Shown here: one piece after another, positions 1 through 64,000 of the stretch
Position numbering within the stretch: position 1 is the first letter of the stretch
Layout of the letters: each line of letters opens with the position of its first letter
Source of the DNA: Escherichia phage UPEC03
DNA: 64,000 nucleotides
Sequence record: MW250785
Reading direction: 5' to 3' (one strand)
Program-made: the position numbers and the translations under genes
Notes under the pieces: generated by a model
What the model saw: the letters and a program-made list of their open reading frames with translations, nothing else
The model's database searches: none
Told to the model about the DNA's origin: nothing

Positions 1-1
1 T

Positions 2-2119
2 GTCGTTGACCTGCTTCGTGATGGTATGACTACCAAACAGATCCAGGCTGTAGCGATCAAGTATGCAGCGGATCGAATCTCCGCAAAAGAACCTGACTGG
101 CAGTATGTAGCGGCTAACCTCGAAATGTTCGCCCTTCGTAAAACCGTTTACGGGCAGTTTGACCCGATTCCGTTCTACGACCACATCGCTAATCTGGTTC
201 TCGCTGGGAAATACGATAAAGAAATCCTGGCAAAATGGACTCCAGCGGAGATTGATTATCTGGAATCGAAAATCAATCACGATAAAGATTTTGAATTTTC
301 GTATGCTGGCGTTCAGCAGTTGATCGGGAAATATCTGTTACAGGATCGCACGTCCGGCGACATCTACGAAACACCACAGTATGCATTCATGCTGATCGCG
401 ATGTGTCTGCATCAGGACGAAAAACACGCTGATAAAATCAGTCATGTGGTTGACTTCTATAACGCAATTTCGGATCGTAAACTGTCATTACCTACGCCTA
501 TTATGGCGGGTGTGCGTACTCCTACGCGTCAGTTCTCCAGTTGTGTTGTAATCGAATCTGGTGATTCTCTGGGTTCTCTGAACGCTGTTACGTCCGCGAT
601 CGTGAAATATATCTCTCAACGTGCGGGTATCGGTGTCAACGCCGGACACATTCGCGCTATGGGTTCAAAAATCCGTGGTGGTGAAGCAGTCCATACAGGC
701 GTTATCCCGTTCTGGAAACACATTCAGACGGCGGTTAAATCCTGTTCACAGGGCGGTGTTCGTGGTGGTGCAGCAACCCTGTATTATCCGATCTGGCATC
801 TTGAAGTTGAAAACCTGCTGGTTCTGAAAAATAACCGTGGTGTTGAAGAAAACCGTATTCGTCACCTGGACTATGGCGTACAGCTTAACGATTTGATGTA
901 TAAGCGTTTAATCAATAACGATTACATCACCCTGTTCAGCCCTGACGTTGCAAACGATCGCCTGTATGACGCGTTCTATCAAGCGGATCAGAGTGAGTTT
1001 GAAGAACTCTATACCAGTCTGGAAAAAGACCCAACGGTACGCAAGAAACGCATCAAAGCGGTAGATCTGTTCCAGTTGCTTGTTCAGGAACGCGCACAGA
1101 CCGGACGCAAATACATTTTCAACAGTCATCACGTAAACCAGCAGGGTAGTTTCTCTGTTCCGGTTCGTATGTCGAACCTGTGTTGTGAAATCGCGATCCC
1201 AACTTCACCACTGGACGACGATGATAAACTGGCTGGCGAAATTGGACTGTGTACGCTTATGGCGATCGTTCTCGATAATGCCGATATAAGCGAATTCCCA
1301 GCCCTTACACGCATCGCAGTACGCGCACTGGATAACCTGCTGGATTATCAGAACTACCCTGTTGCAGCGGCTCTGAAAGCCAAACAGCGTCGTTCTCTGG
1401 GTGTTGGTATTACTAACTATGCATCATGGCTGGCAAGCAACTATTGCGACTACTCCGAAGCATACGCCGGAAACGTTCATGAGTTGATGGAAGCGTTTCA
1501 ATTTAACCTGCTGGTTGCCTCTATGGAACTCGCACAGGAACGCGGTGCATGTGGACTGTTCCACGAAACGAAATATGCACAAGGGCTGTTGCCTATTGAC
1601 TGGTACTGCAAAAACGTTGATGAACTGGCAGCGCCTGTGTATAACTGCGACTGGGAATGGTTACGCGGTGAAATTAAAAAACACGGTTTGCGTAACTCAA
1701 CGCTTTCTGCTTTAATGCCTTGTGAAAGTAGCTCGCAGGTAAGTAACTCAACTAACGGGATCGAACCTCCGCGCGGCCCTGTGAGTGTGAAATCTTCGAA
1801 AGAAGGTTCATTCAATCAGGTAGTACCAAACCAGAATAATCAGATTGACTTCTATGATTATCTCTGGACAATGGCAAAACGTGGAAACAAAGGTTATCTG
1901 TCGCACGTAGCGGTTATGCAGAAGTTTGTTGATCAGGCTATCTCTGCAAACACAAACTATGATCCGGCTAACTTCCCAGATGGTAAAGTGAAATCTGAAA
2001 TCATCCTTGAAGATCTGCTGTATGCAAACTATTTCGGCATCAAAACGCTGTACTACCACAACACCCGTGACGGTGCAGGTGAGGAAGAAGCGGAAGATTG
2101 CGAAGGTTGCAAAATTTGA
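2..2119 (+). CDS. nrdA: Ribonucleotide reductase class Ia large subunit NrdA (5' end cut by window edge)
   Basis: Frame is open from nt 2 with no stop before the ATG at 26. Contains the SNLCCEIAIPT active-site loop and a C-terminal CEGCKI tail. Followed by nrdB as in T4. Confidence 0.95.
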   Translation, partial: VVDLLRDGMTTKQIQAVAIKYAADRISAKEPDWQYVAANLEMFALRKTVYGQFDPIPFYDHIANLVLAGKYDKEILAKWTPAEIDYLESKINHDKDFEFSYAGVQQLIGKYLLQDRTSGDIYETPQYAFMLIAMCLHQDEKHADKISHVVDFYNAISDRKLSLPTPIMAGVRTPTRQFSSCVVIESGDSLGSLNAVTSAIVKYISQRAGIGVNAGHIRAMGSKIRGGEAVHTGVIPFWKHIQTAVKSCSQGGVRGGAATLYYPIWHLEVENLLVLKNNRGVEENRIRHLDYGVQLNDLMYKRLINNDYITLFSPDVANDRLYDAFYQADQSEFEELYTSLEKDPTVRKKRIKAVDLFQLLVQERAQTGRKYIFNSHHVNQQGSFSVPVRMSNLCCEIAIPTSPLDDDDKLAGEIGLCTLMAIVLDNADISEFPALTRIAVRALDNLLDYQNYPVAAALKAKQRRSLGVGITNYASWLASNYCDYSEAYAGNVHELMEAFQFNLLVASMELAQERGACGLFHETKYAQGLLPIDWYCKNVDELAAPVYNCDWEWLRGEIKKHGLRNSTLSALMPCESSSQVSNSTNGIEPPRGPVSVKSSKEGSFNQVVPNQNNQIDFYDYLWTMAKRGNKGYLSHVAVMQKFVDQAISANTNYDPANFPDGKVKSEIILEDLLYANYFGIKTLYYHNTRDGAGEEEAEDCEGCKI

Positions 2120-2125
2120 TTCAAT

Positions 2126-2144
2126 GCCCCTTCGGGGGCTTTTT
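2126..2144 (+). terminator. Rho-independent terminator/attenuator between nrdA and nrdB
   Basis: GCCCC-TTCG-GGGGC hairpin followed by TTTTT. Confidence 0.6.
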
Positions 2145-2157
2145 ATAAGGTAAATCC

Positions 2158-3333
2158 ATGTTAACTGTAATGAACACAAACCCAGATCACAAACACTTAG
2201 AACAGCCTATGTTCTTTGGTGAGGATACGGGCGTAGCACGATACGAAGAACAGAAACACCGTGTATTCGAAACCCTGACTGAAAAACAACTGTCATTCTT
2301 CTGGCGACCGGAAGAAGTGGATCTGTCGATCGACCGTATGCAGTACGCGAAAATGCCGGAACACGAAAAAATCATTTTCGATTCGAACCTGCAATATCAA
2401 ACCCTGTTGGATACCATTCAGGGGCGCGGCCCTAACCTGGCTTTCCTCCCTATCGCTTCCGATGTCTCAATGGAAACGTGGATCGAAACATGGGCGTTCA
2501 GTGAAACAATTCATAGCCGCAGTTATACGCACATTCAGCGCAATTTACACATCGACCCGTCGAAAGAGTTCGATAAAATTCTGCGCAACGAAGCGATCAT
2601 GAAACGTTCGGCTTCCATGACAAAATACTACGATGACCTGATCGCAGAATGTCACGAACTGAAAAACATTGTGCTCAAAATCGAAATGTTAACGTCCCAC
2701 GGATACCCAGACGAATCGATCGCAGAGTACGAAAAGAAACGCAAAGAGCAAATGCGTAAATGCAAGGTTGCTCTATACCTGTGTATGCACGCTGTCAACG
2801 CTCTGGAAGCGATCCGCTTCTACGTGTCGTTTACCTTCACGTTCAACTTTGCCGAACAAGGCAAGATGGAAGGTAACGCGAAGATCATGCGTCTGATTGC
2901 CCGTGATGAAGCACTTCACCAGAAAGGCACTCAAAGCAAGATCCGACTCTGGCAGATGGGTAAAGATGACCCAGAAATGGCGGAAATCGCTTACCAGTAC
3001 GAAGAGGAAGCGACAAAGATTTTCCTGGAAGTATACGAACAGGAAAAAGAATGGGCTGAACACCTGTTCTCTATCGGTGATGTAGACGGCGTATCCCTGA
3101 AAAGTACGATCGCTTATATCGAACACCTGACAGATCAGCGTATGCGAGCGGTTGGCTTGCAGTCTCCATTTAAACCAACGCCGAACCCGTATCCGTGGAT
3201 GAACAAATGGTTGAAGTCTGACAACGTACAGGTAGCCCCACAGGAAGTAGAAGTGAGTTCTTACCTGGTTGGCAACCTCAACACCGAGATCAGCGACGAA
3301 TCCTATGCAAAATGGCGACAAAAATACGCTTGA
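2158..3333 (+). CDS. nrdB: Ribonucleotide reductase small subunit NrdB (no intron)
   Basis: 391 aa. Diiron/ferritin-like motifs (SETIHSRSY, IARDEALH). N-terminus MLTVMNTNP resembles T4 NrdB as recalled. Confidence 0.95.
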   Translation: MLTVMNTNPDHKHLEQPMFFGEDTGVARYEEQKHRVFETLTEKQLSFFWRPEEVDLSIDRMQYAKMPEHEKIIFDSNLQYQTLLDTIQGRGPNLAFLPIASDVSMETWIETWAFSETIHSRSYTHIQRNLHIDPSKEFDKILRNEAIMKRSASMTKYYDDLIAECHELKNIVLKIEMLTSHGYPDESIAEYEKKRKEQMRKCKVALYLCMHAVNALEAIRFYVSFTFTFNFAEQGKMEGNAKIMRLIARDEALHQKGTQSKIRLWQMGKDDPEMAEIAYQYEEEATKIFLEVYEQEKEWAEHLFSIGDVDGVSLKSTIAYIEHLTDQRMRAVGLQSPFKPTPNPYPWMNKWLKSDNVQVAPQEVEVSSYLVGNLNTEISDESYAKWRQKYA

Positions 3334-3616
3334 TTGTCGCGTCGTAAACAAGTATAAAGGTAGCTGGGATGTCGATATTCAGAGAGGTACGAAATTCGGC
3401 AATCCCTTCTACAAGGGAACACGGGCTGAAAACATAATGAACTTCATCCCGTATTTCCAAAACTTGATTCGAACTGGCGTGATCACAATCGACGAACTGA
3501 AAGCATTGGACGGGAAGCGGTTAGGATGTACATGCAAACCTCTACCGTGCCACGGTGATTATATTGCTCACTGCGTCAATGTGTTGACCGGAAAGGTGAA
3601 TAAGTTGGATATATAA
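3305..3616 (+). CDS. DUF4326-like small protein
   Basis: 103 aa from ATG 3305, overlapping the nrdB 3' end. Contains GNPF and a C-x-C-x4-CHGD signature. Confidence 0.6.
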   Translation: MQNGDKNTLDCRVVNKYKGSWDVDIQRGTKFGNPFYKGTRAENIMNFIPYFQNLIRTGVITIDELKALDGKRLGCTCKPLPCHGDYIAHCVNVLTGKVNKLDI

Positions 3617-4014
3617 TGGACGATGTAACATTTGGTGTAATATTTCCTTTGCGTCTGGGTTCAGACAAGAGGATAGACCGGAGTTTCGTTAAATGTGGCG
3701 AATTCCGGCATTGTGTGTATTTTATTGAAATTGACGGTCGGATAGTGTATGTTGGAAAATGTCGTGATTTGTGGAAGCGGTTAGACACATACCGCAATTC
3801 GAAATACTGGCGGGAAGCAAACCCCAGTAATATTCTGAAAACCGCACGTCTGGAAATGGCAATCAAAAAACGTAAGCGTGTAAATCTTATCGTGACAACA
3901 CACGATGAAGACACATATCATGATTTTGAAATAAACATGATCCGAAAAATCAATCCTGAATGGAACAAACAGCACTATGACAAAGCTAACCAAAAATCAG
4001 AAAACCCTCTTTGA
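3616..4014 (+). CDS. denA: GIY-YIG nuclease, endonuclease II (DenA)-like
   Basis: 132 aa. GIY-YIG-like core VYFIEIDGRIVYVGK..R..E..N. Same size and position (between nrdB and gene 63) as T4 denA. Confidence 0.6.
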   Translation: MDDVTFGVIFPLRLGSDKRIDRSFVKCGEFRHCVYFIEIDGRIVYVGKCRDLWKRLDTYRNSKYWREANPSNILKTARLEMAIKKRKRVNLIVTTHDEDTYHDFEINMIRKINPEWNKQHYDKANQKSENPL

Positions 4015-5134
4015 CCAGTTGATGAAACTGTGTAACGAAAGCGAATGCTTCTACTTCATTGATCAAAAAACTGTGATGCAAACCAATGTTCGCATCTTTA
4101 ACTATCGCATGGCGAGCTATTCCGACTGGTTAAAACCTGGTGCGCTGGAATGTCGCGGCATCATGTTTGTAATGGATGGGGATACCCCCGTAAAACTCGC
4201 CAGTCGCCCTATGGAGAAGTTTTTCAACTATGCCGAGGTAAAGGCATGGGAAGCGCTGAAAGCCTCTCCTGTGACGATTGGTGAAACCGTAGTGGATGTG
4301 ATGATTAAGGAAGATGGTTCCCTGATCTCCACCTTCTGTGATTCCGGCTATCTGGGCGTTAAGTCTAAAGCATCCGTTCAATCTGAACAGGCTATGGACG
4401 CTATGAGCGTGATCCAGACTAACCGCGCATTGTTCGACCGCCTGACCGAACTGGTTAACGATGGTTTCACAGTCAACATGGAATACGTCGCACCGACAAA
4501 CCGTATTGTAATTGGCTATCAGGAACCAGCAGTGGTGATCCTGAACATCCGTAATAACGACACGGGCGAATATGTCGATTATCAGGATATCTTCGCAGAT
4601 GGTGTATTACGTCCGTTCCTGGTTGAGCGCGAGAAAATCGAAATCACCGATCTGGATGCGTTCATTACCGAAGCCTACACGAAAGAAGGTTTCGAGGGTT
4701 ACGTGATCAAAACTGATAAAGGTTTTGTGAAAGCGAAAACCAACTGGTATGTAAACCTTCACCGCACTAAGGATAGCATCAACAATAATAAGGATCTGTT
4801 CTTAAATATTGTTGAAAATACCGTCGATGACCTGAAACAAATGTTCCTCGATGATATGTACGCACTCAAGAAGATCGACGCGTTCGAAACGTTATTCCTT
4901 GATAGTCTGAATCGTCTGACTGCAAAAGCATTCCAGGCAATCGAAGACACGAAAGGCAAATCACGCAAAGATTACGCGATCGCCCTGAGCGCTGACTTAA
5001 CCCCTGACGGTCGTATTATCTTCGGGCCTATGATGCGTTATTTCGATGATACCGATAAGCAAAAGCTGGTCGATAACATCGTTGCATTAATGGCGAAGAA
5101 CTACGAACAGTTTATACCGGAAGAATATAAATGA
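3977..5134 (+). CDS. rnlA: RNA ligase 1 (gp63/RnlA)
   Basis: 385 aa. Lysine-adenylation motif IKEDGSL. Blocks ALECRGIMF, SRPMEKFFN and VAPTNRIV are collinear with T4 Rnl1 as recalled. Confidence 0.9.
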   Translation: MTKLTKNQKTLFDQLMKLCNESECFYFIDQKTVMQTNVRIFNYRMASYSDWLKPGALECRGIMFVMDGDTPVKLASRPMEKFFNYAEVKAWEALKASPVTIGETVVDVMIKEDGSLISTFCDSGYLGVKSKASVQSEQAMDAMSVIQTNRALFDRLTELVNDGFTVNMEYVAPTNRIVIGYQEPAVVILNIRNNDTGEYVDYQDIFADGVLRPFLVEREKIEITDLDAFITEAYTKEGFEGYVIKTDKGFVKAKTNWYVNLHRTKDSINNNKDLFLNIVENTVDDLKQMFLDDMYALKKIDAFETLFLDSLNRLTAKAFQAIEDTKGKSRKDYAIALSADLTPDGRIIFGPMMRYFDDTDKQKLVDNIVALMAKNYEQFIPEEYK

Positions 5135-5457
5135 CATTACCAGCCTTTCCAAAGTTAACTTCTTTGGTGTGGCCTGTCATTGTAGCCCTGTCTTTGGCAG
5201 GGCTTTTGTACATGACAATCACGCTAAAGAGCGAAAACGATCAATTGGCTAAAGATATCAAAGAGTTACAGGCTGATATCAAAAAAGTCAAAGAGACAAA
5301 CAACACCAATACGGTGATCTATGTCGAACAGAAAGCGAAGGATCAGCAGTTGGTCAAGGATGCCGGACGTAAAGACCTGCTGTTCAAGAAACCAGGACTG
5401 ATCGAAATCAAGATCAACAAGTCCTTCGAAGAGTATATGGCGGAGTACGACAAATGA
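5131..5457 (+). CDS. i-spanin (PseT.3-like)
   Basis: 108 aa with an N-terminal TM helix and a charged coiled-coil. ATGA-coupled to the following lipoprotein gene. Sits next to pseT as in T4. Confidence 0.65.
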   Translation: MTLPAFPKLTSLVWPVIVALSLAGLLYMTITLKSENDQLAKDIKELQADIKKVKETNNTNTVIYVEQKAKDQQLVKDAGRKDLLFKKPGLIEIKINKSFEEYMAEYDK

Positions 5458-5771
5458 AAATTGCAACGATAGCCCTTGTTCTGGGCGTTCTGTTGGTTGG
5501 GTGTGCGGAGAAGCCCCCAGAAAAGATTTTGCCTACACTCCCCGCTAAGGTGAATCCGGTGAATGTGAAATGGAAAGTGGTTGCAGAAGTCCGAGAGATT
5601 GACGGTAAAAAATACCTTGTCATGCCTTATGACGGAAACCCATACGTTGCCCTTTCATATCCCGATTCGTTAATCTTCCGTAGCTGGATGAATGACGTTA
5701 AGCGTCAGAAAGACCAGACGGATAACATTCTGTGTACCGTGGGATACCCTGAGAAATGCAAGTCAAAATAA
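5454..5771 (+). CDS. o-spanin lipoprotein (PseT.2-like)
   Basis: 105 aa. Signal peptide with lipobox LLVGC. Follows the i-spanin candidate. Confidence 0.65.
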   Translation: MKIATIALVLGVLLVGCAEKPPEKILPTLPAKVNPVNVKWKVVAEVREIDGKKYLVMPYDGNPYVALSYPDSLIFRSWMNDVKRQKDQTDNILCTVGYPEKCKSK

Positions 5772-5929
5772 TCAAGTCATTTTTCCGTGACATAACCGAA
5801 GGAAAGGTTTATGATGCGAAGAAGGACAAAGAAGGTCTCTGGATCGAAAATGACTGGAACCGTGATATGTGGCTCAATCTAACGAATGAGCATAACAAAG
5901 AACTGATTGAATATGAGATTGTGAAATGA
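5756..5929 (+). CDS. Hypothetical protein (57 aa; below ORF-track cutoff)
   Basis: Open frame MQVKIIKSFFRD...EYEIVK fills the gap to pseT. Its stop overlaps the pseT ATG (ATGA). Weak SD. Confidence 0.4.
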   Translation: MQVKIIKSFFRDITEGKVYDAKKDKEGLWIENDWNRDMWLNLTNEHNKELIEYEIVK

Positions 5930-6813
5930 ATCTGTTTATTACTGTAGGCGTACCAGGTAGCGGGAAAACTACATGGGCGAAAGAAAAAGCGCGTCAACTG
6001 GGGAACACGCTGACTGTTTCCCGTGACGATATCCGCAAAACCCTTTACTGTGCTGGCGGTGATCTGACTAACTACCGATTCACCGAAGAGAAAGAACTGT
6101 TTGTTTGCCGTGTGCAAGAAGATACAGTTCGTAATGCCCTGGCGAGTGGAAAGAACGTTATCGTTCACAATACCCATTTACACCAAAAAGATCATGATGT
6201 GTGGCGAGAGATCGCGAAAGAGTTCAATGCTGATTTCCATATCGAATGGATTGATGCCGATATCGTAGAACTCCTGAAACGCAACCATAAACGCGGTGTG
6301 AATGCTCTACCTGTTTCCCGTGTCTGGGCGATGTTCGAACAGTACCGTAAACTCCGTGGCTGGGTTCCGGCTATGAGCTATGCAGATCCGAGCAAACCGA
6401 AATGCGTTATCTTCGACGTTGACGGGACATTAACCAAAGTTGGACAACGTAGCCCGTATGACTTCACGAAGGTTATCAACGATCCGCCTAACCCTCCTGT
6501 TCAAGAACTGTTCAGGATGTATAAGGCCGCTGGTTATGCCTGTGTTGTTGTGTCTGGGCGTGAGGGTACTGCACAGTGCGCACATGATACCGCTGCAAGC
6601 CTGATCGGGTACGATATTGACCTGAGTGATGGTATCTACATGCGCGAAGAAGGTGATCATCGTCACGATTTCCACGTAAAAGAGCAAATACTTGTTGAAA
6701 AGATTCTCGATAAGTATTATCCTGTTCTTGCAGTGGACGACAGGGATACACCAGTCGGGATGTGGCGAATGAACGGTATCCCATGTTTCCAGGTTGATTA
6801 CGGCGACTTCTAA
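5926..6813 (+). CDS. pseT: Polynucleotide 5'-kinase / 3'-phosphatase
   Basis: 295 aa. P-loop GVPGSGKTT kinase domain plus DxDGT phosphatase motif VIFDVDGTL. C-terminal end ..CFQVDYGDF resembles T4 Pnk. Confidence 0.92.
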   Translation: MNLFITVGVPGSGKTTWAKEKARQLGNTLTVSRDDIRKTLYCAGGDLTNYRFTEEKELFVCRVQEDTVRNALASGKNVIVHNTHLHQKDHDVWREIAKEFNADFHIEWIDADIVELLKRNHKRGVNALPVSRVWAMFEQYRKLRGWVPAMSYADPSKPKCVIFDVDGTLTKVGQRSPYDFTKVINDPPNPPVQELFRMYKAAGYACVVVSGREGTAQCAHDTAASLIGYDIDLSDGIYMREEGDHRHDFHVKEQILVEKILDKYYPVLAVDDRDTPVGMWRMNGIPCFQVDYGDF

Positions 6814-6819
6814 AAACAG

Positions 6820-6856
6820 TTGACAGTGAAGTGCGGGTGTGATAAGATACCCGCAC
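6820..6856 (+). promoter_or_regulatory. Sigma70-type early promoter with -10 inside a stem-loop
   Basis: TTGACA (6820-6825), 17 nt spacer, TAAGAT (6843-6848). An 8-bp stem GTGCGGGT/ACCCGCAC (6831-6838 / 6849-6856) encloses the -10. SD AAGGAG and ATG 6874 lie downstream. Confidence 0.7.
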
Positions 6857-6873
6857 AAACAAAGGAGAATATT

Positions 6874-7140
6874 ATGGTTATTCGTGAAAATGAAAATGTG
6901 ATGGTTGAACTGGGTGATCGTGTTAAAGTTGAGAATCCTGTTGAACTTCAACTGAAACTCAACCAGTTAGGCCAGCGCATTGCTGATAAAATTCCTGCTG
7001 GTTATACAGTGAAGATTGTCCGCGATGGTCAGTTCTCCTTCCTCCTGGGTATTTTGAGTCAACGCAACATCGTTGAACAACAGTTCGGGATTCAGTGGAA
7101 TCCGGTAACTAAATTCGTAACATGGGCGGCAGTATTATGA
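6874..7140 (+). CDS. Hypothetical protein (88 aa)
   Basis: ATG preceded by AAGGAG; the track ORF start at 6820 lies inside the promoter. Confidence 0.6.
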   Translation: MVIRENENVMVELGDRVKVENPVELQLKLNQLGQRIADKIPAGYTVKIVRDGQFSFLLGILSQRNIVEQQFGIQWNPVTKFVTWAAVL

Positions 7141-7391
7141 GTGACAAAATCAGAAAGATCCATCAAGCATGGTTCTGTACTGAACCAACGATGCTTCGGT
7201 ATGGTTGTGTGTTTGGGTTGGTTGATAATGATCCGCAACAGGACATTGCAACAAGTCCGGTTGTTGAATACGCGATTCCGGCGAACAAATCGTTTGTTGA
7301 AGTAGTGACACGTTCAGGTACTACGTATCACATCGTTAACCCTGATAACGATTTCATCAAAGACATTCTGAAATATATGGATGACCGTTAA
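7137..7391 (+). CDS. Hypothetical protein (84 aa)
   Basis: ATGA coupling to the upstream ORF and TAATG coupling to cd. Confidence 0.55.
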   Translation: MSDKIRKIHQAWFCTEPTMLRYGCVFGLVDNDPQQDIATSPVVEYAIPANKSFVEVVTRSGTTYHIVNPDNDFIKDILKYMDDR

Positions 7392-7921
7392 TGAAATTCA
7401 AAGTAATGAATATGCTGAGAGCAATCGATCGGAGTCAACGTTCTCAATGTATTTCGAATCGTGTAGGTGCTATTATCGCGATGGGTGGTCGTGCCGTCGC
7501 GTGGGGAGAAAATAATACGGTTGACCTTGATTGTCGTTGCAACTCATGCAACAATCATATGGTGAATGATGACGGTAAACTGAAAGCGGTTGATCGTCCT
7601 GAACATTCAGCGTGGTCAAACGATAACGAAATTCATGCAGAAATGAAAGCGCTATTGAGTGCGCACACAAGAGGTGTTATACTCAAAGATGCAGCACTTT
7701 ACACAACTGCATCGCCTTGCCCTAACTGCGCGAAACATATCGAATGGTATGTTGCTAGCGGGGCGATTACATCGGTGTATTATCTCGATAAATACGATCG
7801 TGGTAATGATGAATGGATTTCACGCTTGCAGAAATATGGCTGTGTCGTGGAACAAATTAAACGGGAAGAGTTAGAATCGTTTATCGACTTTTCCAAAGTA
7901 GTGTTTAACAACAATGAGTAA
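7391..7921 (+). CDS. cd: dCMP deaminase
   Basis: 176 aa. Zinc motifs HAEMKAL and PCPNCAKHI. T4-like position between pseT and gene 31. Confidence 0.9.
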   Translation: MKFKVMNMLRAIDRSQRSQCISNRVGAIIAMGGRAVAWGENNTVDLDCRCNSCNNHMVNDDGKLKAVDRPEHSAWSNDNEIHAEMKALLSAHTRGVILKDAALYTTASPCPNCAKHIEWYVASGAITSVYYLDKYDRGNDEWISRLQKYGCVVEQIKREELESFIDFSKVVFNNNE

Positions 7922-8270
7922 AGAAATGTCTGAACTGAAAGTAAAAGCATCCGGCGAATATGTGATCATCGAAGCTACTGCGCGTCCGCAGGGTTCCGAA
8001 ATCAAATCTGAATCTGGTATCGTGGTTGGTGTACGCCAGCACGGGGAACAACCTTTTTATGGTAAAGTTGTTTCTGTAGGCGTAGACGTTCCAGCAGAAG
8101 CGGCAGAACGAATCCTGGGTAAATATATCCCACTGCCAAGCGCTCACATGGCGAATGTTCCTGACCCTGATCTGGTTGCGGGTTACATTTCCGAAAAAGA
8201 AGCAAAAGAGAAGGAAACAAAATACGTTTCCGCACATTACAAAGCAATCCAGGCAATCTACGAGATCTAA
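7914..8270 (+). CDS. 31: Head-assembly co-chaperonin gp31 (GroES-like)
   Basis: 118 aa. GEYVII, VSVGVDVP and the C-terminal HYKAIQAIYEI resemble T4 gp31 as recalled. Confidence 0.85.
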   Translation: MSKEMSELKVKASGEYVIIEATARPQGSEIKSESGIVVGVRQHGEQPFYGKVVSVGVDVPAEAAERILGKYIPLPSAHMANVPDPDLVAGYISEKEAKEKETKYVSAHYKAIQAIYEI

Positions 8271-8272
8271 AA

Positions 8273-8524
8273 ATGGCTAAATCAATTCAAGCAATTATCG
8301 CTGATACCGTCAGCAAATCCAAAAAGCTGTTCGACAAAGGCGAAATTCTGGAAGCCCCGACGCGTATTGACGTAATGACATCAATGATCATTGATGCGCA
8401 TCAGGGTAAACTAAAATCCCGTGCCGATGAAGTCATGGCGTACATCGTCCAGTTCGAAGACGTATGTAAGTACGCGAAAGATGTTGATCCGCTGGTTCGC
8501 GAAATCTATCGCAAACAGTTCTAA
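8273..8524 (+). CDS. rIII: rIII-like lysis-inhibition accessory protein (by position and size)
   Basis: 83 aa, immediately after gene 31 as in T4. No motif-level proof. Confidence 0.4.
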   Translation: MAKSIQAIIADTVSKSKKLFDKGEILEAPTRIDVMTSMIIDAHQGKLKSRADEVMAYIVQFEDVCKYAKDVDPLVREIYRKQF

Positions 8525-8531
8525 AAATTCC

Positions 8532-8608
8532 GGCCCTTTAGCTTAATTGGTTAGAGCGGGTGACTCATAATCGCGCGGTTGCTGGTTCGAATCCAGCAGG
8601 GGCCACCA
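8532..8608 (+). tRNA. tRNA-Met (anticodon CAU; could also be a lysidine-type Ile)
   Basis: Hand-folded cloverleaf. Acceptor GGCCCTT/AGGGGCC, anticodon loop CTCATAA, T-arm GCTGG-TTCGAAT-CCAGC, encoded CCA. There is one G-G mismatch at the top of the anticodon stem. Confidence 0.85.
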
Positions 8609-8613
8609 AATAC

Positions 8614-8689
8614 GCAGGTGTAGTTCAATTGGTAGAATATCTGGTTTCCATCCAGATTGTTGAGGGTTCGAGTCCCTTCACCTGCTCCA
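8614..8689 (+). tRNA. tRNA-Gly (anticodon UCC)
   Basis: Acceptor GCAGGTG/CACCTGC, anticodon stem TCTGG/CCAGA with loop TTTCCAT, T-arm GAGGG-TTCGAGT-CCCTT, encoded CCA. Confidence 0.9.
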
Positions 8690-8838
8690 ATTCGGGTGCG
8701 TAGCGCAATGCCGTTAAATGGTTCGGAATATGCAACCTTATCGTATGCGATAGGCTCTGTTGGTATCCGGTAATAGGTTCCCCGGAATGCGGGGTGAAGT
8801 AAAGAAACTTCCAGCCCACAAATTTAAAAGAGAAAAAT

Positions 8839-9258
8839 ATGAAAGGTCTCCAAAAGCTGTTTGAGTTAACCCCAAAAATTCGCGAAATCGTCGCTGCATC
8901 AACTGAAAAAGAAATCAACGGTAAATTGATGAAACTGTTTACCGAAGAAATCACTGATTTCGATAAAGAATATCGTAAAGCGTTCGATGCGTATTCTGTT
9001 GATGGTTTCTTTGCATCACCGCAGGTGAATAGCAAACATGAATATCATCGACGATTCTTTGACTGGTCGATCGTCAATATCGTTCGACGAACTGATATCG
9101 AACCTACGAACCATCAGTTGATCTCTATGGATTCTTCTGTGTTCTTTATCCAGTATCTTATTACTGGTGGATTTAAAGCAGAAGGTATTCCGTTCTACAA
9201 CGAAGCTCTGGAAGAAGAATTCGCAGAAGCGTATAAGTATATCAAAGCAGTTCGTTAA
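8839..9258 (+). CDS. Hypothetical protein (139 aa)
   Basis: ORF with an A-rich leader, followed by a strong terminator. Confidence 0.6.
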   Translation: MKGLQKLFELTPKIREIVAASTEKEINGKLMKLFTEEITDFDKEYRKAFDAYSVDGFFASPQVNSKHEYHRRFFDWSIVNIVRRTDIEPTNHQLISMDSSVFFIQYLITGGFKAEGIPFYNEALEEEFAEAYKYIKAVR

Positions 9259-9263
9259 TCAAC

Positions 9264-9289
9264 AGGCTATCTTCGGATAGCCTTTTTTC
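9264..9289 (+). terminator. Rho-independent terminator
   Basis: AGGCTATC-TTCG-GATAGCCT followed by TTTTTT. Confidence 0.8.
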
Positions 9290-9300
9290 TGGAGAAGCAC

Positions 9301-9870
9301 ATGCGCTTTTTAAAATACGCAAGCTGGTTTGTACTGGTTCCCCTGGATATTCTGTCCGGTGTTCTGGCTATTCTGCTGGCTCCTTTCGTGGTTCCGTTCT
9401 ACAGTGACGAAACAGGACATTTGCCTAAAGGGTTCCGTTGGATGGAAACATTCGATAACCCGATCGATGGTGATGGTGGACATATCCGGCGTTGGGCTAA
9501 CATCCGGTATCACTTAGGCGCTCTGGGTGTGTATGCGCAGCGTGTAGGCTGGTTGTGGCGTAACAAGGCGTACAACTTCGCTTATAACGTCTTAGGGCGT
9601 GAAGCACAATCAGACTTCGACTGGAAGGGAAACCCGAAAACAGAAGGTGGTTCCGACCCATCACGTCACGGTTATCTGTTGATGTGGAATGATTCGGCAT
9701 GGGGGCTTTATGTCTTCAAACCGTGGCTTAAAGTCGGAAAGGTTCAGTTCTGCTTACGCGTGTATTGCGGGTGGAAACTGAAACAGGAAGTAACTGACCC
9801 TAACGGGCTGGATCGTGCAATGCTGGCGTTCCATATCAACCCGTTACGTTATTATGTCGTAGAAAGGTAA
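9301..9870 (+). CDS. Membrane-anchored hypothetical protein (189 aa)
   Basis: SD GGAG upstream. N-terminal hydrophobic helix [23 protein letters not shown]. Confidence 0.6.
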
Positions 9871-9874
9871 TACA

Positions 9875-10237
9875 ATGAAAGCATATCAGATTTTAGAAGG
9901 TTTACACACTGGTACAATCTACCTGGAAGAAGGTAATGATGTTCGTGTGGTGGTATCCAAAACCCTCGAAATGGATTCAGTGATCGGTAAAGCTCGCGTT
10001 GCTCCATTCGCAAAACGTGAAGTCGATATTGAATTTCAACCCACTGTTAAAGTGGAAGGTGGACAACACTTAAACGTAAACGTGTTGCGCCGTGAAACTC
10101 TGGAAGACGCTGTGAAGCATCCAGAAAAATACCCACAGTTAACGATCCGTGTGTCCGGCTATGCAGTGCGTTTCAATTCACTGACTCCTGAACAACAGCG
10201 CGACGTTATCGCCCGAACCTTTACAGAGAGTCTATAA
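9875..10237 (+). CDS. grcA: Autonomous glycyl-radical cofactor (GrcA/YfiD-like)
   Basis: 120 aa. The C-terminal ~60 aa ([61 protein letters not shown]) match E. coli GrcA as I recall it, including the glycyl-radical motif RVSGYA. The N-terminal half is unrelated. Confidence 0.85.
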
Positions 10238-10518
10238 TGGCGATTGAAGACGTACAGGGCTATAAGCCCCATTCAAAAGAAAAGATCGACAAAGTAAACC
10301 ACATCAAGGCCGCTGAAATTGCCCTGGGCGAAATCTTCAAAGAACTGGATGAAGAGTATTCAAGCGATTACGCGGTATCAGATACCGATTCATTCACCAC
10401 AGAAGAACTCGATGCGATGCTTGAACGTGTCCATCAAATCCAACTGGCGAAAGACCGACTGAAAGAAGCCTCTATGTGGGCGTGTCGTGCGGTGTTCCAG
10501 CCAGAAGAAAAGTATTAA
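10237..10518 (+). CDS. Acidic hypothetical protein (93 aa)
   Basis: TAATG coupling to the grcA-like gene. Confidence 0.55.
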   Translation: MAIEDVQGYKPHSKEKIDKVNHIKAAEIALGEIFKELDEEYSSDYAVSDTDSFTTEELDAMLERVHQIQLAKDRLKEASMWACRAVFQPEEKY

Positions 10519-10523
10519 AATCC

Positions 10524-10552
10524 AGCCGTTGCCGAAAGGTAGCGGCTTTTTT
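10524..10552 (+). terminator. Rho-independent terminator
   Basis: AGCCGTTGCC-GAAA-GGTAGCGGCT (two G-U pairs) followed by a T-run. Confidence 0.65.
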
Positions 10553-10573
10553 CGTTTTTATGCAAAATAATGC

Positions 10574-10602
10574 TTGCACTGAATCAGGCTTTCTTGTATC
10601 TT
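10574..10602 (+). promoter_or_regulatory. Sigma70-type early promoter
   Basis: TTGCAC, 17 nt spacer, TATCTT. The upstream AAATAATGCTTGC is shared with the promoter at 14957. Confidence 0.5.
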
Positions 10603-10643
10603 TAACCACGTAGGCAAGACAACTTAACTTTGAGGATGACATT

Positions 10644-10937
10644 ATGAAAACTTACAACATGAAAGAACTGGTTTGCTTCAACACTCGTCGTGAAGCCCGT
10701 GCGTATGTTCTGGCGGCTGGTAAGAATACCTCTGCTGTAATCGACCTGGGTACTGATAAAGCTGTTGGCGCACGTTGGGCTGCTGTTGTGGTTATCGCTG
10801 CTCCTGTGACTCCTGTTAAAACTCTGGTTCTGGGTGCGCGTAAAGCCGAAACTCTGAAAACCAGCACTTGCGGGGCGGGTGGTGTTCATAATGTTACGGT
10901 CATTCGAAAAAGATCTTTTAATCGAGTCGGTGTATGA
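10644..10937 (+). CDS. Hypothetical protein (97 aa)
   Basis: SD GAGGA 8 nt upstream. The N-terminal 45 aa look protein-like; the Ala/Val-rich C-terminal half is less certain. Confidence 0.5.
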   Translation: MKTYNMKELVCFNTRREARAYVLAAGKNTSAVIDLGTDKAVGARWAAVVVIAAPVTPVKTLVLGARKAETLKTSTCGAGGVHNVTVIRKRSFNRVGV

Positions 10938-11027
10938 AGGTATACGGGGAAAACATAAAGAACAATCTCCGAAGAGATTGATGTAATCAATGAATTTCTA
11001 TGTAGACCATACGTTAAGAGAGTTATT

Positions 11028-11468
11028 ATGAATATTGGTAGTGGTGATTCATACCCATCATGCGCATTGAGCAACTTCGCCCCGCATCCGTTTACGTTTG
11101 ACGGGGTAGAATGTGCATCAATGGAGGGCTTTTTACAAAGTCTGAAATTCAGCAATCCAGATATGCAAGCGCATGTGTGTACGCTGGTTGGTAAAGCCGC
11201 CAAGTTCAAAGGCAAGAAAAAGAAATGGTATCGCGATCAGACCCTATACTGGAAGGGTATGCCGATTCACCGTGAATCAGAAGCATATCAAATCCTGATT
11301 GAAAACGCGTACAATGCTCTTTTCCTGAATGACGGGTTCCGCCGTGCGCTGGCTGCAACCGGAAAAAGTACCTTGACTCATTCAATGGGAAAGAATAAGA
11401 TGAATGAAACGGTACTCACTGAACGTGAGTTTGTCCGAAATTTAACCCGATTGAGAGATCTGTTATGA
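11028..11468 (+). CDS. NADAR / YbiA (DUF1768)-like domain protein
   Basis: 146 aa. LSNFAPHPFTFDGVECASMEGFLQSLKF matches the N-terminal NADAR signature (SNF..PF..DG..Y.S.EH.FQA.KF). Confidence 0.6.
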   Translation: MNIGSGDSYPSCALSNFAPHPFTFDGVECASMEGFLQSLKFSNPDMQAHVCTLVGKAAKFKGKKKKWYRDQTLYWKGMPIHRESEAYQILIENAYNALFLNDGFRRALAATGKSTLTHSMGKNKMNETVLTEREFVRNLTRLRDLL

Positions 11469-11743
11469 TAGGTTATAAAGATTATGATGAAAGAGTAGAA
11501 TGCGCGTTCCTGTTCAAAGGCGCGATTAACCCGTTGGCATTACTCCACGCACAGGGTGCTTTGAGTTCTACCCTGATTATGGGTGTTATCTACAAAGCAG
11601 GTGTGTATTACGTTACCATCGGCGCAAACAACATTAACGTGATCAACAGCTACGTTGAAAAATGTAAGCTGAAAGATATTGTGTTCGATAAAGTCGAAAT
11701 GGATGTTCCAGGCTTCGACGCTGTTTATATGTACAAGGGCTGA
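11465..11743 (+). CDS. Hypothetical protein (92 aa)
   Basis: ATGA coupling to the upstream ORF. Confidence 0.55.
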   Translation: MIGYKDYDERVECAFLFKGAINPLALLHAQGALSSTLIMGVIYKAGVYYVTIGANNINVINSYVEKCKLKDIVFDKVEMDVPGFDAVYMYKG

Positions 11744-11745
11744 TA

Positions 11746-11991
11746 ATGAGTTACGTAATTTATTTCGATTGTTCGGATCTTGATCCTTTCGTTCTGCAAC
11801 AGGCAAAGAAATATCATCAAGATATCACTGGTATCAGTGTCACGAACGATGATATGCTGTGCATCGAATTTGATTATTATCGTACATTTGAGCGTGACAA
11901 ATTCCTTGCGGATATTGAAGCGTTTAAAGTACCCTTTTCTTTGATCGTTATGAGGTTAAATCTTGAAACCAGTTATTCTTACCGACATTGA
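11746..11991 (+). CDS. Hypothetical protein (81 aa)
   Basis: Starts 2 nt after the upstream stop. Confidence 0.5.
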   Translation: MSYVIYFDCSDLDPFVLQQAKKYHQDITGISVTNDDMLCIEFDYYRTFERDKFLADIEAFKVPFSLIVMRLNLETSYSYRH

Positions 11992-12568
11992 CGGGATCGC
12001 CGTAAAATGGCAGTCGGGGTTGCCGTTCTTTTTGTCTAAACACAACATGCCGACCGATATCGCGCTGGATATGGTTACGGATGAAAAGTTCCGCGATATG
12101 ACCGAAATCTTCGGGTGTGATCACCAACTGGCGAAAATTCTCATGGAAGAATACAACAACAGTTCGTTTATTCGCTATCTAAGCGCGTATGACGATGCGT
12201 TAATTGTTATCAACCGTCTGAAAGCCAAATATGATTTTGTGGCTGTCACGGCGCTGGGAACCACTCCTACGGCAAGCCTTAACCGTATTGCAAACCTGAA
12301 CACGCTGTTCCCTTCTGCATTCAAAGAGGTTTGTGTTGTCGGTCACGGCGAAACGAAAGTACATCGTTACCTGGAAGCCAAAGCAAAATATGGCGATCGT
12401 TTAGTATGTTTCATTGATGACCTTGCAGTAAACTTGAATGAGTGTCATAACGTCATCAGTCAGTTGCCGTTATTCCATATGTTGCGTGGCGAACGTAGTG
12501 AACCGAGTGTACCTCATACTAAAGTGAATAACTGGCATGAAATTGAAAAAGCAATTGAGAACTCTTGA
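11963..12568 (+). CDS. HAD-superfamily hydrolase (5'-nucleotidase-like)
   Basis: 201 aa. TTG start with SD GAGGT. Motif I ILTDIDGI and motif IV CFIDD. Confidence 0.6.
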   Translation: MKPVILTDIDGIAVKWQSGLPFFLSKHNMPTDIALDMVTDEKFRDMTEIFGCDHQLAKILMEEYNNSSFIRYLSAYDDALIVINRLKAKYDFVAVTALGTTPTASLNRIANLNTLFPSAFKEVCVVGHGETKVHRYLEAKAKYGDRLVCFIDDLAVNLNECHNVISQLPLFHMLRGERSEPSVPHTKVNNWHEIEKAIENS

Positions 12569-13088
12569 TGAAGAAACGCAAGGTATAGAAAACCTACTAC
12601 AATGTATTCGAGTAGAACCAGAAACCGGAAAATGTTTCTGGTTGGAAAAGAGAAGTAATAAAATTCCTGCTGGAAGTGAAGCAGGTTCTTTTCATAAATC
12701 AAGTGGATATACGCGAATAAAATTCGAAAATGCGATGTACATCCGGTCACGGGTGATATTTTATTACGTTAATGGTTATCTTCCAGTGATGGTTGACCAT
12801 GTTCACGGTGTTGAATGCGGTGATATGATTTCTAATCTAAGGGAGTCCAATCAGGTAACAAATCAACAAAACCGCACACGGAATAAAAATAATACCGTTG
12901 GGTTTAAGGGCGTGTCATTCAACAAGAAATCGCAAAAATATAGCGCCAAAATCACTTTACATGGAGTGACTAAGTGGTTAGGATTTTATGATTCTGCCGA
13001 GGAAGCAAGTGAAGCATATAAGGCCAAAGCACTCGTTTCCTTTACACATAATGAAAGGTACTTAAATGATCTTACAGATTCTAAATGA
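12537..13088 (+). CDS. Free-standing HNH homing endonuclease with AP2 DNA-binding domain (paralog 1 of 3)
   Basis: 183 aa. HNH core VDHVHGVECGDMISNLRESNQVTNQQN and AP2-like FKGVSF..KYSAKI..LGFYDSAEEASEAYKAKA. Overlaps both the HAD 3' end and the ligase 5' end. Confidence 0.8.
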   Translation: MKLKKQLRTLDEETQGIENLLQCIRVEPETGKCFWLEKRSNKIPAGSEAGSFHKSSGYTRIKFENAMYIRSRVIFYYVNGYLPVMVDHVHGVECGDMISNLRESNQVTNQQNRTRNKNNTVGFKGVSFNKKSQKYSAKITLHGVTKWLGFYDSAEEASEAYKAKALVSFTHNERYLNDLTDSK

Positions 13089-14589
13089 ACTCGCTTCGAC
13101 TCTGAAAATTTCAGAGAAGGAAGCGATCCTGAAACGTAATGCAGGTAATGATCTGCTGAAAGAGATTTTCCGCATTACGTACACGAAACAGATTATGTTT
13201 CACATTAAGAAGTTTCCGCAGGTGGACGGTAAGCCAGGCACAACCCCGCTATCGAATGCTATCGCGGATTTGATGTCTGATTTGGCAACGCGAAAATATA
13301 CGGGCAACGCAGCCCGTGATCGTCTGCTGGATATCGTATCATCGGTGAACGAGAATGATCGCGAAGTGCTTCGCCGTATCATTAACCGCGATCTGGAATG
13401 TGGTGCTGGTACAACGTTACCGAACCGCGTATGGAAGAAACTCATTCCAGAACAGCCTCAATGCCTCGCTACGCCGTTTAGTGAGAAAGCCTTAAAACGT
13501 ATTCGCTTCCCTGCTTACTCGCAGCTTAAAGCCGATGGTGCGCGTTGTATGTCCGATCTGTTAGAGAATCAGATCCGCAAAGCAACCCGCGCGGGAAATG
13601 AGTATGAAGGTTTGGTGAATCTGGACAAGGATCTGAAAAAGATTCGTGAATATCTGGGTTATGATGTTGTACTTGATGGAGAACTGATTTATGTCCCTGC
13701 TGAAAAAACTGCTGTCGTTCCTTCAAACAGCGTTCCATTTAGTCTTGCTGGGTTTATGGGCGATGACGACGATTCTGTTTCTGACCTTGTGGCAGATGTT
13801 AGGCGGGAAGCTACCGAGAACGAGACACAAGCGGAAGCGAAACGCGAAGAGGGCAACGGGATTGTAAACAAATCCCTGAAAGGTACTATCAGCGACGAAG
13901 AACAGCGCAATATCGTTTATGTTGTCTGGGATATCGTACCGTATGAAGTATACTATGGCGATGCTCCGAGTGTTCAACCATATTGCGATCGTTTCTCTAT
14001 CCTGGAAGGTGCGCTGGCTGGCTCTGGTGTAACATCGGTTAAGTTGATCCCTTCTATCCTGGTGCAGAACTACGCGGAAGCGAAAAAGGATTACAACAAT
14101 TACCGCAATGACGGTAAAGAGGGTTCAATCCTGAAAAACGTTGATTTCAAATGGAAGGATTCACGCGTTGCGGATCAGGTGAAGTTGAAGAACAAAACCC
14201 CGATTGAACTGCGAATCATCGACGTGTACGAACACACCAAAGAAGCTCATAAGGTCGGAGGGTTCGTGGTTGAGGACTTATCAGGAGAAGCCAGAACAAA
14301 CACAGGTTCCGGTCTGACTGATACGGACTACCGATACGATGAAGACGGTATTAACCGCGTGTACATCCCGTTAGAAGAACGTGGTGAACTGGATCGCGAA
14401 TACATCATGGCGAACAAAGATGACTATATCGGCGCTATCGTCGAAATGGAAGTTGACGGACTCCAGAAGTCTAAAACGCGTAAGAAGGGCGAACCTGAGT
14501 TCAGTTTCTTCTTGCCAATCATCAAGAAGATCCGACGCGATAAGACCGAACCGGATGATATTCACGTTATCTTCGCTGATCTGTTTTAA
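13066..14589 (+). CDS. 30: ATP-dependent DNA ligase (gp30)
   Basis: 507 aa. N-terminus MILQILNELAS and AQLKADGARC (KxDG) resemble T4 ligase as recalled. Has an acidic insertion around residues 225-270. Confidence 0.92.
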   Translation: MILQILNELASTLKISEKEAILKRNAGNDLLKEIFRITYTKQIMFHIKKFPQVDGKPGTTPLSNAIADLMSDLATRKYTGNAARDRLLDIVSSVNENDREVLRRIINRDLECGAGTTLPNRVWKKLIPEQPQCLATPFSEKALKRIRFPAYSQLKADGARCMSDLLENQIRKATRAGNEYEGLVNLDKDLKKIREYLGYDVVLDGELIYVPAEKTAVVPSNSVPFSLAGFMGDDDDSVSDLVADVRREATENETQAEAKREEGNGIVNKSLKGTISDEEQRNIVYVVWDIVPYEVYYGDAPSVQPYCDRFSILEGALAGSGVTSVKLIPSILVQNYAEAKKDYNNYRNDGKEGSILKNVDFKWKDSRVADQVKLKNKTPIELRIIDVYEHTKEAHKVGGFVVEDLSGEARTNTGSGLTDTDYRYDEDGINRVYIPLEERGELDREYIMANKDDYIGAIVEMEVDGLQKSKTRKKGEPEFSFFLPIIKKIRRDKTEPDDIHVIFADLF

Positions 14590-14604
14590 ATAGCACTTTT
14601 TGCT

Positions 14605-14643
14605 AAAAAGCCCCTTGCATGAGTAAGGGGCTTTTGTTATATT
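14605..14643 (+). promoter_or_regulatory. PeSL-type terminator/early-promoter stem-loop (class A)
   Basis: Hairpin 14609-14632 with T-run. -35 TTGCAT (14615-14620) sits in the loop, then a 17-nt spacer and -10 TATATT (14638-14643). Downstream: leader CATCGAAACGAAAC, SD AGGA and ATG 14681. Confidence 0.75.
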
Positions 14644-14680
14644 ACAAACATCGAAACGAAACAGACAAAAGGAACATCCC

Positions 14681-14953
14681 ATGCAAATCACTAAAGAACT
14701 CGAAGGCAAAGTAATCGTTCTGGTAAATGAAGACCGTTTGGCACAACTGGGTAACGGTGGTGAAAAACTGCCAGCGGACGCACTCGAAAGCCTTTCTAAA
14801 ATGCGTGTGATGCGTGTTACTGACGGTTGGGTTACTTGTCTGCCTCTGAACGACGAAGACAAAGCCGTATACGATGCACAAGCGGATTCATGGGATATCG
14901 AAGTACCTCTGGTAAACATCGAAGTTGAAGAGTGCTACGAAATCGAAAAATAA
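14681..14953 (+). CDS. Hypothetical protein (90 aa)
   Basis: First ORF after the PeSL. Confidence 0.6.
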   Translation: MQITKELEGKVIVLVNEDRLAQLGNGGEKLPADALESLSKMRVMRVTDGWVTCLPLNDEDKAVYDAQADSWDIEVPLVNIEVEECYEIEK

Positions 14954-14956
14954 TGC

Positions 14957-14989
14957 TTGCTTACTGGGTAATGTAGTGGTACATTACCC
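14957..14989 (+). promoter_or_regulatory. Early promoter overlapped by a perfect 10-bp stem-loop (class B)
   Basis: TTGCTT (14957-14962), 17 nt spacer, TACATT (14980-14985). Stem GGGTAATGTA/TACATTACCC (14966-14975 / 14980-14989). Leader TATCGAAACGAAAGGAG. Confidence 0.6.
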
Positions 14990-15014
14990 ATATCGAAACG
15001 AAAGGAGAAACATC

Positions 15015-15194
15015 ATGAAAATTATGCACACTGCAAATCAACTTCAAAACGGCAACTACGCTATCCACGATGCTATCGGTGCGCTGGTTGGGGTTTATCT
15101 TCATGGTATCAAACTCCTTGAAGTAAGTGGGAATACCTTTTATGGTGTTGAAAACATCGAAGCAGCGATGGAAATTATCGGTGACCTGAAATGA
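15015..15194 (+). CDS. Hypothetical protein (59 aa)
   Basis: ATG 15015 preceded by AAAGGAG. The track start at 14925 runs through the promoter. Confidence 0.55.
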   Translation: MKIMHTANQLQNGNYAIHDAIGALVGVYLHGIKLLEVSGNTFYGVENIEAAMEIIGDLK

Positions 15195-15382
15195 GTAAGA
15201 AACTCGAAATATTCGAAACTATCAGCGAAGACCCTAATCATCGCTGGTGCTGTGCGAAAACTGGTTTTGATGCTGCATGGGGTGATACTCCAGAACAGGC
15301 GCGTAAAAACTGGGAACACCAACAATTGTTTTTTGCCTGTCGGGTTCCTACCAATTATGAGGGGAGTCAATTGTTAGCATGA
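15191..15382 (+). CDS. Hypothetical protein (63 aa)
   Basis: ATGA coupling. Confidence 0.5.
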   Translation: MSKKLEIFETISEDPNHRWCCAKTGFDAAWGDTPEQARKNWEHQQLFFACRVPTNYEGSQLLA

Positions 15383-15675
15383 AAAATAAAGAATATGACC
15401 CAATAGAAGTTAAAGAGCGGTTATCGGTAGCAAGAAGATTCCTTGAATCTATCGACCCTGATAAACTTGGAAAATGCCCTGATACGATTTGCCTTAATTG
15501 TGGGCGATCCGTAATGGTTGGAAAGTGCTGTGATAATCAGAATATCGTTATCATGGACAGGAAAGAAGTTTCACCGGAAGTATGGGATCGGATTCAAGAG
15601 ATCATCAAAAACCCACCTGAACCGACGAAACGTTTACGCGAACTTATGAGCAGGAAACCACGTTATGAAAAATGA
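15379..15675 (+). CDS. Hypothetical zinc-ribbon protein (98 aa)
   Basis: ATGA coupling. Cys cluster CPDTICLNCG...CC. Confidence 0.5.
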   Translation: MKNKEYDPIEVKERLSVARRFLESIDPDKLGKCPDTICLNCGRSVMVGKCCDNQNIVIMDRKEVSPEVWDRIQEIIKNPPEPTKRLRELMSRKPRYEK

Positions 15676-16039
15676 ACCAAGTAAAACTATCCGCCTGATC
15701 CGTTGGGAAGGGCAAGAAATCCGTTATGAAGACGACGACCGCGAATTCGTCCATGAAATGCTTGCGCATAATCTGGGATTCAAAAACGCCGCACTGGTGA
15801 TGATGCAACAAACCAGCGATGAAGACACCTGGCAATGCGTCATTCTCGATCTGGACAAAAACAAGGAATACACCGAAGATGAACTGTTTGCGCTCACAGA
15901 GAACGCTACAGCGCGTCAGAAGTGCTTCATGATCGATATGCCTCGCGAGAACTACGAGAATATCAAGAAAGCCCGTAAACAGAACAAGAACAACGTGTTC
16001 GACCTGTTCATGGGCTATCATGAAGAAACTACGGCCTAA
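15665..16039 (+). CDS. Acidic hypothetical protein (124 aa)
   Basis: Overlaps the upstream ORF by 11 nt. Its stop codon overlaps the stop of convergent gene 27. Confidence 0.5.
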   Translation: MKNEPSKTIRLIRWEGQEIRYEDDDREFVHEMLAHNLGFKNAALVMMQQTSDEDTWQCVILDLDKNKEYTEDELFALTENATARQKCFMIDMPRENYENIKKARKQNKNNVFDLFMGYHEETTA

Positions 16040-17139
16040 GCCTCACTTGTTTTGCTGGTGTCGTTAGTAGCCGCTGCCACCTGTACACATTCCAATGTTT
16101 GCAGGTGGAAATCTTTTGATACGTCGCGGACACATTCAACGATCAGATACTTCCCTGAATATTCATCCCCTAACACCTCAATCAATGCCCCCACTTTAAC
16201 ATCCATTCGACCCTGATTGATATCAAACCGAATACGTTTTTCATAGCTGGATAACGTCTGACACTTCACAGCCTGGAACGGTTGACCCTGTTTGTCTGGG
16301 TTCTGGAAGTTGTTCTCATATACCGCGTTTCTGTTCATGGTGATCCATGCGTTTTCAATATCGGTACTCGCAAGGATATCACTATACAGTTTTTTATCCG
16401 TCATCGAGAAACTAAAGAAACTTGCATCCCCTAACAGGGTAGTGTTATCCTTATGGGTAATGTATTCACCTTTCGTGAATACCAAAGCGTCACCTAAAAA
16501 CGGGTTACTTACGTTGAACTTGTAAGCCTTTAACGGGGTTTGTGCGAGGATCTCCGTATTGCTTTTCATAAAGATACCGGAACCATCTTCCCACAGATAA
16601 CAGAAGTCAGACGAATCTACGCTCTGCCCGTTGTCACGGATGTAATCAAACACGGTTTCATACGTCCCGCTCAGGCAAGCCGGAGGAATACGCACGTTTG
16701 ATGCGTCGATATGCGGCGTGATCAACTTCATATCGTTATACAGTGCCGTCATGCACTCTGTAATCGTCTGTACGGCGTTGTTACTGAACGAACGGGAAAA
16801 CTTACGACGAAACACCGTATGCACCGGAGAAAGGTTTAGGCGCAGTATAGAGCGGTTCATATCATCGGTTTCGACGTTTGAATACAGAACACCGTAGTAA
16901 TGCTGTTCTAACGTTTCGTTATACTGGAAGGATACCTGAATAATCGGTTTTTCTGTCAACTGATAGATTAACTGGTTATCATAGATCTGCATCAATGTTT
17001 CAGAAGTACCGTTAATGATGGTTTTCTCACTCATTGAGACAAGGGCAGGTAACAATTCAAGATAGACGTTATCAGCGAACTTTTCATATGTTGGATATAA
17101 TTTAACCGACACGACGCGGTTTATAACTTTACTGGACAT
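16036..17139 (-). CDS. 27: Baseplate hub subunit gp27
   Basis: 367 aa. N-terminal VSVKLYPTYEKFADNVYLEL..MQIYDNQ..IIQVS and C-terminal YLIVECVRDVS are collinear with T4 gp27 as recalled. Confidence 0.7.
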   Translation of the reverse strand: MSSKVINRVVSVKLYPTYEKFADNVYLELLPALVSMSEKTIINGTSETLMQIYDNQLIYQLTEKPIIQVSFQYNETLEQHYYGVLYSNVETDDMNRSILRLNLSPVHTVFRRKFSRSFSNNAVQTITECMTALYNDMKLITPHIDASNVRIPPACLSGTYETVFDYIRDNGQSVDSSDFCYLWEDGSGIFMKSNTEILAQTPLKAYKFNVSNPFLGDALVFTKGEYITHKDNTTLLGDASFFSFSMTDKKLYSDILASTDIENAWITMNRNAVYENNFQNPDKQGQPFQAVKCQTLSSYEKRIRFDINQGRMDVKVGALIEVLGDEYSGKYLIVECVRDVSKDFHLQTLECVQVAAATNDTSKTSEA

Positions 17140-17160
17140 TAGACATCCTCCCTTTATATT

Positions 17161-17175
17161 CTATTTACTAAATAG
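17161..17175. promoter_or_regulatory. Divergent late-promoter motifs in the 27/28 intergenic region
   Basis: Palindrome CTATTTA-C-TAAATAG. The + strand reads CTAAATAG (17168-17175), 27 nt before ATG 17202. The - strand reads GTAAATAG. Confidence 0.5.
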
Positions 17176-17201
17176 TAAATATCGGGATACTTGAGGCGAT
17201 C

Positions 17202-17780
17202 ATGAAAGAGAAGAAAAACACACTTGATAAATTTATGGTTACGCGTTTAAACATCAAGAACAGCAAAAATAAAGTAGTCACGTTGCCTACTGGTGAACAG
17301 GTTACGATCCCCCGTCTGGGCTATCGTCATTTCACCCAGATTAAAGCAATGAAAGACCCAATGCAGTTGCTTGAGTATATCATCAAAGAGATTCAACCGC
17401 GCGAATTAACCGCAGCAGAAACCGAATTCCTTTTGATTCACCTGCATTATCACAATGACGATAAAGCAATGGCGATACTGAAAGAGATCGGTATTAATCT
17501 GGATGATATGAAAATCAGCGAAGCTAAGTATGAACATACTTTTGATAACCTTCGATTGGTCTTCAATAAACCGACCCTAATGCTGGATGATCTGGCATTA
17601 CTGCTTAAAGAAGCGTATGACAACGGGAAGCCGATCGAACTGACGGACGAAAACCGTATTCAATTAATTAACTGCCTGTATCGTTATGAATATGACGATG
17701 TAAAACGTGGCGTACTCCAGGAAGTCTATATTGTGCATGAGGGGAAAACCATTAAAGGGCTTAACATCATCGGTGAATGA
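17202..17780 (+). CDS. 28: Baseplate hub distal subunit gp28-like
   Basis: 192 aa, directly upstream of and ATGA-coupled to gp29. Assigned by size and position. Confidence 0.5.
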   Translation: MKEKKNTLDKFMVTRLNIKNSKNKVVTLPTGEQVTIPRLGYRHFTQIKAMKDPMQLLEYIIKEIQPRELTAAETEFLLIHLHYHNDDKAMAILKEIGINLDDMKISEAKYEHTFDNLRLVFNKPTLMLDDLALLLKEAYDNGKPIELTDENRIQLINCLYRYEYDDVKRGVLQEVYIVHEGKTIKGLNIIGE

Positions 17781-19525
17781 TAATGGCTAGCAATCCATAT
17801 TTTAACGAAGAACAACGTCGCCGGATGCAGAATCCACCAAAACCACAGGCGCAACCGACTGTTCGTAAGATCCAGGCAACGTTAGATAAAGATTCGATGC
17901 GCGAGTTAAAGGATATCAATGATAATACCCTTGAAACCGCGCTGAATACACTGGACATCAAAGACAGTGTGAAATCCTTTGAGGATCGTTTCAAAGAGAA
18001 ATTCGCTGGCTTCCAGGAACAATACGAACAGGATCAGCAACCACTTGCTGAACAGTTGCCCGATTTTGTTGGGCCAGCGCGTCCACCATCATTAACAGAC
18101 AACAGCACAACCAGTGTTGATAACTCCGTCAGTGTATCGAACCAGCATAACCCATTTGCGAAAATCGAAACATACACCGGAACGATTGCAGAAGCAATCA
18201 CCAAGTTTATCGAACTCGCTGAAAAGAAACCAGCCCCCGCGCCGGAACCTGAACCAGTACCGGAAGAGGAACCGGAGGTCGATCGGGACAAGAAGAAGAT
18301 CCGCGATAAGGATAAAGACGAGAAGAAATTCAGCAAGAAAGTATTGTCTTTGCTGGGTGCAATCAAGGATAATACATCCGGTCTTCTGGCTCGCTTTATC
18401 GGTTATTCTCTCGAAGCGCTGGCGAAGTTTGCAAAATGGACTCTGATTATCGGTAGTATCGTATTTGCGATCGACGTACTGAGTAAGGTTGTTCAGAAGT
18501 GGTTCCAGGATATTCTTGCAGAGGGTGAAGCCTCGAAAGATTTGTTTGGTTCATACTTCGGGAATATCAAAACCCTTGCTGAGAAAATCAACGAAGGTCT
18601 GCAAAACTTTGATATGAGTAATTTGGGCGAATCGCTGAAAAACTTGTTCCTTGAACCGTTTAAGGTTCTGGGCGATACCATCAAAACCGCAATCACGGAA
18701 GGTATCGGTAATCTGATTTACGCTCTGGGTGAATATACCGGATCTGAAACAATTACCAACGCCGGACGCGGAATGAAAGTATCAGCACTGCGCGACAAAC
18801 AAAAATACGGTCTTGAAATTGATCCCGATGACCTGATTCTGCTGAAACAGCAGGAGATCCAGGATCAGAATGATAAAGTGGTTGAGGCACGTTCTAAGGT
18901 TGTCGAACAGGTTAAGGCTACCCAGGGCGCATTCTCATATAGTTTCGGACAGCAAACAGACGCACAGAAAGCATTGTCTAAGCAATTGGAACAGATGCGC
19001 GATCGTGTGGCTATTGAAGAAAAGATCACCGAAGAGAAGAAGAAAGAACTGAAAGCATTGCAGGAAAACCCCGCACTGTTACAGGCTGAGGTTGATAAAG
19101 AGAATACCGCTAATCGTAAGCGCGTGGACGAAACCAAACAGATCGAAGCCGCGCAAGCGAAAGCGAAACCTAAAGCGGATAATGAATTCGATCAGGGCGA
19201 TGAAATCCTGAACAAAGACAATCTGACGGGCAACGATAAAAAGGTAATGGAAAAACTCATAGAATCGCTTGAAGAGAAAAACAACTCCAAGAAACTTGAC
19301 GAAGACGATAGCGAACGATTCCGCTCAATGCTTGACCAGTGGCAGAACAAGATCGCCGCAGTACCGGAAAGCAGTGCAAGTATTGACAAGCAACCGGAAG
19401 CAGTGAAAGCCCCTGTTCAGCCTACAACGCCTAACAGCGTTCAGGTCAACAACAAAACAGTAAACAACACGGTTCAGCATTCAGTACAACGAACTGACCG
19501 TAAATCATTGATTGCATTAGCTTAA
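17777..19525 (+). CDS. 29: Baseplate hub / tail-length determinator gp29
   Basis: 582 aa (T4 gp29 is about 590). Low-complexity acidic/Pro-rich N-terminal third and long coiled-coil regions. Position 28-29-48. Confidence 0.7.
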   Translation: MIMASNPYFNEEQRRRMQNPPKPQAQPTVRKIQATLDKDSMRELKDINDNTLETALNTLDIKDSVKSFEDRFKEKFAGFQEQYEQDQQPLAEQLPDFVGPARPPSLTDNSTTSVDNSVSVSNQHNPFAKIETYTGTIAEAITKFIELAEKKPAPAPEPEPVPEEEPEVDRDKKKIRDKDKDEKKFSKKVLSLLGAIKDNTSGLLARFIGYSLEALAKFAKWTLIIGSIVFAIDVLSKVVQKWFQDILAEGEASKDLFGSYFGNIKTLAEKINEGLQNFDMSNLGESLKNLFLEPFKVLGDTIKTAITEGIGNLIYALGEYTGSETITNAGRGMKVSALRDKQKYGLEIDPDDLILLKQQEIQDQNDKVVEARSKVVEQVKATQGAFSYSFGQQTDAQKALSKQLEQMRDRVAIEEKITEEKKKELKALQENPALLQAEVDKENTANRKRVDETKQIEAAQAKAKPKADNEFDQGDEILNKDNLTGNDKKVMEKLIESLEEKNNSKKLDEDDSERFRSMLDQWQNKIAAVPESSASIDKQPEAVKAPVQPTTPNSVQVNNKTVNNTVQHSVQRTDRKSLIALA

Positions 19526-19536
19526 AGGAAATTTAA

Positions 19537-20622
19537 ATGAAAATTACAGTATTGCAAGACACTGTACAATCATTTGCTGAAATCAAAAATGCTGGCATCC
19601 CCTCTGGGGGTGCTGCAACAACTAAAAACGCGTTGACTCAACCGATCGTAACAGCGGAATTTCCTTCCCAACGTGCAGCAGGTATTGATAACGCTTATAA
19701 TGCATCAAGCCTGTATAATAACGGCTTGCTGTTCACAGCATATGATTTCACGGGTGGACTTGCACCAGGCAGTAAAGACAACTACCGCTCATTACGTCAG
19801 GCAGCACAGAACGCGCAACAGATCCTTAGTGCCAACACTGGGAACGTTCGATACAAACAGGTTTTGAATACCCGTACTATGGGTACACTTAACCCCATTT
19901 GTCAAATACTTTTACCGCGAAGCCTGAACGATAACGAAGTGAACTCACACCGTTATCAGGATGCAACCGATAGTATTGTTGCTAAAGGTTTATCCCGTGC
20001 GGTATCAAACGTTATCTGGGGCGCTGTAGAATCCGTTTCTGGTGGTATTCTGGCAGACCGTAGGGAAGCAATCGACATCGGTACGAAAGCAGCGTTTCAA
20101 GGCTCTGATAAGCGCACAAAGATGTATTACAATACATTCGTTATCGAAAGCCGTTATGACCTGCTGGAACTGATTAAAATCTATTACCTGTTCACGGTGC
20201 TGGGTTATGGTACTACTTCTGGCGGTACTCCAGCAGAATTAGCCGGACTGGTTAAACAAGCGTATAATTCCAGCGCTTCGAAGGTTGCAAACGTTTTTGC
20301 ACCATCAACAAACCAGACGACAGCAAGCGATTTCAACGGCAGCATCGGGGATCAGATTGTTGACTTCGTATCGAACGTTGAAGTTATTAAATCGCCTCCT
20401 GTGTGGTTTATTCGTGACTTCCAGACAGGTGACAGTTTGCGGTTCCCTCATTCCACGTTCGGGCCAGCAGGTATTACCAGCGTTCGTTTCGGGCGTACAA
20501 TGGACAACATTGTAAATACGTTGAGAGAATCACCGAACACCCCGATCGCAGTTGAAATCGAAATTCAGTTTATGGAACTGATCGATATGCGTCAGGATTC
20601 GATTTTTGATACGCAGTATTAA
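19537..20622 (+). CDS. 48: Baseplate tail-tube cap gp48
   Basis: 361 aa (T4 gp48 is about 364), between 29 and 54. Confidence 0.65.
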   Translation: MKITVLQDTVQSFAEIKNAGIPSGGAATTKNALTQPIVTAEFPSQRAAGIDNAYNASSLYNNGLLFTAYDFTGGLAPGSKDNYRSLRQAAQNAQQILSANTGNVRYKQVLNTRTMGTLNPICQILLPRSLNDNEVNSHRYQDATDSIVAKGLSRAVSNVIWGAVESVSGGILADRREAIDIGTKAAFQGSDKRTKMYYNTFVIESRYDLLELIKIYYLFTVLGYGTTSGGTPAELAGLVKQAYNSSASKVANVFAPSTNQTTASDFNGSIGDQIVDFVSNVEVIKSPPVWFIRDFQTGDSLRFPHSTFGPAGITSVRFGRTMDNIVNTLRESPNTPIAVEIEIQFMELIDMRQDSIFDTQY

Positions 20623-20631
20623 GGGGGAACA

Positions 20632-21495
20632 ATGTTCTATAGCGTAGATGAATTTTTGTCAGGAATGGCAAATAGAGACTTTCAGCGAAGCAACCTGTTT
20701 AGTGTTGTATTCGCAACCAGTCCTGCATCACGCATTCTCGACAGCACGATCGGGAGTATCCGCGATACTTTAATAGATGGTACTATGAGTTCCATTAACG
20801 CGAATAACCCGAACGAGTTCATGAACGCTATTACAGGGGGCGTAAGCAAGCTATTCAGCTATACAGTTGATAAAGCTATTATGTCCCTGAACAAAACAGG
20901 TTTCAGTAAAATCATGGGGGCGTTAAGCCCTCGTTTAATTACTTCCCTGTTTGGTGATAGTGTTTACGGACAGATGCTAACAGAATTCCGTGACAAAATG
21001 ATGTATAATATGGGGTTGAGCATCGTTGGTGTTCAGTTGCCTGGCAAAACGCTGGGTTATGAATACGTGTATAATGGCGGTGTACCCCAGATCCGATTCA
21101 CCCGACCGGAGAATGGAGAATTATCACTAACGTTCCGTGTGGATTCAGAAGCGCGTAACCTGAAAGTATTCAACGAATGGTTATCGGCTATTCGCGATGA
21201 TATTACAGGCCAGTTCGCATTCATTGATGAAGTATCAAGCGCGATCCAGGTAAACTTACACAATCGCGATGGTGTCCCGCACAGCACGTATGTATTCCAG
21301 AAGTGTTTGCCTGTTAAAGTCAGCAACCCAGAACTGAGTTATGAAAGCAATAACGAAATCTGGACATTCACTGTTGACTTTGCATATAAAACAGGCTGGC
21401 TTGTCGAAGCAGATAAAGAAGGTTGGGACGGATTCAAACAATCACTTATCGAAGGGGCAGCAATTGCCGTTCGTGGTGTGGTTACAGGACAATAA
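20632..21495 (+). CDS. 54: Baseplate tail-tube initiator gp54
   Basis: 287 aa. MFYSVDEFLSGMANRDFQRSNLFSVVFATSP matches the recalled T4 gp54 N-terminus (gp19-like fold). Confidence 0.85.
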   Translation: MFYSVDEFLSGMANRDFQRSNLFSVVFATSPASRILDSTIGSIRDTLIDGTMSSINANNPNEFMNAITGGVSKLFSYTVDKAIMSLNKTGFSKIMGALSPRLITSLFGDSVYGQMLTEFRDKMMYNMGLSIVGVQLPGKTLGYEYVYNGGVPQIRFTRPENGELSLTFRVDSEARNLKVFNEWLSAIRDDITGQFAFIDEVSSAIQVNLHNRDGVPHSTYVFQKCLPVKVSNPELSYESNNEIWTFTVDFAYKTGWLVEADKEGWDGFKQSLIEGAAIAVRGVVTGQ

Positions 21496-21513
21496 GGGGC
21501 GAAAGCCCCTTTT
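21495..21513 (+). terminator. Hairpin with T-run after gene 54 (attenuator)
   Basis: AGGGGC-GAAA-GCCCCT followed by TTTT, inside the late operon. Confidence 0.45.
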
Positions 21514-21522
21514 GAGGTTAAA

Positions 21523-22266
21523 ATGATTGACATAATCCGCGTAAAACTCCCAGGTGGAGTGAAGCGATTCCCTATGTTTACCGTGCGCGATCAATTGAGT
21601 TTCTTACTCACAAGCGCGGACATGGAAGGGAAGACGCTCACAGAACAGCAAGAAATGCTGGATGAAATTTTAGATATTCTGTATCCGGGTTATTCCCGCA
21701 CCGAACAGGAAAACATTTTCACTAAGGTGTATTGTGTATCGTTCGGTAAGAACGCAATCAAGATCCGAATCAAAGGCAGCAGCGGACAATCAGAAGCATT
21801 CATGCATGTAACTGATTACGTTTTGCAAAATGAATATGCCCTTGATGATTCGCTTACTCTGGGATTCAAATTCCCGAAACATCGTAACAACAGTGAACAA
21901 TTATTCCTTGAATGTATCCAGTATGTCAAGCAGGACGGCGAAAGATACGAATGGAATGCATTAGACGAGGATACAAAGAACGCGATCCTGGATCTGGTGT
22001 CTATTGAAGATATGGAAAATATCGTTAAACTGTTACGCAAGTCCTGTCATGTTACCGTGCGTGATATTGAGTTCAGCGACTTATTGACACTGTACAAAAT
22101 CCTGTTCAACAAATCAGAACTGAATGAGTTCTTCAAAACCAACTATTTGTTAAATAAGAATACCGTACAGATTGAACCTATAATGAATGGAAGCCCGATG
22201 GAACGTTCAATTTACGTTGCATTGCTGGCAGAAGACTTGAAACGAAAAGAGAATGCAAATGCGTAA
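21523..22266 (+). CDS. Baseplate hub assembly protein (gp51-like by size and position)
   Basis: 247 aa (T4 gp51 is about 249), in the late operon between 54 and 25. Confidence 0.4.
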   Translation: MIDIIRVKLPGGVKRFPMFTVRDQLSFLLTSADMEGKTLTEQQEMLDEILDILYPGYSRTEQENIFTKVYCVSFGKNAIKIRIKGSSGQSEAFMHVTDYVLQNEYALDDSLTLGFKFPKHRNNSEQLFLECIQYVKQDGERYEWNALDEDTKNAILDLVSIEDMENIVKLLRKSCHVTVRDIEFSDLLTLYKILFNKSELNEFFKTNYLLNKNTVQIEPIMNGSPMERSIYVALLAEDLKRKENANA

Positions 22267-22816
22267 ACATACCCCCCGACATATCCCAAAATATAATGTG
22301 ACTTATCGCCCGTTAACCATTGGCGATCTTGATGATACGGATAACTTCATCATTGAAGGTGATGTGTTCAGGCATCAGCGCGATTATGTTTACATTATGG
22401 CTCTGTTCGACAGTATCAACAAAGAGACTGTAGATCTCCAAATCAAATGCCCTGAATGCGGGGAACTGATTAAGTTTGTGCTCAACCGTCATCATATCAT
22501 GGTGGATGAATACGAAGAAAAGCTGTATGGCAATGAGATCAAGATTTCAGTTGAACCACGTCGCACCGGAAAGGAAGAGTTACCCGAACTGATTAAGTTT
22601 GTTGTCATCGACGGTGAACAAATCTTATGGGATGACTGTAAAGAGTCAGAGAAAGAAGCCGTTCTGGATAGTATCGACTATCCGGTCTTTAAATCAATAA
22701 ATAGCGCCCTGGATAAGCCAGCAATCGTTGCAAACATTCCGGTAAGGTGTTCGTGTGGCTACGAGCATATCGTTGCACTGAGAGGCTTAGAGGCGTTTCT
22801 AAAGGTGGTTGGATAA
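22253..22816 (+). CDS. Baseplate hub protein (gp26-like by position) with zinc ribbon
   Basis: 187 aa, adjacent to gene 25 as gene 26 is in T4. Contains CPECG...CSCG. Confidence 0.4.
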   Translation: MQMRKHTPRHIPKYNVTYRPLTIGDLDDTDNFIIEGDVFRHQRDYVYIMALFDSINKETVDLQIKCPECGELIKFVLNRHHIMVDEYEEKLYGNEIKISVEPRRTGKEELPELIKFVVIDGEQILWDDCKESEKEAVLDSIDYPVFKSINSALDKPAIVANIPVRCSCGYEHIVALRGLEAFLKVVG

Positions 22817-22817
22817 A

Positions 22818-23210
22818 ATGGGTGTTAACCTTCGCTTACTGTATAGCGATATCGATCCCAACTTAACAAAAGACTGGAACAATGACGTAACCGCCTCGAA
22901 AGGGGCGGCAGCGGTAAAGAATAGTCTGATCGGTATCGTAACAACACAAAAAGGCACACGGCCTTTCGATAGCAACTTTGGTTGTGAGATCGGGGAACAG
23001 ATTTTCGAGAACATGAACCCGCTAACAGCGGAAGCAGTAAGGACTTCGATTGTCTCCGCGATCCGCACATACGAACCCCGTGTTTACAATCTGGATGTTG
23101 AAGTGATTCCGCAGTATGACGAAAACGCAATCACCGTGACGATTTACTACAGCATCATTGATGAACCGGAAGAAGTAGAAAGAATCAAACTCCAGCTATC
23201 ATCCTCATAA
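22818..23210 (+). CDS. 25: Baseplate wedge subunit gp25
   Basis: 130 aa from ATG 22818. LYSDIDPNLTKDWNNDV..TRPFDSNFGC..YEPRV..IKLQLSSS is collinear with T4 gp25 as recalled. Confidence 0.9.
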   Translation: MGVNLRLLYSDIDPNLTKDWNNDVTASKGAAAVKNSLIGIVTTQKGTRPFDSNFGCEIGEQIFENMNPLTAEAVRTSIVSAIRTYEPRVYNLDVEVIPQYDENAITVTIYYSIIDEPEEVERIKLQLSSS

Positions 23211-23212
23211 CA

Positions 23213-23234
23213 AAAAGCCCCTTTCGGGGCTTTT
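23213..23234. terminator. Bidirectional terminator between convergent late (+) and early (-) units
   Basis: AAAAGCCCC-TTTC-GGGGCTTTT, with A/T runs on both sides. Confidence 0.8.
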
Positions 23235-23235
23235 C

Positions 23236-23733
23236 TTATTCCATCACGATCCAGCCCATTAGCTGTTGATATCGCAATTCGAACGGGGTGATGAAAGAGC
23301 GGTTATTGATAACCTTCGTCCCGTTGTAGGACTTAATCACTTCTTCACCACGAAGTACATATTCGTATACTTCGTCCATAGTGTCGTAACGCACTTCTTC
23401 GACTTCGAAGCAGAAGTTGGAATATTCAATCATCCCGATCTTGTTCGCGTAACGACGTTCGATACAACCCTGTTTTTCAATCTGAGTAATCGCAGTATCA
23501 ATGAACTGCGCAAGTGCTTGCATGAAATTACCACATTCGACTTCACGGCCCCCGCTTGAGATAGCCAGGTAAACGCGGTTCAATCCATCATTACCGATGT
23601 AGCCGATGCAATCGCCACCGATATTAACAGCCCACACTTTACCCATTGGCCCCATACCCATTCTGTTCTCACTACGAGAAACACCTTTCAGTAACAGTGC
23701 CATGATACCGCCGCGAACGTAATTCATTTTCAT
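23236..23733 (-). CDS. Hypothetical protein (165 aa)
   Basis: SD AAGGGG upstream. Confidence 0.6.
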   Translation of the reverse strand: MKMNYVRGGIMALLLKGVSRSENRMGMGPMGKVWAVNIGGDCIGYIGNDGLNRVYLAISSGGREVECGNFMQALAQFIDTAITQIEKQGCIERRYANKIGMIEYSNFCFEVEEVRYDTMDEVYEYVLRGEEVIKSYNGTKVINNRSFITPFELRYQQLMGWIVME

Positions 23734-23743
23734 GATAAGCCCC

Positions 23744-23974
23744 TTATTTTTTCAGGTTGATTAACCAAGATGGTTGGGTTTCTAAACTAACCGCTTTCCA
23801 AGCATATGCAACACTATAACCGGAATACGTCTGACATACAACAGCATTTTCATTTAAATATTTCACTTTGTGATTTGCCTCTTGTTCATCCAGGGCAGCA
23901 CACACGATATTCTTTTCATACACCCCGCCGTTTGGCTGGATAATGGTTTCTTCAATCAGATAAACGCTGTTCAT
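23744..23974 (-). CDS. Hypothetical protein (76 aa)
   Basis: ATGA coupling. Confidence 0.55.
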   Translation of the reverse strand: MNSVYLIEETIIQPNGGVYEKNIVCAALDEQEANHKVKYLNENAVVCQTYSGYSVAYAWKAVSLETQPSWLINLKK

Positions 23975-24186
23975 GCTAATTCCTTCTCGATTGCTTCGAT
24001 GATGTGGAGAACGTAACCGTTCAGTTCTTTTGCTTTATCAGCGGCTTCAACCATACCGTAACGAGGAACTTCTAAAACGTTCGCACCTTCGAGCAGGTTG
24101 CTTTCGATGTCTACGATTACGTAGCTCTCACCGATTACTGCGCCTTTTCTCCAGTCTTTTACGAACTTCATCATTTTAGCTTTCAT
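23971..24186 (-). CDS. Hypothetical protein (71 aa)
   Basis: ATG 24186 preceded by AAAGGAACGAGAAC. The longer track ORF reads through the PeSL. Confidence 0.55.
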   Translation of the reverse strand: MKAKMMKFVKDWRKGAVIGESYVIVDIESNLLEGANVLEVPRYGMVEAADKAKELNGYVLHIIEAIEKELA

Positions 24187-24224
24187 GTTCTCGTTCCTTT
24201 TGGCTGTTCCGTTTCGATATGTGT

Positions 24225-24263
24225 AATATAACAAAGCCCTCACCGAGAGGCAAGGGCTTTTTT
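24225..24263 (-). promoter_or_regulatory. PeSL-type terminator/early-promoter stem-loop (class A)
   Basis: - strand: hairpin 24260-24233, -35 TTGCCT (24253-24248), 17 nt spacer, -10 TATATT (24230-24225), leader ACACATATCGAAACGGAAC. Confidence 0.7.
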
Positions 24264-24266
24264 GAT

Positions 24267-24557
24267 TTAATGCATAAAAGATTTGACGTACTTCACGATT
24301 TCTTCACGACACATATCGACCGGAGTATCCTCTGCAATAGCAGCATGACAGAAGATTTCACCATCCAGCCAGAACGATAGCATGTACTGAATATCCCGAC
24401 CTTCGTTTTCTTTCTGGTGTTTCTTGATGCGATCAAATGCATCATCCATACTTTCGGTAGCTGTAAGCATTTCAGATTCACCCGCTACAGCAGCCATTTC
24501 CCCAGCTTCATCACTGAATTCGCTTTCCAGTTCTTCCCAGTATACTATCGTTATCAT
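24267..24557 (-). CDS. Acidic hypothetical protein (96 aa)
   Basis: Last ORF of the coupled array, followed by the PeSL terminator. Confidence 0.55.
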   Translation of the reverse strand: MITIVYWEELESEFSDEAGEMAAVAGESEMLTATESMDDAFDRIKKHQKENEGRDIQYMLSFWLDGEIFCHAAIAEDTPVDMCREEIVKYVKSFMH

Positions 24558-24560
24558 GGA

Positions 24561-24701
24561 TTACCCCAAACAGATTTTACATTTACAGAGAGGACATTCC
24601 GCCTCTTTAACGCGCAAGCGCTTTGTTGCTGTTCGCTTCGCTGTGTTGTGATCATACACATGCAAACAGCGATAACAGATCACCAATCGTTTAGCCGTCA
24701 T
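24561..24701 (-). CDS. Small zinc-ribbon protein (46 aa; below track cutoff)
   Basis: MTAKRLVICYRCLHVYDHNTAKRTATKRLRVKEAECPLCKCKICLG. Has CxxC...CxxCxCxxC. The ATG overlaps the upstream stop by 11 nt. Confidence 0.5.
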   Translation of the reverse strand: MTAKRLVICYRCLHVYDHNTAKRTATKRLRVKEAECPLCKCKICLG

Positions 24702-25164
24702 AACCACCACCGCAACGAACATCACCTTCAATGAACAGTTCGCGGTTATCTCTCAGGAGATTGTATTTCTTTTCGAGTTCCGGCCCGAATGCGTCCGCGT
24801 CGTCATACCAGTCATAGTTATAACTTCCGGTTTCCTCGTCGTATTCCGGTTCGTCGCCGCACTCATTGAAGTGAACGATTTTAACATCATCCAGATTCAG
24901 TTCTTTCAGCTTGTCCCAGATGCGGGTTATTTCGACGCTATTACATCCGAACGCTTCCAGTGTGATTGTACCGTCATCATGTACTTGAGGAACACCCCAG
25001 CGCGGACGATGATGAATTTCGGTGATCATATCCATCAGCGATTCAACGTTTGACTCACCGTAAATCTTTGCAACTTCCTGTTCTTTACCAGGGCGGACAA
25101 GTCCTATCCCGATAATGAAACTACTGCTTGAGCTATTGCTCACGAACCCAGAACGGATCTTCAT
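24691..25164 (-). CDS. SNSSSSSF-motif protein, paralog B (157 aa)
   Basis: N-terminus MKIRSGFVSNSSSSSFI is identical to that of the ORF at 28599-29111. Acidic/aromatic C-terminal half. ATGA-coupled. Confidence 0.75.
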   Translation of the reverse strand: MKIRSGFVSNSSSSSFIIGIGLVRPGKEQEVAKIYGESNVESLMDMITEIHHRPRWGVPQVHDDGTITLEAFGCNSVEITRIWDKLKELNLDDVKIVHFNECGDEPEYDEETGSYNYDWYDDADAFGPELEKKYNLLRDNRELFIEGDVRCGGGYDG

Positions 25165-25352
25165 CGCCTTGCCTCGTATTTCGCGTTATCTGCGATTTTC
25201 TCATGATACAGGTTGTATGACAACACCAGCGGGATACAAGCTACTATAAGCCCGATGATAGCCAGTTGATATTCGCGTTTATCGAACGCCATGAATGTAA
25301 TCGTAGCGCCCAGAATAAACACACCTAACGCAATGATGAAGAATAATGTCAT
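25161..25352 (-). CDS. Small two-TM membrane protein (63 aa)
   Basis: Two hydrophobic helices. ATGA coupling on both sides. Confidence 0.6.
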   Translation of the reverse strand: MTLFFIIALGVFILGATITFMAFDKREYQLAIIGLIVACIPLVLSYNLYHEKIADNAKYEARR

Positions 25353-25975
25353 TTTGGCAGGGTATCCATTTCACGAGATTTTGCTTTCAGGATGTCAATC
25401 ACAGTAGTCATCGCCTGTTCTACATCACCATCATAGTGAACCAGGAATGTTTTGTGAAGTCCCATGATCAGACGATTGATGATATAAGCCATTTCTGACG
25501 GTAACAGTTTACCATTCTGGCGATCGTACTTTCCAAACAAGCGGTAGAGTTCTGCGCTGTTGCCTGGCTTCTCAATGCTGAAATTATGCATCCCAGACAG
25601 AATACCATCCAGATACAGAACAGTTTTGTTATCACTACGCAGGTGTCCGCCGACCTTGTAGTAGTTGCTGAATACATACGGTTTTTCGCGGATATCTTCG
25701 ATATCGAAATCACCATGATCTTCGATGTTGCCAACATGGGCGAAGAAATGATGATCTTCCAGTTCGAGAAGGATTGCACCCTTTTTGTATGGGAATCCGA
25801 CTAAATCGATCTGCCAGCCATTTTCACCGACAAAGACATCATCGACAACCACGAAATCCGGCAGCATAGGCGCGTATGCGTGGTTCTTTTCGTTGTTTTC
25901 ACGATAGGCTTGTGGTTCGGACAGATACAGGATATCGCCTTTTACAACTTCACCCCAGAATACGTTACGTGACAT
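25349..25975 (-). CDS. Hypothetical protein (208 aa)
   Basis: ATG 25975 preceded by GAGGAAAATAAT. The track start at 26014 lies inside the hairpin. Confidence 0.6.
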   Translation of the reverse strand: MSRNVFWGEVVKGDILYLSEPQAYRENNEKNHAYAPMLPDFVVVDDVFVGENGWQIDLVGFPYKKGAILLELEDHHFFAHVGNIEDHGDFDIEDIREKPYVFSNYYKVGGHLRSDNKTVLYLDGILSGMHNFSIEKPGNSAELYRLFGKYDRQNGKLLPSEMAYIINRLIMGLHKTFLVHYDGDVEQAMTTVIDILKAKSREMDTLPK

Positions 25976-25992
25976 ATTATTTTCCTCAATAT

Positions 25993-26008
25993 GCCCCCTT
26001 TCGGGGGC
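25993..26008 (-). promoter_or_regulatory. Intercistronic GC hairpin after the vWA gene
   Basis: GCCCCC-TTTC-GGGGGC with no strong T-run. Candidate RNA-stability or attenuation element. Confidence 0.4.
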
Positions 26009-26016
26009 GGTCATTG

Positions 26017-28263
26017 TTAGATTTTGACTTCTTTTTCTTCCAGGACGATTTCACATTCGAATGATGTGGTTTCCCAGACTTTCCAGAAATCGGATGGAAT
26101 ATTATCTTCTTTCGGAAGAATATCTTTTGCAGCGATAGAAACTTTGGTTTCTTCGAAGTCCAGATCCGCGAACCATGCATGGGCTACTACAACACCGTAC
26201 ATTACGCGACTTAAACGGGCATTCAGTTTACGGACTTCCTGAATCGTTGCCTTTGTCTGCTTATCAAGATACTCGACTACCTGATCTTTGTCAAGCGCAT
26301 CCAGTTCAGATTTCACCTGATCGTAAGCCCACAGGATAATCAGGTCGCCGTTGTTCAGTTTCTTCTTACCTTCGTCACGTTTCGCGACGGTAGCCGCTAC
26401 AGCAGGAAGGGAGGAAACACCCTTGACTTTCACGTTCAGTTCTTTCGACATGTAAACATCAGTCGATTCTGTGCGCTCAACCTTCGGAGAGAACCCGTAA
26501 TCACGAATATCCTGTTCAGACAGCCATTCACCCGCTGCATCACCAAAGCGCTGTTTCAGCCCTTCTGCGTTGCGCAGTCCGATCGCGTTGTCACGGAAGA
26601 ACTTCATAACCTTCTGACGGCCTTTCAGGATTTCCAGACGCACGTTATCAGTCACGAACTCTTTACCGCTTAACCCGCGAGTCATGCCACGGTTAACCAG
26701 AGGCAGAGAGGTAAAGTCTACCAGTACCGACATACGGTCATCACCGATTTTTTCCAGCGGCTTGATAGTCAGGCCAGAAGCGCGAAGGTTTTTCAGTGTC
26801 GGAATATCAGTTTCCAGCGGCAGAACTTTCACGTTCACGATACCATCTTTAACGATGGTGAAGTTACGCACCTGCTTAGTTTCGATTTTTTCCGGCAGAC
26901 CGAATTCTTTCTGTTTGCTTTCTGGGATAGTCACATACCCTTCCAGATCCGTGTTGATGGAAATGTTAGGACGGGAACTGTTACCCACCAGATGTTTAAC
27001 CGATACTTTGGTTGTGGTCTGGGTAAATTTCGGTGTCCAGACTTCATGCGCTACCATTTGCGCCGCCAGTGCTTTACGTTCTTCTGGGATTGCAGCGTTT
27101 GCGATCTGTTCGGTCAGTTGATCCAGTGTATCATCTTCTTTCTGTACAGTCTGACGGCCTGTGCGGTTATACGCCCAGTGCTCAGAAGACAGGTCGATCA
27201 CTGTGTCAGTTTGTGCCAGCAGTTCGAGCGCATCAACCAGAGTGAACGCGTTTTCGTCTGGAACCATGTTGTAATCAATACCATCAACGAAACGCTGTGA
27301 TGGATCTACAACAGCCTGTGCAATCAGGTCTTTCGCGTTGGAGTAGTCCTGTTTGGTAAAGCAGTTGTCATACGCCTTGATCAGACGGACATCACCCAGC
27401 TTTTGAAGCACTTTCCATGCCAGATCAGGGTTCATTGTGTGCAGTGCATGATAAAGCACGACATACAGAACTTGCTGTTCGCTGGCGATGTTCGGATCGA
27501 ATCCGTCAACATCATTAATCGCGTTTTCACCCAGCGCCCAGATGTTTTTGATGTGTTCTGGAACTAGCACAACACCGTTTGCAGCGTTCAGGACATACAC
27601 GCACCCTTCGTCCAGGTAGATCGCATGGGTAGCATCAGCAACTTTGACTTCGATACGCGCGGAAGTCTGCGCGGTGATGATTTCGTTAAATGCTGGTTCG
27701 TATGCGTCGAAACCTTCAACGAATTTGTGCAATGCGTTGGTTGCTTCTGCCATTTTTTCCAGCAGAGGACGGTTTACATAATAACCGTATTCCAGGAACG
27801 CGATACTGTTGAAAGTCAGTGGCAGAACCGCACACGCTTTCAGAATATCATCGGTACGCCAGCAGTTATCATAACCATCAGTCAGGAAGATCAGGCTGTT
27901 CAGGTTGCCGTTTTCAGATTGCAGATCGGTAGCGATTTCCGCAGCCAGATTCAACGGCTCAACAAAGCCAGTACAACCCGTAGGTTTCAGGTAACGGTCG
28001 ATAGCCGCGCAGATGTTAGACAGGTCAGAGACATTGCTAACCTTCTCACCACGGAACACCGTGCCGTAATCGCCTTTGCTGGAGAAGTACAGGATCGAAA
28101 CGGTGTCATCCTGTTTAACCAGACTCGCCAGATTTGCTTTCAGGTGTTTACGGATCTTAGGCAGTTCGTTGTACATTGAACCGGATACGTCACACACGAA
28201 AACGTGGTTTGTCGGGGTTGGCTTCGATACAGCGTTTTTGAATTCGATATTTGTGATTGACAT
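26017..28263 (-). CDS. von Willebrand factor A (vWA) domain protein with complete MIDAS motif
   Basis: 748 aa. N-terminal vWA with DVSGSM (DxSxS), TGCTGF (Thr) and IFLTDG (Asp). About 550 aa of unassigned C-terminal sequence. Confidence 0.8.
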   Translation of the reverse strand: MSITNIEFKNAVSKPTPTNHVFVCDVSGSMYNELPKIRKHLKANLASLVKQDDTVSILYFSSKGDYGTVFRGEKVSNVSDLSNICAAIDRYLKPTGCTGFVEPLNLAAEIATDLQSENGNLNSLIFLTDGYDNCWRTDDILKACAVLPLTFNSIAFLEYGYYVNRPLLEKMAEATNALHKFVEGFDAYEPAFNEIITAQTSARIEVKVADATHAIYLDEGCVYVLNAANGVVLVPEHIKNIWALGENAINDVDGFDPNIASEQQVLYVVLYHALHTMNPDLAWKVLQKLGDVRLIKAYDNCFTKQDYSNAKDLIAQAVVDPSQRFVDGIDYNMVPDENAFTLVDALELLAQTDTVIDLSSEHWAYNRTGRQTVQKEDDTLDQLTEQIANAAIPEERKALAAQMVAHEVWTPKFTQTTTKVSVKHLVGNSSRPNISINTDLEGYVTIPESKQKEFGLPEKIETKQVRNFTIVKDGIVNVKVLPLETDIPTLKNLRASGLTIKPLEKIGDDRMSVLVDFTSLPLVNRGMTRGLSGKEFVTDNVRLEILKGRQKVMKFFRDNAIGLRNAEGLKQRFGDAAGEWLSEQDIRDYGFSPKVERTESTDVYMSKELNVKVKGVSSLPAVAATVAKRDEGKKKLNNGDLIILWAYDQVKSELDALDKDQVVEYLDKQTKATIQEVRKLNARLSRVMYGVVVAHAWFADLDFEETKVSIAAKDILPKEDNIPSDFWKVWETTSFECEIVLEEKEVKI

Positions 28264-28599
28264 TTAAATTTTCTCGTATTTGAATTTTTCTAAAATTTCG
28301 TTAACTTTATTGCTTACTGCTTCGACTGTACGATCACACCCGAACTTACGCGCCAGGAGTTCAACGTATTCATCCATCGTAGTGAGTTTGGATTCTGCAA
28401 CGTCAAACGCAAGCGCATACATTACTGGATTCAATACTCGAACGATTTGGAGAGTATACTCGTTCAGTTCAAAACGTTCAAGATATTTTCGCAGAGAAAA
28501 TACATCAAACGGTGCGGGGCGATCCTGGCTAAAGGGGATCGACTCCCCTAATGCATAGCGAGGCATAACAACACAGACTTCGGTTTTTAACTTATCCAT
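28264..28599 (-). CDS. Hypothetical protein (111 aa)
   Basis: TGATG coupling upstream; TAA-ATG abutment with the vWA gene. Confidence 0.6.
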   Translation of the reverse strand: MDKLKTEVCVVMPRYALGESIPFSQDRPAPFDVFSLRKYLERFELNEYTLQIVRVLNPVMYALAFDVAESKLTTMDEYVELLARKFGCDRTVEAVSNKVNEILEKFKYEKI

Positions 28600-29111
28600 C
28601 AGTGATGACTCTTTGATGTGTGTTCAAGGTTACGGAAGATGTTTCCATGTTCCAGTTGAGTTCCGATCGGGCCGCATTCATCGGAGTACGTGAATTCATA
28701 GATAAACACGCCGTCCTGATTGCCATACTTCGTGTTGTACTCTTCATACAACCACATTTTGATCAGAGCGTCTTTCTCTTCTGTGTCCAGATCGTACCAG
28801 TCTCGCCCGTCATACGCAAGCGCAATTTGAGGGTTTGAACGGTAGCGGGTTTCTGCGCTTTCTTCGGTTTCCCAGTCATAGCGTTTATCGTCGTAGAACG
28901 ATTCAAAGCTATTACCCAGATGACCGCCTAAGTCACGGTGAACATGATTGACCACTTCTTCCGCTGTTAACGGAGGATTGTAGTAACCGCAGTTCGGAAC
29001 GCAATCACCCATCATTTCGCGCAGGTTGTCGATATTAGTCGGATCTTTCGGGAACCGGACGATGAAACTACTTGATGAACTGTTGCTCACAAAACCAGAA
29101 CGGATTTTCAT
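28599..29111 (-). CDS. SNSSSSSF-motif protein, paralog A (170 aa)
   Basis: N-terminus MKIRSGFVSNSSSSSFI. Acidic/aromatic C-terminal half. ATGA-coupled. Confidence 0.75.
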   Translation of the reverse strand: MKIRSGFVSNSSSSSFIVRFPKDPTNIDNLREMMGDCVPNCGYYNPPLTAEEVVNHVHRDLGGHLGNSFESFYDDKRYDWETEESAETRYRSNPQIALAYDGRDWYDLDTEEKDALIKMWLYEEYNTKYGNQDGVFIYEFTYSDECGPIGTQLEHGNIFRNLEHTSKSHH

Positions 29112-29341
29112 TTTACATCCTCAAATTGTAAGTTTTCTTTGGTTGCGTTCGCAATGGCTTTTTCGTTGCTCAGTGTTACTATGCGCAGACGTTCTCCAGT
29201 AAAGCCGTCGCATTCAGTGATACTTACCCAGTCAAAAGGTTTAGCCATTTCAATCGCACGTTCCAGCGATACGGTAGAACCGACCAAATCACTAAATGTA
29301 TAGTAATCTTCGCTTAAACTTTCAACAGTATAAATTTTCAC
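29108..29341 (-). CDS. Hypothetical protein (77 aa)
   Basis: Starts MKIYTVESL, similar to MIYTVECL of the ORF at 29577-29849. ATGA coupling. Confidence 0.55.
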   Translation of the reverse strand: MKIYTVESLSEDYYTFSDLVGSTVSLERAIEMAKPFDWVSITECDGFTGERLRIVTLSNEKAIANATKENLQFEDVK

Positions 29342-29580
29342 GATACTTTACCTTTTGTTTCAGATTTCAGGACGATGTTACTGTAAGGATCTTTTGCTAC
29401 CAGTTCCCACAGGTCGCCAGGATGTTCCCCGCTACGGTAGACGGATGAACGGATGATTTCGTTAAACTTGCTCAGGGCTTCGTCTATGTCGTCATACCCG
29501 CATTTGAGAGGCTTACGGTTGCAACGAATGAAGAACATTTCGTTGGTATTCTCCCAGCGTTCGGCGTTTTTAACCTTCAT
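29338..29580 (-). CDS. Hypothetical protein (80 aa)
   Basis: ATGA coupling. Confidence 0.55.
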   Translation of the reverse strand: MKVKNAERWENTNEMFFIRCNRKPLKCGYDDIDEALSKFNEIIRSSVYRSGEHPGDLWELVAKDPYSNIVLKSETKGKVS

Positions 29581-29849
29581 ACCGCCTCCATTTTACCAAT
29601 GACTTCTTCGTATGTCACAGGGTTAGGTTCATAGCCGTTAGCGCCTATTGTATCGCCTACTCTGTTTCCTACTAAAGAAGCAACCGCAACTTTCTTGCCG
29701 TCTTTCCACGCAGTGAAATGCAGATTATCCGCAACATACGGGAAGGTTTCGTGATTGTTCACCGCGTCGATGCAGTCCATAACGGTATCAGACGCGCAGA
29801 TCAGATTACCAGGTTCATAATCAACCAAACATTCAACAGTGTAAATCAT
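29577..29849 (-). CDS. Hypothetical protein (90 aa)
   Basis: SD GAGGAAATTATT upstream. First gene of the coupled array. Confidence 0.55.
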   Translation of the reverse strand: MIYTVECLVDYEPGNLICASDTVMDCIDAVNNHETFPYVADNLHFTAWKDGKKVAVASLVGNRVGDTIGANGYEPNPVTYEEVIGKMEAV

Positions 29850-29864
29850 AATAATTTCCTCACG

Positions 29865-29885
29865 AAAAAGCCCCTTTCGGGGCTT
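29865..29885 (-). terminator. Rho-independent terminator
   Basis: - strand AAGCCCC-GAAA-GGGGCTT followed by TTTTT. Confidence 0.7.
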
Positions 29886-29891
29886 GATTAA

Positions 29892-30170
29892 TCAGTGTCC
29901 GAACACACCACGAATAGACTCTGCGAACGCGTACAGTTCAGGGTTTTTCGCTTTCACTGTTTCGATTTGTTCCAGGATGTAATCTGGTTTGTATTTCGCA
30001 CCGAACCAGCAGTAAGAGAAAGAACGATCCCACATGAACACGTTGTAGTATTCACCGTTACGCACTTCAACCATCACGTAACCTGGATTAGAACCCAGCG
30101 GGTAATCTTTCAGTAGATTAAATTTCGCACCAGCGCCAGTACATCCGTTAAACAGGTCATTAAAAGTCAT
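29892..30170 (-). CDS. Hypothetical protein (92 aa)
   Basis: SD AAAGGAAC upstream. Confidence 0.6.
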   Translation of the reverse strand: MTFNDLFNGCTGAGAKFNLLKDYPLGSNPGYVMVEVRNGEYYNVFMWDRSFSYCWFGAKYKPDYILEQIETVKAKNPELYAFAESIRGVFGH

Positions 30171-30205
30171 GGTATGTTCCTTTTCAGTTTCGTTTCGGTA
30201 AAGCT

Positions 30206-30234
30206 AATGTATCACTATCCTGGTCAGTATGCAA
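30206..30234 (-). promoter_or_regulatory. Sigma70-type early promoter; -35 lies in the last codons of the HNH gene
   Basis: - strand TTGCAT (30234-30229), 17 nt spacer, TACATT (30211-30206), leader ACCGAAACGAAAC. Confidence 0.6.
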
Positions 30235-30760
30235 TGTTTAATTTTGCAAATTTACCAAAATGTTTTATCGCTTCCCGATCGTATGCTTTTGCAGCCTCGT
30301 ATTCGTCACGATAGGAACCGATATGTTTAACCTTGCCGTCAATCTTTATCTGTGCAATGTAACGTATTCCAGTAGGTTGATCACGTACACATACACCCTT
30401 GAATCGACTGGTTGCTACTCTTCGTTTAGTCCGGTTCTGACAGTTTCGGGATTGATCCGCTTCACGCAAGTTATCAATCCCGTCGCCAGCCTCAACACCA
30501 TTTTTATGATCAATCACATCAGGCAGTTTTCCGGTTGCAACGTAGTAGATGATTCGATGACGTAGATATCCTTTGCTTTTGAAATAAACGCGGGTATATC
30601 CTCCTTTAATCTTCGAACCTACTTCCTTTCCGATCAAGTCAGAACGTTTGTGTGACGTTCGTATAATTGTCCCCGTTTGTATATCAACAGAAACAGTTTT
30701 AAGGAATTCGTCAATTCCTTTCTGTTCTTCTTCGATTGTTCTTAGTCCGTTGTGTGACAT
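30224..30760 (-). CDS. Free-standing HNH homing endonuclease with AP2 domain (paralog 2 of 3)
   Basis: 178 aa. IDHKNGVEAGDGIDNLREADQSRNCQN and FKGVC..RYIAQIKIDGKVKHIGSYRDEYEAAKAYDREA. Overlaps the methyltransferase 3' end by 19 nt. Confidence 0.8.
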   Translation of the reverse strand: MSHNGLRTIEEEQKGIDEFLKTVSVDIQTGTIIRTSHKRSDLIGKEVGSKIKGGYTRVYFKSKGYLRHRIIYYVATGKLPDVIDHKNGVEAGDGIDNLREADQSRNCQNRTKRRVATSRFKGVCVRDQPTGIRYIAQIKIDGKVKHIGSYRDEYEAAKAYDREAIKHFGKFAKLNIAY

Positions 30761-31665
30761 AACACCTTCTTGATTTGTTTTGCTATAGCCTCGATTACTG
30801 GTATTGAAACAGAATTACCTGCTTGTTTATACGCTTGCATCTTGCTTTTGTTGATAATAAACGAATCTGGGAAACCCTGCAAACGAAAACACTCACGGGG
30901 AGTAAGTCTTCGGGGGTTCTTTCCTTCCTGCAATACCAGACATTGAACACCATCTTTATAGTAATTTGCAGTGATAGTCCCAGTGTGCGTAGAATCGCTT
31001 GTGACGGCCTGATAACCGAAACCCTTACCGTTTGCCTTATTTCGTTCCTTACGCTCTCTAAAGCCCTTCCATGCGTTATCTGACAGGGTGAACGAATCAT
31101 CAGCATCTTCGAGGATGTCGCCTACGCGTGTAGGGGTACGCGGGGGAACCGGAAACGAAAAGAATACATCATCCAGGAAGCAGACAATAAACACGCGTTC
31201 CCGTCTTTGGGGTAGTCCGAAATCCTTTGTGTTCAGGCGTTGATAGAATACGTTATATCCTTCGGCCTCCAGAAGCCCGTAAATCGTTTTAAACGTCTTC
31301 CCCTTGTCATGGGTTAGCAGTTCAGGCACGTTCTCAAAGAACAACACACGGGGCTTTTTAGCGCGTATAATGCGGAGGATTTCGAAGAACACCGTACCGC
31401 GTACATCATCAAAGCCCAGTTTCAATCCGGCTTTACTGAACGCCTGACACGGGAACCCCGCGAGCAGGATATCATGATCAGGTACTTTGTTTTCATCAAT
31501 GGCGAATAGATCACCCTGTAGGTTATCATCGCCCCAGTTTTCGATATATGTTTGCTGTGCGAACTTGTCGATTTCAGACGTTAAAAGGCATTCGACACCG
31601 CCGAACGCCTTATCAAATCCTAATCGAACCCCGCCCACACCAGCGCAGAGGTCAATTATTTTCAT
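30742..31665 (-). CDS. DNA (cytosine-5)-methyltransferase
   Basis: 307 aa. Motif I DLCAGVGG, IV GFPCQAFS, VI FFENV, VIII QRRERVFIV, X GNSVS. Confidence 0.9.
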   Translation of the reverse strand: MKIIDLCAGVGGVRLGFDKAFGGVECLLTSEIDKFAQQTYIENWGDDNLQGDLFAIDENKVPDHDILLAGFPCQAFSKAGLKLGFDDVRGTVFFEILRIIRAKKPRVLFFENVPELLTHDKGKTFKTIYGLLEAEGYNVFYQRLNTKDFGLPQRRERVFIVCFLDDVFFSFPVPPRTPTRVGDILEDADDSFTLSDNAWKGFRERKERNKANGKGFGYQAVTSDSTHTGTITANYYKDGVQCLVLQEGKNPRRLTPRECFRLQGFPDSFIINKSKMQAYKQAGNSVSIPVIEAIAKQIKKVLCHTTD

Positions 31666-31931
31666 ACGTCAAAATCAATCTCGTCGATTTTGTATGAGTT
31701 TTCGTCAATGTCCGCCCATAGGGTTACATTAACGTGTTTGCTATCTTCGTACAACTGGCGACCATCAATCCCGCCCGTGTAATTGCTTTCGGTACGTTCA
31801 GTAACTTCCAGTCGGAGGCTATCGCGCATGATCTGAACAACAGCCTGTTCCAGTGTAACTGCGTCTGGGTTTTTGGTATCGCCCAGTACAACATCTTTAA
31901 CGTTCAAAATAATATCAGTCATTAGTGCCAC
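31662..31931 (-). CDS. Hypothetical protein (89 aa)
   Basis: ATGA-coupled to the methyltransferase gene. Confidence 0.55.
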   Translation of the reverse strand: MALMTDIILNVKDVVLGDTKNPDAVTLEQAVVQIMRDSLRLEVTERTESNYTGGIDGRQLYEDSKHVNVTLWADIDENSYKIDEIDFDV

Positions 31932-32164
31932 TCCGTTTTAATACCATGTCGGTATGCGTCAATCCCCAGCGGGGTAATCAGCAACCATGCTTTCGAATTA
32001 TCGTGATAGCCCGTTACCCTTCGAGCGTAACCTTTTTGAATCAGGGCATCACGCCCTGATTTGCTGGGTACGTCATCGAAATCTAAGTCTAGCACCTTAG
32101 TTGCATATCCGTAAAGTTTATACAGAACATCAATTTCAGCGCCGGACAATTTAGGATACATCAT
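31922..32164 (-). CDS. Hypothetical protein (80 aa)
   Basis: ATGA coupling upstream. Confidence 0.55.
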   Translation of the reverse strand: MMYPKLSGAEIDVLYKLYGYATKVLDLDFDDVPSKSGRDALIQKGYARRVTGYHDNSKAWLLITPLGIDAYRHGIKTEWH

Positions 32165-33162
32165 TTGTAATACCCCACAACATGATCGCGGTATACGCGT
32201 TCGATGAAATCGTTCCAGAATTCGCGGTCAACTTCTTTCGGATATGTTGAAATCGCTGCAAGCCGTTCGACTTCGCCCATGACTTCTTCCAGCTTTTCCT
32301 GTACGGTTGCGAACGGTACGCCGCCAGCTTTAACCAGTTTCAGGAATGCGCTATCAGGCAGAGGATAAACGATATCACCATCTTTGTAAATCTGGATCAA
32401 CTGCATACCACCGCGCAACGCGTGACTTAAAGCCTTCCAGTCGATGCCGTTGTTGGCTTCTGCTTGTCGTGCGCGTTCTCCGTATTCATCCCAGAGTTTG
32501 TACACTGACTTACGCATTTCATCGGCTTTGATCGTGAACTGGAATTTACGCCCCAGCACTTCATAGAAGTCCTGACAACCAGATTTCATTGTCGTGTCGG
32601 TAACGAATCGGCAGAACTCGTTTGTAGGGAAACGATTCTTGATGTCAGACACTTTCACTTCACGCGTATAGCGTTTCATATCTGGTGTGAATTCCTGAAT
32701 ACCACCGATCGTTTCGGTTTCTTTCAGTACATCGACAACTTCGCGCAGTGCAGCCAGTCGGGAACCTTTCACACCATATTTTGCGGCTTGCTTGCGAACA
32801 TAACCGAACAGGCCAGTTAGTTCAGTGGTGTAAAAACGCCAGCGGTTAGCGCGGATATACTGCCAGATTTCAGAGTTAGCGATCAGCTTGTCATCCGAAG
32901 CGTGAAGCATATCGAGCGCTACGGTATCACCATCACACGCAAGGCTGATAAACTTAGTCAGACTATACAACTGACGATCAACGTCGTCTACGGTGTTTTT
33001 AGAGCTTTTATCGCCCGTGCTGGTGTCGATAGACTTCTTCGCAGTGCCTAACAGGATTTCGCGAGGATGAGGGAGATAGATCCCTTTGTAGTCTTTATCG
33101 CTTGTTGGTGTTTCCAGTCCGTAAAGATGGGATCCAAAAATCATTTCAGTAATCATTTTCAT
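32161..33162 (-). CDS. Pol-beta-superfamily nucleotidyltransferase (RlaP / PF10127-like)
   Basis: 333 aa from ATG 33162. N-terminal GSHLYGLETPTSDKDYKG matches the GS..YG...SD.D nucleotidyltransferase signature. Confidence 0.6.
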   Translation of the reverse strand: MKMITEMIFGSHLYGLETPTSDKDYKGIYLPHPREILLGTAKKSIDTSTGDKSSKNTVDDVDRQLYSLTKFISLACDGDTVALDMLHASDDKLIANSEIWQYIRANRWRFYTTELTGLFGYVRKQAAKYGVKGSRLAALREVVDVLKETETIGGIQEFTPDMKRYTREVKVSDIKNRFPTNEFCRFVTDTTMKSGCQDFYEVLGRKFQFTIKADEMRKSVYKLWDEYGERARQAEANNGIDWKALSHALRGGMQLIQIYKDGDIVYPLPDSAFLKLVKAGGVPFATVQEKLEEVMGEVERLAAISTYPKEVDREFWNDFIERVYRDHVVGYYK

Positions 33163-33920
33163 TATACAAATCTCCAATAAAACCCTTTATGAGTTTTTCT
33201 TTTACCGTTACAGCATGAACTTACATGCCCTTTGTTATACCCCATTTCAACGGCTTCCACAATACCACCATTTAAAATAGTTTCTCTTTCTGTTTTGATA
33301 CATTTCATAATCAAAGGTTTTATCAATTCCGTCTTCTTTTGTGAAATATTAGCTAATGCAATTACATTTCTGATATCAGATTCACTCATTAAATCAGAAA
33401 TCTTCTTTCTTAACCATACATAGCCTTGACTTTTGGCAAGTTTGCCGGAGCAACATTCATGAATATGACTAGGGTTAAATCCACGCAATTTCATTTCTTG
33501 CCGACCGCCTAATATGATAATCTCGTCTCCTGTTTCAAGGTTGAATCCGACAACTGGAATTATTTGCCGTTCCGACATTTTCTTTCTCGCTTCTTTCGTG
33601 AATATTGTAAGAGATTTTAATTTTCTCGCGTCGCTCATTTGCGAAGATGTCGTTTTGTATTTCTTAGTATTATGAGACATACGGAAAAAAGCATATCTCA
33701 TTTTATCACCAGCATACTTAGCAAGTAGATGATGAGCAAGATAATGCTCTTTATATGTTAAATATACTAAATTTTCGGGTTCATCAGTACCACCTAATGA
33801 CTTAGCAACGATATGGTGTATATCATAACCGCGCTTTCTATACTTTTTCGAGTAACCTTTAGGTATATCTCTTCTTTTTGCCAATGTAATTAGTTGGTCG
33901 TAAATACGCTTATAGTTCAT
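33162..33920 (-). CDS. Free-standing HNH homing endonuclease (Mob-like) with repeated C-terminal DNA-binding modules
   Basis: 252 aa from ATG 33920 (SD AGGAG). HHIVAKSLGGTDEPENLVYLTYKEHYLAHH. Two repeats of CC(S/N)GK..K.(Q/H)G(Y/F).W. Paralog of 61728-62396. Confidence 0.8.
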   Translation of the reverse strand: MNYKRIYDQLITLAKRRDIPKGYSKKYRKRGYDIHHIVAKSLGGTDEPENLVYLTYKEHYLAHHLLAKYAGDKMRYAFFRMSHNTKKYKTTSSQMSDARKLKSLTIFTKEARKKMSERQIIPVVGFNLETGDEIIILGGRQEMKLRGFNPSHIHECCSGKLAKSQGYVWLRKKISDLMSESDIRNVIALANISQKKTELIKPLIMKCIKTERETILNGGIVEAVEMGYNKGHVSSCCNGKRKTHKGFYWRFV

Positions 33921-33947
33921 ACACTCTCCTTTAGGCGTATTTATCAC

Positions 33948-33983
33948 TTAAAATCCGAACACGGTTTCCATAATCATTTTCAT
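33948..33983 (-). pseudogene. Duplicated 5' fragment of the RlaP-like gene upstream of the HNH gene
   Basis: - strand ATGAAAATGATTATGGAAACCGTGTTCGGATTTTAA (MKMIMETVFGF*) against the real start ATGAAAATGATTACTGAAATGATTTTTGGATCC (MKMITEMIFGS). The first 13 nt are identical. Confidence 0.55.
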
Positions 33984-34050
33984 CAGAATTCAACCTTTAA
34001 TGTTTTTGCGATCCCGCGCAATTCCGCGGTAGTAATAACAGGGATCATAA

Positions 34051-34323
34051 TCATTTCCTCACAGTTTCAAATTCTTCGTCAGATTTCCAGTACACGTTAA
34101 AGTTACGGCAATCGTGGTCGGAAGTCAACGTATATTTTTCTTTTGTTTTCTCGTCGGTGATCACCATCGTTTCATTCTCGATCGAGTCCACACCATAGAC
34201 GAATACTTTATCACCGCGTTTATTCAGGAACGCTTCACCTGTTTCAACCAACTGCCAGCAGTTGACGGGTAAACCACCCGCACAGATCGGACGGTTTACG
34301 AGGCAGTAAGGACGTTTAATCAT
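34051..34323 (-). CDS. Hypothetical protein (90 aa)
   Basis: ATGA coupling. Confidence 0.55.
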   Translation of the reverse strand: MIKRPYCLVNRPICAGGLPVNCWQLVETGEAFLNKRGDKVFVYGVDSIENETMVITDEKTKEKYTLTSDHDCRNFNVYWKSDEEFETVRK

Positions 34324-34514
34324 TTAAATTCTTCCATTGCATAGGAAGTAAGATCTTTGAAATACCTTGCGGTGTTGCCTTCTGGGTTGTTTGTAATCTC
34401 CATCAGGATAACAGCACCATCAACTCCTGCTTTCTTAGCCATGAATGAAATGGCTTCGGTAGCAATAATCGTTGCTTTCATAACATCAGCTTTAGAAACG
34501 TTGATCGTATTCAT
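34320..34514 (-). CDS. Hypothetical protein (64 aa)
   Basis: SD AAAGGAAG upstream; first ORF after the PeSL. Confidence 0.55.
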   Translation of the reverse strand: MNTINVSKADVMKATIIATEAISFMAKKAGVDGAVILMEITNNPEGNTARYFKDLTSYAMEEFK

Positions 34515-34550
34515 TTTTCTTCCTTTTCATTATTCATGCGGTATGTGTAT

Positions 34551-34590
34551 ATAATACAAAAGCCCTCACGCGAACGCAAGGGCTTTTTTA
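34551..34590 (-). promoter_or_regulatory. PeSL-type terminator/early-promoter stem-loop (class A)
   Basis: - strand hairpin about 34587-34558, -35 TTGCGT (34579-34574), 17 nt spacer, -10 TATTAT (34556-34551). Confidence 0.65.
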
Positions 34591-34598
34591 ATCTTTTA

Positions 34599-35654
34599 TC
34601 AGAGTCCCGTGAAAGCTACAACGATTTGATAGTGGTCATCGAAGAATTCCCCTTGTCGTTGTACGACCTCATGTAAGGGCATCCAGAACGCCTCTAACGC
34701 ATCGTCAGAACCGCCCATAATGCGGGGCAGACTACCATCATTGTTAGGCTCTAACTTGATGTACTGCGCCACAGTCGGTTTTGAGAAGTGTACGGAACGC
34801 TTCGGATGATCGAACAACATCGAATTGCGGATTGAACCACGGATAACCTTTTCAGGAACCTTGATCCGTACCTCTTCGAGCAGTTCGCGGATCGCACAAT
34901 CCAGGAACGTTTCATTTGCGTTTTTGTGTCCGCCGGGAAGGGCTAACGCGTCTTTACCTGGGGCGAACTTACGACGAATTACCAGCAGGTGATTGTTGCA
35001 CACAACCACACTATCACCCGTGCAACAGTTTAGCGCGTCGGGGTATGGGTAGTTTTTGAATTTCTCCAATTCGCTTTCCCATTTCTCGTATTCGTAGAAT
35101 AAACGCCAGAACGTGTCTTCCATCATCCATTTGTCGATATAATCAACGGTTGCTTGAGGAACAAAGCGCAACAGTTTCTTATCCCACCCGTTTTTATGGT
35201 TAAAGATAATCGGACGCAGATCGGTTGCTGATAGATCCTTGCCGTTAATCTGGACAGGTGGAACTGGTACGTGTGTCCATCCGAACGCTTTAAGCCAGTA
35301 TGAACCTGCATCTTTTTCGTAACCGTAGATAGCGATTTTGTCGCCTTTGGTTTCCCTGATAGCAGTACGAACAGAGGTTTTCCATTTCTCTTCGTTGTAA
35401 AGATAATCTGGAATGTGCTCAAACTGAACACGAACAACATCTTCGATCGGGAAGTTAGCGTTTAACCATGAGAAGATCATGGTTTGACGCTCACGCGCCG
35501 TCAGCGGGTTTAAAACGTTAGGGTAAGCATATGCTGAACCCAGAAGGATGTAAACGATCTTTGCTTCTCCGAGTGCTTTACGCACCATTGCTGCATGACC
35601 ATTATGGAAGGGTTGGAATCTGCCAATTACGACAGCTTTATCAAATTGTTTCAT
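34599..35654 (-). CDS. natV: Bifunctional NMN adenylyltransferase / Nudix hydrolase (NatV-like)
   Basis: 351 aa from ATG 35654. N-terminal GRFQPFHNGH (HxGH nucleotidyltransferase motif). C-terminal Nudix box GGHKNANETFLDCAIRELLEEV. Confidence 0.8.
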   Translation of the reverse strand: MKQFDKAVVIGRFQPFHNGHAAMVRKALGEAKIVYILLGSAYAYPNVLNPLTARERQTMIFSWLNANFPIEDVVRVQFEHIPDYLYNEEKWKTSVRTAIRETKGDKIAIYGYEKDAGSYWLKAFGWTHVPVPPVQINGKDLSATDLRPIIFNHKNGWDKKLLRFVPQATVDYIDKWMMEDTFWRLFYEYEKWESELEKFKNYPYPDALNCCTGDSVVVCNNHLLVIRRKFAPGKDALALPGGHKNANETFLDCAIRELLEEVRIKVPEKVIRGSIRNSMLFDHPKRSVHFSKPTVAQYIKLEPNNDGSLPRIMGGSDDALEAFWMPLHEVVQRQGEFFDDHYQIVVAFTGL

Positions 35655-35679
35655 AACGTGCTCCACGTTTAAAGGTTAA

Positions 35680-35778
35680 TCATAAAACAGACGCAATCAC
35701 CAATACACCAAGAAAACCGCCAATAAAGCCGAAGAATAGCGAAATGAAGATAGTAAGGATGATCTGTTTTATGTTCAT
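35680..35778 (-). CDS. Small hydrophobic protein (32 aa; below track cutoff)
   Basis: MNIKQIILTIFISLFFGFIGGFLGVLVIASVL, a single TM helix. Confidence 0.35.
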   Translation of the reverse strand: MNIKQIILTIFISLFFGFIGGFLGVLVIASVL

Positions 35779-35798
35779 TGTAGTATTCTCGTTCGGAG

Positions 35799-35821
35799 AA
35801 AGCCCCCGCTCTGGGGGCTTT
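35799..35821 (-). terminator. GC hairpin after the SPFH gene
   Basis: AAAGCCCCC-(5 nt)-GGGGGCTTT with a weak T-run. Confidence 0.45.
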
Positions 35822-35827
35822 AAACCC

Positions 35828-36754
35828 TTATTTACGAGAATCGAAAATCACTTTACCAGCGTAATCAGAACCCATGACAGTTTGAGGTACACCGCCCTGA
35901 TATTTTTCCGCGATGGTCTGCTGAACATCAAGTTCTTTCCAGCGAATCATTTCTGGTGTAATGGTACGCTGCAACACGGCGTTCGCTTCGGCTTCTTTCT
36001 TAGCCGCATACAGACGGGCATCAGCATCACGCTCGTTAGCCTGTGCAGCATTGCTACGGGCTTCTTTATCGGCAATTGCCTGAACAACTGCCTGTTGAGC
36101 GATTTGCTCTTTACGTGCCAGTTCTGCTTTCTCTGCGTTCACCTGTTCTTCACGAATTTTCGTGTTTTCAACCTGCTTCTTGATCGCTTCCGGCAGGTCG
36201 ATATCCTGCAAGAATACCTGTTTCACGGTGTAACCGTAAGGGCGGGCATACTCTTCAACTTCCTGCTGGATCGCGATCTGTAGCTGGCTTTGAACTTCTG
36301 CATTATACAGATCCTGTGCTTTCGGTACAGATTTACCGAACTCACGGACAGTTGACAGAAGTTTTTCAGTCACATATTTATCCAGCGCCTGATCCTGACT
36401 ACCCGCATTGATACGGTTGATCGGGGCTTTGCTACCATCGAACTGTAACATCACGGTCATATCCACAGTGGATTTGAATTTATCCTGGGACGGAACCTGC
36501 AATTTGTCAAACTTCATTGCGATGTCTTTGGTGTTGAACACCTCGAAATCAGCCAGTGGATTTACCAGGTGGAAACCAGGCAGAACAGGCTTCGGTGAAA
36601 CTTTACCCATGAAGGTTTGAGTTTTTACCGTACCATCCTGAACGATAGTGTACGAGTTCGGAACCAGCCACAGAGCGGCGATTACGCCCAGAGCGATCAG
36701 TGTGGTTTTCTTCGGGTTGTTTACGATAGTGTTTAAGTTCATCATTATTTCCAT
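35828..36754 (-). CDS. SPFH / band-7 (prohibitin/HflC-like) membrane protein
   Basis: 308 aa. N-terminal TM helix, SPFH core and an Ala/Glu-rich coiled-coil tail. Start could be 36745 or 36742. Confidence 0.75.
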   Translation of the reverse strand: MEIMMNLNTIVNNPKKTTLIALGVIAALWLVPNSYTIVQDGTVKTQTFMGKVSPKPVLPGFHLVNPLADFEVFNTKDIAMKFDKLQVPSQDKFKSTVDMTVMLQFDGSKAPINRINAGSQDQALDKYVTEKLLSTVREFGKSVPKAQDLYNAEVQSQLQIAIQQEVEEYARPYGYTVKQVFLQDIDLPEAIKKQVENTKIREEQVNAEKAELARKEQIAQQAVVQAIADKEARSNAAQANERDADARLYAAKKEAEANAVLQRTITPEMIRWKELDVQQTIAEKYQGGVPQTVMGSDYAGKVIFDSRK

Positions 36755-36780
36755 TGGGTTTATGTTTCAATTCGATAGTT

Positions 36781-36808
36781 ATTCTATCATCACTTTTTCG
36801 CTTGTCAA
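36781..36808 (-). promoter_or_regulatory. Sigma70-type early promoter
   Basis: - strand TTGACA (36808-36803), 16 nt spacer, TAGAAT (36786-36781). Confidence 0.6.
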
Positions 36809-36815
36809 ACTCTTT

Positions 36816-37205
36816 TTAAGAAAGTTTTGTCAGCTTGTAAATCGTTTGATAGCACAAGCCTTTGATCTCGTCCAGGACGTTCTTCAATGAACTATCTACT
36901 GAATCATAGATTTCGTTGGCTTCATCGGCTATTTTACGGAGATACGCGACCGTGTCAAGCACATTTTCTGTTTTTAATACGGGTTTGTATCGACCAGTAA
37001 TGCCTATATGGATTTCGGTGAATTTATCAACCAAATCCTGCATATCTTCGTAAAACCCTTCAAATGCTTTATGCTGTGAATATGAACCAGTCGCAAAATG
37101 TGCGCTGTGCATATAGGTTACAGACATTAAGCAAGTGCCAATAAAGGCATCAATTTTACTCGCGGTATCGCGTTCTGTTACTTCGTTAAACGTCTGCATC
37201 TTCAT
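36816..37205 (-). CDS. Dps/ferritin-like four-helix-bundle protein
   Basis: 129 aa. HSAHFATGSYSQHKAFEGFYEDMQDLVDKFTE fits the Dps pattern H..V.G..F...H..FE..Y. Confidence 0.45.
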   Translation of the reverse strand: MKMQTFNEVTERDTASKIDAFIGTCLMSVTYMHSAHFATGSYSQHKAFEGFYEDMQDLVDKFTEIHIGITGRYKPVLKTENVLDTVAYLRKIADEANEIYDSVDSSLKNVLDEIKGLCYQTIYKLTKLS

Positions 37206-37208
37206 CCC

Positions 37209-37493
37209 TTATGAACGATGAATAGCGGCGAATTCACTTGCAACCCGTAGCCCTAAACGTTTACATTCGGGTTCGGATTTACATTGCTTCTGCTGCCATT
37301 TTCGTTCCATGTAATTATAGAATAGTTCACTGATATTTACGCTGGGAGGGATGGTGTCAAGATATACCTGTAGCGCCGCATTGATATAGTAATCGAACTC
37401 TTTGGCGACTACTGACCTATCATCAGCATGTGATGACGGAGACAAGATTAACAAACCAAACATCAGCGCTTTAGATATGCGTTTAATGTTCAT
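37209..37493 (-). CDS. Secreted small protein (94 aa)
   Basis: Signal peptide MNIKRISKALMFGLLILSPSSHA|DDR. The same HADDR junction occurs in the ORF at 39930-40250. Confidence 0.55.
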   Translation of the reverse strand: MNIKRISKALMFGLLILSPSSHADDRSVVAKEFDYYINAALQVYLDTIPPSVNISELFYNYMERKWQQKQCKSEPECKRLGLRVASEFAAIHRS

Positions 37494-37543
37494 AAGCAAT
37501 TCTCTACGTGCTTACGGATCAACAATAGATCCGTTCCTGTATA

Positions 37544-37551
37544 TATTTATA
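37544..37551 (-). promoter_or_regulatory. T4-type late promoter TATAAATA
   Basis: Exact TATAAATA on the - strand just after the terminator, 50 nt upstream of ATG 37493. A 7-bp hairpin ACGGATC/GATCCGT lies in the leader. Confidence 0.55.
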
Positions 37552-37553
37552 GC

Positions 37554-37576
37554 AAAAAAGGGGCGATTCGCCCCTT
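37554..37576 (-). terminator. Rho-independent terminator
   Basis: - strand AAGGGGCG-AAT-CGCCCCTT followed by TTTTTT. Confidence 0.75.
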
Positions 37577-37600
37577 ATGTAAAATTAGTCTAAAAATACA

Positions 37601-37993
37601 TCAAGTTATCTCATACCAGCATAAGCTACGCTCAAAAGCGCGGATCTTATTTGCGTTCTCGATATTTTCATCCCATCCAATCACGCCAGCTTTCATCCGG
37701 CGTAACTCCTGACGCATTTTAGCGCGTACTTTCGAATCAATCTTTTTGACTGCGATTGAAAGCATCGCGGAGATATCACGATGAGCTTTGTTACCGTCGC
37801 GATTCAGGTTTTTATCGAACCGGATATATGCACAACCTGATTTGTGTTTCCAGTTGGTTGAGTACCAACGAATACCATCAGGGCTTTCTCCGTGCTGTGC
37901 ATAATACTGTGAAAATGCTTTTGTCTCTTCGATTTGTTCGATAGAGGACTTATCACGGACTGGAACATATTTCTTACGGTAAGTACGGCTCAT
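37601..37993 (-). CDS. Basic hypothetical protein (130 aa)
   Basis: SD-like AAAGGAGAAC upstream. Confidence 0.6.
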   Translation of the reverse strand: MSRTYRKKYVPVRDKSSIEQIEETKAFSQYYAQHGESPDGIRWYSTNWKHKSGCAYIRFDKNLNRDGNKAHRDISAMLSIAVKKIDSKVRAKMRQELRRMKAGVIGWDENIENANKIRAFERSLCWYEIT

Positions 37994-38023
37994 AGTGTTC
38001 TCCTTTGTTTGTCTGAATACACC

Positions 38024-38608
38024 TTAACAGTTCAGACCAACATTATCAAGAAGTTTTTCGTGATAATGTTTGCGACAGAGCGAAACGTATTTGTCTTCGG
38101 CTCCGATCTCAACCTGCGCCCCTTCGGTTACGAAGTTGCCTTGTGCGTCGATACGTGCAACCGTAGTTGCTTTACGCCCACAGTGACACATTCCGCGCAG
38201 TTCTCGGATCTCGTCTGCCCAGGCCAGCAACCAGTAAGAACCCTCGAACAGATTCAACTGAAAATCAGTACGCAGACCGTAAGCCATTACAGGGATTTCG
38301 AGTTCATCAACAACGCGACATAGATCGAAAACGTTTTTCTTCGAAAGGAATTGCGCCTCGTCAACGAAGATGCAAGCAATTTTATTCCGGCGCTGAATGT
38401 CCCAGAACAGATCCATATCAGGCGCAATCAATTCACACTTTTCGTTCAGCCCGATACGCGAACTCACTGTGTTTGATGTGCGGGTGTCGATTGCTGGCTT
38501 ATAGATTACAACTCGCATACCGCGCTCTTTGTAATTGTGCGCGTCCGTCAATAGTCGCGCACTTTTGCCAGCGTTCATGGATGCATAGTGATAATACAAT
38601 TTAGCCAT
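38024..38608 (-). CDS. tk: Thymidine kinase
   Basis: 194 aa from ATG 38608. MAKLYYHYASMNAGKSARLL, VDEAQFL and CHCGRKAT..CRKHY resemble E. coli Tdk and T4 Tk. Confidence 0.92.
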   Translation of the reverse strand: MAKLYYHYASMNAGKSARLLTDAHNYKERGMRVVIYKPAIDTRTSNTVSSRIGLNEKCELIAPDMDLFWDIQRRNKIACIFVDEAQFLSKKNVFDLCRVVDELEIPVMAYGLRTDFQLNLFEGSYWLLAWADEIRELRGMCHCGRKATTVARIDAQGNFVTEGAQVEIGAEDKYVSLCRKHYHEKLLDNVGLNC

Positions 38609-38831
38609 TGACACGCTCCACAAACTTAATATGATTCTGGAATTTGCCCTCACCTTCATGGTTTTTGCATGTTTTGTTTGAACAGTATATCCACCAATCC
38701 CACTCGTCGTAAGGGGGTTTGTCAATGTTCATGACGCAAATCAAAGGAAAATGACAATCCCGACAACGAACTTTTTCTATAATGTGTGCGTTAGCCAATT
38801 GAAAACCATCCTTTACCCATGAGTTTTTCAT
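38601..38831 (-). CDS. Cys-rich hypothetical protein (76 aa; start uncertain)
   Basis: CRDCHFPLIC...YCSNKTCKNH. Overlaps the upstream ORF; an alternative TTG start near 38794 is possible. Confidence 0.45.
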   Translation of the reverse strand: MKNSWVKDGFQLANAHIIEKVRCRDCHFPLICVMNIDKPPYDEWDWWIYCSNKTCKNHEGEGKFQNHIKFVERVNG

Positions 38832-39006
38832 TATGTCGCGCAAGATGCTCTTTGATTTCCGGTATCTGGATAGCAATATCATACTCTTCTTTCGTCATAG
38901 TATGATTTGCGCAACCCATACACCCGCACACCTGCGCGTTACACCAACGGAGTGTTCCGTATGTCGCAATCACCTTCATTGCTTTAGCTTTGATTTTGTC
39001 AGTCAT
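38791..39006 (-). CDS. Cys-rich hypothetical protein (71 aa)
   Basis: WCNAQVCGCMGCANH cluster. Confidence 0.5.
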   Translation of the reverse strand: MTDKIKAKAMKVIATYGTLRWCNAQVCGCMGCANHTMTKEEYDIAIQIPEIKEHLARHNEKLMGKGWFSIG

Positions 39007-39211
39007 GATTAGCTCGCTCCACCGCTACCGCATCACGAACAGCATCGGTGATTTCATTTTCAACGAAATCCAGGATATCCGCTGTAATATCGTCGATACA
39101 GGATTGATTGTAGTTACGTGAATCAGGATCATCATCTTCGGCATAATCCTGATACGCTTCGCCCAGTTGTTTCAGCTTGTGTTTTAACAGCTTTTGTTCT
39201 TGCGGTCTCAT
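38999..39211 (-). CDS. Acidic hypothetical protein (70 aa)
   Basis: ATGA-coupled to the macro-domain gene. Confidence 0.5.
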   Translation of the reverse strand: MRPQEQKLLKHKLKQLGEAYQDYAEDDDPDSRNYNQSCIDDITADILDFVENEITDAVRDAVAVERANHD

Positions 39212-39705
39212 GATAAATCCGCCTTATGTGGATCAACCGATGGATCGAAGTGAACAACGATGATTGGATAATCACCCGTACACTCGTCGATAATGGCGCT
39301 AATACGCAACCAATCGCCACCAGCAAGCCCCGCACCGATAAGAGGGGTAATGATAGGCAATTTTTCAGGAAACGCACTGGCGCGTTCTACGGCGCTCACA
39401 AAGCATGATCGGATTGCGTCATAATCCACTTGCGGGCCAGTACCCCAGAATTTAAACTGAGTGTAGGCATTGAAGACAATCTGACCTTCTTCCGTCATGT
39501 AGATGGAGTTAGTGCCTAACTTACGCTGGTCTCCTTTCATCGTCAATGCATCAATTTTGAACGCACCAGGGATTTTGTGCTTCACTTCTTTAGCAATACC
39601 CGCACCCATGTTGCAATAACAGTTACACCCATGAATCAAGTGTACTTTTCGTTTCAGGAACAACTCTACAGCGTTCCCTTTGATTTCTTTAATAATCATT
39701 TTCAT
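39208..39705 (-). CDS. Macro domain (ADP-ribose binding/hydrolase) protein
   Basis: 165 aa. HGCNCYCNMGAGIAKE and PLIGAGLAGGDW match the macro-domain phosphate-binding loops. Confidence 0.75.
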   Translation of the reverse strand: MKMIIKEIKGNAVELFLKRKVHLIHGCNCYCNMGAGIAKEVKHKIPGAFKIDALTMKGDQRKLGTNSIYMTEEGQIVFNAYTQFKFWGTGPQVDYDAIRSCFVSAVERASAFPEKLPIITPLIGAGLAGGDWLRISAIIDECTGDYPIIVVHFDPSVDPHKADLS

Positions 39706-39787
39706 CACCTGTATAGTGGCGGTAAGCCAGCACAGCCAGCCCCGCGATCACAACAATAACACACATTAAGATATAACCTGTGTTCAT
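39689..39787 (-). CDS. Small TM protein (32 aa; below track cutoff)
   Basis: MNTGYILMCVIVVIAGLAVLAYRHYTGDENDY. ATGA-coupled to the upstream mini-ORF. Confidence 0.3.
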   Translation of the reverse strand: MNTGYILMCVIVVIAGLAVLAYRHYTGDENDY

Positions 39788-39930
39788 TTAAATTGGTCAT
39801 CCCATCTTTGCCACGCTTCCAACTCGTCATCATATACAGGGAACGAGCTTTCGTTTGGCTTTTTAACGTAATACCAGATAATGATTGCAGCAGCAATCAC
39901 ACACCCATAAAAGATCACTAATCCCAACAT
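39784..39930 (-). CDS. Small TM protein (48 aa; below track cutoff)
   Basis: MLGLVIFYGCVIAAAIIIWYYVKKPNESSFPVYDDELEAWQRWDDQFK. TGATG-coupled upstream. Confidence 0.4.
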   Translation of the reverse strand: MLGLVIFYGCVIAAAIIIWYYVKKPNESSFPVYDDELEAWQRWDDQFK

Positions 39931-40250
39931 CAGTATAATCCTATACCAGCGTTATATTCTTCAACCAGGTAAGTACGGAGTTTTTCACAACGTTCCTTAT
40001 TTGGCGCTTTGGTGCAGAGGTTCATCATCGGTTCAGACTGCAAAAACTCACGCTGTTTAACCAGCTTCTGACGCTTGAAGAGGTGCGCATTTTCTTCGCC
40101 CCATACATAAGCCGCGTCCAGTTGTTCAGCGATTACCTGTTCACATACCGCAACGTCTTTAATGTCACGATTATTGCAGAGTTCAGCCAGTCGATCATCA
40201 GCATGAGCAAAGCCAGCAAACAGAGTGAGTAACAGCGCAAGTTTTTTCAT
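39930..40250 (-). CDS. Secreted small protein (106 aa)
   Basis: Signal peptide MKKLALLLTLFAGFAHA|DDR. Confidence 0.6.
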   Translation of the reverse strand: MKKLALLLTLFAGFAHADDRLAELCNNRDIKDVAVCEQVIAEQLDAAYVWGEENAHLFKRQKLVKQREFLQSEPMMNLCTKAPNKERCEKLRTYLVEEYNAGIGLY

Positions 40251-40259
40251 CGTTTTACC

Positions 40260-40871
40260 TTAGTATGAATCGTTTTCGATAGGGGTATAATAATGGGTTT
40301 CGCAGACATAAGCAAGCACTGATCGCAAACTATCGCTTTCAAATTCTGGCTTTTGATTGAGTTCCAGACTCCAGCCAGTGAAGCACATCCAGCGTTCTTC
40401 TGCAACGTCAAAGGCTAACCAATACATGTTGAACTGTGAACATGTATGTTCGAAGATGTCGAATAGTAGTTTACCGCCGATCGGTTTCACATATGGTTTC
40501 ACGCGTTGAAGCGATTTCAGGACTGTTTCGAGGTTACTGCGATCCTCATTCATCGCGATACGAAGAATATGCTGATTGGTTTCTGGGTTGTATCCATCAA
40601 TCCCCAACCCCATATCCTGGAAGAACTTAGTCGCATCATGGAAAATCTCTCGTCCGCTGTTCGGGGAATTGATGTAAAACTTAATGCGTTGTTTTGGAGT
40701 CATCGCGCGGACACGGGAAGCGGTTTTGTGATCGATCTCTTCTTTGATGTCTTTGCGAGCGTTCAGAAGTTTATTCAGCTTTTCCTGGTAAGGTTTCATT
40801 ACCGCCCTGATCTCGTCGATACGTTCATCAACGATCGCTAACTGCTGTTCCGGTGTCAGTTTAGTTTCCAT
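40260..40871 (-). CDS. Hypothetical protein (203 aa)
   Basis: Tightly packed with its neighbours. Confidence 0.6.
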   Translation of the reverse strand: METKLTPEQQLAIVDERIDEIRAVMKPYQEKLNKLLNARKDIKEEIDHKTASRVRAMTPKQRIKFYINSPNSGREIFHDATKFFQDMGLGIDGYNPETNQHILRIAMNEDRSNLETVLKSLQRVKPYVKPIGGKLLFDIFEHTCSQFNMYWLAFDVAEERWMCFTGWSLELNQKPEFESDSLRSVLAYVCETHYYTPIENDSY

Positions 40872-40872
40872 G

Positions 40873-41277
40873 TTAAGCCCCTACGCACACAAAGCGATCT
40901 TCAATTGCATCATTAACACATTCGTAAATGCTAACGTCATTCGGGACGTGCTTACGAATACCCACTTTCACGATATCCATGATCTCTTTGTTGCTGCCCC
41001 ACACGTTCAGGTTGAAGTAAACACCGCCGCTATGAATTGTGCTGTTGCCAACATCAAGATACGTATCTTGACTTTCGCAGATAAACAGTTTGCGTTTTTC
41101 TTCTCCGTATGCGAAGTAGATACTGAACGATTCCATACGATGACGATCGACCGTGATGGTTTCCACTTTAACCTTTGGATCTTTGTTCAGTTCATCTAAC
41201 ACACCCTGAATGATGTGCAGCATGTTCGGCTTGATGATAGTCGGATGACTGGTGATAACTCGATGTGATGTGCTCAT
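40873..41277 (-). CDS. Hypothetical protein (134 aa)
   Basis: SD GAGGA upstream; first ORF after the PeSL. Confidence 0.6.
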   Translation of the reverse strand: MSTSHRVITSHPTIIKPNMLHIIQGVLDELNKDPKVKVETITVDRHRMESFSIYFAYGEEKRKLFICESQDTYLDVGNSTIHSGGVYFNLNVWGSNKEIMDIVKVGIRKHVPNDVSIYECVNDAIEDRFVCVGA

Positions 41278-41305
41278 AATTTAATCCTCAATAGTTGGTA
41301 CACAC

Positions 41306-41343
41306 ATAATAAAAAAGCCCCTGCGAAAATGCAAGGGCTTTTT
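41306..41343 (-). promoter_or_regulatory. PeSL-type terminator/early-promoter stem-loop (class A)
   Basis: - strand hairpin 41343-41312, -35 TTGCAT (41334-41329), 17 nt spacer, -10 TATTAT (41311-41306). Confidence 0.65.
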
Positions 41344-41344
41344 A

Positions 41345-41992
41345 TCAGATAATGCGTTTTTCTTCTAACAGCTTCGCGGTATGGTTAACCATGCGAGCAT
41401 AATCACGGGCTTCTTTCTTTGAATACTTGAACCCCGCGTTGTAACTCGCCAGCGCCTTTTTCAAGTCGCCTTTGTGGTAATCAAGCCAGTATTCCAGTTC
41501 GTGAAGTGCGTACTTGGAACCACCCCGAAGGGTTTCGAGCTTATTGATTACTACGCGTTTGGAATATGATTTATCCATTCGTGCGGACGCGCTACGGGCT
41601 GTTACTTGAAAACAACCATAAGCATGATGATTCTTTTTGCCTTTCCCTACGTTCTCACATGCGCGAGACTCGATCCAGGCAATAGCCGCTAAATGATATC
41701 CCAAACGTTTCGATGTTTCCGATTCAACTGGCTTTGCAGTTTTGAGATCGTATTCGTTACCGATCCTGAAAGCGTACTCCAAAACCTTTTTCTGCTTTGG
41801 TGTAATATCATCCAATTCCTTAACATAGCTGAGGGCATTGGCTGGCGCTTTCTTCATTACTGTTGCTTGTTGTAGCGGTAAAGTTGACTTCACAGAAGGG
41901 AGTGTTTGGATAAACTCTCCTAACGGATCAGTCGCCGCGTTGCCAGAAAAAGAGCATAAGAAAATGCTGGCAGCAAAGATAATTTTCTTCAT
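41345..41992 (-). CDS. Secreted lytic transglycosylase (SLT domain)
   Basis: 215 aa from ATG 41992. Signal peptide MKKIIFAASIFLCSFSGNAA. Contains AIAWIESR, YGCFQV and YNAG. Confidence 0.75.
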   Translation of the reverse strand: MKKIIFAASIFLCSFSGNAATDPLGEFIQTLPSVKSTLPLQQATVMKKAPANALSYVKELDDITPKQKKVLEYAFRIGNEYDLKTAKPVESETSKRLGYHLAAIAWIESRACENVGKGKKNHHAYGCFQVTARSASARMDKSYSKRVVINKLETLRGGSKYALHELEYWLDYHKGDLKKALASYNAGFKYSKKEARDYARMVNHTAKLLEEKRII

Positions 41993-42043
41993 TGTAATAC
42001 CTATTTGTAACAAGAGAGGGCTATGATACCCTCGTCTTATTAT

Positions 42044-42613
42044 TTATGCAACGATTTTACGCTGTTTTGCTTCGGTCAGCTTTTTCTCGATGAATTCAGC
42101 AATGTTATAGTTTGAAATTGACGCAATCGGATCGTACAGCGCTATGATTTCATCAAACGATACCCGAACCACATGTTTAAAGTAAACGCTCCAGCTTGTC
42201 GTAAAGATTTCGCTGTGATCAAATCCACAATTAGGACTGAACAAGGCGCGGTATTGGTATCCGCTGTATTTGGTCAGACGGCTTGTGCTGTGCGCGTTAC
42301 TGGTGATGAGGAATTTCCCTGTGTGAGTCTCAACCACGAAGAAATAACCCAGACGTTCTTTGTTGTCCAGCATCGTTTCAAACTTACGATTGTTTTCTTC
42401 GCGCTCAACACGGGTTTCGATCATCTTCCAGACCTGTTCATATTCAGGCCAATCATGCTCGACAACAACCCCTTTTATGGGTTCTTTGCCTTGCTCTTTA
42501 CGATAGCGATCAATTTTATTCACTACCGCAGAGAGAAGCAGTTTGTCGCTATCACTTAACGCCGCATCAATATCCGCATATTTAAGCACTGCATAACGTT
42601 CTTCGCGTTTCAT
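42044..42613 (-). CDS. Hypothetical protein (189 aa)
   Basis: ATGA-coupled to the upstream mini-ORF. Confidence 0.6.
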   Translation of the reverse strand: MKREERYAVLKYADIDAALSDSDKLLLSAVVNKIDRYRKEQGKEPIKGVVVEHDWPEYEQVWKMIETRVEREENNRKFETMLDNKERLGYFFVVETHTGKFLITSNAHSTSRLTKYSGYQYRALFSPNCGFDHSEIFTTSWSVYFKHVVRVSFDEIIALYDPIASISNYNIAEFIEKKLTEAKQRKIVA

Positions 42614-42780
42614 ACTACTACATCCTTATCACAGACTGGACACCGGATCACACGATACACATCACGACCGCCAGTGTAATCAGTAGATACCTTTTCTTTG
42701 ACATCCTGCGCAGTGTATGACAGAACAGCACCACAACGACAGGCAGTTTGTTTTGGGGTAATGCTTACAACTTGAACCAT
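42610..42780 (-). CDS. Small zinc-ribbon protein (56 aa; below track cutoff)
   Basis: MVQVVSITPKQTACRCG...RCPVCDKDVVV. SD GAGGT upstream. Paralog of 42788-42982. Confidence 0.55.
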   Translation of the reverse strand: MVQVVSITPKQTACRCGAVLSYTAQDVKEKVSTDYTGGRDVYRVIRCPVCDKDVVV

Positions 42781-42787
42781 AATAACC

Positions 42788-42982
42788 TCACAAAAATAGT
42801 TTCACTTCGCTACCGCATTTCGGGCAGACGATATGTTTTTTCACGATGTAATCAGCAGCACGGAAGAAACCGTTGTAGAACACTTCGTTTTTCTTCTGTA
42901 CATCAGACAATTCATACTCTAACCCACTTTTGCAGTTAGCGCAAACGGTAATTAGCTTTGGACTAACAATAACGCTGATCAT
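42788..42982 (-). CDS. Small zinc-ribbon protein (64 aa)
   Basis: ATG 42982 with SD GAGGT. MISVIVSPKLITVCANC...VCPKCGSEVKL. Confidence 0.55.
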   Translation of the reverse strand: MISVIVSPKLITVCANCKSGLEYELSDVQKKNEVFYNGFFRAADYIVKKHIVCPKCGSEVKLFL

Positions 42983-42993
42983 GTATACCTCAC

Positions 42994-43017
42994 GAAAAAG
43001 GGGGCCGAAGCCCCCTT
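42994..43017 (-). terminator. Rho-independent terminator after phoH
   Basis: - strand AAGGGGGC-TTCG-GCCCCCTT followed by TTTT. Confidence 0.75.
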
Positions 43018-43019
43018 GA

Positions 43020-44366
43020 TTAAAAGTTCTCTTCGACGAATGCAGCCAGTCGCCCACGATATACGGTATCCAGGATCACATGACTTGAATGACCGTACTC
43101 TTTAAGTTTTTCAACCGCATACACAAAGCCGTTGTTAACAGCAGTGTTGCGCGGGTTGTCAATCTGTTTAATGTTCCCGCATAGTATCAGAAGGGTGTTC
43201 TCACCGCAACGGGAAATGATGGATTTGATTTCGTGATTGCTCAAGTTTTGACATTCATCAACAATCAGAACCGAACCTTTACCCGGATCAGGATGCCCGA
43301 TTGAGCGCCCACGGAAGTAATACAGGCTAGGGAACTGGACAACGTTTTTCTCCAGCAGCCCTTCTACGTATTTGTCAACTTCCGGTTGATCCTTAAACAG
43401 AATGTTCAGGCTCGTAATACATGGTTCTACAGCAGGACGCAGTTTTTCGCCAAGAGTACCAGGTAAGAACCCGATTTCGCCCGACAGAGGGCTATCTGCC
43501 TTGACATACATCAGGTTTGCGAAGTGTCCCGCGTTTACCATGTGCATTGCACCAGCAACAGCCAGCATGGTTTTACCTGAACCCGCCGCGCCCATGATGG
43601 TCACAACGTCATTGTTTTTGTCCAGAATAGCATCAACGAATGACGCTTGCAGAGCATCGCGAGGCTGAATTGTTTTCATCAGCTTACGCTTTAACGCCTG
43701 TTCGTGCTTAATAGGCAACACTTCAAGCTGAAACTCTCCAGCATTCACCACACGCCCTACAATCTCACCACACGATAGAATGTATTGGTTAGGGTAGAAA
43801 TCCGCGTCAGGAAGCGATGAATACGTTATAACGGCAACAGGCCCGACATACTCCAGGACTTCAACAGTTTCCCAGAACAGAGGCAGGTCGATATAACCTG
43901 AATACAACACATCACTATCTTTCAGCGAGTCATCGCCAGTGTATTGAAGAACCGAACAACCTTTAGACATCGCGATCAACAGCATGTTAATGTCACGAGT
44001 CACCAGAGTTGCGCCCTGCTGAATACAAGTTGCAATGATCCGCGCATCCTGTTTATCCAGAGGGAATTCTTCGGTGCCGTCATAATCGACGATTTTCAGT
44101 GTTACGCTTTCCGGTACTGCTGGGTTCGATAAGTTTAACGAAACCCCTGTTTGGGTAATTGCTTCATAATTTTGTCCCAGGATTGCTTTGGACAAAAGCC
44201 GGATCGCCAGTCGTGCTTCATGAGCGGTTCGCTCTTTGCTTTTCAGGTGATCCAGTTCTTCCATCGTTGCAGCGGTGATAATGATTTCGCTGTCAGGTTC
44301 GATGTAAGAATAGATTGAATATGGGTTACTAATCAAAACATTGGTGTCTAATACGTATTTTGACAT
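43020..44366 (-). CDS. phoH: PIN-domain / PhoH-like ATPase fusion
   Basis: 448 aa. N-terminal PIN (YVLDTNVLI). Walker A GAAGSGKT and Walker B LIVDECQN. Confidence 0.85.
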   Translation of the reverse strand: MSKYVLDTNVLISNPYSIYSYIEPDSEIIITAATMEELDHLKSKERTAHEARLAIRLLSKAILGQNYEAITQTGVSLNLSNPAVPESVTLKIVDYDGTEEFPLDKQDARIIATCIQQGATLVTRDINMLLIAMSKGCSVLQYTGDDSLKDSDVLYSGYIDLPLFWETVEVLEYVGPVAVITYSSLPDADFYPNQYILSCGEIVGRVVNAGEFQLEVLPIKHEQALKRKLMKTIQPRDALQASFVDAILDKNNDVVTIMGAAGSGKTMLAVAGAMHMVNAGHFANLMYVKADSPLSGEIGFLPGTLGEKLRPAVEPCITSLNILFKDQPEVDKYVEGLLEKNVVQFPSLYYFRGRSIGHPDPGKGSVLIVDECQNLSNHEIKSIISRCGENTLLILCGNIKQIDNPRNTAVNNGFVYAVEKLKEYGHSSHVILDTVYRGRLAAFVEENF

Positions 44367-44375
44367 ACATTAACC

Positions 44376-44900
44376 TTATGTGGTTTCGTTAAAAAATGTG
44401 CCGAAAACCTCTTTCGCTTTCCGGTCATAAACGGCTTTTGCTTCTTCTGGAGTGGTATAATACCCCAAAAATTTTCTTTTTCCATCTATGTTTATCTGCG
44501 CTTTATACTTCCCATTTGCTTTGTGATAAGAAACACCTTTCAACCCCGTACTGCTGTTTGAATTACATTTCTTTTTCATCGCGTTTTGTTGGTTCGTCGC
44601 TTTCTGTAGATTTCTTGCTGTATCTCCATTTTCAACACCATACACATGATCTACGATAGGAGGAAGATAACCATTCTCAACGTAAAACACTATTCGGTGT
44701 CGCAAATACATAGAACCTTTAAAATGAATTTGGGAATACTCGTTCTTGCTTCCGGCTTCACTTCCAGGAGACATAGGGCCGCGCTGAATTTTCCAATACA
44801 CTTTTCCCGTAGATGTATCAACATCTACATAACTCAGAAGAGACTCAATCCCTTGAATCTCTTCCTGTATGGTTCTTGATGAATAACCATGACTTTTCAT
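44376..44900 (-). CDS. Free-standing HNH homing endonuclease with AP2 domain (paralog 3 of 3)
   Basis: 174 aa from ATG 44900 (TAATG coupling). VDHVYGVENGDTARNLQKATNQQN and LKGVSYHKANGKYKAQINIDGKRKFLGYYTTPEEAKAVYDRKA. Confidence 0.8.
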   Translation of the reverse strand: MKSHGYSSRTIQEEIQGIESLLSYVDVDTSTGKVYWKIQRGPMSPGSEAGSKNEYSQIHFKGSMYLRHRIVFYVENGYLPPIVDHVYGVENGDTARNLQKATNQQNAMKKKCNSNSSTGLKGVSYHKANGKYKAQINIDGKRKFLGYYTTPEEAKAVYDRKAKEVFGTFFNETT

Positions 44901-45370
44901 TACATACCCAAACGGATAATATGGATATATGGGAACGGGTGAAGATGACTTGAACGCATACACAAGGTCAGTGTTTTTGCCAGTTCAAACCGTTCGTCGA
45001 TCGTCATGTCGCATTCATCGAAAATCAGGTTGATTGCCTGATACTTGATCGTTTGTCCACGGAAAATGGTATTCAGATCTTGACGTTTCGACAGAATGAA
45101 AGACGAATCAGCGCCCTTATCCATTCCATGTTCTGCCGCAGCACAAATACCCATTTGCTTTGTCGGCGCAACGTAGATATTCAGTGTCCCTTTCGACTGC
45201 TTGATGATATCGAAAGCCGCTTTGGTTTTACCCGACATCCGGCCCATATCCAGCGCAGTTTCGAAAATAGACACACCGCCGCATTCTTGCCCCCAACGCC
45301 CATCAATGATTCGCGCAAGGTGCAGGTTACGTGACTGCTTTACAGCGTCAACATAGAATTGTGAAATCAT
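44900..45370 (-). CDS. Small P-loop NTPase-like protein (156 aa)
   Basis: Walker A-like GRMSGKT and Walker B-like LIFDECD. Confidence 0.5.
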   Translation of the reverse strand: MISQFYVDAVKQSRNLHLARIIDGRWGQECGGVSIFETALDMGRMSGKTKAAFDIIKQSKGTLNIYVAPTKQMGICAAAEHGMDKGADSSFILSKRQDLNTIFRGQTIKYQAINLIFDECDMTIDERFELAKTLTLCMRSSHLHPFPYIHIIRLGM

Positions 45371-45379
45371 GTTGTCGCC

Positions 45380-45775
45380 TTATGCAAGTTCAACGTGTGG
45401 TGCGTCGATAAATTTCGTTTCAATAGGAAGATTTGGATCGTTCTTCCAGTTGATACCGTAACGCAGTTTTACACCCTGTTCACCAGCGGCTTGTTTCACT
45501 GCATTCAGGACAGGCAACCACACTTTCGGGTTAGTCTGCCAGCCAGCAGGGAGAACGCTAGGATACAGATCCACAGCATCACCAGTGATGTGTTTTGAGT
45601 TCATGGTCTGGGAAACACCCTTGCGGACGTTCTCGCGCTGTTGCTCTACGGTGCGCAGACCTTCGCGTACACCAAAATCAACAGGCGAGAGTTCCAAAGC
45701 ACGTTTTACCACCTTAACCAGTTCCGGCTTCACGCCTTGCAGGTTGTTCAGGCTTTTCTGACTAAATTTAAACAT
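45380..45775 (-). CDS. Endolysin, L-alanyl-D-glutamate peptidase (peptidase M15 / VanY-like)
   Basis: 131 aa. Zn ligand pattern SKHITGDAVDL ... DAPHVEL, as in T5-type endolysins. Confidence 0.8.
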   Translation of the reverse strand: MFKFSQKSLNNLQGVKPELVKVVKRALELSPVDFGVREGLRTVEQQRENVRKGVSQTMNSKHITGDAVDLYPSVLPAGWQTNPKVWLPVLNAVKQAAGEQGVKLRYGINWKNDPNLPIETKFIDAPHVELA

Positions 45776-45842
45776 ACATACCTCTTTATGAAAATACCCT
45801 ATGGGCTACACAGGGTATTTACGGTTTAAGAGGCGCAACGTT

Positions 45843-46241
45843 TTACATGTAACCCCAAATTGCATCTTCCGCGCGATCGCGTTTCCAGCGAATCGTCATT
45901 TCAACACTCTCCTGTTTGTCATCAGGAGGAAGTTTATCATTATTGATTTGTTCAATATATGCTTGCGCATCTGCTTCGCTACGGAACAACGCATGGAAAT
46001 TATAATGGTTGCGCCCAGTTACGTTACGATCATCCAGAGAGAATTGACCTTTATTTTCCCAATCATCATACACAGTGATTCCGTTAACAAACAGCCCCAG
46101 CCCACGATGTTCACGCGGGAAGCCAGTGATGATATGTTTTCGACCCATCTGTGCCTTTTCACCAGTGATACTGATTACTTCGTACAGGATTGCGCCAGGT
46201 TTGATATCTTTCAGGACAGCACGTTTTTCAAAAGCGTTCAT
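45843..46241 (-). CDS. Hypothetical protein (132 aa)
   Basis: ATG 46241 preceded by GAGGAATACATA. Confidence 0.55.
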   Translation of the reverse strand: MNAFEKRAVLKDIKPGAILYEVISITGEKAQMGRKHIITGFPREHRGLGLFVNGITVYDDWENKGQFSLDDRNVTGRNHYNFHALFRSEADAQAYIEQINNDKLPPDDKQESVEMTIRWKRDRAEDAIWGYM

Positions 46242-46296
46242 AATGTATTCCTCACAATTAGTTTTCATATACAGATTACCACAATCTGTTTTGATG

Positions 46297-46617
46297 TCAA
46301 CAAGGTCTATCGTTTTTATTTGGGAAAGTTAACTGGAACAGGCGATCGTGTAATCCCTCGATCCGCTCATACGCTTGTTTCAGGATCGTCTTATCTTCTG
46401 GGTTCGTTGTCTCGATACAGATCAGTTCGTCCGAGTCGATAGCGATCACATCATCCATCAGTGAAGCGAATACGTTCACGTCAGGGTGAGTCAATTCCTT
46501 TATCTCCGCTTCCATCCCGTCATGCTGGGATAACAGTTCGATGATATCGCGCTGTAGATCTCCCTGGTACGGGAATCCGGTTTGAAGATGGTTAATAATT
46601 CTTTCTGCTTTGGTCAT
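46297..46617 (-). CDS. Hypothetical protein (106 aa)
   Basis: First ORF after the terminator at 46628-46650. Confidence 0.55.
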   Translation of the reverse strand: MTKAERIINHLQTGFPYQGDLQRDIIELLSQHDGMEAEIKELTHPDVNVFASLMDDVIAIDSDELICIETTNPEDKTILKQAYERIEGLHDRLFQLTFPNKNDRPC

Positions 46618-46627
46618 ATTTCACCTA

Positions 46628-46650
46628 CAAAAAAAGCCCCTTTCGGGGCT
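46628..46650 (-). terminator. Rho-independent terminator
   Basis: - strand AGCCCC-GAAA-GGGGCT followed by TTTTTTT. Confidence 0.8.
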
Positions 46651-46654
46651 GGGA

Positions 46655-46918
46655 TTAAATGTCTTTGCACTGGCAAACACCGTATTTGGTGAAAGGCTTG
46701 TCACCGCTCAGGTAAGACCAGAAATCGCAAGCCTGTTCAGCGGTTTCGAAGATTACAGCATCATAGAAGCCGTGTTCTTCGTTACCATCTTTATTGAGGA
46801 ACACAGGAAGCCAGCTTTGCGGTTTGAAGCAGTCAGTAACAACTACCCAACCTTCTTTCGCTTTCATTGCTTCTTTGTTCGCTTCAACCATTTCCAGCAT
46901 TTCGTTCAGTAAGTTCAT
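46655..46918 (-). CDS. Hypothetical protein (87 aa)
   Basis: SD AAGGGGA upstream. Confidence 0.55.
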   Translation of the reverse strand: MNLLNEMLEMVEANKEAMKAKEGWVVVTDCFKPQSWLPVFLNKDGNEEHGFYDAVIFETAEQACDFWSYLSGDKPFTKYGVCQCKDI

Positions 46919-46959
46919 TTCAATCCCCTTGTTTATCTGTTTCGTTGTCTACGAGAGAG

Positions 46960-46987
46960 ATATTATCACAACGGGGATTAGTGTCAA
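46960..46987 (-). promoter_or_regulatory. Sigma70-type early promoter
   Basis: - strand TTGACA (46987-46982), 16 nt spacer, TAATAT (46965-46960), leader ...GACAACGAAACAG. ATCCCC (46979-46974) can pair with the SD GGGGAT (46928-46923). Confidence 0.65.
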
Positions 46988-46990
46988 CAG

Positions 46991-47254
46991 TTATTCGAAA
47001 CGAATTGTGCTATTTTTGAAAAACATTCCAGAGCACACAGATCCTTTGATCTGCTTGCCGTTCACACCAGTTGCTTCGAATCCGGTTGAGTATGTGTCTT
47101 TTTCAGAACATGCAAACCACTTGTAACCCGTGAACTGGATGTTCGTATAACCCTGTGCTTCCAGGATACGCTGTGCCTCTTTCTCGTCAGTACAGCTTGA
47201 CTGCAAGAACACAACAACGACAACCATCAAAATACACACAACAATTTTCCACAT
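46991..47254 (-). CDS. Probable lipoprotein / signal-anchored small protein (87 aa)
   Basis: MWKIVVCILMVVVVVFLQSSC. Hydrophobic N-terminus with a lipobox-like LQSSC, which is not canonical at -3. Confidence 0.5.
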   Translation of the reverse strand: MWKIVVCILMVVVVVFLQSSCTDEKEAQRILEAQGYTNIQFTGYKWFACSEKDTYSTGFEATGVNGKQIKGSVCSGMFFKNSTIRFE

Positions 47255-47257
47255 AAT

Positions 47258-47686
47258 TTATACTCTTTTAAGGTTAGTTTTGCTGGCTTCGATCCAGCTT
47301 ACTTGGTTAGATCCAATATCACCCAGACATACAGTTGTATGACTAAATGTGTTCGGTAAAGAAACACCATCAGGAGATAACAACAAATCATGTACACTTA
47401 CGCTGGTTGCATACAAATAACCACCGGACGTATACAGTGTTTTTATGAAATCATATGAATCGTTGGGCCACTTGAAACGGTATTTCTGGTTCCAGAGTTC
47501 AACTTCATGCACATCATATTCATCGAACAGGGGATCGTTGCCCTTTGTCGCTTCGTAAAGCGCACCGCGCCATTCAACTAAATCCGCTTCGATATCACTT
47601 ACACAAAACTCTTCTTTTGCGCTCAGTTTATCAAGCATCATTTCAATAGTGCGGATAGCCATGCTTAATTCACGATCGAGTTTCAT
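47258..47686 (-). CDS. Hypothetical protein (142 aa)
   Basis: ATG 47686 is ATGA-coupled. The track start is an upstream non-ATG extension. Confidence 0.55.
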   Translation of the reverse strand: MKLDRELSMAIRTIEMMLDKLSAKEEFCVSDIEADLVEWRGALYEATKGNDPLFDEYDVHEVELWNQKYRFKWPNDSYDFIKTLYTSGGYLYATSVSVHDLLLSPDGVSLPNTFSHTTVCLGDIGSNQVSWIEASKTNLKRV

Positions 47687-48045
47687 ACAATACCCTCTTC
47701 TTCGAGCACTTCCCAGATCAGGCGATCCAGGTGCATCAGGTTCCACATAACGGAGTCATACGAACCCAGCGAGCGGGAGTAAATCACTCCCCATGAACGA
47801 TAAGCCTTTTGGAATGATTCAGCACTGTTTTCATCGTGCGGCATATCGTCACCCGAAGCGATCAGCAGTTTCAGAACCATCAGGCTATTGAGTGCCTTTG
47901 GTGTGAATTCCTGTTCGCTTAACTTCATCGCGTAGCGTTCGATGATCGCGATTGACTTCGGATCTTTAATACGCCCATCTGTACGGCGCGTTTTAAACGC
48001 TCTCATTAATTCATCAACTACGGCGGTACACTTCATATGCTTCAT
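47683..48045 (-). CDS. Hypothetical protein (120 aa)
   Basis: ATG 48045 preceded by AGGAAAAGG. Confidence 0.5.
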   Translation of the reverse strand: MKHMKCTAVVDELMRAFKTRRTDGRIKDPKSIAIIERYAMKLSEQEFTPKALNSLMVLKLLIASGDDMPHDENSAESFQKAYRSWGVIYSRSLGSYDSVMWNLMHLDRLIWEVLEEEGIV

Positions 48046-48391
48046 CCTTTTCCTGTACAGACATCCGATTATAGCGGATCTCTTCGCGCTGTTCAACTTC
48101 TCTCACTGCTTCGGCTTTCTTTTCAGCGGTGAGTATGTGATGTACTACAGCGTTTCGGATTTCCCAGAGATATTCAATCATCTGCATATCTTCAACGGTG
48201 TGGTAGCCTTTCATATCACATTCAAATACAATTTCATCGCGTTCTGCCATTGCCACCTGTGCGGTAGAAGGACAAATAACCATTCCAGAGTATTTTTCAA
48301 TCAACGATTCCAGTGTACGCGGTTTTGCTGGAATGTCAATAGATACCGGAACCATTCGCATCGTTGAATCATTATGGGATTGGTAAATCAT
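48014..48391 (-). CDS. Hypothetical protein (125 aa)
   Basis: TGATG-coupled upstream. Confidence 0.55.
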   Translation of the reverse strand: MIYQSHNDSTMRMVPVSIDIPAKPRTLESLIEKYSGMVICPSTAQVAMAERDEIVFECDMKGYHTVEDMQMIEYLWEIRNAVVHHILTAEKKAEAVREVEQREEIRYNRMSVQEKDEAYEVYRRS

Positions 48392-48684
48392 CAGAATGTG
48401 ATCTCCGCAAACTGCATTCTACGCTCAATCGCATGGATAGCGTTATCACGCTGTTCTTTGTTTTCATATCCAGCCCAGGTAATCGGAGTTGAACAGATCA
48501 GGTGAAAAGTGATTGCTGGGTGTCTCTTCCCTTCAACAACGATTGTTGCATCATCTTCGATCCAGGTTACGTGATCCAGATTCACCGGATAGTTTCTTAC
48601 GGTAACAGTTTCACCAACCATAGGCGACACGTCCAGAATATCACGATCACGAACGTATGATTTAATACGAGATACGATTAACAT
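48391..48684 (-). CDS. Hypothetical protein (97 aa)
   Basis: TAATG-coupled to the radical SAM gene. Confidence 0.55.
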   Translation of the reverse strand: MLIVSRIKSYVRDRDILDVSPMVGETVTVRNYPVNLDHVTWIEDDATIVVEGKRHPAITFHLICSTPITWAGYENKEQRDNAIHAIERRMQFAEITF

Positions 48685-49838
48685 TATTTCAACTCCACTG
48701 CATATACATCGGTTTCAGGGGCTTTGTGTACGCGCATATCTTTACCACATACCGCATAAGCCGGACAGTTACGGCAACCGTTATGATCCTTGTTGCCCGT
48801 CAGTTCTTTACGGAACTGTTTTGTTTTCGGGTGTTCCCAGATATCCTTCACAAAATCTTCGGCTTCCAGAACATCCAGACCTTCTTCCCAGCCACCTTCA
48901 ACCCAACGTTCGGTAAACGAGCAAGGGAAGAACTGACCACGTTCATTAATGTAAGAGCTAAACATCGTCGCTTCACAGTCTTCGGCGTATTGCTTGTACT
49001 GTTCGAAGTTCGGGTGTCCCTCCATCGCTTCAACGAAAGCGGGGGCTGAACAGCTATCGAATCCAAATCCTACACCAGAATCGAGGCAATATTCAACAAG
49101 TTTTTTATATTGTTCGCGGGTAACGGTGTCCCAGTTCTTACCGCGTCCTTTTTGTTTCAGTCCCAGGAACACGATCGCGTTGACTTGTTTCAGGCGCGGA
49201 TCATTCTTCACGGCATCAACCACGTTAAACGCATCATCATAGGTTTTCGAGCTAACCATGAAGTGAAGGTTGATTTGCTGTTGTCCGGCTTCTGTCAGGT
49301 TCGCTACTGAGTCGAAAGCGACATCAAAACCAGCGTGTTTATAAACCGATACCGCAACAGCCCCAGCAACCGCCGCTAAACGCGCTGCAACGTCTTTTGA
49401 TACGTCAGCAATGGTAAGGTTCGGTACAATGCCTTTAGAACGCGCATACGCCATCATATCGAACATATCAGGGTTTGTTTGCCCCTGTGCATCAGCACCG
49501 AGTGCGCATTGAGTCAGCCAGGGCATTTTGTCGATGATTTTTTTGAAGTTGGCAAGATCCATGTTGAACCCGTTAGGGTTATTGGACTTGTAGCAGAACC
49601 CGCAGAGTTTACCAGCGGGACCATTACATTTGGTAGTGATCTCAACATCCAAGATTTCTGGGAATGGGGCATAGGTAGGATCAGTTTCGAACGATGTTCC
49701 CCAGCGAGCAAACTCACCAGTTTTAACGTTGAAATTGTAGTTGTACCAATTAGAGCGAGCGAAGCGCATATTACCCTGCTGGTAAATCATTAGCGAAGGG
49801 GCTTTCATTACAGTCTGTGCGCGGTCAATAATATCCAT
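48684..49838 (-). CDS. Radical SAM-like enzyme with atypical CX7CX2C cluster and SPASM/twitch-like C-terminal Cys motif
   Basis: 384 aa. ITTKCNGPAGKLCGFCYKSN has the T..CN..C..CY context with a 4-residue insertion. C-terminal GCRNCPAYAVCGKD (CxxCx5C). Confidence 0.6.
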   Translation of the reverse strand: MDIIDRAQTVMKAPSLMIYQQGNMRFARSNWYNYNFNVKTGEFARWGTSFETDPTYAPFPEILDVEITTKCNGPAGKLCGFCYKSNNPNGFNMDLANFKKIIDKMPWLTQCALGADAQGQTNPDMFDMMAYARSKGIVPNLTIADVSKDVAARLAAVAGAVAVSVYKHAGFDVAFDSVANLTEAGQQQINLHFMVSSKTYDDAFNVVDAVKNDPRLKQVNAIVFLGLKQKGRGKNWDTVTREQYKKLVEYCLDSGVGFGFDSCSAPAFVEAMEGHPNFEQYKQYAEDCEATMFSSYINERGQFFPCSFTERWVEGGWEEGLDVLEAEDFVKDIWEHPKTKQFRKELTGNKDHNGCRNCPAYAVCGKDMRVHKAPETDVYAVELK

Positions 49839-49849
49839 GTATATAGTTC

Positions 49850-50056
49850 TCAGAATTTAATGTGGGATTGGAAAACAGCACGAGCAAGTGTTTCGCTATC
49901 GAACGGGATTGATGTTCCCTGGTCTTTGCTGTCAATGTTAACGCGCCAGAACTCACTAGACCCGTTTTTGGTGGAGTAATGCATCAGCGTTACCGTCTTA
50001 TTCTTTTCCAGGAAGGTGCGTTTATCAATCTCTGTTTTTATTTCGTGCTGCATCAT
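49850..50056 (-). CDS. Hypothetical protein (68 aa)
   Basis: ATGA coupling. Confidence 0.5.
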   Translation of the reverse strand: MMQHEIKTEIDKRTFLEKNKTVTLMHYSTKNGSSEFWRVNIDSKDQGTSIPFDSETLARAVFQSHIKF

Positions 50057-50313
50057 TTTACACTCCGTTTCAGTTTACGTTCGTCAGCCAGTTCTTTTTT
50101 GTACGTTTTGATGTACTTCCCGTTAAGGATGCGAAGCTGTTGGAAAACTTTGTTGCACAAAGCACGTTTTGCTTTGTATTCCTGCGTATTACGGATTGAT
50201 TCGACCGTCATACCCATTTCGTTTTTAGGGTACGCGCTCAACTCCCTGCCGATCTCTCTGTGCCAGTTGCTTAACTGATCACGCTGTGCTTTGTACTCTT
50301 CAAAAGTTAACAT
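50053..50313 (-). CDS. Basic hypothetical protein (86 aa)
   Basis: SD GGAG upstream; first ORF after the promoter stem-loop. Confidence 0.55.
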   Translation of the reverse strand: MLTFEEYKAQRDQLSNWHREIGRELSAYPKNEMGMTVESIRNTQEYKAKRALCNKVFQQLRILNGKYIKTYKKELADERKLKRSVK

Positions 50314-50337
50314 AACAATCTCCGGTTTCGTTTCTAT

Positions 50338-50372
50338 GTGTGTAAGGTATCATTACCCTACACACAACGCAA
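50338..50372 (-). promoter_or_regulatory. Early promoter overlapped by a 12-bp stem-loop (class B)
   Basis: - strand TTGCGT (50372-50367), 17 nt spacer, TACCTT (50349-50344). The stem 50365-50354 / 50349-50338 has one pair that is G-U only on the - strand RNA. Leader ATAGAAACGAAACC. Confidence 0.55.
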
Positions 50373-50379
50373 GCGATTT

Positions 50380-50580
50380 TTATTTTCCGTAAAGAACACA
50401 ATATTCTTTATATTTTTCACGGGCTTTTTCTTCATTACTAAAGGAAACTCCCATTCCAAAATCAGAACCTTCGAACGTAACATCCCACGATTCATACCCA
50501 TCTTCCGAATAATAGGAAAGTGTTATTTTACGATCTTCAAGAACAAGTTGTTCAACAACAATATCAATTTCAGTAGTCAT
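50380..50580 (-). CDS. Hypothetical protein (66 aa)
   Basis: ATGA-coupled to the upstream 48-aa ORF. Confidence 0.55.
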   Translation of the reverse strand: MTTEIDIVVEQLVLEDRKITLSYYSEDGYESWDVTFEGSDFGMGVSFSNEEKAREKYKEYCVLYGK

Positions 50581-50723
50581 AGTTCATTTCCATAATCTTT
50601 TGCTGCATCTTCGGGGGTTGCGTCCAGTCGGTAAAGCTCAACGGCTAACGGACTGGGTTTGATTTCGCGGTTCAGGATCTCACTGATACCGCGAAGGAAT
50701 TCGATATAAGGACGGAATCTCAT
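50577..50723 (-). CDS. Hypothetical protein (48 aa; below track cutoff)
   Basis: MRFRPYIEFLRGISEILNREIKPSPLAVELYRLDATPEDAAKDYGNEL. ATGA overlaps at both ends fill an otherwise 139-nt gap. Confidence 0.55.
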   Translation of the reverse strand: MRFRPYIEFLRGISEILNREIKPSPLAVELYRLDATPEDAAKDYGNEL

Positions 50724-50971
50724 TTGATACGTACCGCGTTAAAAGCCTGGTTGCGCAGTTCATAAGCCTGTTCAAGCTGTTCTGTAGTGAACAGAGGACT
50801 ATCGGTGTTAGTGGTGAAACTGCAAATGGTTTTGTTGTCGGCGTTAACTTCTTCAACAACGATTTCATAACCCCAGATCCCGCTGTACTCACATTTCACG
50901 TTACGGTACTTGATGTAAACCGCAGCAACATCTTCTTTTTTGTAGTTCCGGCTTTTGTAGATGATTTCCAT
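50720..50971 (-). CDS. Hypothetical protein (83 aa)
   Basis: ATG 50971 preceded by GAAGGAGGATATC. The longer track ORF reads through the PeSL. Confidence 0.6.
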   Translation of the reverse strand: MEIIYKSRNYKKEDVAAVYIKYRNVKCEYSGIWGYEIVVEEVNADNKTICSFTTNTDSPLFTTEQLEQAYELRNQAFNAVRIK

Positions 50972-50998
50972 GATATCCTCCTTCGTTTCGATGTGTGT

Positions 50999-51037
50999 AA
51001 TATAACAAAACCCCTCACCATAGACAAGGGGTTTCTT
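50999..51037 (-). promoter_or_regulatory. PeSL-type terminator/early-promoter stem-loop (class A)
   Basis: - strand hairpin 51034-51008, -35 TTGTCT (51027-51022), 17 nt spacer, -10 TATATT (51004-50999), leader ACACACATCGAAACGAAGGAGG. Confidence 0.7.
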
Positions 51038-51053
51038 TAACAAAAAGTGCTAT

Positions 51054-51656
51054 TTAATAGTATCCAGGATCTTTGAAGTGTGCTTTCATATATCGCAGAA
51101 TTTCACGCAACATCTGGGTTTGCTCATGTCCACACTGTGAAGCCATATCGATCATGACGCGAGTCATTTCGACGTTCTCCAAGCTGGTTATACGCTGTTT
51201 TAAGGCTTTGTTTTCCTCTTCCAACTCAACCATACGGTCATATGCTTTGATGCGCTCCAAAGGCATATCAGGGCGCTGTTTGAGGACACGGGCGCGTGAC
51301 ACTTCGCATTCGTGATTTGCTTTCCAGTGATCACGTTCACCAGCAATTTTATCATTCTCCTGGTGTAGACGTACAATCTCTTTAAGGAGGCGTTCAGTGG
51401 TATCGGGATCAAACGAAACCATGTATTGCATCAGGGATTGCAACCACAGATCCTCTTGTACCGCCTGTAACGCTTTAGGCCCAATAATGGTAAACTCGCG
51501 TTTCTTCATGTTGCTACCGCAACCGTAGTTAACGTTACCCGCAATCGAACCTGGTTGATTAGTACCATCCCATTTGTCACCGATAACAGGTTTTACTTGC
51601 TGAATAGCACGATTCAGCATTTCGAATTCTTCATCTAAAATCATTTCATATCCCAT
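51054..51656 (-). CDS. Coiled-coil hypothetical protein (200 aa)
   Basis: The central RDHWKANHECEVSRARVLKQRPDMPLERIKAY segment recalls prophage ead/Ea22-like proteins. That is memory only and unverified. Confidence 0.55.
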   Translation of the reverse strand: MGYEMILDEEFEMLNRAIQQVKPVIGDKWDGTNQPGSIAGNVNYGCGSNMKKREFTIIGPKALQAVQEDLWLQSLMQYMVSFDPDTTERLLKEIVRLHQENDKIAGERDHWKANHECEVSRARVLKQRPDMPLERIKAYDRMVELEEENKALKQRITSLENVEMTRVMIDMASQCGHEQTQMLREILRYMKAHFKDPGYY

Positions 51657-52045
51657 AATTCATATTGTGAGCGAAGGATAGCGTAAAGGCTACCGATATG
51701 GATTGTGTCTACCGGACACTGGAAAAGATCCCCGCGCATCATGTTAAACTCGATATCGTTACGTTCAACATAGTTACCGATCATTGATGTCCAACCCATC
51801 ACCAGGTTATAACCATCTTCTGATAACCCATAAGCCAGCCTAACCATGATACAACGCTTATCAGCCAGTTCTACGCGCATATGGGTACTGGTATGAGTGA
51901 CCTTGTTCGGGAATCTGCGAAACATTTTAGTAAGGAGTTTGGCGGTTTCAATATTGAACGCCAGTTCTTGATCCTTACTGGTCTGGTTGTCATGACGGCG
52001 ATTCAGATACTTTTCCATTTTTGGGTTGAGATTCACATGTTGCAT
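51641..52045 (-). CDS. Hypothetical protein (134 aa)
   Basis: Overlaps its neighbours by 13-16 nt. Confidence 0.55.
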   Translation of the reverse strand: MQHVNLNPKMEKYLNRRHDNQTSKDQELAFNIETAKLLTKMFRRFPNKVTHTSTHMRVELADKRCIMVRLAYGLSEDGYNLVMGWTSMIGNYVERNDIEFNMMRGDLFQCPVDTIHIGSLYAILRSQYELWDMK

Positions 52046-52224
52046 AATATATTCCTCACAGGTTTAAAGCGTTCTTTTCCGGTTCCATTACATGAACTGC
52101 ATTTCGGAGATCGGTCGCTATCATATCGCCCAGATCCATTACATGCAACACATTTCCGTAATTTCCAGCCATACACGAACCGCATATAATCGGTTCGTGC
52201 GGCCTTGCGTTCGTGGAAGTTCAT
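52033..52224 (-). CDS. DnaJ-type zinc-finger mini-protein (63 aa)
   Basis: ATG 52224 is ATGA-coupled. Two CxxCxGxG repeats (CVACNGSG, CSSCNGTG). Confidence 0.55.
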   Translation of the reverse strand: MNFHERKAARTDYMRFVYGWKLRKCVACNGSGRYDSDRSPKCSSCNGTGKERFKPVRNILCNM

Positions 52225-52424
52225 ACTTTGTTGTAAACCTGAACAACCCACATTTCGATGTTCGGTGAGTAAGTAACGTTCACCATCGGCATAGTGCGGT
52301 ATTTGTATGCGGCTTTGTACGCATCGAGTTCAGTCGGAACACAGAAAGAGAAACCGTTGTCATAACGTTCTGCGTTAGAAACTTCACAACCAACTACAGA
52401 AGCAATGTTTTTGTTCATGTTCAT
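52221..52424 (-). CDS. Hypothetical protein (67 aa)
   Basis: ATG 52424 preceded by AGAAAGGAAAACATC. The longer track ORF reads through the PeSL. Confidence 0.6.
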   Translation of the reverse strand: MNMNKNIASVVGCEVSNAERYDNGFSFCVPTELDAYKAAYKYRTMPMVNVTYSPNIEMWVVQVYNKV

Positions 52425-52460
52425 GATGTTTTCCTTTCTCTGTTTCGTTTCGATGTGTGT

Positions 52461-52499
52461 AATATAACAAAGCCCCTGCATTGCTGCAAGGGCTTTTTT
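52461..52499 (-). promoter_or_regulatory. PeSL-type terminator/early-promoter stem-loop (class A)
   Basis: - strand hairpin 52496-52469, -35 TTGCAG (52489-52484), 17 nt spacer, -10 TATATT (52466-52461), leader ACACACATCGAAACGAAAC. Confidence 0.7.
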
Positions 52500-52503
52500 C
52501 ACT

Positions 52504-52812
52504 TTAATCGAATTTTTCTGGCAACTGGTCTACAAGTGCTTGAGTTTGATGAAGTTCTTCACTCAATTTATCACGATAATGAACCAATTCGCGGGTTCTT
52601 GATGCGGAATAGCTAATGAGTTTATCAGCGGTAGCGGTGTAACCGTAACCAGCACACGCGATTTCCAGTTTTGCGTTATCGCCGTTAGGTACGCGGATAT
52701 GAGCATACGCCAGCAAGTTTTTAACCGCTTGCAACAGTTCATGATCTTCTTTGCCGATGATAAACTGGTTTGGTTCTGCTGAATCCATATACAGTTCTTC
52801 GTCTTTGTTCAT
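52504..52812 (-). CDS. Hypothetical protein (102 aa)
   Basis: ATGA-coupled to the DUF262 gene. Confidence 0.55.
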   Translation of the reverse strand: MNKDEELYMDSAEPNQFIIGKEDHELLQAVKNLLAYAHIRVPNGDNAKLEIACAGYGYTATADKLISYSASRTRELVHYRDKLSEELHQTQALVDQLPEKFD

Positions 52813-53342
52813 TTTGCAGCCTTATACATTTCCAGGACGCGGTTCATGTGATCTTGAGATTGAGGCACACCCGCGAAGTTCAGTTTGATGAAGAATTCCA
52901 GACGATCCTTTTTGGTGCATTCATCCAGCCCCAGGGCAGGTAATGAAATGTTTTCAAAGGCTCGTTGTTCGTGTCGTGGTATTTCGTCCCAGAACAAACG
53001 GGAACCGTCCGGCATAGGAATCCCAATTTCACCTTCGTAGACTTTGATAATCGTCGTCAGGCGTTGTTTGCCGTCGATCACTTCTACCCAATGGGTTTCG
53101 TTGAACTGACTATCAACCGCGATCGCAATGATACCGCAAGGGAAACCACTGATCAGGGTAGTCAGAAACGCATCTTGCTCTTTCTGCGTCCACACATAGG
53201 GGCGCTGGTAAGATGGATTCAGATCCAGATCTTTATTCTTCCACCAATGCAGATAACTCCCAACCATGATCGCGTGATCGCGACTGCGAAAAGTTAACTG
53301 ATCGCGGATACGGTTATGAACCGGAATATCATCTTTAGACAT
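52809..53342 (-). CDS. Stand-alone DUF262 (ParB/GmrS-like NTPase) domain protein
   Basis: 177 aa. NPSYQRPYVWTQKEQDAFLTTLISGFPCG and VIDGKQRLTTI (DGQQR motif). No DUF1524/HNH nuclease half. Confidence 0.7.
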   Translation of the reverse strand: MSKDDIPVHNRIRDQLTFRSRDHAIMVGSYLHWWKNKDLDLNPSYQRPYVWTQKEQDAFLTTLISGFPCGIIAIAVDSQFNETHWVEVIDGKQRLTTIIKVYEGEIGIPMPDGSRLFWDEIPRHEQRAFENISLPALGLDECTKKDRLEFFIKLNFAGVPQSQDHMNRVLEMYKAAK

Positions 53343-53664
53343 GATTCACCACCCAGCCCAACAAACCAGTATTGATAGCCGCAACGGTAAGGCAAATCAC
53401 CGCCAACACCCGCGCGTTATGAACTTTGGTTTTCAGTTCTGCGATCTCCTGATCATTTTCACTTTCGAACTCTTCACGGGTTCCATAGTAACCAGGATCA
53501 GCAGCGGTTGCCGGACGAACTGCATCTTTTTCAACGATGGTTGCATAACCGCTCGTTACTTTCGTTGCTCCGTACCAGTCACCGCGATCGTTATTGATGA
53601 TCAGGTGATCACCCTTCGCGTTATGCTTCGACTTACCAATGACAACTACACGTTCACCATTCAT
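53335..53664 (-). CDS. Tail-anchored membrane protein (109 aa)
   Basis: C-terminal TM helix VLAVICLTVAAINTGLLGWVV. Confidence 0.55.
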   Translation of the reverse strand: MNGERVVVIGKSKHNAKGDHLIINNDRGDWYGATKVTSGYATIVEKDAVRPATAADPGYYGTREEFESENDQEIAELKTKVHNARVLAVICLTVAAINTGLLGWVVNHV

Positions 53665-53671
53665 AATATAA

Positions 53672-53932
53672 TCACTCTTTCACGTTTTGTTGTAAGAACT
53701 CTAACAGCTTTCCTTCGGCCTGTAAAGCATAAAGTTTATTCAGCTTTGCGATATTTTCAAAGTCTGATTTTTCGCTGAACGACCAGACCCCATCATCGGA
53801 AACCAGCGCACCGATTGATACGCCAGTTTCAGGATCACGCGTCAACGCCAGCCCCAGGGGATGCAGGATATCTTTATTGATTTTCCAAATCAGCCCCAAT
53901 TGAGATAAGGTGTTGAAATCAACGTGACTCAT
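53672..53932 (-). CDS. Hypothetical protein (86 aa)
   Basis: ATGA coupling upstream. Confidence 0.55.
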   Translation of the reverse strand: MSHVDFNTLSQLGLIWKINKDILHPLGLALTRDPETGVSIGALVSDDGVWSFSEKSDFENIAKLNKLYALQAEGKLLEFLQQNVKE

Positions 53933-54315
53933 TTAGGCAATGCCCCGAAAGACAGCAGCCCCATACGATGATCGTTATCTGATTCACCAGTGCTGAATTC
54001 AAATTCTTCACCGCTGATACTGATAGCGCGGAAACCGTCTTTCAGGTATGGCAACAGATACAGAGGGATCAGCATCATGTTTGAATCGTCGCTCCACTTA
54101 CGGAAGCCCAGATTTTTCATTTCTTCCAGCGTCAAATCATTCGGATCGACGGGTTCGAAATCAGGGGAAGCGTAAAGGCGTCCAGGCAGATCGCGAATAT
54201 TTTTCACGGTGAATGAATCACCCCAGGACTGATACACGGTAGGTTCAGCGGCGCGGGTTGCGGTAGCCAGGAGGATCATTTGACAGATTTGAAAAGTTGT
54301 TGCTTTTGGTTTCAT
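53929..54315 (-). CDS. Hypothetical protein (128 aa)
   Basis: ATGA-coupled to the Nudix gene. Confidence 0.55.
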   Translation of the reverse strand: MKPKATTFQICQMILLATATRAAEPTVYQSWGDSFTVKNIRDLPGRLYASPDFEPVDPNDLTLEEMKNLGFRKWSDDSNMMLIPLYLLPYLKDGFRAISISGEEFEFSTGESDNDHRMGLLSFGALPK

Positions 54316-54725
54316 GATGTATATCCCACAAGTTTAGTCAGTAAATTCCCCATAGTCTTACGCGCATGATCGCGGATCTGGCTATACGGAACATATTTGA
54401 AGTCATCCATTTCAGTAATGGTTCGACCATTTTTAACGAAGGTTGAAGCACAAACACATTTTTCTGCTTCGGGGTAATTATTACCCACATATACGAATAA
54501 CACAAGCTCTTTTTTACTCGTATAATCAATCAGACCCAGGCTCAACAGTTCGTGTTGTTCAACTACAACGCCCGTTTCCTCGAAGCATTCACGGATAGCA
54601 GCATTGATCGGGGATTCGCCTTTTTCGATATGCCCCTTTGGGATGTCCCAATGAGGCGTTTCGGTTGCGTGGCCCATTAAAACGCTGCCGTTATTCAGGA
54701 AGAGAATACCAGCAGACCGTTCCAT
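54312..54725 (-). CDS. Nudix hydrolase
   Basis: 137 aa. Nudix box GHIEKGESPINAAIRECFEETGV. Confidence 0.85.
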   Translation of the reverse strand: MERSAGILFLNNGSVLMGHATETPHWDIPKGHIEKGESPINAAIRECFEETGVVVEQHELLSLGLIDYTSKKELVLFVYVGNNYPEAEKCVCASTFVKNGRTITEMDDFKYVPYSQIRDHARKTMGNLLTKLVGYTS

Positions 54726-54970
54726 TACTGTGCTCCGAACTTACGATCGTATGCTGCCAGCGCTTTATCTGCTGCATCAACTGCCTGAGTGTGTTTGTTA
54801 GCGGATTTCTCGCTGAACACTTCGCGGTAAATGGCAACCCAGAGGGATCGGCGGGTCTGTTCGCTTTCTTCATTGACGCGAGAAGCCGCAAAAGCGTTAT
54901 GTTCTTTGATCAGTTGTGCGAATTCAGCATCATGATCAATGGTTTGTTGTTGAATAGCTGTAGAAGTCAT
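54725..54970 (-). CDS. Hypothetical protein (81 aa)
   Basis: TAATG/ATGA coupling on both sides. Confidence 0.55.
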   Translation of the reverse strand: MTSTAIQQQTIDHDAEFAQLIKEHNAFAASRVNEESEQTRRSLWVAIYREVFSEKSANKHTQAVDAADKALAAYDRKFGAQ

Positions 54971-55245
54971 AATTCACCTATTTCTTTCAGTTCAGTTTTG
55001 AGTTTTTCGAGAGTCGATTGGTACTGAATGCCGTTTTCTGGATTTGGCAGACGGGCATAATACAGCGTACCAGTTTTGTTGATGTCTGACAACACCTCTT
55101 GATCGAGGGTAGCCGGATCGATGCCAAAAGCCATTTTAAACATGGTTTCCGCGTCTGGGGCGAATCCGTGAGAGAATGCAAACCCCAGCTTTTTATCAAA
55201 CTGCATCAGGGATACTTTGTTACCCATTGATATCTTATTCCCCAT
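54967..55245 (-). CDS. Hypothetical protein (92 aa)
   Basis: ATG 55245 (or 55227) instead of the track's upstream start. Confidence 0.5.
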   Translation of the reverse strand: MGNKISMGNKVSLMQFDKKLGFAFSHGFAPDAETMFKMAFGIDPATLDQEVLSDINKTGTLYYARLPNPENGIQYQSTLEKLKTELKEIGEL

Positions 55246-55531
55246 AATGTTCTTCGTAATCCTCGCATTCTGGGAGATAGGTTTCGCAGAACATACACAG
55301 CGTGAAGAATGTAGGCTGGCGAATTCCGATATTATCGGGTAAGTACATCCAGAACGTGTTAGCAAACACGATGAACGTTTTCAGGTTTTCAACGGTTACG
55401 GTACTGACACCATCATAACCGGATTGAGCAATTGCGCGTTCCAGGGGAACAGGGTATTGCTCGCAGTAATCGACGTAATGATCGCTTGTTACAAGCGCAT
55501 TAGCCGCTTTTACGAGATCGGTAATTTTCAT
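55235..55531 (-). CDS. Hypothetical protein (98 aa)
   Basis: ATGA coupling upstream. Confidence 0.55.
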   Translation of the reverse strand: MKITDLVKAANALVTSDHYVDYCEQYPVPLERAIAQSGYDGVSTVTVENLKTFIVFANTFWMYLPDNIGIRQPTFFTLCMFCETYLPECEDYEEHYGE

Positions 55532-55794
55532 TCAATATATCCCCAACGAATTTTTACGTTATCTTCTGACGCCGGACTTGTAGGAGTTGGGTATGGATAA
55601 CTTTGCGCTTCCCACAGATAAACAATGGCGTGTTTTGTCAATTCTTCGATAACTTCATCGAAAGTACCGACACTGGTTTGTAAAGGCAACGAGAAAGGTT
55701 TATCGTTGGTTTCTACTTGAGCGATTGGCCCATCTACCAAGATAACACGAACCGTTGTGTGCTCAGACATATGAGCATAGATTTTGTTTTTCAT
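55528..55794 (-). CDS. Hypothetical protein (88 aa)
   Basis: ATGA coupling upstream. Confidence 0.55.
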   Translation of the reverse strand: MKNKIYAHMSEHTTVRVILVDGPIAQVETNDKPFSLPLQTSVGTFDEVIEELTKHAIVYLWEAQSYPYPTPTSPASEDNVKIRWGYIE

Positions 55795-56129
55795 GCGGGT
55801 ACATATTCCACTTTGACAGGTTTTGCAATAAGGCGTTCTTTGGTGAAGCCTTGCCCGTTACAGATATCACAAGTAACGTTGAAGTCTTCCATCTGATCAA
55901 CCCAGCCAGAATCCGGTAAGCCAGAAGGATACGTGTTAACACGCACAACTTCGAACCCTTTACCATCGCATTTCGGGCATTTGTGCGGGTACTGGGATTT
56001 AACCATACTCAGCAGTTGCCCCAGCGTTGTTGAACGATCGAAGCGTTCGACCAGTGCCATTACATCAGCAATACGAATCGAACCAGCATCAATAACGGTA
56101 TACAGGTTTTTCGGTACATTTGAGCGCAT
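55791..56129 (-). CDS. DnaJ-type zinc-finger protein (112 aa)
   Basis: ATG 56129. Two CxxCxGxG repeats (CPKCDGKG, CDICNGQG). Confidence 0.55.
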   Translation of the reverse strand: MRSNVPKNLYTVIDAGSIRIADVMALVERFDRSTTLGQLLSMVKSQYPHKCPKCDGKGFEVVRVNTYPSGLPDSGWVDQMEDFNVTCDICNGQGFTKERLIAKPVKVEYVPA

Positions 56130-56139
56130 AGTATATTTC

Positions 56140-56280
56140 TCACTTAAAAATTTTTTTGATGAAAGAGAGGAACAATCCACCACCGAACATGATCCAGTAT
56201 CCCGCGCCGTCACCGTTAAACAGGACATACACAGCGACACCATAGCAAAAGATTTCCGCGATATTCAGTAAGTTTCTCAT
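56140..56280 (-). CDS. Small membrane protein (46 aa; below track cutoff)
   Basis: MRNLLNIAEIFCYGVAVYVLFNGDGAGYWIMFGGGLFLSFIKKIFK. Strong SD GGAGGGAG upstream. Confidence 0.55.
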   Translation of the reverse strand: MRNLLNIAEIFCYGVAVYVLFNGDGAGYWIMFGGGLFLSFIKKIFK

Positions 56281-56306
56281 AACTCCCTCCTTTGTCTACA
56301 CCAGGT

Positions 56307-56334
56307 ATTTTACCAGAAAGTAGATTACTGTCAA
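56307..56334 (-). promoter_or_regulatory. Sigma70-type early promoter
   Basis: - strand TTGACA (56334-56329), 16 nt spacer, TAAAAT (56312-56307). Confidence 0.65.
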
Positions 56335-56369
56335 CAACAAAGTTTTATCAACCCACTTATCACCAGTCA

Positions 56370-56510
56370 TTAGTAATCCCCTACAGGTTGAGAAGATGCA
56401 ACGCTCAGTATACGGAAAGAGCATTCATTCCATTTGCAATAAGTTTTCGCACAGTGAACAGTGCCTTTCATTACAAACCCGTTTGAGAACACCAGCCAGT
56501 AAAGTTTCAT
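56370..56510 (-). CDS. Hypothetical protein (46 aa)
   Basis: ATG 56510 preceded by AAAGGAGGCAATC. The longer track ORF reads through the PeSL. Confidence 0.45.
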   Translation of the reverse strand: MKLYWLVFSNGFVMKGTVHCAKTYCKWNECSFRILSVASSQPVGDY

Positions 56511-56537
56511 GATTGCCTCCTTTGTTTCGACACCCCT

Positions 56538-56576
56538 AATATAACAAAAGCCCCTGCACGAATGCAAGGGCTTTTT
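56538..56576 (-). promoter_or_regulatory. PeSL-type terminator/early-promoter stem-loop (class A)
   Basis: - strand hairpin 56574-56547, -35 TTGCAT (56567-56562), 18 nt spacer, -10 TATATT (56543-56538), leader ..GTCGAAACAAAGGAGG. Confidence 0.65.
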
Positions 56577-57134
56577 TCAAATATTTTTCAACATGTGTAG
56601 TTGAGGCGGACAATCTTTTGAAGCAATCAGGCGATCCAGGCGTGACATAACGCGTCTGTAGCCGTCATACTCGAACTTGATTTTAGGTGCGATGTAATTA
56701 ACATGGATCGCGTTTCGCGTGTTCAGGCTCAATGTATACTCAGGGATAACGGTTCGGAATCGTACAGCAATCACTGGCTTTTCGTGAGCAATAGAATCAT
56801 CCATGTTTTCAAACATCTGGACGGTGAACGCACAGGCAAACACTTTGCCATTGATCCGGCGATATGCAATGACTTCCTGCATACCTTCGTTTTTCGCTTT
56901 CACCGCGTAATGCAGAACGTTACACGAATAATGTTTAGCGAGACTATTAAGAATTTCACTGTAGATCGCAAAGTCTTTTTTGACTGACGCGGAACGATCC
57001 AGGAATCGGTCTGCGATGTGATCTGTAGTCATTGAAACCTTTGTCACATACCAATCACTTAACGCTTTACTGAAATTTTGGTTAACTTCTCTGCGTAAGT
57101 TATTGATAACATACATCAATCGTGCTCTGTTCAT
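56577..57134 (-). CDS. Hypothetical protein (185 aa)
   Basis: Follows the 57B-like gene after a 3-nt gap. Confidence 0.6.
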   Translation of the reverse strand: MNRARLMYVINNLRREVNQNFSKALSDWYVTKVSMTTDHIADRFLDRSASVKKDFAIYSEILNSLAKHYSCNVLHYAVKAKNEGMQEVIAYRRINGKVFACAFTVQMFENMDDSIAHEKPVIAVRFRTVIPEYTLSLNTRNAIHVNYIAPKIKFEYDGYRRVMSRLDRLIASKDCPPQLHMLKNI

Positions 57135-57137
57135 AAA

Positions 57138-57761
57138 TCACCCATTATGTTTGAAGTATTCGATCTGACGCAGACGTTTTTCTGCTGCCTCTTTCGAATC
57201 ATATTCACCAAGTTCTTTCGTGCGATCATGGTTCAGCACAACCCACTTATCGCCGCGATGTTCGATGTGCTCCGTGATGTCTTCAACTTTCTTATCAAGA
57301 TCCAGCGGTTCAGCATCTTCCTCGATAATAGTCAAATCTACGGGCAGTGTCAACAGTCTTTTAACTCCGCTGATATCTTCGATGCGGGAATCATATGCGA
57401 GCGTTACGTGTGGTTTGTAATCGTCATAATCGTATGTTGCTCCAGCATCCATTGCATCTTTGAAGCGGCTATGGAGATAATCAGATTCCAGAACGCCCAC
57501 GATCGTATTACCGTATTTCGTTTCCCACTTCTCCACGTCAACCAGTCGGGCAGGTTCAGAGATACCGGAGGCAGGGAACAGATCAACCGTCTTACGGCTA
57601 TACACAATCGTTGTATGCAGTTTTGCAGCGGAAACAGGATTCTCTACACCCAGAAGTTTTTGCACCTTCGCGAGCGCTTCACAGGAAGCCTGATCGAACT
57701 TCGCACACATATAGATCCCCGGATCAACTACGGGTTTCGCTACTTCAATAAAACTTTTCAT
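57138..57761 (-). CDS. 57B: 2H phosphoesterase, gp57B / Acb1-like, with ~55-aa C-terminal extension
   Basis: 207 aa. Two H-x-T motifs (LHTTIVYS, PHVTLAY). Lies directly downstream of 57A as in T4. The extra C-terminal segment is GDKWVVLNHDRTKELGEYDSKEAAEKRLRQIEYFKH. Confidence 0.6.
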   Translation of the reverse strand: MKSFIEVAKPVVDPGIYMCAKFDQASCEALAKVQKLLGVENPVSAAKLHTTIVYSRKTVDLFPASGISEPARLVDVEKWETKYGNTIVGVLESDYLHSRFKDAMDAGATYDYDDYKPHVTLAYDSRIEDISGVKRLLTLPVDLTIIEEDAEPLDLDKKVEDITEHIEHRGDKWVVLNHDRTKELGEYDSKEAAEKRLRQIEYFKHNG

Positions 57762-57775
57762 GTGTACTCCAAATG

Positions 57776-57795
57776 AAAAAGGGGCTTTCGCCCCC
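57776..57795 (-). terminator. Hairpin with T-run between 57A and 57B-like gene
   Basis: - strand GGGGC-GAAA-GCCCC followed by TTTTT. Confidence 0.6.
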
Positions 57796-57819
57796 AGTGG
57801 TTAAACGCCTAAGCGTTAA

Positions 57820-58086
57820 TTATGCTTTTGATGCATCAATCGCTTCATTATCACCAGCGATTTCTACTGTTGCTGGCAGAAGTGCTTTGATCGCGCCGAT
57901 CAGGGCATCAGGGGATACACCCTGCGAACCGTCGATTTCCAGAAGACCGCAAATCTGGCCTACGAGTTGACGGTGATTTGCCAGTTCTTGTTCTTTACCC
58001 TGAATGATTTCGTTCAGGTCGAATACACGGGCTTTCAGGATCAGGACATCGTTTTGAAGCTGTTGGGTTTGGTTTTGTTCAGTCAT
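57820..58086 (-). CDS. 57A: Tail-fiber assembly chaperone gp57A
   Basis: 88 aa coiled-coil. MTEQNQTQQLQNDVLILKARVFDL resembles T4 gp57A as recalled. Position next to gene 1. Confidence 0.75.
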   Translation of the reverse strand: MTEQNQTQQLQNDVLILKARVFDLNEIIQGKEQELANHRQLVGQICGLLEIDGSQGVSPDALIGAIKALLPATVEIAGDNEAIDASKA

Positions 58087-58089
58087 TGT

Positions 58090-58758
58090 TTACACTCTTA
58101 AAAGATTGAATACATTAAGCACGTTGCGTTTCAAATCGTCTAACGTACCATTATTTAGGATTGTATAATCACTCAAGCCAGGTGTCAAACCTTTCTCCGT
58201 TGAATGATTATCTTCAATACCAGTTTCACGTTCAAGGAACACAAAGCGAGTCCCGAACTTGCTCAGGTATTTATATTCGTGCGGTTGACGCACATCGGTA
58301 ATGATAAAGTGATCCGCGTAGGATTTCAACATTTTTTGAAGCGCAATTGAAGTCCAGATAGACGGATCTACTTTACAAACAATATCAGTCCCGAACACCT
58401 GCATCAAACGGCGAATCGTCCAGGGCTGGGTGTTTTCTTCGCAAATTTTATGAGCGATAACATCTGCGTTACTCATGAAGAACCCGCGAGAACTTAATTT
58501 TTTGATACCGCTAGAAAACAGCGTGTATGCATCGTTATTGGACATCACCAGCGGGGCTTCACGATCACCCTCATAGAATGGGTTCTTCGCTGCCAGCGCT
58601 CGCAATTGCGTGTTATCGTGATGTTCCATAGAACGTTTCAGGATAGCTTTGATTTCGTCGGCTAACGCGATAACTTCAACATTGCGGAAGTTATGCACAA
58701 CCATTTGAGCAACGGTATCTTTACCCGTTCGCTTTTTACCACAAATACCATAAATCAT
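58090..58758 (-). CDS. 1: Deoxynucleoside monophosphate kinase (gp1)
   Basis: 222 aa. GKKRTGKDT P-loop variant, WTIRRLMQVFGTD, ITDVRQPHE and a C-terminal NNGTLDDL block, as in T4 gp1. Confidence 0.85.
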   Translation of the reverse strand: MIYGICGKKRTGKDTVAQMVVHNFRNVEVIALADEIKAILKRSMEHHDNTQLRALAAKNPFYEGDREAPLVMSNNDAYTLFSSGIKKLSSRGFFMSNADVIAHKICEENTQPWTIRRLMQVFGTDIVCKVDPSIWTSIALQKMLKSYADHFIITDVRQPHEYKYLSKFGTRFVFLERETGIEDNHSTEKGLTPGLSDYTILNNGTLDDLKRNVLNVFNLLRV

Positions 58759-59294
58759 TTTTGCGTTTTCCGTGGAGTAGGCACGATCACCCGTCCGTCG
58801 ATCTCAATTTCCATGTGAGCGAAGTTGAACATCGTCATACAGGATACGGCTTCATCCGAATCATTGGTATACATAAGCTCAAGCTCTCCGAGGTTGGAGG
58901 GCCAAGCGCCATAGAAGCGAAATGTCGCTACAGTTTTTGACTGCGAGTTATCCAGGATATGCAAAGCCATTGCCTGTTGTGGTTCACTCCAACGCACGGA
59001 ATCGAAGGTGTTAAAATCGACAGTACCGAGCATCCAAAGGTAAACCCCAAGATACGATCGCAGTTCTTCATCAACAGCAAAACGAATAGTCAGTGGATCG
59101 AACTCCATTGCAGATCCTGGGATCTTCCCTCGAATCATTGGGTTCAGTGGGACATCCGTAATTGGAATGTTGATAGAAGGTAGTGTAACACCCTGAACTT
59201 GTAGTTTCAACCCTTTTACATAATCATTGTCAGGAATATCTAACATGAAGTTAGTAGGTGAAATCTGGTTCAGGATCATAGCAGTTGTATTCAT
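58755..59294 (-). CDS. 3: Tail completion / tube terminator protein gp3
   Basis: 179 aa from ATG 59294 (SD GGAG). gp19-family pattern (MEFDPLTIRF...WPSNLGELEL). ATGA-coupled to gene 1. Confidence 0.65.
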   Translation of the reverse strand: MNTTAMILNQISPTNFMLDIPDNDYVKGLKLQVQGVTLPSINIPITDVPLNPMIRGKIPGSAMEFDPLTIRFAVDEELRSYLGVYLWMLGTVDFNTFDSVRWSEPQQAMALHILDNSQSKTVATFRFYGAWPSNLGELELMYTNDSDEAVSCMTMFNFAHMEIEIDGRVIVPTPRKTQK

Positions 59295-59313
59295 GATGAT
59301 CTCCATTTTATAG

Positions 59314-59321
59314 ATATTTAG
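59314..59321 (-). promoter_or_regulatory. Late-promoter motif CTAAATAT upstream of gene 3
   Basis: Same 8-mer as at 62432-62425. Lies 20 nt upstream of ATG 59294. A canonical TATAAATA also lies at 59395-59388 on the - strand. Confidence 0.5.
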
Positions 59322-59332
59322 ATCAAGACCGT

Positions 59333-59489
59333 GAGCGAAGCGAACACACGAACGAAGTGAGTGTTATGTACGATGTACTGTTTATAATATTTATATTTTA
59401 TATATAGAGAAAACAGTACATTTCCGTATACTTTTTATACAATCGTTAACTATCCGTCTTCGCTTCGCTTGACGGAACTCGCTTCGCTC
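59333..59489. repeat. Inverted repeat GAGCGAAGCGA / TCGCTTCGCTC flanking an AT-rich core
   Basis: Arms at 59333-59343 and 59479-59489, each next to a GATC. Further CGAAGCGAA-type sub-repeats lie in both arms. Confidence 0.7.
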
Positions 59490-59517
59490 GCGATCTAATT
59501 TTTAGTTGATCTATTCA

Positions 59518-59540
59518 ATAAATAGGTATATCATACCTAT
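59518..59540 (+). promoter_or_regulatory. Late-promoter-like ATAAATAG followed by an 8-bp palindrome
   Basis: ATAAATAG (59518-59525). ATAGGTAT-ATC-ATACCTAT (59522-59540). About 38 nt upstream of ATG 59563. Confidence 0.45.
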
Positions 59541-59562
59541 ACTTTCAAAAGAGATTGAAAAC

Positions 59563-60348
59563 ATGAAATCATTCAAAGAACTACTTTCTGAATCTGTTCA
59601 GAACAAAAAATTTGCTAAGACCGTTGATCTGGTTGACCGTGGTAACGCTGCAAAAGGTCAGATCGGTTTCCTGCATTTTGCACATGGTGCTGATTACGAT
59701 GTGTATGCGCCGGACTCCCACGATCTCGCTTACTTCGGTAAAGGTGTTGTCCGCCTGAAAGGTAAAACCACTGGTAAGACTCAGGCAGCGTATATTGACT
59801 GGGCGAAAGGCACTGTTTCATTCTACAGCGGTGATCCTGCTGACGATCTGAAATTTGACAAGCCACTGAAATTCAAAGGCGCTTCCCTGTACAAAGAAGC
59901 CGAAGAAAACCTGGATCTGTACAATCAGTTGGCGGAAGATTTCGAGATTGATCTGCCTCTGGATGAAGCATTGGTGAAAGGAAAGGTGTACAAGCTCCCA
60001 AGTAACGATATGTGCTTGCTGTATACCGGACGTACCAAAACCAAAGAAACAGGTGAATACGCCGTGTTTACGGTTGTAGATGCCTCTGGTAAGCCTCGTC
60101 TGGTATCGGGTAAACGCTTTACCCAGGAATACAAAGGTGATGTTCTGTCTAAACTGGTTCTAGCTGAATCAGAAGATTTGAACGAAGCCGCTAAAGATAT
60201 TCGCGAAAAAGTTATTGCGGTGTTGGTGAAACGTGGGTTTAACGAAAAAGACGCAGAAAAGATGGTTGATAAAAACCTGAAAGATGCGATGAAGGTTCGA
60301 CCTGGCGCAACCCCTGGCAAACTCGCGGAAATCGTGAGTATCCTGTAA
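59563..60348 (+). CDS. Internal head protein-like protein with capsid-targeting-sequence-like N-terminus
   Basis: 261 aa from ATG 59563. MKSFKELLSE|S mirrors the T4 IP capsid targeting sequence MKTYQEFIAE| (prohead-protease L/I-x-E site). Lys-rich body. Confidence 0.6.
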   Translation: MKSFKELLSESVQNKKFAKTVDLVDRGNAAKGQIGFLHFAHGADYDVYAPDSHDLAYFGKGVVRLKGKTTGKTQAAYIDWAKGTVSFYSGDPADDLKFDKPLKFKGASLYKEAEENLDLYNQLAEDFEIDLPLDEALVKGKVYKLPSNDMCLLYTGRTKTKETGEYAVFTVVDASGKPRLVSGKRFTQEYKGDVLSKLVLAESEDLNEAAKDIREKVIAVLVKRGFNEKDAEKMVDKNLKDAMKVRPGATPGKLAEIVSIL

Positions 60349-60352
60349 AAAT

Positions 60353-60383
60353 AAAGCCCCTTCCTTTCGGTTGGGGCTTTTTT
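60353..60383 (+). terminator. Rho-independent terminator
   Basis: AAAGCCCC...GGGGCTTT followed by TTTT, between convergent genes. Confidence 0.75.
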
Positions 60384-60384
60384 G

Positions 60385-61239
60385 TTAATATCTGTTCCAA
60401 ACTTTCTTCGCGCTGTATGGTTTTCCTTTGGACTGGAAAGCCTGTGTAGGCAACCAAACTGCTTTCGCCCAATCTTTTGGGGCGATCTCTGCAAGTGGTG
60501 AACGTAGATGGGCTGGCAGATAGGCTTTGATCATTTGATCAGCCCCGCGCATTCCCTTCACGTTGTTCCAGTTGATTTTCAGTCTGGTTTTGTTAGAAAG
60601 TCGATCTGTTGATCCGTAGCCACGTTTCAGGAGTTCTTCTAAAAACTCTTGACGTGCTCGCGGTGGCGCATAGTGCAAGTTCAGCCCGTAAAGAACCAAG
60701 TTACCCGCTTTCGAACGTCCTGAACCCAGGAAAATGATCAGCGGGAACCGATCCCAGTATGGCAGGGTGTCTTTGTATTTCGCATCGTAGATGAACGTAT
60801 ACAAACGACCCGTTGCTGGTTTCGCAACCCTGTGCGTCTTAATGCTGGTTTTGATGAAATCACCAAACCAATCGGTCGAATCTTTCTGACGTTTCGCAGC
60901 GGTTACACCAACAGTCATTTTCTTCAAACTGTTGCGGAAATCGTTTACGATATCAACCGCGTGTTTTTTGCGATAATCATTACGTTTGCGTCGGGCTTCG
61001 GTTTCTGCTTTACGGCGTTCGATTTCATCATCAATCTGCTGCTTATAGCGGTGCATAGACTTTGTGAACGTTGCGTATGCAATCCCGTTTTCGTCCGCGA
61101 ACTTTTTGGCTGTCATGCCTTTTAATTTTGCGCGTCGGAATTTGATACCAAGTTCAACCCATTCACCCAGCTTTCGCTTCGGTGGTGGTTTTGGCTTGTC
61201 TTCTTCTGCGATGATCTCGAACTCAAAAATAAAACTCAT
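60385..61239 (-). CDS. 2: DNA end-protector protein gp2
   Basis: 284 aa. YDAKYKDTLPYWDRFPLIIFLG and LNLHYAPPRAR are typical of gp2 as recalled. Confidence 0.8.
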   Translation of the reverse strand: MSFIFEFEIIAEEDKPKPPPKRKLGEWVELGIKFRRAKLKGMTAKKFADENGIAYATFTKSMHRYKQQIDDEIERRKAETEARRKRNDYRKKHAVDIVNDFRNSLKKMTVGVTAAKRQKDSTDWFGDFIKTSIKTHRVAKPATGRLYTFIYDAKYKDTLPYWDRFPLIIFLGSGRSKAGNLVLYGLNLHYAPPRARQEFLEELLKRGYGSTDRLSNKTRLKINWNNVKGMRGADQMIKAYLPAHLRSPLAEIAPKDWAKAVWLPTQAFQSKGKPYSAKKVWNRY

Positions 61240-61260
61240 AATTCCCTCCGTTTAGGGTAT

Positions 61261-61728
61261 TTATTGCCCTTTCCATCCGAACACACGTTTCAATGTGTCC
61301 TCTGTGATGATCTTGAACTCCCAGCCCTTTTGTTTTGCTGCTGCATTCGCGGCTTTCCATTTGTCAATGTTTACTGCATACGTATACAGTGCATCAACGA
61401 ATTTCTTTTTGTTGTGAACGTTGTTGTTCGCTGGCTTAGGTGGGGGCAACGTTTCTTTCATCGGTTTGACTTCCCAAAGGTAGGTCACTCCATTATCCAT
61501 TTCGACATAGAAATCCATGAAGTAACGCCGTCGCTTTCCGTCTGCGTTGCTGAAATAAGGGATCACAACGCATTCTGAATTCCACCTCTTTACGTGGGGA
61601 TTTCGGTCTAACCAATTCATTATATATTTTTCCCATGAAGAACGATATGTTATTTTTCTGGGATCTCCTTTATACTTTTCTATCTGTTGTGGCATAAAGG
61701 AACCTTTGTATGTCTGTCTTCCAGTCAT
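61261..61728 (-). CDS. 4: Head completion protein gp4
   Basis: 155 aa. KYKGDPRKITYRSSWE..VIPY..YFMDFYVE..WEVKP resembles T4 gp4 as recalled. Confidence 0.8.
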   Translation of the reverse strand: MTGRQTYKGSFMPQQIEKYKGDPRKITYRSSWEKYIMNWLDRNPHVKRWNSECVVIPYFSNADGKRRRYFMDFYVEMDNGVTYLWEVKPMKETLPPPKPANNNVHNKKKFVDALYTYAVNIDKWKAANAAAKQKGWEFKIITEDTLKRVFGWKGQ

Positions 61729-62396
61729 TATTTCACCTTACAATTATCAAAATGCCACCTATACATTGCTCTGGGGTTTCCTTCTTTTCCGCAATGTGGA
61801 CATATTACAGGTTTCGTGTTTTTAGCTGAGTCGCGCATCTTTTGTTTTGCTTCTTCGCTAATAATTCTTCCTGTTAACGAAGCGCTAAGGTTATCTCTAT
61901 GCTCTTTAGAACGGTTTGACGCAACTCTACTCATTTTTTGTTTGAATTCATCACTTCTCTTTATTCCGGTCATCCCTTCGGAAATACTTTTCTTGTGTGC
62001 TTCTGATAGCGGTTTCCCTTTTATTGATTCTCGTCTTTTTCGTTTCCAATCATCGCTACGTGGTGGGTGTTTAGTCCCTATAGAATTGATTCGATTTTGT
62101 TCGGCTACTTTCTCTCTGATCCATCCGTAAGTTCGAGAAGTCATTCTTCCAGAATGAAATCTTGATGCCATTGACATCATCTTACACGCGTATATAAGTT
62201 TTCCGTTTGTTGGGTACATTTTGACGAGTAGTTGATGGGCGAGATAGTGTTCTTCGGCAGTGAGACAAACGATATTTTCGGGTTCGTCCATTCCTCCCAT
62301 ACACCGAGGGATGATGTGATGGTTTTCTGAATACCCGCTTATAGTTCTTGATTGTGCTCTTTTGATAAGAAGTTCATAGTGTTTGCGGTAATTCAT
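61728..62396 (-). CDS. Free-standing HNH homing endonuclease (Mob-like)
   Basis: 222 aa. HHIIPRCMGGMDEPENIVCLTAEEHYLAHQ plus basic repeats (SEAHKKSISEG.., SKEHRDNLSAS.., EEAKQKMRDS..). Paralog of 33162-33920. Confidence 0.8.
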   Translation of the reverse strand: MNYRKHYELLIKRAQSRTISGYSENHHIIPRCMGGMDEPENIVCLTAEEHYLAHQLLVKMYPTNGKLIYACKMMSMASRFHSGRMTSRTYGWIREKVAEQNRINSIGTKHPPRSDDWKRKRRESIKGKPLSEAHKKSISEGMTGIKRSDEFKQKMSRVASNRSKEHRDNLSASLTGRIISEEAKQKMRDSAKNTKPVICPHCGKEGNPRAMYRWHFDNCKVK

Positions 62397-62405
62397 GCGT
62401 ATTCC

Positions 62406-62432
62406 CTAAATAGTAGTAATATTCATATTTAG
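62406..62432. promoter_or_regulatory. Divergent late-promoter motifs (CTAAATAG + strand, CTAAATAT - strand)
   Basis: CTAAATAG at 62406-62413, 31 nt before GTG 62444. CTAAATAT on the - strand at 62432-62425, upstream of ATG 62396. Confidence 0.55.
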
Positions 62433-62443
62433 GAGAAGCCATC

Positions 62444-62998
62444 GTGTTGTTCTCATTCTTTCCACCAGTTGATTACAAAGGCACACCAACTACTGATATC
62501 TACCGCGATTATCGTTTTTACTTTAACCGCGTGATCAGGAATTATAAGCCGCGTACATATCAACTGACAGGTTCATTAAGACCCGAACAATTAGCGGAAA
62601 CGCTATACGGAAACCAGCAATACTACTGGGTTATCCTGATGCTTAACGATAATTACGATCCGTTTTACGGATGGATTACCGATCAGGAAACGGCTTATCA
62701 ATGCGCTATCCAGCGTTATTCAAAAGCAGGTGGTGAACAGGTTCTTTATCATATGGATGGTAAGGGCAACCGTTATTACAATTTGGTTGAAGACCCTACG
62801 AATCCCGGTCATTGGTATGACAAAGGCGATAAGAACATGCGTTATTTGCAGTACCAGGGAACATTAGTCCCTGTAGATATTTATGAAGATGCGGTGCTTC
62901 AAAATGAAGCAAAACGAACCATCAAGATTATTAACCCCTCTGATATTCAATCATTTGTAAGTGATTATATCAAGGAAATGGAAAAGGCAAACCTATGA
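62444..62998 (+). CDS. 53: Baseplate wedge subunit gp53
   Basis: 184 aa. GTG start with SD AGGAG. MLFSFFPP.., YGNQQYYWVILMLNDNYDPFYGWIT matches T4 gp53 as recalled. Confidence 0.88.
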   Translation: MLFSFFPPVDYKGTPTTDIYRDYRFYFNRVIRNYKPRTYQLTGSLRPEQLAETLYGNQQYYWVILMLNDNYDPFYGWITDQETAYQCAIQRYSKAGGEQVLYHMDGKGNRYYNLVEDPTNPGHWYDKGDKNMRYLQYQGTLVPVDIYEDAVLQNEAKRTIKIINPSDIQSFVSDYIKEMEKANL

Positions 62999-64000
62999 AA
63001 TACGGTGGAAATAAATACTCCCCTTTCTTTGAGGGGGTGGTCGAAGAAGTCGATGATCCTCGTCTATTGGGGCGTGTTCAGGTGCGTGTATTCGGTGAGC
63101 ATCCGGCACAGAAACAAAAATCTGAAACTATCGGTATTCCGGTTGAGGAATTGCCGTGGATGATGCCTATTCAGGATATTCGCAGCGCCGCTATTTCTGG
63201 TGTTGGTTTTTCCCCGACTGGTATCACGCGCGGTAGTTTCGTTATCGGTTACTGGCGCGATAAATGGCACCAGGACGGCGTTATACTGGGAACCTTTGCG
63301 GGTGAGTACCGAGAGAAGCCGGACACCCAGAAAGGCTTCTGTGACCCGTTTGGTGAGTATCCTCGTTATGTAGGTAACGATGTCAACGTACTGGCTCGCG
63401 GTGGCGCAGAGGGGCGCGGTTCTTCAAGCGTGATTATTCGTGATGCTAACAGTTCGTTAGCTGTCAATCCAGATGATCGCCCACTTGACGAGATCCCAGA
63501 AGATAACCGACCTGATACTGGTGGGTTTACGATAGAAAAAATGATCCGTGGTGATGAAGGTATTAGATTGACGTGGTATTATGATGTTAAAGGTTATACC
63601 ATCGGGATCGGGCACTTTTTCTTAACCGCACCACAAGGAACAGACCCAGCAGTTGTTAACGCTGCGTTATCTAAACAAATTGGCAGAACGGTTACTGGTG
63701 TTCCTGGATCAATCACTGCTGATGAAGCGAGTGTTTTATTTCAGCAGGATTTAGCTAAAGTTCATAACGATATTCAGAATAATAGCAAAGTTCGCGAAGT
63801 GTATGTGACGTTAAACCGTCCTCGTCAAATGGCTATTGAAAATATGTGCTTCCAGATGGGTGTTGGTGGTGTCGCCAAATTTACGAATGCTCTGGCTGCT
63901 ATGAAGCGTCAGGACTGGCAAACCGCTTACAACGAACTGCGAAACTCTACATGGGCTAACCAGACGCCAGGACGTTCTTCACGCGTATCTAAAATCGTTC
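62995..64000 (+). CDS. 5: Baseplate hub + tail lysozyme gp5 (3' end beyond window)
   Basis: ATGA-coupled to 53 and open to the window end. GRVQVRVFGEHP (OB-fold), NPDDRPLDEIPED and the lysozyme block DEGIRL..GYTIGIGH..RQMAIENMCFQMGVGGVAKF match T4 gp5. Confidence 0.92.
   Translation, partial: MKYGGNKYSPFFEGVVEEVDDPRLLGRVQVRVFGEHPAQKQKSETIGIPVEELPWMMPIQDIRSAAISGVGFSPTGITRGSFVIGYWRDKWHQDGVILGTFAGEYREKPDTQKGFCDPFGEYPRYVGNDVNVLARGGAEGRGSSSVIIRDANSSLAVNPDDRPLDEIPEDNRPDTGGFTIEKMIRGDEGIRLTWYYDVKGYTIGIGHFFLTAPQGTDPAVVNAALSKQIGRTVTGVPGSITADEASVLFQQDLAKVHNDIQNNSKVREVYVTLNRPRQMAIENMCFQMGVGGVAKFTNALAAMKRQDWQTAYNELRNSTWANQTPGRSSRVSKIV

Follow-up and report, generated by a model that had tools for sequence, protein, structure and literature searches.

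How does a phage keep blocks of small early genes apart in transcription, and do the signals between them also serve as places where genes are lost or exchanged? The question is raised by the 64,000-nucleotide stretch of Escherichia phage UPEC03 (MW250785) analyzed here (the window), in which seven near-identical units of ~80 bases (class A), each a stop hairpin fused with an early start signal, lie between small-gene blocks. A sequence-only reading of this DNA had described these units and three class B copies as mobile regulatory cassettes, and all ten were recovered at the coordinates and on the strands it gave. The class A copies are listed with their folding energies and z-scores against shuffles.

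A1, 14590-14680, plus strand: between the DNA ligase (gene 30) stop codon and a 90-aa gene; mini-hairpin TAGCACTTTTTGCTA, terminator hairpin AAAAAGCCCCTTGCATGAGTAAGGGGCTTTT, -35 TTGCAT, 17-nt spacer, -10 TATATT, leader ACAAACATCGAAACGAAACAGACAAAAGGAAC; -21.1 kcal/mol, z -4.83.
A2, 24187-24266, minus strand: hairpin AAAAAAGCCCTTGCCTCTCGGTGAGGGCTTT, -35 TTGCCT, 17-nt spacer, -10 TATATT, shared leader, 71-aa gene; -19.2 kcal/mol, z -5.42.
A3, 34515-34598, minus strand: hairpin AAAAAAGCCCTTGCGTTCGCGTGAGGGCTTTT, -35 TTGCGT, 17-nt spacer, -10 TATTAT, a different leader without CGAAACGAA, 64-aa gene; -18.9 kcal/mol, z -4.74; same sequence in 7 genomes.
A4, 41278-41344, minus strand: downstream of vs.1; hairpin AAAAAGCCCTTGCATTTTCGCAGGGGCTTTTTT, -35 TTGCAT, 17-nt spacer, -10 TATTAT, a different leader, 134-aa gene; -21.2 kcal/mol, z -5.95.
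A5, 50972-51053, minus strand: mini-hairpin TAGCACTTTTTGTTA, hairpin AAAGAAACCCCTTGTCTATGGTGAGGGGTTTT, -35 TTGTCT, 17-nt spacer, -10 TATATT, leader ACACACATCGAAACGAAGGAGG, 83-aa gene; -13.7 kcal/mol, z -2.75.
A6, 52425-52503, minus strand: hairpin AAAAAAGCCCTTGCAGCAATGCAGGGGCTTT, -35 TTGCAG, 17-nt spacer, -10 TATATT, shared leader, 67-aa gene; -21.4 kcal/mol, z -4.95.
A7, 56511-56578, minus strand: hairpin AAAAAAGCCCTTGCATTCGTGCAGGGGCTTTT, -35 TTGCAT, 18-nt spacer, -10 TATATT, leader AGGGGTGTCGAAACAAAGGAGG, 46-aa gene; -20.3 kcal/mol, z -5.47; 12 genomes share the hairpin core and upstream flank without change, and RB16 has a near-identical variant.

An nhmmer profile of class A, made from all seven copies, returned the same seven at full length in the window (E about 6e-13 to 5e-21) and no further full copies, and thus the earlier list is complete for the window. 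The next-best matches were partial (B3, the leader of B2 and the bidirectional terminators 23212-23240 and 60351-60383). A degenerate hairpin plus -10 pattern gave five matches in the window versus none expected from 100 shuffles. The class A hairpins have an A-tract/GC-stem/T-tract anatomy, with folding energies of -13.7 to -21.4 kcal/mol (z = -2.75 to -5.95). The spacers (17 nt in six copies, 18 nt in A7) and the -10 hexamers (TATATT in five, TATTAT in two) are as had been read, and the ATG lies 27-38 nt beyond the -10 with an SD between. Other details required revision. The -35, assigned previously to the hairpin loop or 3' arm, is a TTG(C/T)NN that occupies the 5' arm and loop, and the narrower form TTG(C/T)NT fits the other copies but not A6. 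Conservation of the leader holds for A1, A2, A5, A6, and A7, but not for A3 and A4. The seven units all share direction with transcription of the neighboring genes. The downstream ORFs of the ten copies are indeed 46-134 aa, although they are not ORFans in the strict sense: 10/10 belong to PHROG families of unknown function, and the annotation of their GAP161 counterparts notes similarity to RB16/RB43 proteins. The spurious N-terminal peptide seen in the ORF track is real as an artefact (CYITHIETK twice, CYIRGVETK once) and reads in frame with the real genes of A5, A6, and A7.

The class B copies and several hairpin-less or unrelated relatives are as follows.

B1, 6814-6873, plus strand: -35 TTGACA, 17-nt spacer, -10 TAAGAT, 88-aa gene; stem of 8-10 bp, GTGCGGGT(GT)/(AT)ACCCGCAC, across the spacer, -10 and +1 region, without a U-tract; -18.9 kcal/mol, z -5.81.
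B2, 14954-15014, plus strand: -35 TTGCTT, -10 TACATT, leader ATATCGAAACGAAAGGAG, 59-aa gene; stem of 10-11 bp, GGGTAATGTA/TACATTACCC, over the -10; -15.6 kcal/mol, z -3.56.
B3, 50314-50379, minus strand: -35 TTGCGT, -10 TACCTT, leader ATAGAAACGAAACCGGAG, 86-aa gene; stem of 12-13 bp with one G.U pair over the spacer and -10; -19.7 kcal/mol, z -4.45.
30171-30223, minus strand: hairpin-less relative ("half PeSL") with extended -10 TGATACATT and leader ACCGAAACGAAACTGAAAAGGAAC, 92-aa gene; a gene replacement (30219-30764) has its left edge at this site.
46919-46990, minus strand: hairpin-less promoter, -35 TTGACA, 16-nt spacer, TG plus -10 TAATAT, related leader GACAACGAAACAGATAAAC.
36746-36815, minus strand: hairpin-less promoter, -35 TTGACA, 16-nt spacer, -10 TAGAAT, loosely related leader ATCGAATTGAAAC.
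37494-37600, minus strand: another terminator plus promoter, with terminator AAGGGGCGAATCGCCCCTTTTTT directly before extended -10 TGCTATAAAT; its logic is like that of class A, but the sequence is unrelated.

The class B stems lack a U-tract and are not canonical terminators; they had been called perfect, which fails for B3 (one G.T pair). Relative to the Taquito copy, the B3 stem has one clear compensatory change and a probable second, and B3 plus the upstream 66-aa gene constitute a 272-bp indel. In a generic scan B1 was promoter-like (10/12, TG ahead of the -10); A1 was the top terminator-like site and was absent from the promoter list. As the conserved leader is also found on the hairpin-less promoters 30171-30223, 46919-46990, and 36746-36815, and A3 and A4 have the hairpin without it, hairpin and leader are separable modules.

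Folding was compared for 74 hairpin instances (31 distinct hairpins), drawn from 17 relative loci as well as the window. The sense RNA folds were more stable than the antisense folds in 31/31 distinct hairpins (mean -18.1 versus -14.2 kcal/mol), with 0-4 G.U pairs in the sense folds (at least one in 26/31) and 0-1 in the antisense. The pair directly above TTGC covaries (G-C, A-T, C-G), and A2, whose loop variant is absent from all relatives examined, has C-G in place of G-C at the top pair, a compensatory change. Six plain terminators of the same region (at 29850, 42983, 46618, 57762, 23212, and 60351) have the form GCCCC-tetraloop-GGGGC with neither TTGC nor a following -10, indicating that the -35 has been deliberately added to the stem. 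The class A -35 hexamers agree with TTGACA at only 3/6 positions. Terminators are annotated in the element regions in the records of Maroon, Margaery, KP15, CfP1, and Miller, those of the first three lying at or under the element match.

The window phage is a Pseudotevenvirus (RB43/GAP161 group). A 79-nt A6 query matched 186 phage records of Pseudotevenvirus and Slopekvirus, with 5-9 element places per record among the matches listed; the blastn matches were to phages of these types only, and no T4 or RB49 record was among those listed. In KP15-type phages, identity to the A6 unit (hairpin plus leader) is ~95%, whereas for a 25-kb stretch of the window the best matches fell in the 60-90% identity bands for 136/180 records. 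Copies occupy the same orthologous junctions across the Pseudotevenvirus genomes compared, RB16 and RB43 included. For RB43, Nolan 2006 predicted early promoters and terminators at the orthologous sites as separate features: Pe:57694 and terminator 57704-57725 for A1, Pe:67362 and terminator 67332-67352 for A2, and Pe:58043 for B2.

The reading we favor, at a probability of about 0.8, is that each unit is a composite cassette of the PeSL kind, a terminator combined with an early promoter. From sequence and the RB49 experiments of Arbiol 2010 (PMC2839356) we infer promoter and terminator activity, and we likewise infer the start site and recombination pathway. Class A would act at two levels within ~40 bp, RNA and DNA. 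In RNA of the upstream genes, A(4-6)-GCCC(C)TTGC-loop-GCAGGGGC-U(3-4) would form a 12-13 bp hairpin followed by the U-rich tract UUUUGUUAUAUU, the design of an intrinsic terminator, which would end the upstream unit. On the DNA, host sigma-70 RNA polymerase would use TTG(C/T)NN in the 5' arm as -35 and TAT(A/T)(A/T)T 17-18 bp downstream as -10, usually with TGT before it (an extended -10) and with the A-tract located where an UP element is expected. Transcription would restart ~7 nt past the -10 and therefore the new mRNA would lack the hairpin, beginning with a short A/C-rich leader (AUCGAAACGAAACAG...) followed by the SD and AUG. With stop and restart in one cassette, each small early gene block would thus be insulated from the next. 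Class B copies would be early promoters made with the same toolkit, their stem over the spacer and -10 lacking a U-tract; it would be present only in read-through RNA and may act in attenuation, processing, or 3' protection. As the hairpin and -10/leader modules exist in several near-identical copies, the phage's general homologous recombination could cross between copies. This could delete whatever genes lie between two direct copies, insert or exchange cassettes of a promoter and its gene, or, by gene conversion, keep the copies similar.

The sequence-only reading had staked its case on breakpoints at these elements in related genomes, and joints and chimeric alleles were found inside them. 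The window is arranged in a GAP161-like way except that a 92-aa frd.1-like gene is gone, and the crossover falls in an identical 20-nt stretch, TACACACATCGAAACGAA, between the -10 and SD; by sequence comparison, A5 in the window is the recombinant joint that remained when this cassette was lost. This ~360-bp cassette splits the A5 match among the best-matching records listed, including 5/8 of those with at least 80% coverage. In Banach and leB, the four or five genes that separate A6 from the next copy are missing; the crossover is in the hairpin 5' arm and the hybrid element has its upstream flank from A6 and its hairpin core from the other copy. At the element 5' of gene 27, all four combinations of two flank and two leader alleles are found around one hairpin core (in CYPEBC003, BHU20, leB, and Banach). 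In Maroon and Taquito a gene 29 cassette lies between copies having a common -10 and leader, Banach has the 223-bp BANACH_203 cassette inserted at the 30171-30223 site between leader fragments, and RB43 has a class A-type hairpin joined to the B2 -10 and leader. The crossover sites vary (hairpin 5' arm, -10-to-SD stretch, leader GAAAC) and all are inside identity stretches. These sequence comparisons indicate that the elements sometimes serve as crossover points for gene loss or exchange.

Exchange inside the elements is thus seen at some of them, but most indels of the region lie elsewhere. Over the early region as a whole, breakpoints were found at 3/7 class A junctions versus 18/78 others, an enrichment that is not significant (one-sided Fisher P = 0.23). 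Within the 8 kb of 49.5-57.5 kb, 7/11 gene-content differences adjoin element-bearing junctions, which are ~6/27 of the junctions (P = 0.004, the events not being independent), and as the A5/A6 events cluster in one hot spot, region and element effects are inseparable. Most nearby indels are at ordinary gene junctions or homing-endonuclease genes, and many have another explanation, either such genes or microhomology of 4-25 bp where start and stop codons overlap as ATGA. The A2 indel, a 662-bp gene variably present among relatives, only touches the 5' edge of the hairpin and has no flanking repeat. No rearrangement was seen at A1, A3, A4, or A7 in the genomes sampled.

These statistics suit an account of the units as plain regulatory punctuation, in which each site is an independently kept terminator plus promoter, the likeness is imposed by the polymerase and terminator mechanisms, and indels arise at any gene boundary with no special part in shuffling. 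Four of seven class A sites are static in the genomes sampled, most indels are homing-endonuclease or ATGA-junction events, and the AAAGCCCC...GGGGCTTT design is common to all terminators of this phage, promoter-free ones too. We consider this account unlikely, as identity extends to positions without a known consensus need (the 20-nt leader and the TAAATAGCACTTTTTG flank of A1 and A5), A3 and A4 have unrelated leaders and thus the promoter does not dictate leader sequence, and both the joints with crossovers inside the repeat and the four-gamete pattern were directly observed. Somewhat less probable is that control is mainly at the RNA level, the hairpins being 3' stabilizers, RNase processing sites, or attenuators and the leader an operator for a putative phage translational regulator or nuclease that would coordinate small early genes as a regulon. 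The strand-specific pairing with sense-strand G.U pairs, the conservation of class B stems without U-tracts (with at least one compensatory change), and the excess identity of the A6 unit would fit. However, class A has the complete anatomy of an intrinsic terminator, the hairpin would be absent from the transcript of the cassette's own promoter, and an Rfam search of the elements matched no family. Moreover, RNA-level roles are compatible with the terminator/promoter cassette rather than exclusive of it.

Least credible, and in our view very improbable, is an autonomous or site-specific mobile element, either a transposing MITE-like repeat or an integron-like system in which a phage enzyme recognizes the hairpin or leader. 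Single-gene cassettes flanked by copies (gene 29, the frd.1-like gene 27, BANACH_203) and the several homing-endonuclease genes of the region would suit it, and Arbiol 2010, in the part relayed by Comeau 2014 (PMC4122927), left open "homologous or site-specific" recombination. Yet the conserved orthologous junctions and the uniform orientation of the seven window copies argue against it; no target-site duplications were seen, and no terminal inverted repeats apart from the terminator stem. Crossover points differ per event, always within identity, which fits homology-driven exchange and not a fixed cleavage site. Of the phrase mobile regulatory cassettes, the regulatory architecture is retained, whereas the elements gave no sign of autonomous mobility.

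The terminator/early-promoter cassette reading also agrees with PeSLs as defined in print (Arbiol 2010, PMC2839356; Comeau 2014, PMC4122927), which combine an AT-rich tract with a sigma-70-like -35/-10, a stem-loop that overlaps this promoter, and an SD and ATG, are conserved over ~100 bp, and lie between genes in a hyperplastic region. The window units have all of these sequence-level features. The earlier PeSL interpretation is thus supported as to the kind of element, although the phage is of the RB43 (Pseudotevenvirus) rather than the RB49 type. On sequence grounds, the units are of the PeSL kind, and the RB43/KP15 branch of T4-like phages is the only one in which their sequence family was found here. 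PeSLs are known as a kind of element; what is new is a lineage-specific family in a group not previously catalogued for them.

The window has a G+C content of 44% and is a segment of a T4-like myovirus in the RB43/RB16/GAP161 group (genus Pseudotevenvirus). Its 14-24 kb stretch is 98.9% identical to Enterobacter phage Nando. For its 23-48 kb stretch, identity is 96-97% with the Cronobacter phages Banach and GAP161 and about 83% with RB43 and RB16. Among the matches listed for the latter stretch, coverage never exceeded 97% and none had the same arrangement.

Gene layout of the window
+ strand: early genes up to DNA ligase (13066-14589), then five small genes
16-23 kb: baseplate genes
23.2-59.3 kb, - strand: a long series of early genes, for the most part small and unnamed

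The window also has two structured regions outside the cassettes. The divergent intergenic region beside gp3 (59295-59614) has nested inverted repeats whose outer arms, 59318-59347 and 59456-59498, are rich in GCGAAGCGA and enclose an AT-rich palindrome (59373-59421); RNAfold gives -86.8 kcal/mol, and a divergent promoter or origin-like region is possible. A strongly structured, unannotated spacer of about 150 nt follows tRNA-Gly(tcc) (8614-8689, preceded by tRNA-Met(cat) at 8532-8608) and ends before the next gene, within 8532-8838. An Rfam scan at gathering thresholds returned only the two tRNAs and left the cassettes unmatched.

All ten copies proposed in the sequence-only reading, seven of class A (a terminator-type hairpin with an overlapping, predicted early promoter) and three of class B (a stem over the spacer and -10), were found where it had placed them. 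Every copy is intergenic, and of the seven class A copies all but A1 are in the minus-strand early region at 23.2-59.3 kb.

The ten cassettes
A1: 14590-14680, +, class A
A2: 24187-24266, -, class A
A3: 34515-34598, -, class A
A4: 41278-41344, -, class A
A5: 50972-51053, -, class A
A6: 52425-52503, -, class A
A7: 56511-56578, -, class A
B1: 6814-6873, +, class B
B2: 14954-15014, +, class B
B3: 50314-50379, -, class B

An nhmmer profile of the seven class A copies, a check that had been proposed along with the claim, returned those seven (E 6e-13 to 5e-21) and no further full-length match in the window; the next matches were B3, the leader of B2 and, between convergent genes, two bidirectional terminators. 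The class A alignment has 69% mean column identity over 81 columns. A loose hairpin plus -10 pattern matched five copies and nothing in 100 shuffles. In each class A copy an A-tract of 4-6 A (AAAGAAA in A5) starts 0-17 nt past the stop codon, the boxes are TTG(C/T)NN and TAT(A/T)(A/T)T (TATATT or TATTAT), and the -10 lies 27-38 nt from the ATG (7 of 7); the spacer measures 18 nt in A7 and 17 nt in the other six. The -35 matches consensus at only three of six positions, and a TG precedes the -10 in most copies. The class B hexamers are TTGACA, TTGCTT or TTGCGT and TAAGAT, TACATT or TACCTT. The stem covers the -35 and spacer in class A and the spacer and -10 in class B, and the hairpins of all ten copies have folding energies of -13.7 to -21.4 kcal/mol (z between -2.75 and -5.95 vs shuffles). 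The leader ACACAYATCGAAACGRA is common to A1, A2, A5 and A6, with a diverged version in A7.

Several details of the sequence-only reading had to be amended. The -35, said to lie in the loop or 3' arm, is in the 5' arm and loop; its proposed form TTG(C/T)NT holds for the class A copies other than A6 (TTGCAG); the class B stem described as perfect has one G.T pair in B3; and the downstream genes called ORFans all belong, in all ten cases, to PHROG families of unknown function. The spurious N-terminal peptide it reported is real: TTGTTATATTACACACATCGAAACGAAA reads in frame as CYITHIETK or CYIRGVETK before the true starts at A5, A6 and A7.

The folds were examined at the RNA level on 74 class A instances, with 31 different hairpins among them, taken from the window and from 17 relative loci. 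The attempt to count covariation on one consensus structure was dropped, as MAFFT anchors on TTG and leaves the 3' arms in two registers; per-sequence folds and a sense/antisense comparison were used in its place. The sense RNA was the more stable in 31 of 31 hairpins (mean -18.1 vs -14.2 kcal/mol), because the G.U pairs of the sense stems (one to four in 26 of the 31) become A.C mismatches on the opposite strand. The pair above TTGC varies among copies (G-C, A-T or C-G). At the top of the A2 hairpin (24233-24248) the window has GCCTCTCGGT and every relative examined has GCGTTCGCGT, a compensatory G-C to C-G swap with a new loop; this top had no exact string match in IMG/VR. B3 differs from its Taquito counterpart by at least one compensatory stem change.

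Class A hairpins have stems of 12-13 bp, loops of 3-6 nt and a T3-4 G TTATATT tail, the stem being followed by UUUUGUUAUAUU. This anatomy is that of an intrinsic terminator, which would act on transcripts of the upstream gene and end them in the UUUUGUU tract. The three class B stems have no U-tract after them and hence are not called terminators; upstream transcripts would not end there. At each of the ten sites, transcription is predicted to start about 7 nt downstream of the -10 (the A of ACACACATCG is one such predicted start), and a transcript begun there would not include the hairpin.

A catalogue of every intergenic gap in the window showed class A to be one among several designs.

Other intergenic designs
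29850, 42983, 46618 and 57762 (examples): plain terminators, a GCCCC-tetraloop-GGGGC stem plus T-run, without promoter
30171-30223, 46919-46990 and 36746-36815: hairpin-less promoters with the same or a related leader
37494-37600: a sequence-unrelated terminator with an extended -10 directly after it
23212-23240 and 60351-60383: bidirectional terminators between convergent genes, of the class A-like AAAGCCCC...GGGGCTTTT design but without TTGC

TTGC is built into the stem top only in hairpins that have a -10 after them, which argues that it is there to serve as the -35. A3 and A4 have the hairpin and -10 with unrelated leaders, and thus the hairpin module and the -10/leader module are separable. 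A1 and A5, on opposite strands and 36 kb apart, have a further 15-20 nt upstream in common, TAAATAGCACTTTTTG, which the window has at no other place. The shared segment includes a 5-bp mini-hairpin, TAGCACTTTTTG(C/T)TA, right after the stop codon (14591-14605 and 51038-51052). We considered this mini-hairpin (TAGCAN5TGYTA) as an operator and rejected that reading since it is present only before A1 and A5; extended homology between the two is the better reading, and it suggests ectopic conversion between them.

Recombination at the elements was assessed by chaining window alignments against ten relatives and by mapping gene families and elements across 49.5-57.5 kb in twelve genomes. The synteny comparison proposed with the original claim gave joints inside elements and chimeric units at A5, at A6, at the hairpin-less relatives and at the B2 site; no rearrangement was seen at A1, A3, A4 or A7 in the genomes compared. 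GAP161, RB16, Fraggle and others have A5, a 92-aa frd.1-like gene, a hairpin-less promoter and an 83-aa gene in that order, and both promoters around the frd.1-like gene share TGTTAT(A/T)(T/G)TACACACATCGAAACGAA. In the window A5 is joined directly to the 83-aa gene, and its TATATT is that of the first copy and its GGAGGATATC that of the second, which places the crossover in the 20 identical bases between the -10 and the SD. In the best-matching records listed, the match at this joint is split by a cassette of about 360 bp. In Banach and leB, four or five genes are missing from the stretch between A6 and the copy after it, and the single element that remains has the A6 upstream flank and the hairpin core of the other copy, so that the crossover falls in AAAAAGCCC. 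The window and Banach/leB deletions are the genomic products that mini-circle excision between neighbouring units would leave.

The element before the frd.1-like gene gave further recombinants. Its two upstream flanks and two leaders occur in all four combinations around one hairpin core (in CYPEBC003, BHU20, leB and Banach), which requires recombination within about 60 nt. Maroon and Taquito have an extra gene between two copies with a common -10 and leader, Banach has a 71-aa gene inserted between the leader fragments at 30171-30223, and at the B2 site of RB43 a class A-type hairpin is joined to the same -10 and leader.

Many differences among the relatives lie outside the elements.

Indels not due to elements
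30224-30760, 33162-33920, 44376-44824 and 61728-62396: homing-endonuclease-like genes, present or absent among close relatives
31920-31926, 38601-38608, 38987-39011, 39208-39211, 47683-47686 and 55531/55788: six small single-gene indels at ATGA stop/start overlaps

Three of the four homing-endonuclease-like genes are so annotated in Banach or GAP161, and we class 61728-62396 with them from its indel behaviour only. Several of the largest indels come down to these four genes, which have no relation to the cassettes. The ATGA-overlap indels have 4-25 bp of microhomology and are another way in which the region gains and loses genes, and a commoner one. There is also one intragenic deletion. The 272-bp indel of the B3 cassette has no flanking repeat, nor has the 662-bp gene beside A2, which lies between the upstream stop codon and the A-tract and is absent from 15 of 48 records. 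From the different loop of Nando we first read the right breakpoint of this A2 indel as lying inside the hairpin. That reading was rejected: HMGUkp1 and Margaery are without the 662-bp gene yet have the Nando-type loop, so the indel only abuts the 5' edge of the hairpin and the window loop is a separate variant.

Per junction over the whole early region, three of seven class A junctions were hit vs 18 of 78 others, which is not a significant enrichment (Fisher P = 0.23). In an 8-kb hot region (49.5-57.5 kb), seven of the 11 differences lie next to junctions that carry an element (binomial P = 0.004); they cluster at A5/A6 and are not independent. The promoter-early stem-loop (PeSL) model is supported here by the recombinant joints as read from the genomes, not by overall enrichment.

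A blastn query with the 79 nt of A6 matched 186 phage records at 1143 places in all, most of the records listed having about 5-9 of them per genome. Going by the names of the organisms, the matches are Pseudotevenvirus- and Slopekvirus-type phages plus one Pantoea and one Cronobacter phage, with 94.6% identity in KP15 and no T4 or RB49 record among the matches listed. The same junctions are occupied in RB16 (A1, A2, A5, A6 and A7) and RB43 (A1 and A2). An anchor protein had only four related loci in IMG/VR, and relatives were drawn from the GenBank phage collection instead; one UViG relative has at A1 a hairpin core that resembles the A5-type core seen in other genomes.

Parts of the family have been annotated before. 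The curated records of Maroon, Margaery and KP15 give these hairpins as terminators (TransTerm-type predictions). In RB43 an early promoter (57694-57744, Pe:57694) and a terminator (57704-57725) were predicted after gene 30, together with a second nested pair (promoter 67312-67362, Pe:67362; terminator 67332-67352) and the early promoter Pe:58043 (Nolan 2006, PMC1524935). These are the orthologous sites of A1, A2 and B2, respectively. Promoters and terminators stand there in separate tables (Additional files 3 and 6), and the available part of that article does not discuss the nesting of terminator in promoter, a repeat family or a role in recombination. The PeSL papers (PMC2839356, PMC4122927) mention RB43 only for 'PeSL-like sequences' near gene 43, and our literature search found PeSL joined with the names RB43, KP15, GAP161, Slopekvirus or Pseudotevenvirus only in Arbiol 2010. 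The family is a new, lineage-specific element of the PeSL kind in the RB43/KP15 group, the parts of which were predicted separately in RB43 in 2006.

The likeness to the PeSLs of RB49 and phi1 (PMC2839356) is close. Both have an AT-rich tract, a sigma-70-like promoter, an overlapping or adjoining stem-loop, an SD and an ATG; conservation extends over about 100 bp; both are intergenic, in hyperplastic regions and before small genes of unknown function; and both form chimeric units at indels, with crossover zones from the -10 to the SD or in the stem-loop. Five PeSL subtypes are distinguished by stem position (Arbiol 2010, PMC2839356; Comeau 2014, PMC4122927), and classes A and B correspond to those with the stem over the -35 and the -10, respectively (PMC2839356). 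With promoter, stem-loop, AT tract, SD and ATG, intergenic position and chimeric joints all found, the PeSL identity proposed in the sequence-only reading holds at the sequence level; its observation is confirmed and its interpretation supported.

There are also differences. RB49 is a Krischvirus, whereas this family is from Pseudotevenvirus, and RB49 has a near-perfect TTGACA-N17-TATAAT with G(n)-loop-C(n) stems, in contrast to TTGCNN-N17-TATATT and an A5-GCCC...GGGC-T4 stem here. For RB49, experiments showed that the units act as promoters and as terminators and form mini-circles (PMC2839356); for the present family, we infer promoter and terminator activity, start site and recombination pathway. 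All class A -35 hexamers but one of the seven conform to the vibriophage nt-1 consensus TTGYVH-N17-TAWWAT (PMC4122927), and the nt-1 stem, A3-4 G3-loop-C3 T3-4, has the same flanking A- and T-tracts (PMC4122927). The nt-1/KVP40 and PST/T4 PeSLs also have 'half' or degraded units and hairpin-less relatives near indels (PMC4122927), as at 30171-30223 here; however, their sequences are unrelated, their hosts differ, and here the C-run precedes the G-run. Mot-box (PmSL) variants were not seen in the window, and Nolan 2006 (PMC1524935) gives RB43-type phages as being without MotA.

Two kinds of mobile element were weighed. By analogy with integron attC cassettes, a repeated hairpin-forming site bounds small single genes here, in arrays that differ in cassette presence. 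The hairpin and 20-nt leader could be the recognition site of a phage-encoded enzyme, giving integron-like site-specific capture and excision of cassettes in a lytic T4-like phage. We consider this very improbable. The cassettes here have neither an integrase nor a fixed crossover point, and exchange would be by homology. Integron cassettes are mostly promoterless, whereas each unit here has its own predicted promoter and terminator. As to a MITE or transposon, no duplications were found at the element edges, and in the Pseudotevenvirus genomes compared, RB16 and RB43 among them, the elements stand at the same orthologous junctions. The cassettes are always co-oriented with transcription, and crossover positions vary between events while always falling inside identical stretches. 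Varying crossovers, fixed orthologous positions and uniform orientation together argue against a transposition or site-specific mechanism.

On the PeSL reading, the cassettes are fused terminator/early-promoter units that would shield each block of small early genes from the next. Being built of repeated modules, they would also serve as short homologies for the phage recombination system, and exchange between copies would give deletions, cassette insertions and gene conversion. The idea that such units insulate small accessory genes and give portable homology for swapping has been based on three phage pairs. The RB43/KP15 group, with about 186 sequenced genomes carrying one compact and easily recognised family, makes it quantitatively testable. 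The window contributes a deletion not found among the best-matching records, with its joint inside the 20-nt repeat, and together with its relatives a four-gamete pattern within about 60 nt; element-mediated events are clearly set apart from the more numerous homing-endonuclease and ATGA-junction events. The share of the cassettes in accessory-gene turnover thus becomes measurable. The cassettes also mark true gene starts, three ORF calls in the window being extended by the CYITHIETK artefact, and they define early transcription units in phages under development for Klebsiella, Enterobacter and Cronobacter therapy.

Follow-up and report, generated by a model that had tools for sequence, protein, structure and literature searches.

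Anaerobic sulfatase-maturating enzymes (anSME/AtsB) are radical SAM/SPASM proteins that act on sulfatases of the Ser or Cys type; one enzyme serves many full-length clients through a short shared motif near the N-terminus, and the serine side chain can be the target of their radical, which converts it to formylglycine. Glycyl-radical proteins carry the fingerprint R-[IVT]-[CSA]-G-[YF] near the C-terminus and are served by a small activase of non-SPASM type. Among the peptide maturases, triceptide synthases recognize an aromatic-X-X substrate motif, in which the aromatic residue may be Phe, Tyr, Trp or His and the third residue may even be Ala (PMC11499958). The vWA-MoxR conflict systems pair FxSxx-COOH peptides with the radical SAM/SPASM enzyme FxsB (Kaur et al. 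2020, PMC7159879); there the FxSxx motif is C-terminal in a precursor that undergoes processing, and a MoxR protein, a vWA protein and a peptidase are all required (PMC7159879). We compared with these systems a locus of Escherichia phage UPEC03 (sequence record MW250785), in a stretch of 64,000 nucleotides that was analysed as a whole and is called the window here. Two of its ORFs, A and B, begin with the same 17 residues, and a third encodes a radical SAM/SPASM enzyme:

ORF A, 28599-29111, minus strand: a motif protein of 170 aa (phrog_7397) with the conserved body-family end ...YSDExG...LEHGNIFRN..H..SHH; one of its N-terminal tryptic peptides is SGFVSNSSSSSFIVR.
Codons 1-17 of ORF A, 29061-29111, minus strand: encode MKIRSGFVSNSSSSSFI.
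vWA-domain protein, 26017-28263, minus strand: 748 aa, between ORFs A and B, given for context only.
ORF B, 24691-25164, minus strand: a motif protein of 157 aa with the exact body-family C-terminus ...G[AG]G[YR][ND]G.
Codons 1-17 of ORF B, 25114-25164, minus strand: encode MKIRSGFVSNSSSSSFI, with seven synonymous codon differences from ORF A.
Radical SAM/SPASM (twitch-like) enzyme, 48684-49838, minus strand: 384 aa, putative partner or maturase of the motif proteins (phrog_7293).

A sequence-only reading of the window had singled out the shared N-terminus, and the sequence bears it out: the ORFs that start at 29111 and 25164 are identical over their first 17 residues, a peptide that occurs nowhere else in the six reading frames of the window. 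The same reading had counted seven differing codons, all synonymous, with one serine moving between the TCN and AGY families. Indeed, K2 (aaa in A, aag in B), G6 (ggt, ggg), F7 (ttt, ttc), N10 (aac, aat), S11 (agt, agc), S13 (tca, agc) and I17 (atc, att) differ by nine synonymous nucleotide changes, and the family switch is that of S13, while the remaining codons are the same in both genes (atg, atc, cgt, tct, gtg, agc, tca, agt, agt and ttc at positions 1, 3, 4, 5, 8, 9, 12, 14, 15 and 16). These nine differences, the TCA/AGC switch among them, rule out recent gene conversion as the source of the identity. Across 377 distinct DNA occurrences of MK.R.GFVSNSSSSSF, AGY and TCN codons are mixed at every serine position, and selection therefore acts on the peptide; the earlier claim of protein-level selection without a recent DNA duplication is upheld by both observations. 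That A and B are barely alignable past residue 17 is true of a direct comparison, in which BLASTP detects no real similarity (best E = 0.99), but has to be relaxed for profiles, which align with 99% probability over columns 1-35 and no further, a stretch that takes in the tail, the first strand and the beginning of helix 1. The shared module is thus somewhat longer than 17 residues at the profile level. The description of a short tag on dissimilar bodies holds, since BLASTP, profile comparison and the body clustering given below all fail to find shared bodies.

The window phage is a T4-type myovirus of the RB43/RB16/KP15 kind; between 24 and 30 kb it shows 98.7% identity to Enterobacter phage EC-W1 and to similar phages of Cronobacter, Klebsiella and Citrobacter. 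ORFs A and B are part of a long block of minus-strand genes that comes after the baseplate genes; those of its genes that can be identified are non-structural. The start codon of each ORF overlaps the stop codon of the preceding one (ATGA), and the T4 late-promoter consensus TATAAATA was not found on the coding strand within 8 kb upstream of either. Neither protein has a significant match in Pfam, NCBIfam or PADLOC, and sequence searches of the PDB with A and B came back empty. In PHROGs the two fall into families of no assigned function and, for ORF B, into phrog_132, labelled 'head-tail adaptor'; this label is repeated in some GenBank records, and nothing in our analysis backs it. The 748-aa protein encoded between A and B is covered by Pfam VWA, VWA_2 and VWA_3 over residues 21-176 and is not shown to be part of the motif-protein system.

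AlphaFold models of both proteins have confident bodies (pLDDT 83.5 for ORF A; pLDDT 88.9 and pTM 0.81 for ORF B), and in both the lowest confidence coincides with the most conserved residues. The first ten residues have a mean pLDDT of 46 in A and 50 in B. In ORF A, all of residues 1-9 but residue 5 lie below 50, and strand 1 sets in at residue 13; in ORF B, residues 8-11 lie below 50, and strand 1 sets in at residue 12. Low confidence over the first 9-11 residues of both models is consistent with a flexible N-terminal tail in front of strand 1, probably made up of residues 1-11, and it could also reflect pairing of the tail with something else, such as an oligomer partner. The serine run lies within strand 1, and part of the conservation may therefore be structural. 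Both models place the last strand at the C-terminus, in the order strand 1-helix ... strand-helix-C-terminal strand. A Foldseek search of the models against BFVD gave no match at E<=1e-3, and the folds have no meaningful match among solved structures. The possibility that the motif is the active-site strand of a characterised enzyme family finds no hold in any of these comparisons, be it with Pfam, NCBIfam, PADLOC, PDB sequences or folds.

The N-terminus belongs to a very large family. Homologues that share as little as 25% identity with B or 30% with A keep the N-terminal 16-20 residues invariant while the remainder drifts, so that the peptide is retained in homologues as remote as about 25% identity, the place where the sequence-only reading had looked for its loss. 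The family N-terminus reads MK-x-R-x-GFVSNSSSSSF-[IV]-[IV], or, with member variation written out, M-K-[IVT]-R-x-G-[F/Y/H/W]-V-S-N-S-S-S-S-S-F-[IV]-[IV]; position 7 is almost always aromatic (F, with the recurrent variants Y, H and W), and position 9 is occupied by S, T or A. When the B family served as the profile for an exhaustive search, 3393 clusters (50% identity level) passed E<=1e-3 and 354 passed E<=1e-10; the motif is present in all of the 150 matches listed among the 3393, nearly always at the extreme start of the protein. A degenerate DNA pattern for MK.R.GFVSNSSSSSF matched 93 loci in GTDB genomes and at least 120 in IMG/VR. The IMG/VR matches are viral contigs of roughly 30-550 kb, and those in GTDB are mainly contigs of metagenome-assembled genomes (MAGs), with isolates that include Acetatifactor muris, Lachnobacterium bovis and Veillonella parvula; some of the bacterial motif loci adjoin defence genes. 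Judged from these searches, thousands of protein clusters in uncultured phages and prophage-like loci start with the motif, and the superfamily is mostly borne by phages.

The genes are often in tandem, with 2-7 copies at a spacing of 220-900 bp, and up to 13 motif ORFs occur within 10 kb among the IMG/VR loci selected by the enzyme (see below). The proteins are 70-300 aa long; the 196 complete motif ORFs that we retrieved have a median of 130 aa, and the shortest clear member has 72 aa, with a body of about 50 residues. The 190 of these ORFs with a length of 70 aa or more were clustered by body, taken from residue 23 onward, which gave 54 clusters without BLAST similarity to one another, among them zinc-ribbon-like, A-like and B-like types. 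The exact C-terminus is conserved within each body family and is specific to it. Conserved body residues are D, EHGN and H in family A and W, Y and G in family B, and no residue outside the N-terminal module is common to different body families. A full-text literature search for the motif strings SNSSSSSF and VSNSSSS gave no match, and no description of the family was found in Pfam, NCBIfam, the PDB or the literature searched. The sequence-only reading had proposed that the motif be searched for and its genomic context inspected; the outcome is that it is widespread and that its recurrent neighbour is a gene for a radical SAM/SPASM enzyme.

Proteins of this enzyme family match Pfam Radical_SAM and SPASM and are typically about 350 aa long. 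The window enzyme shares 40% identity (E 6e-68) with the radical SAM protein whose gene flanks motif arrays of metagenomic phages. Among 35 sequences, Cys71, Cys79 and Cys82 of the radical SAM cluster as well as Cys263, Cys288, Cys306 and Cys358 of the C-terminal auxiliary (SPASM/twitch) cluster are invariant; the radical SAM cysteines have the canonical CxxxCxxC spacing in many relatives and an expanded one in others, including the window enzyme with C-x7-C-x2-C. Its closest solved relatives are SuiB (E 2e-10), SkfB, BtrN and PqqE, with SuiB, which crosslinks Lys and Trp, being the closest solved structure, and no named NCBIfam maturase family reaches its cut-off. On the strength of these profile matches and cysteines and of its similarity to the peptide-modifying SuiB, SkfB and PqqE, we assign the protein to the radical SAM/SPASM enzymes of the peptide-modifying kind.

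The linkage of enzyme and motif genes was probed in both directions. In the forward direction, all ORFs of 213 loci selected by the motif were clustered into families, and the commonest non-motif family, and the only one to recur widely, was that of the radical SAM/SPASM enzyme, with 100 proteins in 95 loci. Its gene usually stands immediately upstream of the motif genes. The median gap between an enzyme gene and its nearest motif gene was 50 bp; the two were on the same strand in 89 of 90 cases and directly adjacent in 51 of 90. In the reverse direction, 78 IMG/VR loci were picked solely by similarity to the enzyme, and 61 of them had at least one motif ORF within 10 kb. Every one of the 245 motif ORFs in the enzyme-selected loci lay on the strand of the enzyme gene. 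Motif ORFs numbered 211 downstream and 23 upstream of it. No other family recurred near the enzyme in more than 11 of 70 enzyme-centred loci, and a conserved leader protease or transporter was not recurrent in those 70 loci either. The vWA gene was found together with motif genes in five of the 213 motif-selected loci, all from the window's own clade.

The linkage is strong but not universal, because an enzyme gene was missing from the fetched DNA (typically 5-15 kb per locus, in some cases much less) in 107 of 192 motif-selected loci, and because in the window's clade the genes are dispersed, with the enzyme gene about 20 kb from both motif genes. That clade also accounts for eight of the 17 enzyme-selected loci without a motif ORF. 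Co-occurrence in a complete genome was examined in one relative, ENT3 (178 kb), whose complement is a single enzyme gene and two motif genes. Of 50,697 phage records, 173-174 contain the enzyme, and essentially the same ones contain A and B; they form a single clade, and this co-occurrence is therefore weak evidence by itself.

Rare variants of the motif recur in several paralogs of a genome, even when the bodies belong to different families. At one locus (L288), four paralogs with different bodies all have His at position 7, and their first 54 nucleotides are identical at just 28-37 of 54 positions, and recent gene conversion is rejected there as well. At a second (L268), all four paralogs have Ser6 and Ala9; one pair is identical at 52 of 54 positions, to which gene conversion may contribute, while a third gene matches at 35-36 of 54. 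Tail co-variation of this kind, genome by genome and across paralogs, points to a trans-acting partner that reads the tail.

We propose that the peptide is a shared recognition or modification handle for a phage radical SAM maturase encoded in the same genome, a reading to which we give somewhat better than even odds. Residues 1-11 would be the flexible tail, and the serine run with the following F-I-I would form the first beta-strand, anchoring the tail to a variable body. One dedicated radical SAM/SPASM enzyme per genome would act on all motif proteins through this tail; in the window, the enzyme encoded at 48684-49838 would have ORFs A and B as its two clients. Most likely the enzyme would bind the tail and modify it post-translationally by radical chemistry, with the body of each paralog supplying a different target or activity. 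In a variant of this proposal the tail would be a docking or leader element and the modification would fall on a different site, perhaps the C-terminal tails that each body family conserves.

The support for tail modification is genomic throughout; we infer from it both that the tail is the substrate site and what the chemistry might be. The motif matches none of the substrate motifs of characterised radical SAM maturases. Candidate chemistries are a cyclophane of the triceptide type (aromatic-to-C-beta) on F7-V8-S9, a side-chain crosslink of the SuiB type, and serine oxidation as carried out by anaerobic sulfatase-maturating enzymes. As to their role, we infer that the motif proteins are probably early host-takeover or counter-defence proteins, which suits the non-structural block, the ATGA overlaps and the lack of a late-promoter consensus within 8 kb.

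The sequence-only reading had likened the peptide to the capsid-targeting sequence of T4 internal proteins, which would route various cargoes to the prohead or virion. The resemblance is a formal one: in this T4-type phage, too, small proteins that are otherwise dissimilar begin with one short peptide. Residues 1-17 of A and B contain no Glu, however, and hence no (L/I)xE site for a prohead protease; the genes sit in the minus-strand, non-structural block with its ATGA overlaps and no TATAAATA within 8 kb upstream, and the conserved neighbour is a radical SAM gene and no head gene. A scaffold tag should moreover co-evolve with its particular scaffold, which is hard to reconcile with a 17-mer that is invariant over phage contigs of 30-550 kb as well as bacterial loci of Firmicutes and Veillonella. 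We therefore regard the capsid-targeting claim as unsupported and very unlikely. Two further suggestions were more conventional: the poly-Ser run might be phosphorylated or glycosylated, or the peptide might lie as a strand on the MIDAS face of the adjacent vWA protein. Five to six serines in a row would fit the former and the vWA gene between A and B the latter. Families of kinases, phosphatases or glycosyltransferases do not recur near motif genes, though, and the vWA gene accompanies motif genes solely in the window's clade. The motif also lacks an acidic residue, the usual ligand of a MIDAS. Docking on the vWA protein is rejected because its gene is no conserved neighbour, and we rate these conventional readings as a whole very improbable. 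The notion of a modification site does come closest among the earlier alternatives; what did not survive is the kind of partner, which is a radical SAM/SPASM enzyme instead of a kinase or glycosyltransferase.

Two readings keep the enzyme and take a different view of the tail. In one, the motif proteins are a single fast-evolving superfamily whose N-terminal strand and serine-rich loop would bind a ligand, catalyse a reaction or mediate oligomerisation, and the enzyme would be a pathway neighbour that, for example, makes or consumes the ligand without modifying the proteins. The reach of the shared module to about 35 residues, with strand 1 and the start of helix 1, argues for it, as do the similar end-topology of both models and the exact C-terminus conserved in each body family, which suggests that the N and C ends form one site. 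We nevertheless think it unlikely, since the body families share no residue beyond the N-terminal module, tail confidence is low in both models, no fold or sequence match links the proteins to a known enzyme or binding family, and the tail co-variation across paralogs points to a trans-acting partner. In the other, an unmodified tail would dock the motif proteins on the enzyme as adaptors, and the bodies would recruit third-party substrates (host proteins, nucleic acids or small molecules) or regulate the enzyme. This accounts for the same linkage and genome-specific co-variation as the maturase proposal, and the modelled bodies are folded domains, unlike RiPP core peptides. To our knowledge, though, there is no precedent for one radical SAM/SPASM enzyme with up to 13 different adaptors; the closest solved relatives act directly on the linked peptide, and a body of about 50 residues, as in the 72-aa protein, offers little surface for recruitment. 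Such an arrangement strikes us as distinctly unlikely.

The handle for a radical SAM maturase thus remains the reading that we favour, and if it is true, it gives a first functional lead for thousands of clusters of 'hypothetical' phage proteins, and radical SAM maturases would act on arrays of diverse full-length phage proteins, beyond short peptides and sulfatases. That the tail is so strongly conserved among phages whose hosts differ widely implies a common step with demanding chemistry, perhaps a novel modification of proteins or a protein-derived cofactor. More tentatively, and at less than even chance, we suggest that phages of many lineages and some bacterial defence islands harbour a new post-translational system in which one radical SAM/SPASM enzyme would place a radical-derived crosslink or a protein-derived cofactor on the invariant N-terminal tail common to dozens of unrelated families of small effectors, a 'common warhead, variable body', for host takeover or counter-defence. 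With one enzyme gene and two putative client genes in cultivable T4-type phages of E. coli, Klebsiella and Enterobacter, the proposal is directly testable, and the E. coli phages RB43 and RB16 are tractable models. The analysis also corrects two annotations that are propagating, 'head-tail adaptor' for ORF B and 'minor tail protein' for the vWA protein. No paper linking a phage radical SAM/SPASM enzyme to such proteins was found in the literature searched.

How does the locus compare with the systems described to date? The T4 internal proteins IPI, IPII and IPIII likewise have an identical short N-terminus on dissimilar small proteins, but their tag, which is peculiar to the T4 scaffold, terminates with a cleavage site for the prohead protease (..IAE), whereas the motif here has no acidic residue. 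The glycyl-radical motif, considered for R4-x-G6-F7, was dismissed: the motif is one residue shorter and N-terminal, and the enzyme has a SPASM/twitch domain. The FxSxx systems offer a suggestive parallel, with an F-x-S-x-x motif and a radical SAM/SPASM enzyme in a setting of biological conflict, and a vWA protein happens to be encoded here between A and B. Membership in the vWA-MoxR/FxSxx group was rejected as well: the motif is N-terminal, the window ORFs scanned with Pfam include no AAA+ protein of the MoxR type, and the vWA gene is no conserved partner. The likeness to anSME lies in one enzyme with many full-length clients and a short near-N-terminal motif; the (C/S)-x-(P/A)-x-R motif is absent, as S-N-S-S-S-S-S-F has no Pro/Ala-x-Arg, and the putative clients are not sulfatases, have no common catalytic fold and gave no sequence-family match.

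The radical SAM/SPASM peptide maturases (SuiB/StrB for streptide, SkfB, PqqE and the triceptide synthases) resemble the window enzyme in combining a radical SAM domain with auxiliary Fe-S cysteines, and in both cases the enzyme gene lies beside, and on the same strand as, substrate genes that have a short conserved motif. Positions 7-9 of the motif read aromatic-X-(S/T/A), in agreement with the triceptide motif. In contrast to the substrates of those maturases, the putative clients here are proteins of 70-300 aa from dozens of body families, and confident folds were obtained for the two proteins modelled; the conserved element is nearly invariant and stands at the extreme N-terminus, and the carriers are overwhelmingly phages. 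Classical RiPPs differ further in that the loci here have no recurrent leader protease or exporter and no short released product, and given the lack of a conserved leader protease the system departs from typical RiPP pathways. Three features by which a RiPP-like or anSME-like system is recognized are nonetheless found here, namely the cysteine motifs, co-localisation in both directions with co-orientation, and a motif of 16-18 invariant N-terminal residues shared by 54 body clusters. A radical SAM maturase with linked, motif-bearing substrates is thus a kind already known; what is new is that the putative clients are full-length proteins of dozens of families with a nearly invariant N-terminal tag, encoded in gene arrays and carried by phages.

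The motif proteins, whose N-terminus reads MK-x-R-x-GFVSNSSSSSF, differ in their bodies from family to family, and within each body family the exact C-terminus is separately conserved (L023, L036, L043, L051, L071, L268 and others); examples are ...GAGRNG, ...GGGYNG, ...QGGNDNG, ...SGGSY, ...GTRYC, ...VSNDNY and ...ISHH. Because the predicted models place the last strand at the C-terminus, the tails at the two ends of the protein may lie close to each other. The C-terminal tail could provide a second site of function or modification.

We compared cysteine spacing in the radical SAM/SPASM enzyme, the proposed partner or maturase of the motif proteins, using the genes of loci L028, L081, L101 and L111 and that of the window (48684-49838, minus strand). 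In many members of the family three residues separate the first two cysteines of the radical SAM cluster motif; in others the spacing is 7-17 residues, the window enzyme having C-x7-C-x2-C. Where the spacing is wide, the cluster-binding loop carries an unusual insertion.

A conserved operon holding a single motif protein gene with its radical SAM/SPASM gene was also seen in bacterial genomes (Acetatifactor, Veillonella and Lachnobacterium), at L156 (503-7520), L123, L139, L164 and L179. Its motif protein has 137 residues and begins MKIRNGFVTNSSSTSF. The other members of the operon are:

immediately upstream of the pair: an Avs1a/LmuA-like metallo-beta-lactamase-fold protein
immediately upstream of the pair: a ~980-aa fusion of a trypsin-like protease with a NACHT/STAND NTPase, Avs2/Avs1b-like according to PADLOC
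remaining members: two proteins of unknown function, of 140 aa and 310-330 aa

Since Avs-like genes share this conserved operon, the pair may be active within bacterial defence islands too. A separate locus, L132 (NZ_JBHSCL010000010.1, a contig of 178,077 bp), is assigned to the marine flavobacterium assembly 'Flagellimonas marina' and encodes both motif genes as well as a vWA protein that is near-identical to the window's. The contig has the appearance of a complete genome of an enterobacterial T4-type phage and is therefore probably a contaminant of that assembly.

Automatic annotation in some GenBank records, as in L001 (PP889464.1), labels the window's second motif gene (ORF B, 24691-25164) a 'head-tail adaptor' via phrog_132, and the vWA protein (26017-28263) a 'minor tail protein'. 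We found no support for either structural label in the present analysis.

The surrounding minus-strand block carries further genes:

30224-31665, minus: two ORFs, the upstream one C5 DNA methyltransferase-like and overlapping the start of the downstream HNH-endonuclease ORF
32161-33177, minus: RlaP-type (polymerase-beta family) nucleotidyltransferase, accessory
33162-33947, minus: ORF with an I-HmuI/NUMOD-like domain
34599-35666, minus: cytidylyltransferase-like (NMN adenylyltransferase type) and NUDIX domain fusion, 355 aa
35828-36754, minus: SPFH/Band 7 protein, accessory
43020-44366, minus: PIN-PhoH ATPase fusion, accessory

The upstream ORF within 30224-31665 we read as C5 DNA methyltransferase-like from its own motifs, and a relative's copy is annotated as a DNA methyltransferase. 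Within the 24-30 kb region, two-piece BLAST matches revealed indels of ~670 bp between relatives, a pattern that fits mobile endonuclease genes. The fusion protein at 34599-35666 is similar to the enzyme that some T4-type phages use for NAD salvage.

Follow-up and report, generated by a model that had tools for sequence, protein, structure and literature searches.

An HNH homing endonuclease gene within the 5′ end of a phage nucleotidyltransferase gene probably brought its own rewritten gene start

The 64,000-nt stretch of Escherichia phage UPEC03 analysed here (sequence record MW250785; hereafter the window) carries a free-standing HNH homing endonuclease gene (HEG) which very probably invaded the coding sequence of an RlaP-like nucleotidyltransferase (NTase) gene, bringing a rewritten start for that gene with it. 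The cassette ends the orphaned resident N-terminus by its own stop codon, and its HEG follows a hairpin in which the ribosome-binding site is enclosed. It then supplies a new start, with an SD in the last HEG codons and rewritten NTase codons 1–10, such that the interrupted gene keeps working. In the lineage of the window, recoded wobble positions reach as far as codon 13.

The genes around the HEG feature all lie on the minus strand, in the order NMN adenylyltransferase/Nudix, 64-aa ORF, 90-aa ORF (34323–34051), HEG feature, NTase gene (33162–32161), small ORFs and cytosine-C5 methyltransferase. The working NTase gene (32161–33162, minus strand) encodes a 333-aa protein of the RlaP-like, T4 nrdC.11-like type (Pfam RlaP, E = 1.5e-11; PHROG 388, E = 2.6e-120); several records misname it 'thioredoxin'. 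The HEG (33162–33920, minus strand) is a separate ORF of 252 aa, with its own SD and stop, and matches PHROG 655 'homing endonuclease' (E = 2.9e-33). Its HNH catalytic motif YDIHHIVAKSLGGTDEPENLVYLTYKEHYLAHH (HH..N..H) lies in the N-terminal domain and is intact in 12/12 copies examined. The Pfam HNH match, at 18.9 bits, is just below the cut-off of 21.4, and an I-HmuI_NUMOD-like match at residues 225–248 scores 26.9 bits against a cut-off of 27. The N-terminal domain is 30–47% identical to T4-type Mob genes, tblastn aligns the HEG to T4-type mobC-like genes (32% over 67% of the protein), and the C-terminus matches PHROG 20162 and 3855. A search of 32900–34400 for a group I intron or other RNA family gave no Rfam match at E <= 1.

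The original prediction began from a 12-codon pseudo-start, ATGAAAATGATTATGGAAACCGTGTTCGGATTTTAA, at 33983–33948 (minus strand), said to repeat the working NTase start ATGAAAATGATTACTGAAATGATTTTTGGATCC at 33162 (minus strand). The pseudo-start is indeed present, encoding MKMIMETVFGF followed by a stop codon, and sequence comparison bears out the repeat. The first 13 nt are identical, as had been stated; over all 36 nt, 25 match rather than about 28, and the truly duplicated part matches at 22/29 nt. In a repeat search of 33050–34150, this pair is the longest direct repeat (31 nt, 77%, spacing 821 nt). Its best 36-nt window, with 26 identities, was reached in 0/300 dinucleotide shuffles of 33100–34100, and its 13-nt exact run in 10/300 shuffles of the same interval. 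Taken alone, then, the start repeat is moderately significant, and we regard the comparison with relatives as the decisive sequence evidence. The ribosome-binding region, also predicted to be duplicated, is not: the similarity begins at the ATG, and the SD of the working NTase gene, GGAG in TGGAGAT, is embedded in the last HEG codons. The replacement ATG overlaps the HEG stop (TAATG). Because the SD lies within the HEG and the ATG overlaps its stop, imprecise loss of the HEG would disable the NTase gene. A further copy of ATGATTATG had been noted near 34051. It does exist, as the exact 11-mer AAATGATTATG (34046–34056, minus strand) that recurs at 33979–33969 within the pseudo-start. It is not another copy of the NTase start, however, and represents the start of a deleted homologue of Miro129, a gene of the HEG-less relative Miro.

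Comparison with Miro resolves the insert to the nucleotide. When exactly 821 nt are removed from the HEG-bearing phage KP13MC5-1, what is left is the empty site of Miro: between −90 and +139 of the junction the two sequences show 0 differences. In the window the cassette, foreseen as ~0.8 kb within the NTase 5′ end, is likewise exactly 821 nt long (33134–33954, minus strand) and consists of a 34-nt leader, the 759-nt HEG and a replacement for NTase nt 1–29. The repeated start marks its boundaries, as anticipated, with the left junction between 33955 and 33954 and the right junction between 33134 and 33133; the same insert junctions recur in 12 phages from GenBank and on 4 contigs from metagenomes. 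To the left lie resident NTase nt 1–29, now the pseudo-start (33955–33983, minus strand), which are 28/29 identical to the working NTase start of Miro. These 29 nt and the TTT TAA of the cassette together make up the mini-ORF at 33983–33948. Taken with the 54 nt upstream of it, the pseudo-start makes an 83-nt stretch that matches the gene 127 3′ end and NTase start of Miro at 97.6% identity. On the right, the cassette-borne replacement codons 1–10 (type 1, MKMITEMIFG; 33134–33162, minus strand) are followed by a recoded stretch past the junction (33121–33133, minus strand). Here the third positions of four codons in a row, G10, S11, H12 and L13 (NTase nt 30, 33, 36 and 39), are changed synonymously, GS motif included; over the 98 nt that follow, the window does not differ from Miro. 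Overall, the NTase gene of the window is a mosaic, being cassette-derived over nt 1–42, Miro-type to ~nt 130 and Fraggle-type thereafter.

Which of the two starts is mobile can be judged from the relatives, collected by megablast as 175 GenBank records of T4-like Klebsiella, Enterobacter and Cronobacter phages, genera Slopekvirus and Pseudotevenvirus; mosaic maps were built on MAFFT alignments. The HEG is distributed sporadically, in 12 of the 175 and always at the same junctions, and the architecture is common to these 12 phages, one more metagenome locus and two diverged HEG lineages on three contigs (84% and 77% aa identity). Across copies the pseudo-start is nearly constant (28–29/29 identical to Miro), and in each backbone it has the form of the local allele without the HEG. 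Allele A, the Miro type, is found in the window, KP13MC5-1 and L021; allele B (TTGAAAACTGTAATGGAAACC; Fraggle / leB / IMG-VR L036 type), with TTGAAAACTGTAATGGAAACCGTGTTCGG seen in Fraggle_ER53, leB and IMG/VR L036, is found in KMI9 and phi1_146015. The working NTase 5′ ends, by contrast, come in four versions that go by HEG lineage: MKMITEM(I/V)FG, MKTIVEMVFG, MKVVAEMIFG in the 84% lineage and MKEVVHMLFG in the 77% lineage, in which the NTase Ser codon is also changed from TCT to AGC. These replacement copies are 15–23/29 identical to Miro. Types 1 and 2 differ at only 4 of ~200 nt in the 3′ part of the HEG, yet at 12/32 nt in the NTase start; the HEG haplotypes are themselves mosaic. Differences are concentrated at the NTase 5′ end also in the ENA lineage (18 in NTase nt 1–45 versus 1 in nt 46–215) and in ALF_ER54 (11 in nt 1–45 versus 3 in the next 200 nt), the counts being ungapped and meaningless past indels, at positions beyond 245. 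In the HEG-less relatives (~163 from GenBank and 4 IMG/VR loci) the pseudo-start-type sequence is the working start in all, and a type 1 or type 2 start in none. The type 1 start at >=95% identity occurs in HEG-bearing records only, and the type 2 start at >=99% in only 5 HEG-bearing records. Footprints of precise HEG loss, as HEG-less alleles that retain the recoded right half, were sought at 90–95% identity to the type 1 query, a band into which no record fell. An IMG/VR scan with ATGGAAACCGTNTTYGG returned 69 loci, of which 65 were chance matches and 4 were HEG-less NTase starts that provide the allele A and B references. These distributions show that the pseudo-start is resident DNA and that the working 5′ end belongs to the cassette. 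The original prediction had the start duplicated upon insertion. Instead, the downstream copy is strongly diverged, exists in 4 versions in 4 HEG lineages and is part of the mobile cassette; the start repeat did not arise by duplication during insertion, and its second copy is a recoded replacement that the cassette carries.

Other origins of the repeat fare worse. Miro129, Miro127 and the NTase gene all share AAATGATT at their starts, and so common a start context, along with the appearance of a 13-nt run in some shuffles, might mean that nothing was duplicated at all. This reading has next to no chance of being right, given that the best 36-nt window stands above 300/300 shuffles, that the pseudo-start and its flank match the NTase start region of Miro at 97.6%, and that removal of the insert restores a perfect empty site. 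One can also reverse the polarity, and suppose that the mobile unit comprised the upstream gene end, the pseudo-start and the HEG, and landed before an intact type 1 NTase gene. Free-standing T4 HEGs do normally lie between genes (PMC2988022), and the working NTase gene is intact. Type 1/2 starts, however, are seen in 0 of ~163 HEG-less GenBank relatives and 0 of 4 IMG/VR loci, and pseudo-start variants track the backbone allele, while working-copy variants track the HEG lineage and its 3′ haplotype; we consider this polarity very improbable. Just as improbable is that the start was duplicated in situ by slippage and then diverged, with the HEG landing later, or that the repeats represent a true target-site duplication. 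Two direct copies do flank the insert, as such a duplication would have it. These copies are only 76% identical against flanks that are 98–100% identical to HEG-less relatives, though, types 1 and 2 differ at 12/32 nt but at just 4 positions in the neighbouring 200 nt of HEG, and the duplication without the HEG is present in 0 genomes among the 175 records. Transposon-type insertion with target-site duplication was considered separately and rejected: the repeats are 76–77% identical and lineage-specific, and the repeat search of 33050–34150 found no inverted repeats at the insert ends.

We return to the preferred reading, an invading HEG with its own gene start, and to the cassette itself. The leader (33921–33954, minus strand) contains the stub stop TAA (33950–33948), the box GATAAATA (33945–33938) and the SD AAGGAG (33931–33926). 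The stub stop is kept at the same position across all HEG lineages, as TAA, TGA or TAG. The box GATAAATA has one mismatch from the T4 late-promoter box, TATAAATA, and is a late-promoter-like candidate promoter. A hairpin with 15-nt arms (33943–33929 and 33915–33901; 33901–33943, minus strand) encloses the HEG SD and AUG, its 5′ arm beginning inside GATAAATA. Its MFE is −11.7 kcal/mol (z = −2.6), and both arms are conserved in 5/5 aligned HEG loci from three diverged lineages, with no covariation. Late transcripts of I-TevI, segB and Aeh1 mobE lack the 5′ arm of a comparable hairpin, so the ribosome-binding site is freed (PMC2988022). The leader of the present HEG, with an RBS-sequestering hairpin beside a late-promoter-like box, resembles those genes (PMC2988022), and hairpin and box together suggest a similar regulatory design.

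The HEG is under purifying selection. All copies are intact at 252 aa, frameshifted copies number 0/16, and dN/dS is 0.08–0.18 with dS of 0.9–1.8 between lineages; intact genes with low dN/dS and high dS imply that the HEG has been maintained by selection and is much older than its present flanks. A donor lineage, with the HEG elsewhere or before an NTase gene without a pseudo-start, was found in none of the GenBank phage, IMG/VR, protein and metagenome searches. Specifically, tblastn of 50,697 phage records returned 12 same-site HEG copies, all others being <60% identical; IMG/VR gave no close relative; a search of 5.8 billion proteins gave three HEG relatives, all with the same architecture; and a metagenome pattern scan added one more locus, ALF_ER54-like.

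Movement may be recorded in imported tracts. By difference maps against Fraggle_ER53 and Miro, a Miro-type tract of ~1.07 kb (33026–34102, minus strand) has the HEG at its centre, with crossovers at 34102–34076 on the left and 33033–33026 on the right. Outside 34102–33026, the window shows 0 differences/50 nt from HEG-less Fraggle_ER53 for >1 kb to the left and 0–3/50 nt to the right. The tract replaces ~2.3 kb of Fraggle-type DNA, including Fraggle's own three-gene block. Cronobacter phage Banach, similarly, equals leB outside a differently bounded Miro-type tract of ~1.4 kb around the same HEG (~270 nt to its left, ~330 nt to its right). Co-conversion tracts are the expectation of break-initiated homing (PMC2988022), and the ~1.07 kb tract centred on the HEG looks like one. 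Mosaic tracts could also come from ordinary recombination in these highly recombinogenic phages. Taken further, the HEG might be a passive relic, inserted once and spread by general homologous recombination, with the tracts as ordinary patches. T4-like phages do recombine very often, and the mosaic HEG haplotypes accord with this. We nonetheless think a passive relic unlikely, in view of dN/dS of ~0.1 over lineages with saturated dS, the 0/16 copies frameshifted, the two independent short HEG-centred tracts in two otherwise near-identical foreign backbones, and the conservation of stop codon, hairpin and overlapping start.

The insertion lies after NTase nt 29, in codon 10, directly before Ser11 of FGSHLYGLETPTSDKDY. 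The motif at this site is FGSHLYG...DKD, the hG[GS]...DxD active-site signature of pol-beta-fold nucleotidyltransferases, and residue 7 is the first that Pfam RlaP covers. To the left of the cut, 17 resident nt (ATGGAAACYGTRTTYGG) are conserved at 14–17/17 in the HEG-less alleles compared (Miro, Fraggle, RB43), and the cassette copies match Miro at 8–11/17 over the same 17 nt. The FGSHLYG motif is kept in the replacement copies: codons 10–13 are changed synonymously only, while residues 3–8 do change. Homing endonucleases favour conserved, functionally critical targets (PMC2988022), and the insertion point seems to be a target of this kind.

From these sequence patterns we infer cleavage of the HEG-less allele, a cut site, a recognition sequence and current endonuclease activity. 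The HEG-centred tracts in two backbones and the purifying selection lend indirect support to putative site-specific cleavage and super-Mendelian inheritance. The enzyme would cut HEG-less alleles at or near NTase nt ~10–45, and break repair from a HEG-bearing co-infecting genome would copy the cassette, for which the pseudo-start on one side and the NTase body on the other would provide homology. The HEG-bearing allele may then be protected by how far the replacement copy has diverged, which would prevent self-cleavage and/or loss of the HEG via the 29-nt repeats. Substitutions cluster around the junction, a hint that the target may extend across the insertion point, as it does for intron- and intein-encoded enzymes. 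T4 free-standing endonucleases, however, mostly cleave at sites hundreds of bases away from the gene that encodes them (PMC2988022), so the present enzyme need not cut where its gene is inserted. Type 2 alleles retain resident sequence right of nt 29, and thus immunity, if real, must rest on the left half-site. It is also possible that the divergence of the replacement copy is a relic of a distant donor gene and not selected recoding; the searches above found no donor lineage.

The region upstream has a history of its own. The original prediction expected the ORF ending at 34051 to be followed directly by MKMI... in HEG-less relatives. This expectation fails, since Miro129, Miro128 and Miro127 (~1.2 kb) intervene: downstream of its homologue of the 90-aa ORF, Miro has Miro129 (201 aa), Miro128 (75 aa), Miro127 (125 aa) and only then the NTase gene. 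The window matches Miro here in two pieces. One comprises the end of the 90-aa gene and the first seven codons of Miro129; the other comprises the last 16 codons of Miro127 and ATGAAAATGATTATGGAAACCGT(A/G)TTCGG (97.6% over 83 nt). Alignment to Miro and KP13MC5-1 shows that they meet in a 23-codon fusion ORF (33983–34054, minus strand; MIMIPVI joined to TTAELRGIAKTLKVEF and a stop codon), the remainder of a ~1.15 kb in-frame deletion at the microhomology TATTA (34037–34033). The same TATTA deletion junction is found in KMI9 and Earwig_ER32. KP13MC5-1 has the HEG and all three upstream genes, so insertion and deletion were separate events. For annotation, both the 23-codon fusion ORF and the 11-codon stub are scars, not genes.

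Altogether, four independent short-repeat deletions are seen immediately upstream of the HEG, each ending within ~70 nt of its left junction. The TATTA deletion is shared by the window, KMI9 and Earwig_ER32; the 11-mer AAATGATTATG is a deletion endpoint in KLB1, KLB21, KLB27 and Banach; a CGCTG deletion on a Fraggle-type backbone occurs in phi1_146015, R2_1 and W9-2; and an AAATGAT(T) deletion removes Miro127 alone in ALF_ER54, KLB3 and metagenome L092. Deletion-joined flanks were present in 0/163 HEG-less records. The deletions may have come from break repair in which the template was switched early, from residual nicking at the half-site, or from size compensation.

A broader hypothesis, to which we give rather less than even weight, is 'start-replacement homing': a HEG cassette with a stop, a new SD and start, and an adaptively recoded N-terminus colonises an active-site coding sequence, and HEG activity also provokes the four adjacent deletions. 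Adaptive recoding, for self-immunity and/or protection from excision, would explain why the replacement copy varies so strongly from one near-identical HEG to another. If HEG activity does provoke adjacent deletions, the element actively removes neighbouring genes. The locus offers a natural experiment, with near-identical pairs of phages with and without the HEG (window/Fraggle_ER53, Banach/leB, KP13MC5-1/Miro); its junctions are known exactly, the conversion tracts have been mapped, and the target exists in four differently recoded versions. The recognition site, the immunity substitutions and the repair cost in adjacent deletions are directly testable in cultivable Klebsiella and Cronobacter phages.

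Among known phage systems, the cassette shares features with several. Like T4 SegF, SegG, SegB and MobE, which undergo intronless homing (PMC2988022), it holds a free-standing HEG that is sporadic in close relatives and surrounded by short imported tracts of donor-type flanking DNA. The T4 seg/mob HEGs, however, lie between genes and cut at a distance (PMC2988022), whereas the present HEG lies within a coding sequence. Group I intron and intein HEGs, similarly, insert into conserved sequence coding for active sites, disrupting the target without loss of host function. Here there is neither a ribozyme (no Rfam match) nor an in-frame intein, and nothing is spliced; the host gene is rescued in the DNA itself, through the new 5′ end, where introns and inteins rely on RNA or protein splicing. 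As in the gene-splitting insertions of Aeh1 mobE in nrdA and T4 mobA between genes 60 and 39 (PMC2988022), the host gene stays functional. Those two insertions, however, duplicate no part of the gene, and its product is made as two separate polypeptides that have to come together again (PMC2988022). The phage cassette instead leaves a dispensable 11-aa stub and yields a full 333-aa protein from the start it supplies. We considered assignment to the gene-splitting (Aeh1 nrdA/mobE) class and rejected it, as the content of the upstream 11-aa stub is duplicated in the full-length working ORF. Splicing and gene splitting are two ways in which a selfish endonuclease can occupy an essential-looking phage coding sequence without inactivating it, and the cassette would represent a third. 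The literature searched, a single library and as such not proof of novelty, gave no phage precedent for a start-replacing HEG cassette and no description of this locus.

The closest analogue appears to be found in fungal mitochondria, in the mobile endonuclease ORFs (mORFs) that bring along the C-terminal end of a foreign gene, as described for Allomyces macrogynus atp6 and for Glomus atp6, atp9, cox2 and nad3 (PMC3630166). In both systems an endonuclease ORF has entered a protein-coding gene and brought a diverged version of the gene end that it displaces, and the native end is left adjacent as an unused remnant, near-identical to element-free relatives. The DNA identity of the inserted copy is also comparable, at 64–81% for mORFs (PMC3630166) and 76% for the phage cassette, with the protein largely kept in both. 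The differences are clear as well. The phage cassette replaces the 5′ end, with start codon and SD, whereas mORFs replace the 3′ end; its enzyme is HNH, whereas mORF enzymes are LAGLIDADG or GIY-YIG; its host is a lytic T4-like phage, not a mitochondrion; the replaced segment is very short (10–14 codons); and the stub ends at a stop codon that the cassette provides. The phage cassette, then, works like the mORF class but is not a member of it by descent.

The window's backbone resembles that of phage Fraggle_ER53 (35250-34102 and 33026-32161 compared with its locus, L093), and is close to Pseudotevenvirus-type phages of Cronobacter and Enterobacter, with DNA of the Slopekvirus (Miro) type found only around the HNH homing endonuclease gene (HEG). 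Phage Banach shows the same pattern, with Miro-type DNA around its HEG in a leB backbone (L007 versus L095). The presence of Miro-type DNA around the HEG in both backbones shows that the HEG cassette has passed between phage genera. The start of the RlaP-like nucleotidyltransferase (NTase) gene that this cassette carries is itself hypervariable, as seen when window positions 33134-33162 are compared with the post-HEG starts of L006 and L003. Between two of its versions, types 1 and 2, 12 of 32 nt are different, against only 4 in the adjoining ~200 nt of the HEG. Start types and left-side architectures are shuffled among phages, which implies that recombination has taken place inside the HEG. 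In several GenBank records (MN101223, KMI9_197; OL539471, BANACH_209; MW448170; MZ612130), the NTase is labelled 'thioredoxin', a name supported by neither Pfam nor PHROG.

Directly upstream of the HEG, four independent short-repeat deletions have removed one or all of three genes. The repeats are TATTA, AAATGATTATG, CGCTG.. and AAATGAT, and the sites lie at 34037-34033 and 34056-34046 / 33979-33969 in the window, ~1470-1490 in L004, ~1900-1915 in L002 and ~640-660 in L005. All four deletions end within ~70 nt of the left HEG junction. Such deletions are confined to HEG-containing genomes; among 163 HEG-less relatives, none has the deletion flanks joined. Miro129, Miro127 and NTase, three genes in a row, share the start context AAATGATT, and each start overlaps the stop of the gene before it (L001 1845-1860, 2670-2690 and 3050-3070); these look-alike starts acted as substrates for the deletions. 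The Miro127 homologue, lost next to the HEG, has a precomputed Pfam Phage_ProQ_C-like domain (L001 2679-3056; L020 2188-2939; L021 505-882); hence, the window has lost the gene for a putative ProQ/FinO-type RNA-binding protein. Nearly all relatives keep this homologue, and L020 has two copies.

The window also includes a gene for a further putative homing endonuclease, 178 aa long (30224-30760, minus strand; Pfam HNH_3, E = 3e-6), the C-terminal half of which looks AP2-like by eye. This gene shares 19 nt with the 3′ end of a cytosine-C5 methyltransferase gene (31665-30742).

Finally, the Shine-Dalgarno sequence and AUG of the HEG are enclosed by a conserved hairpin, the 5′ arm of which begins within a late-promoter-like GATAAATA box (hairpin and box, 33901-33945, minus strand). 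No covariation is seen in this hairpin, because all of its pairs are invariant. In this arrangement the HEG resembles I-TevI, segB and Aeh1 mobE, for which translational control of this kind has been described.
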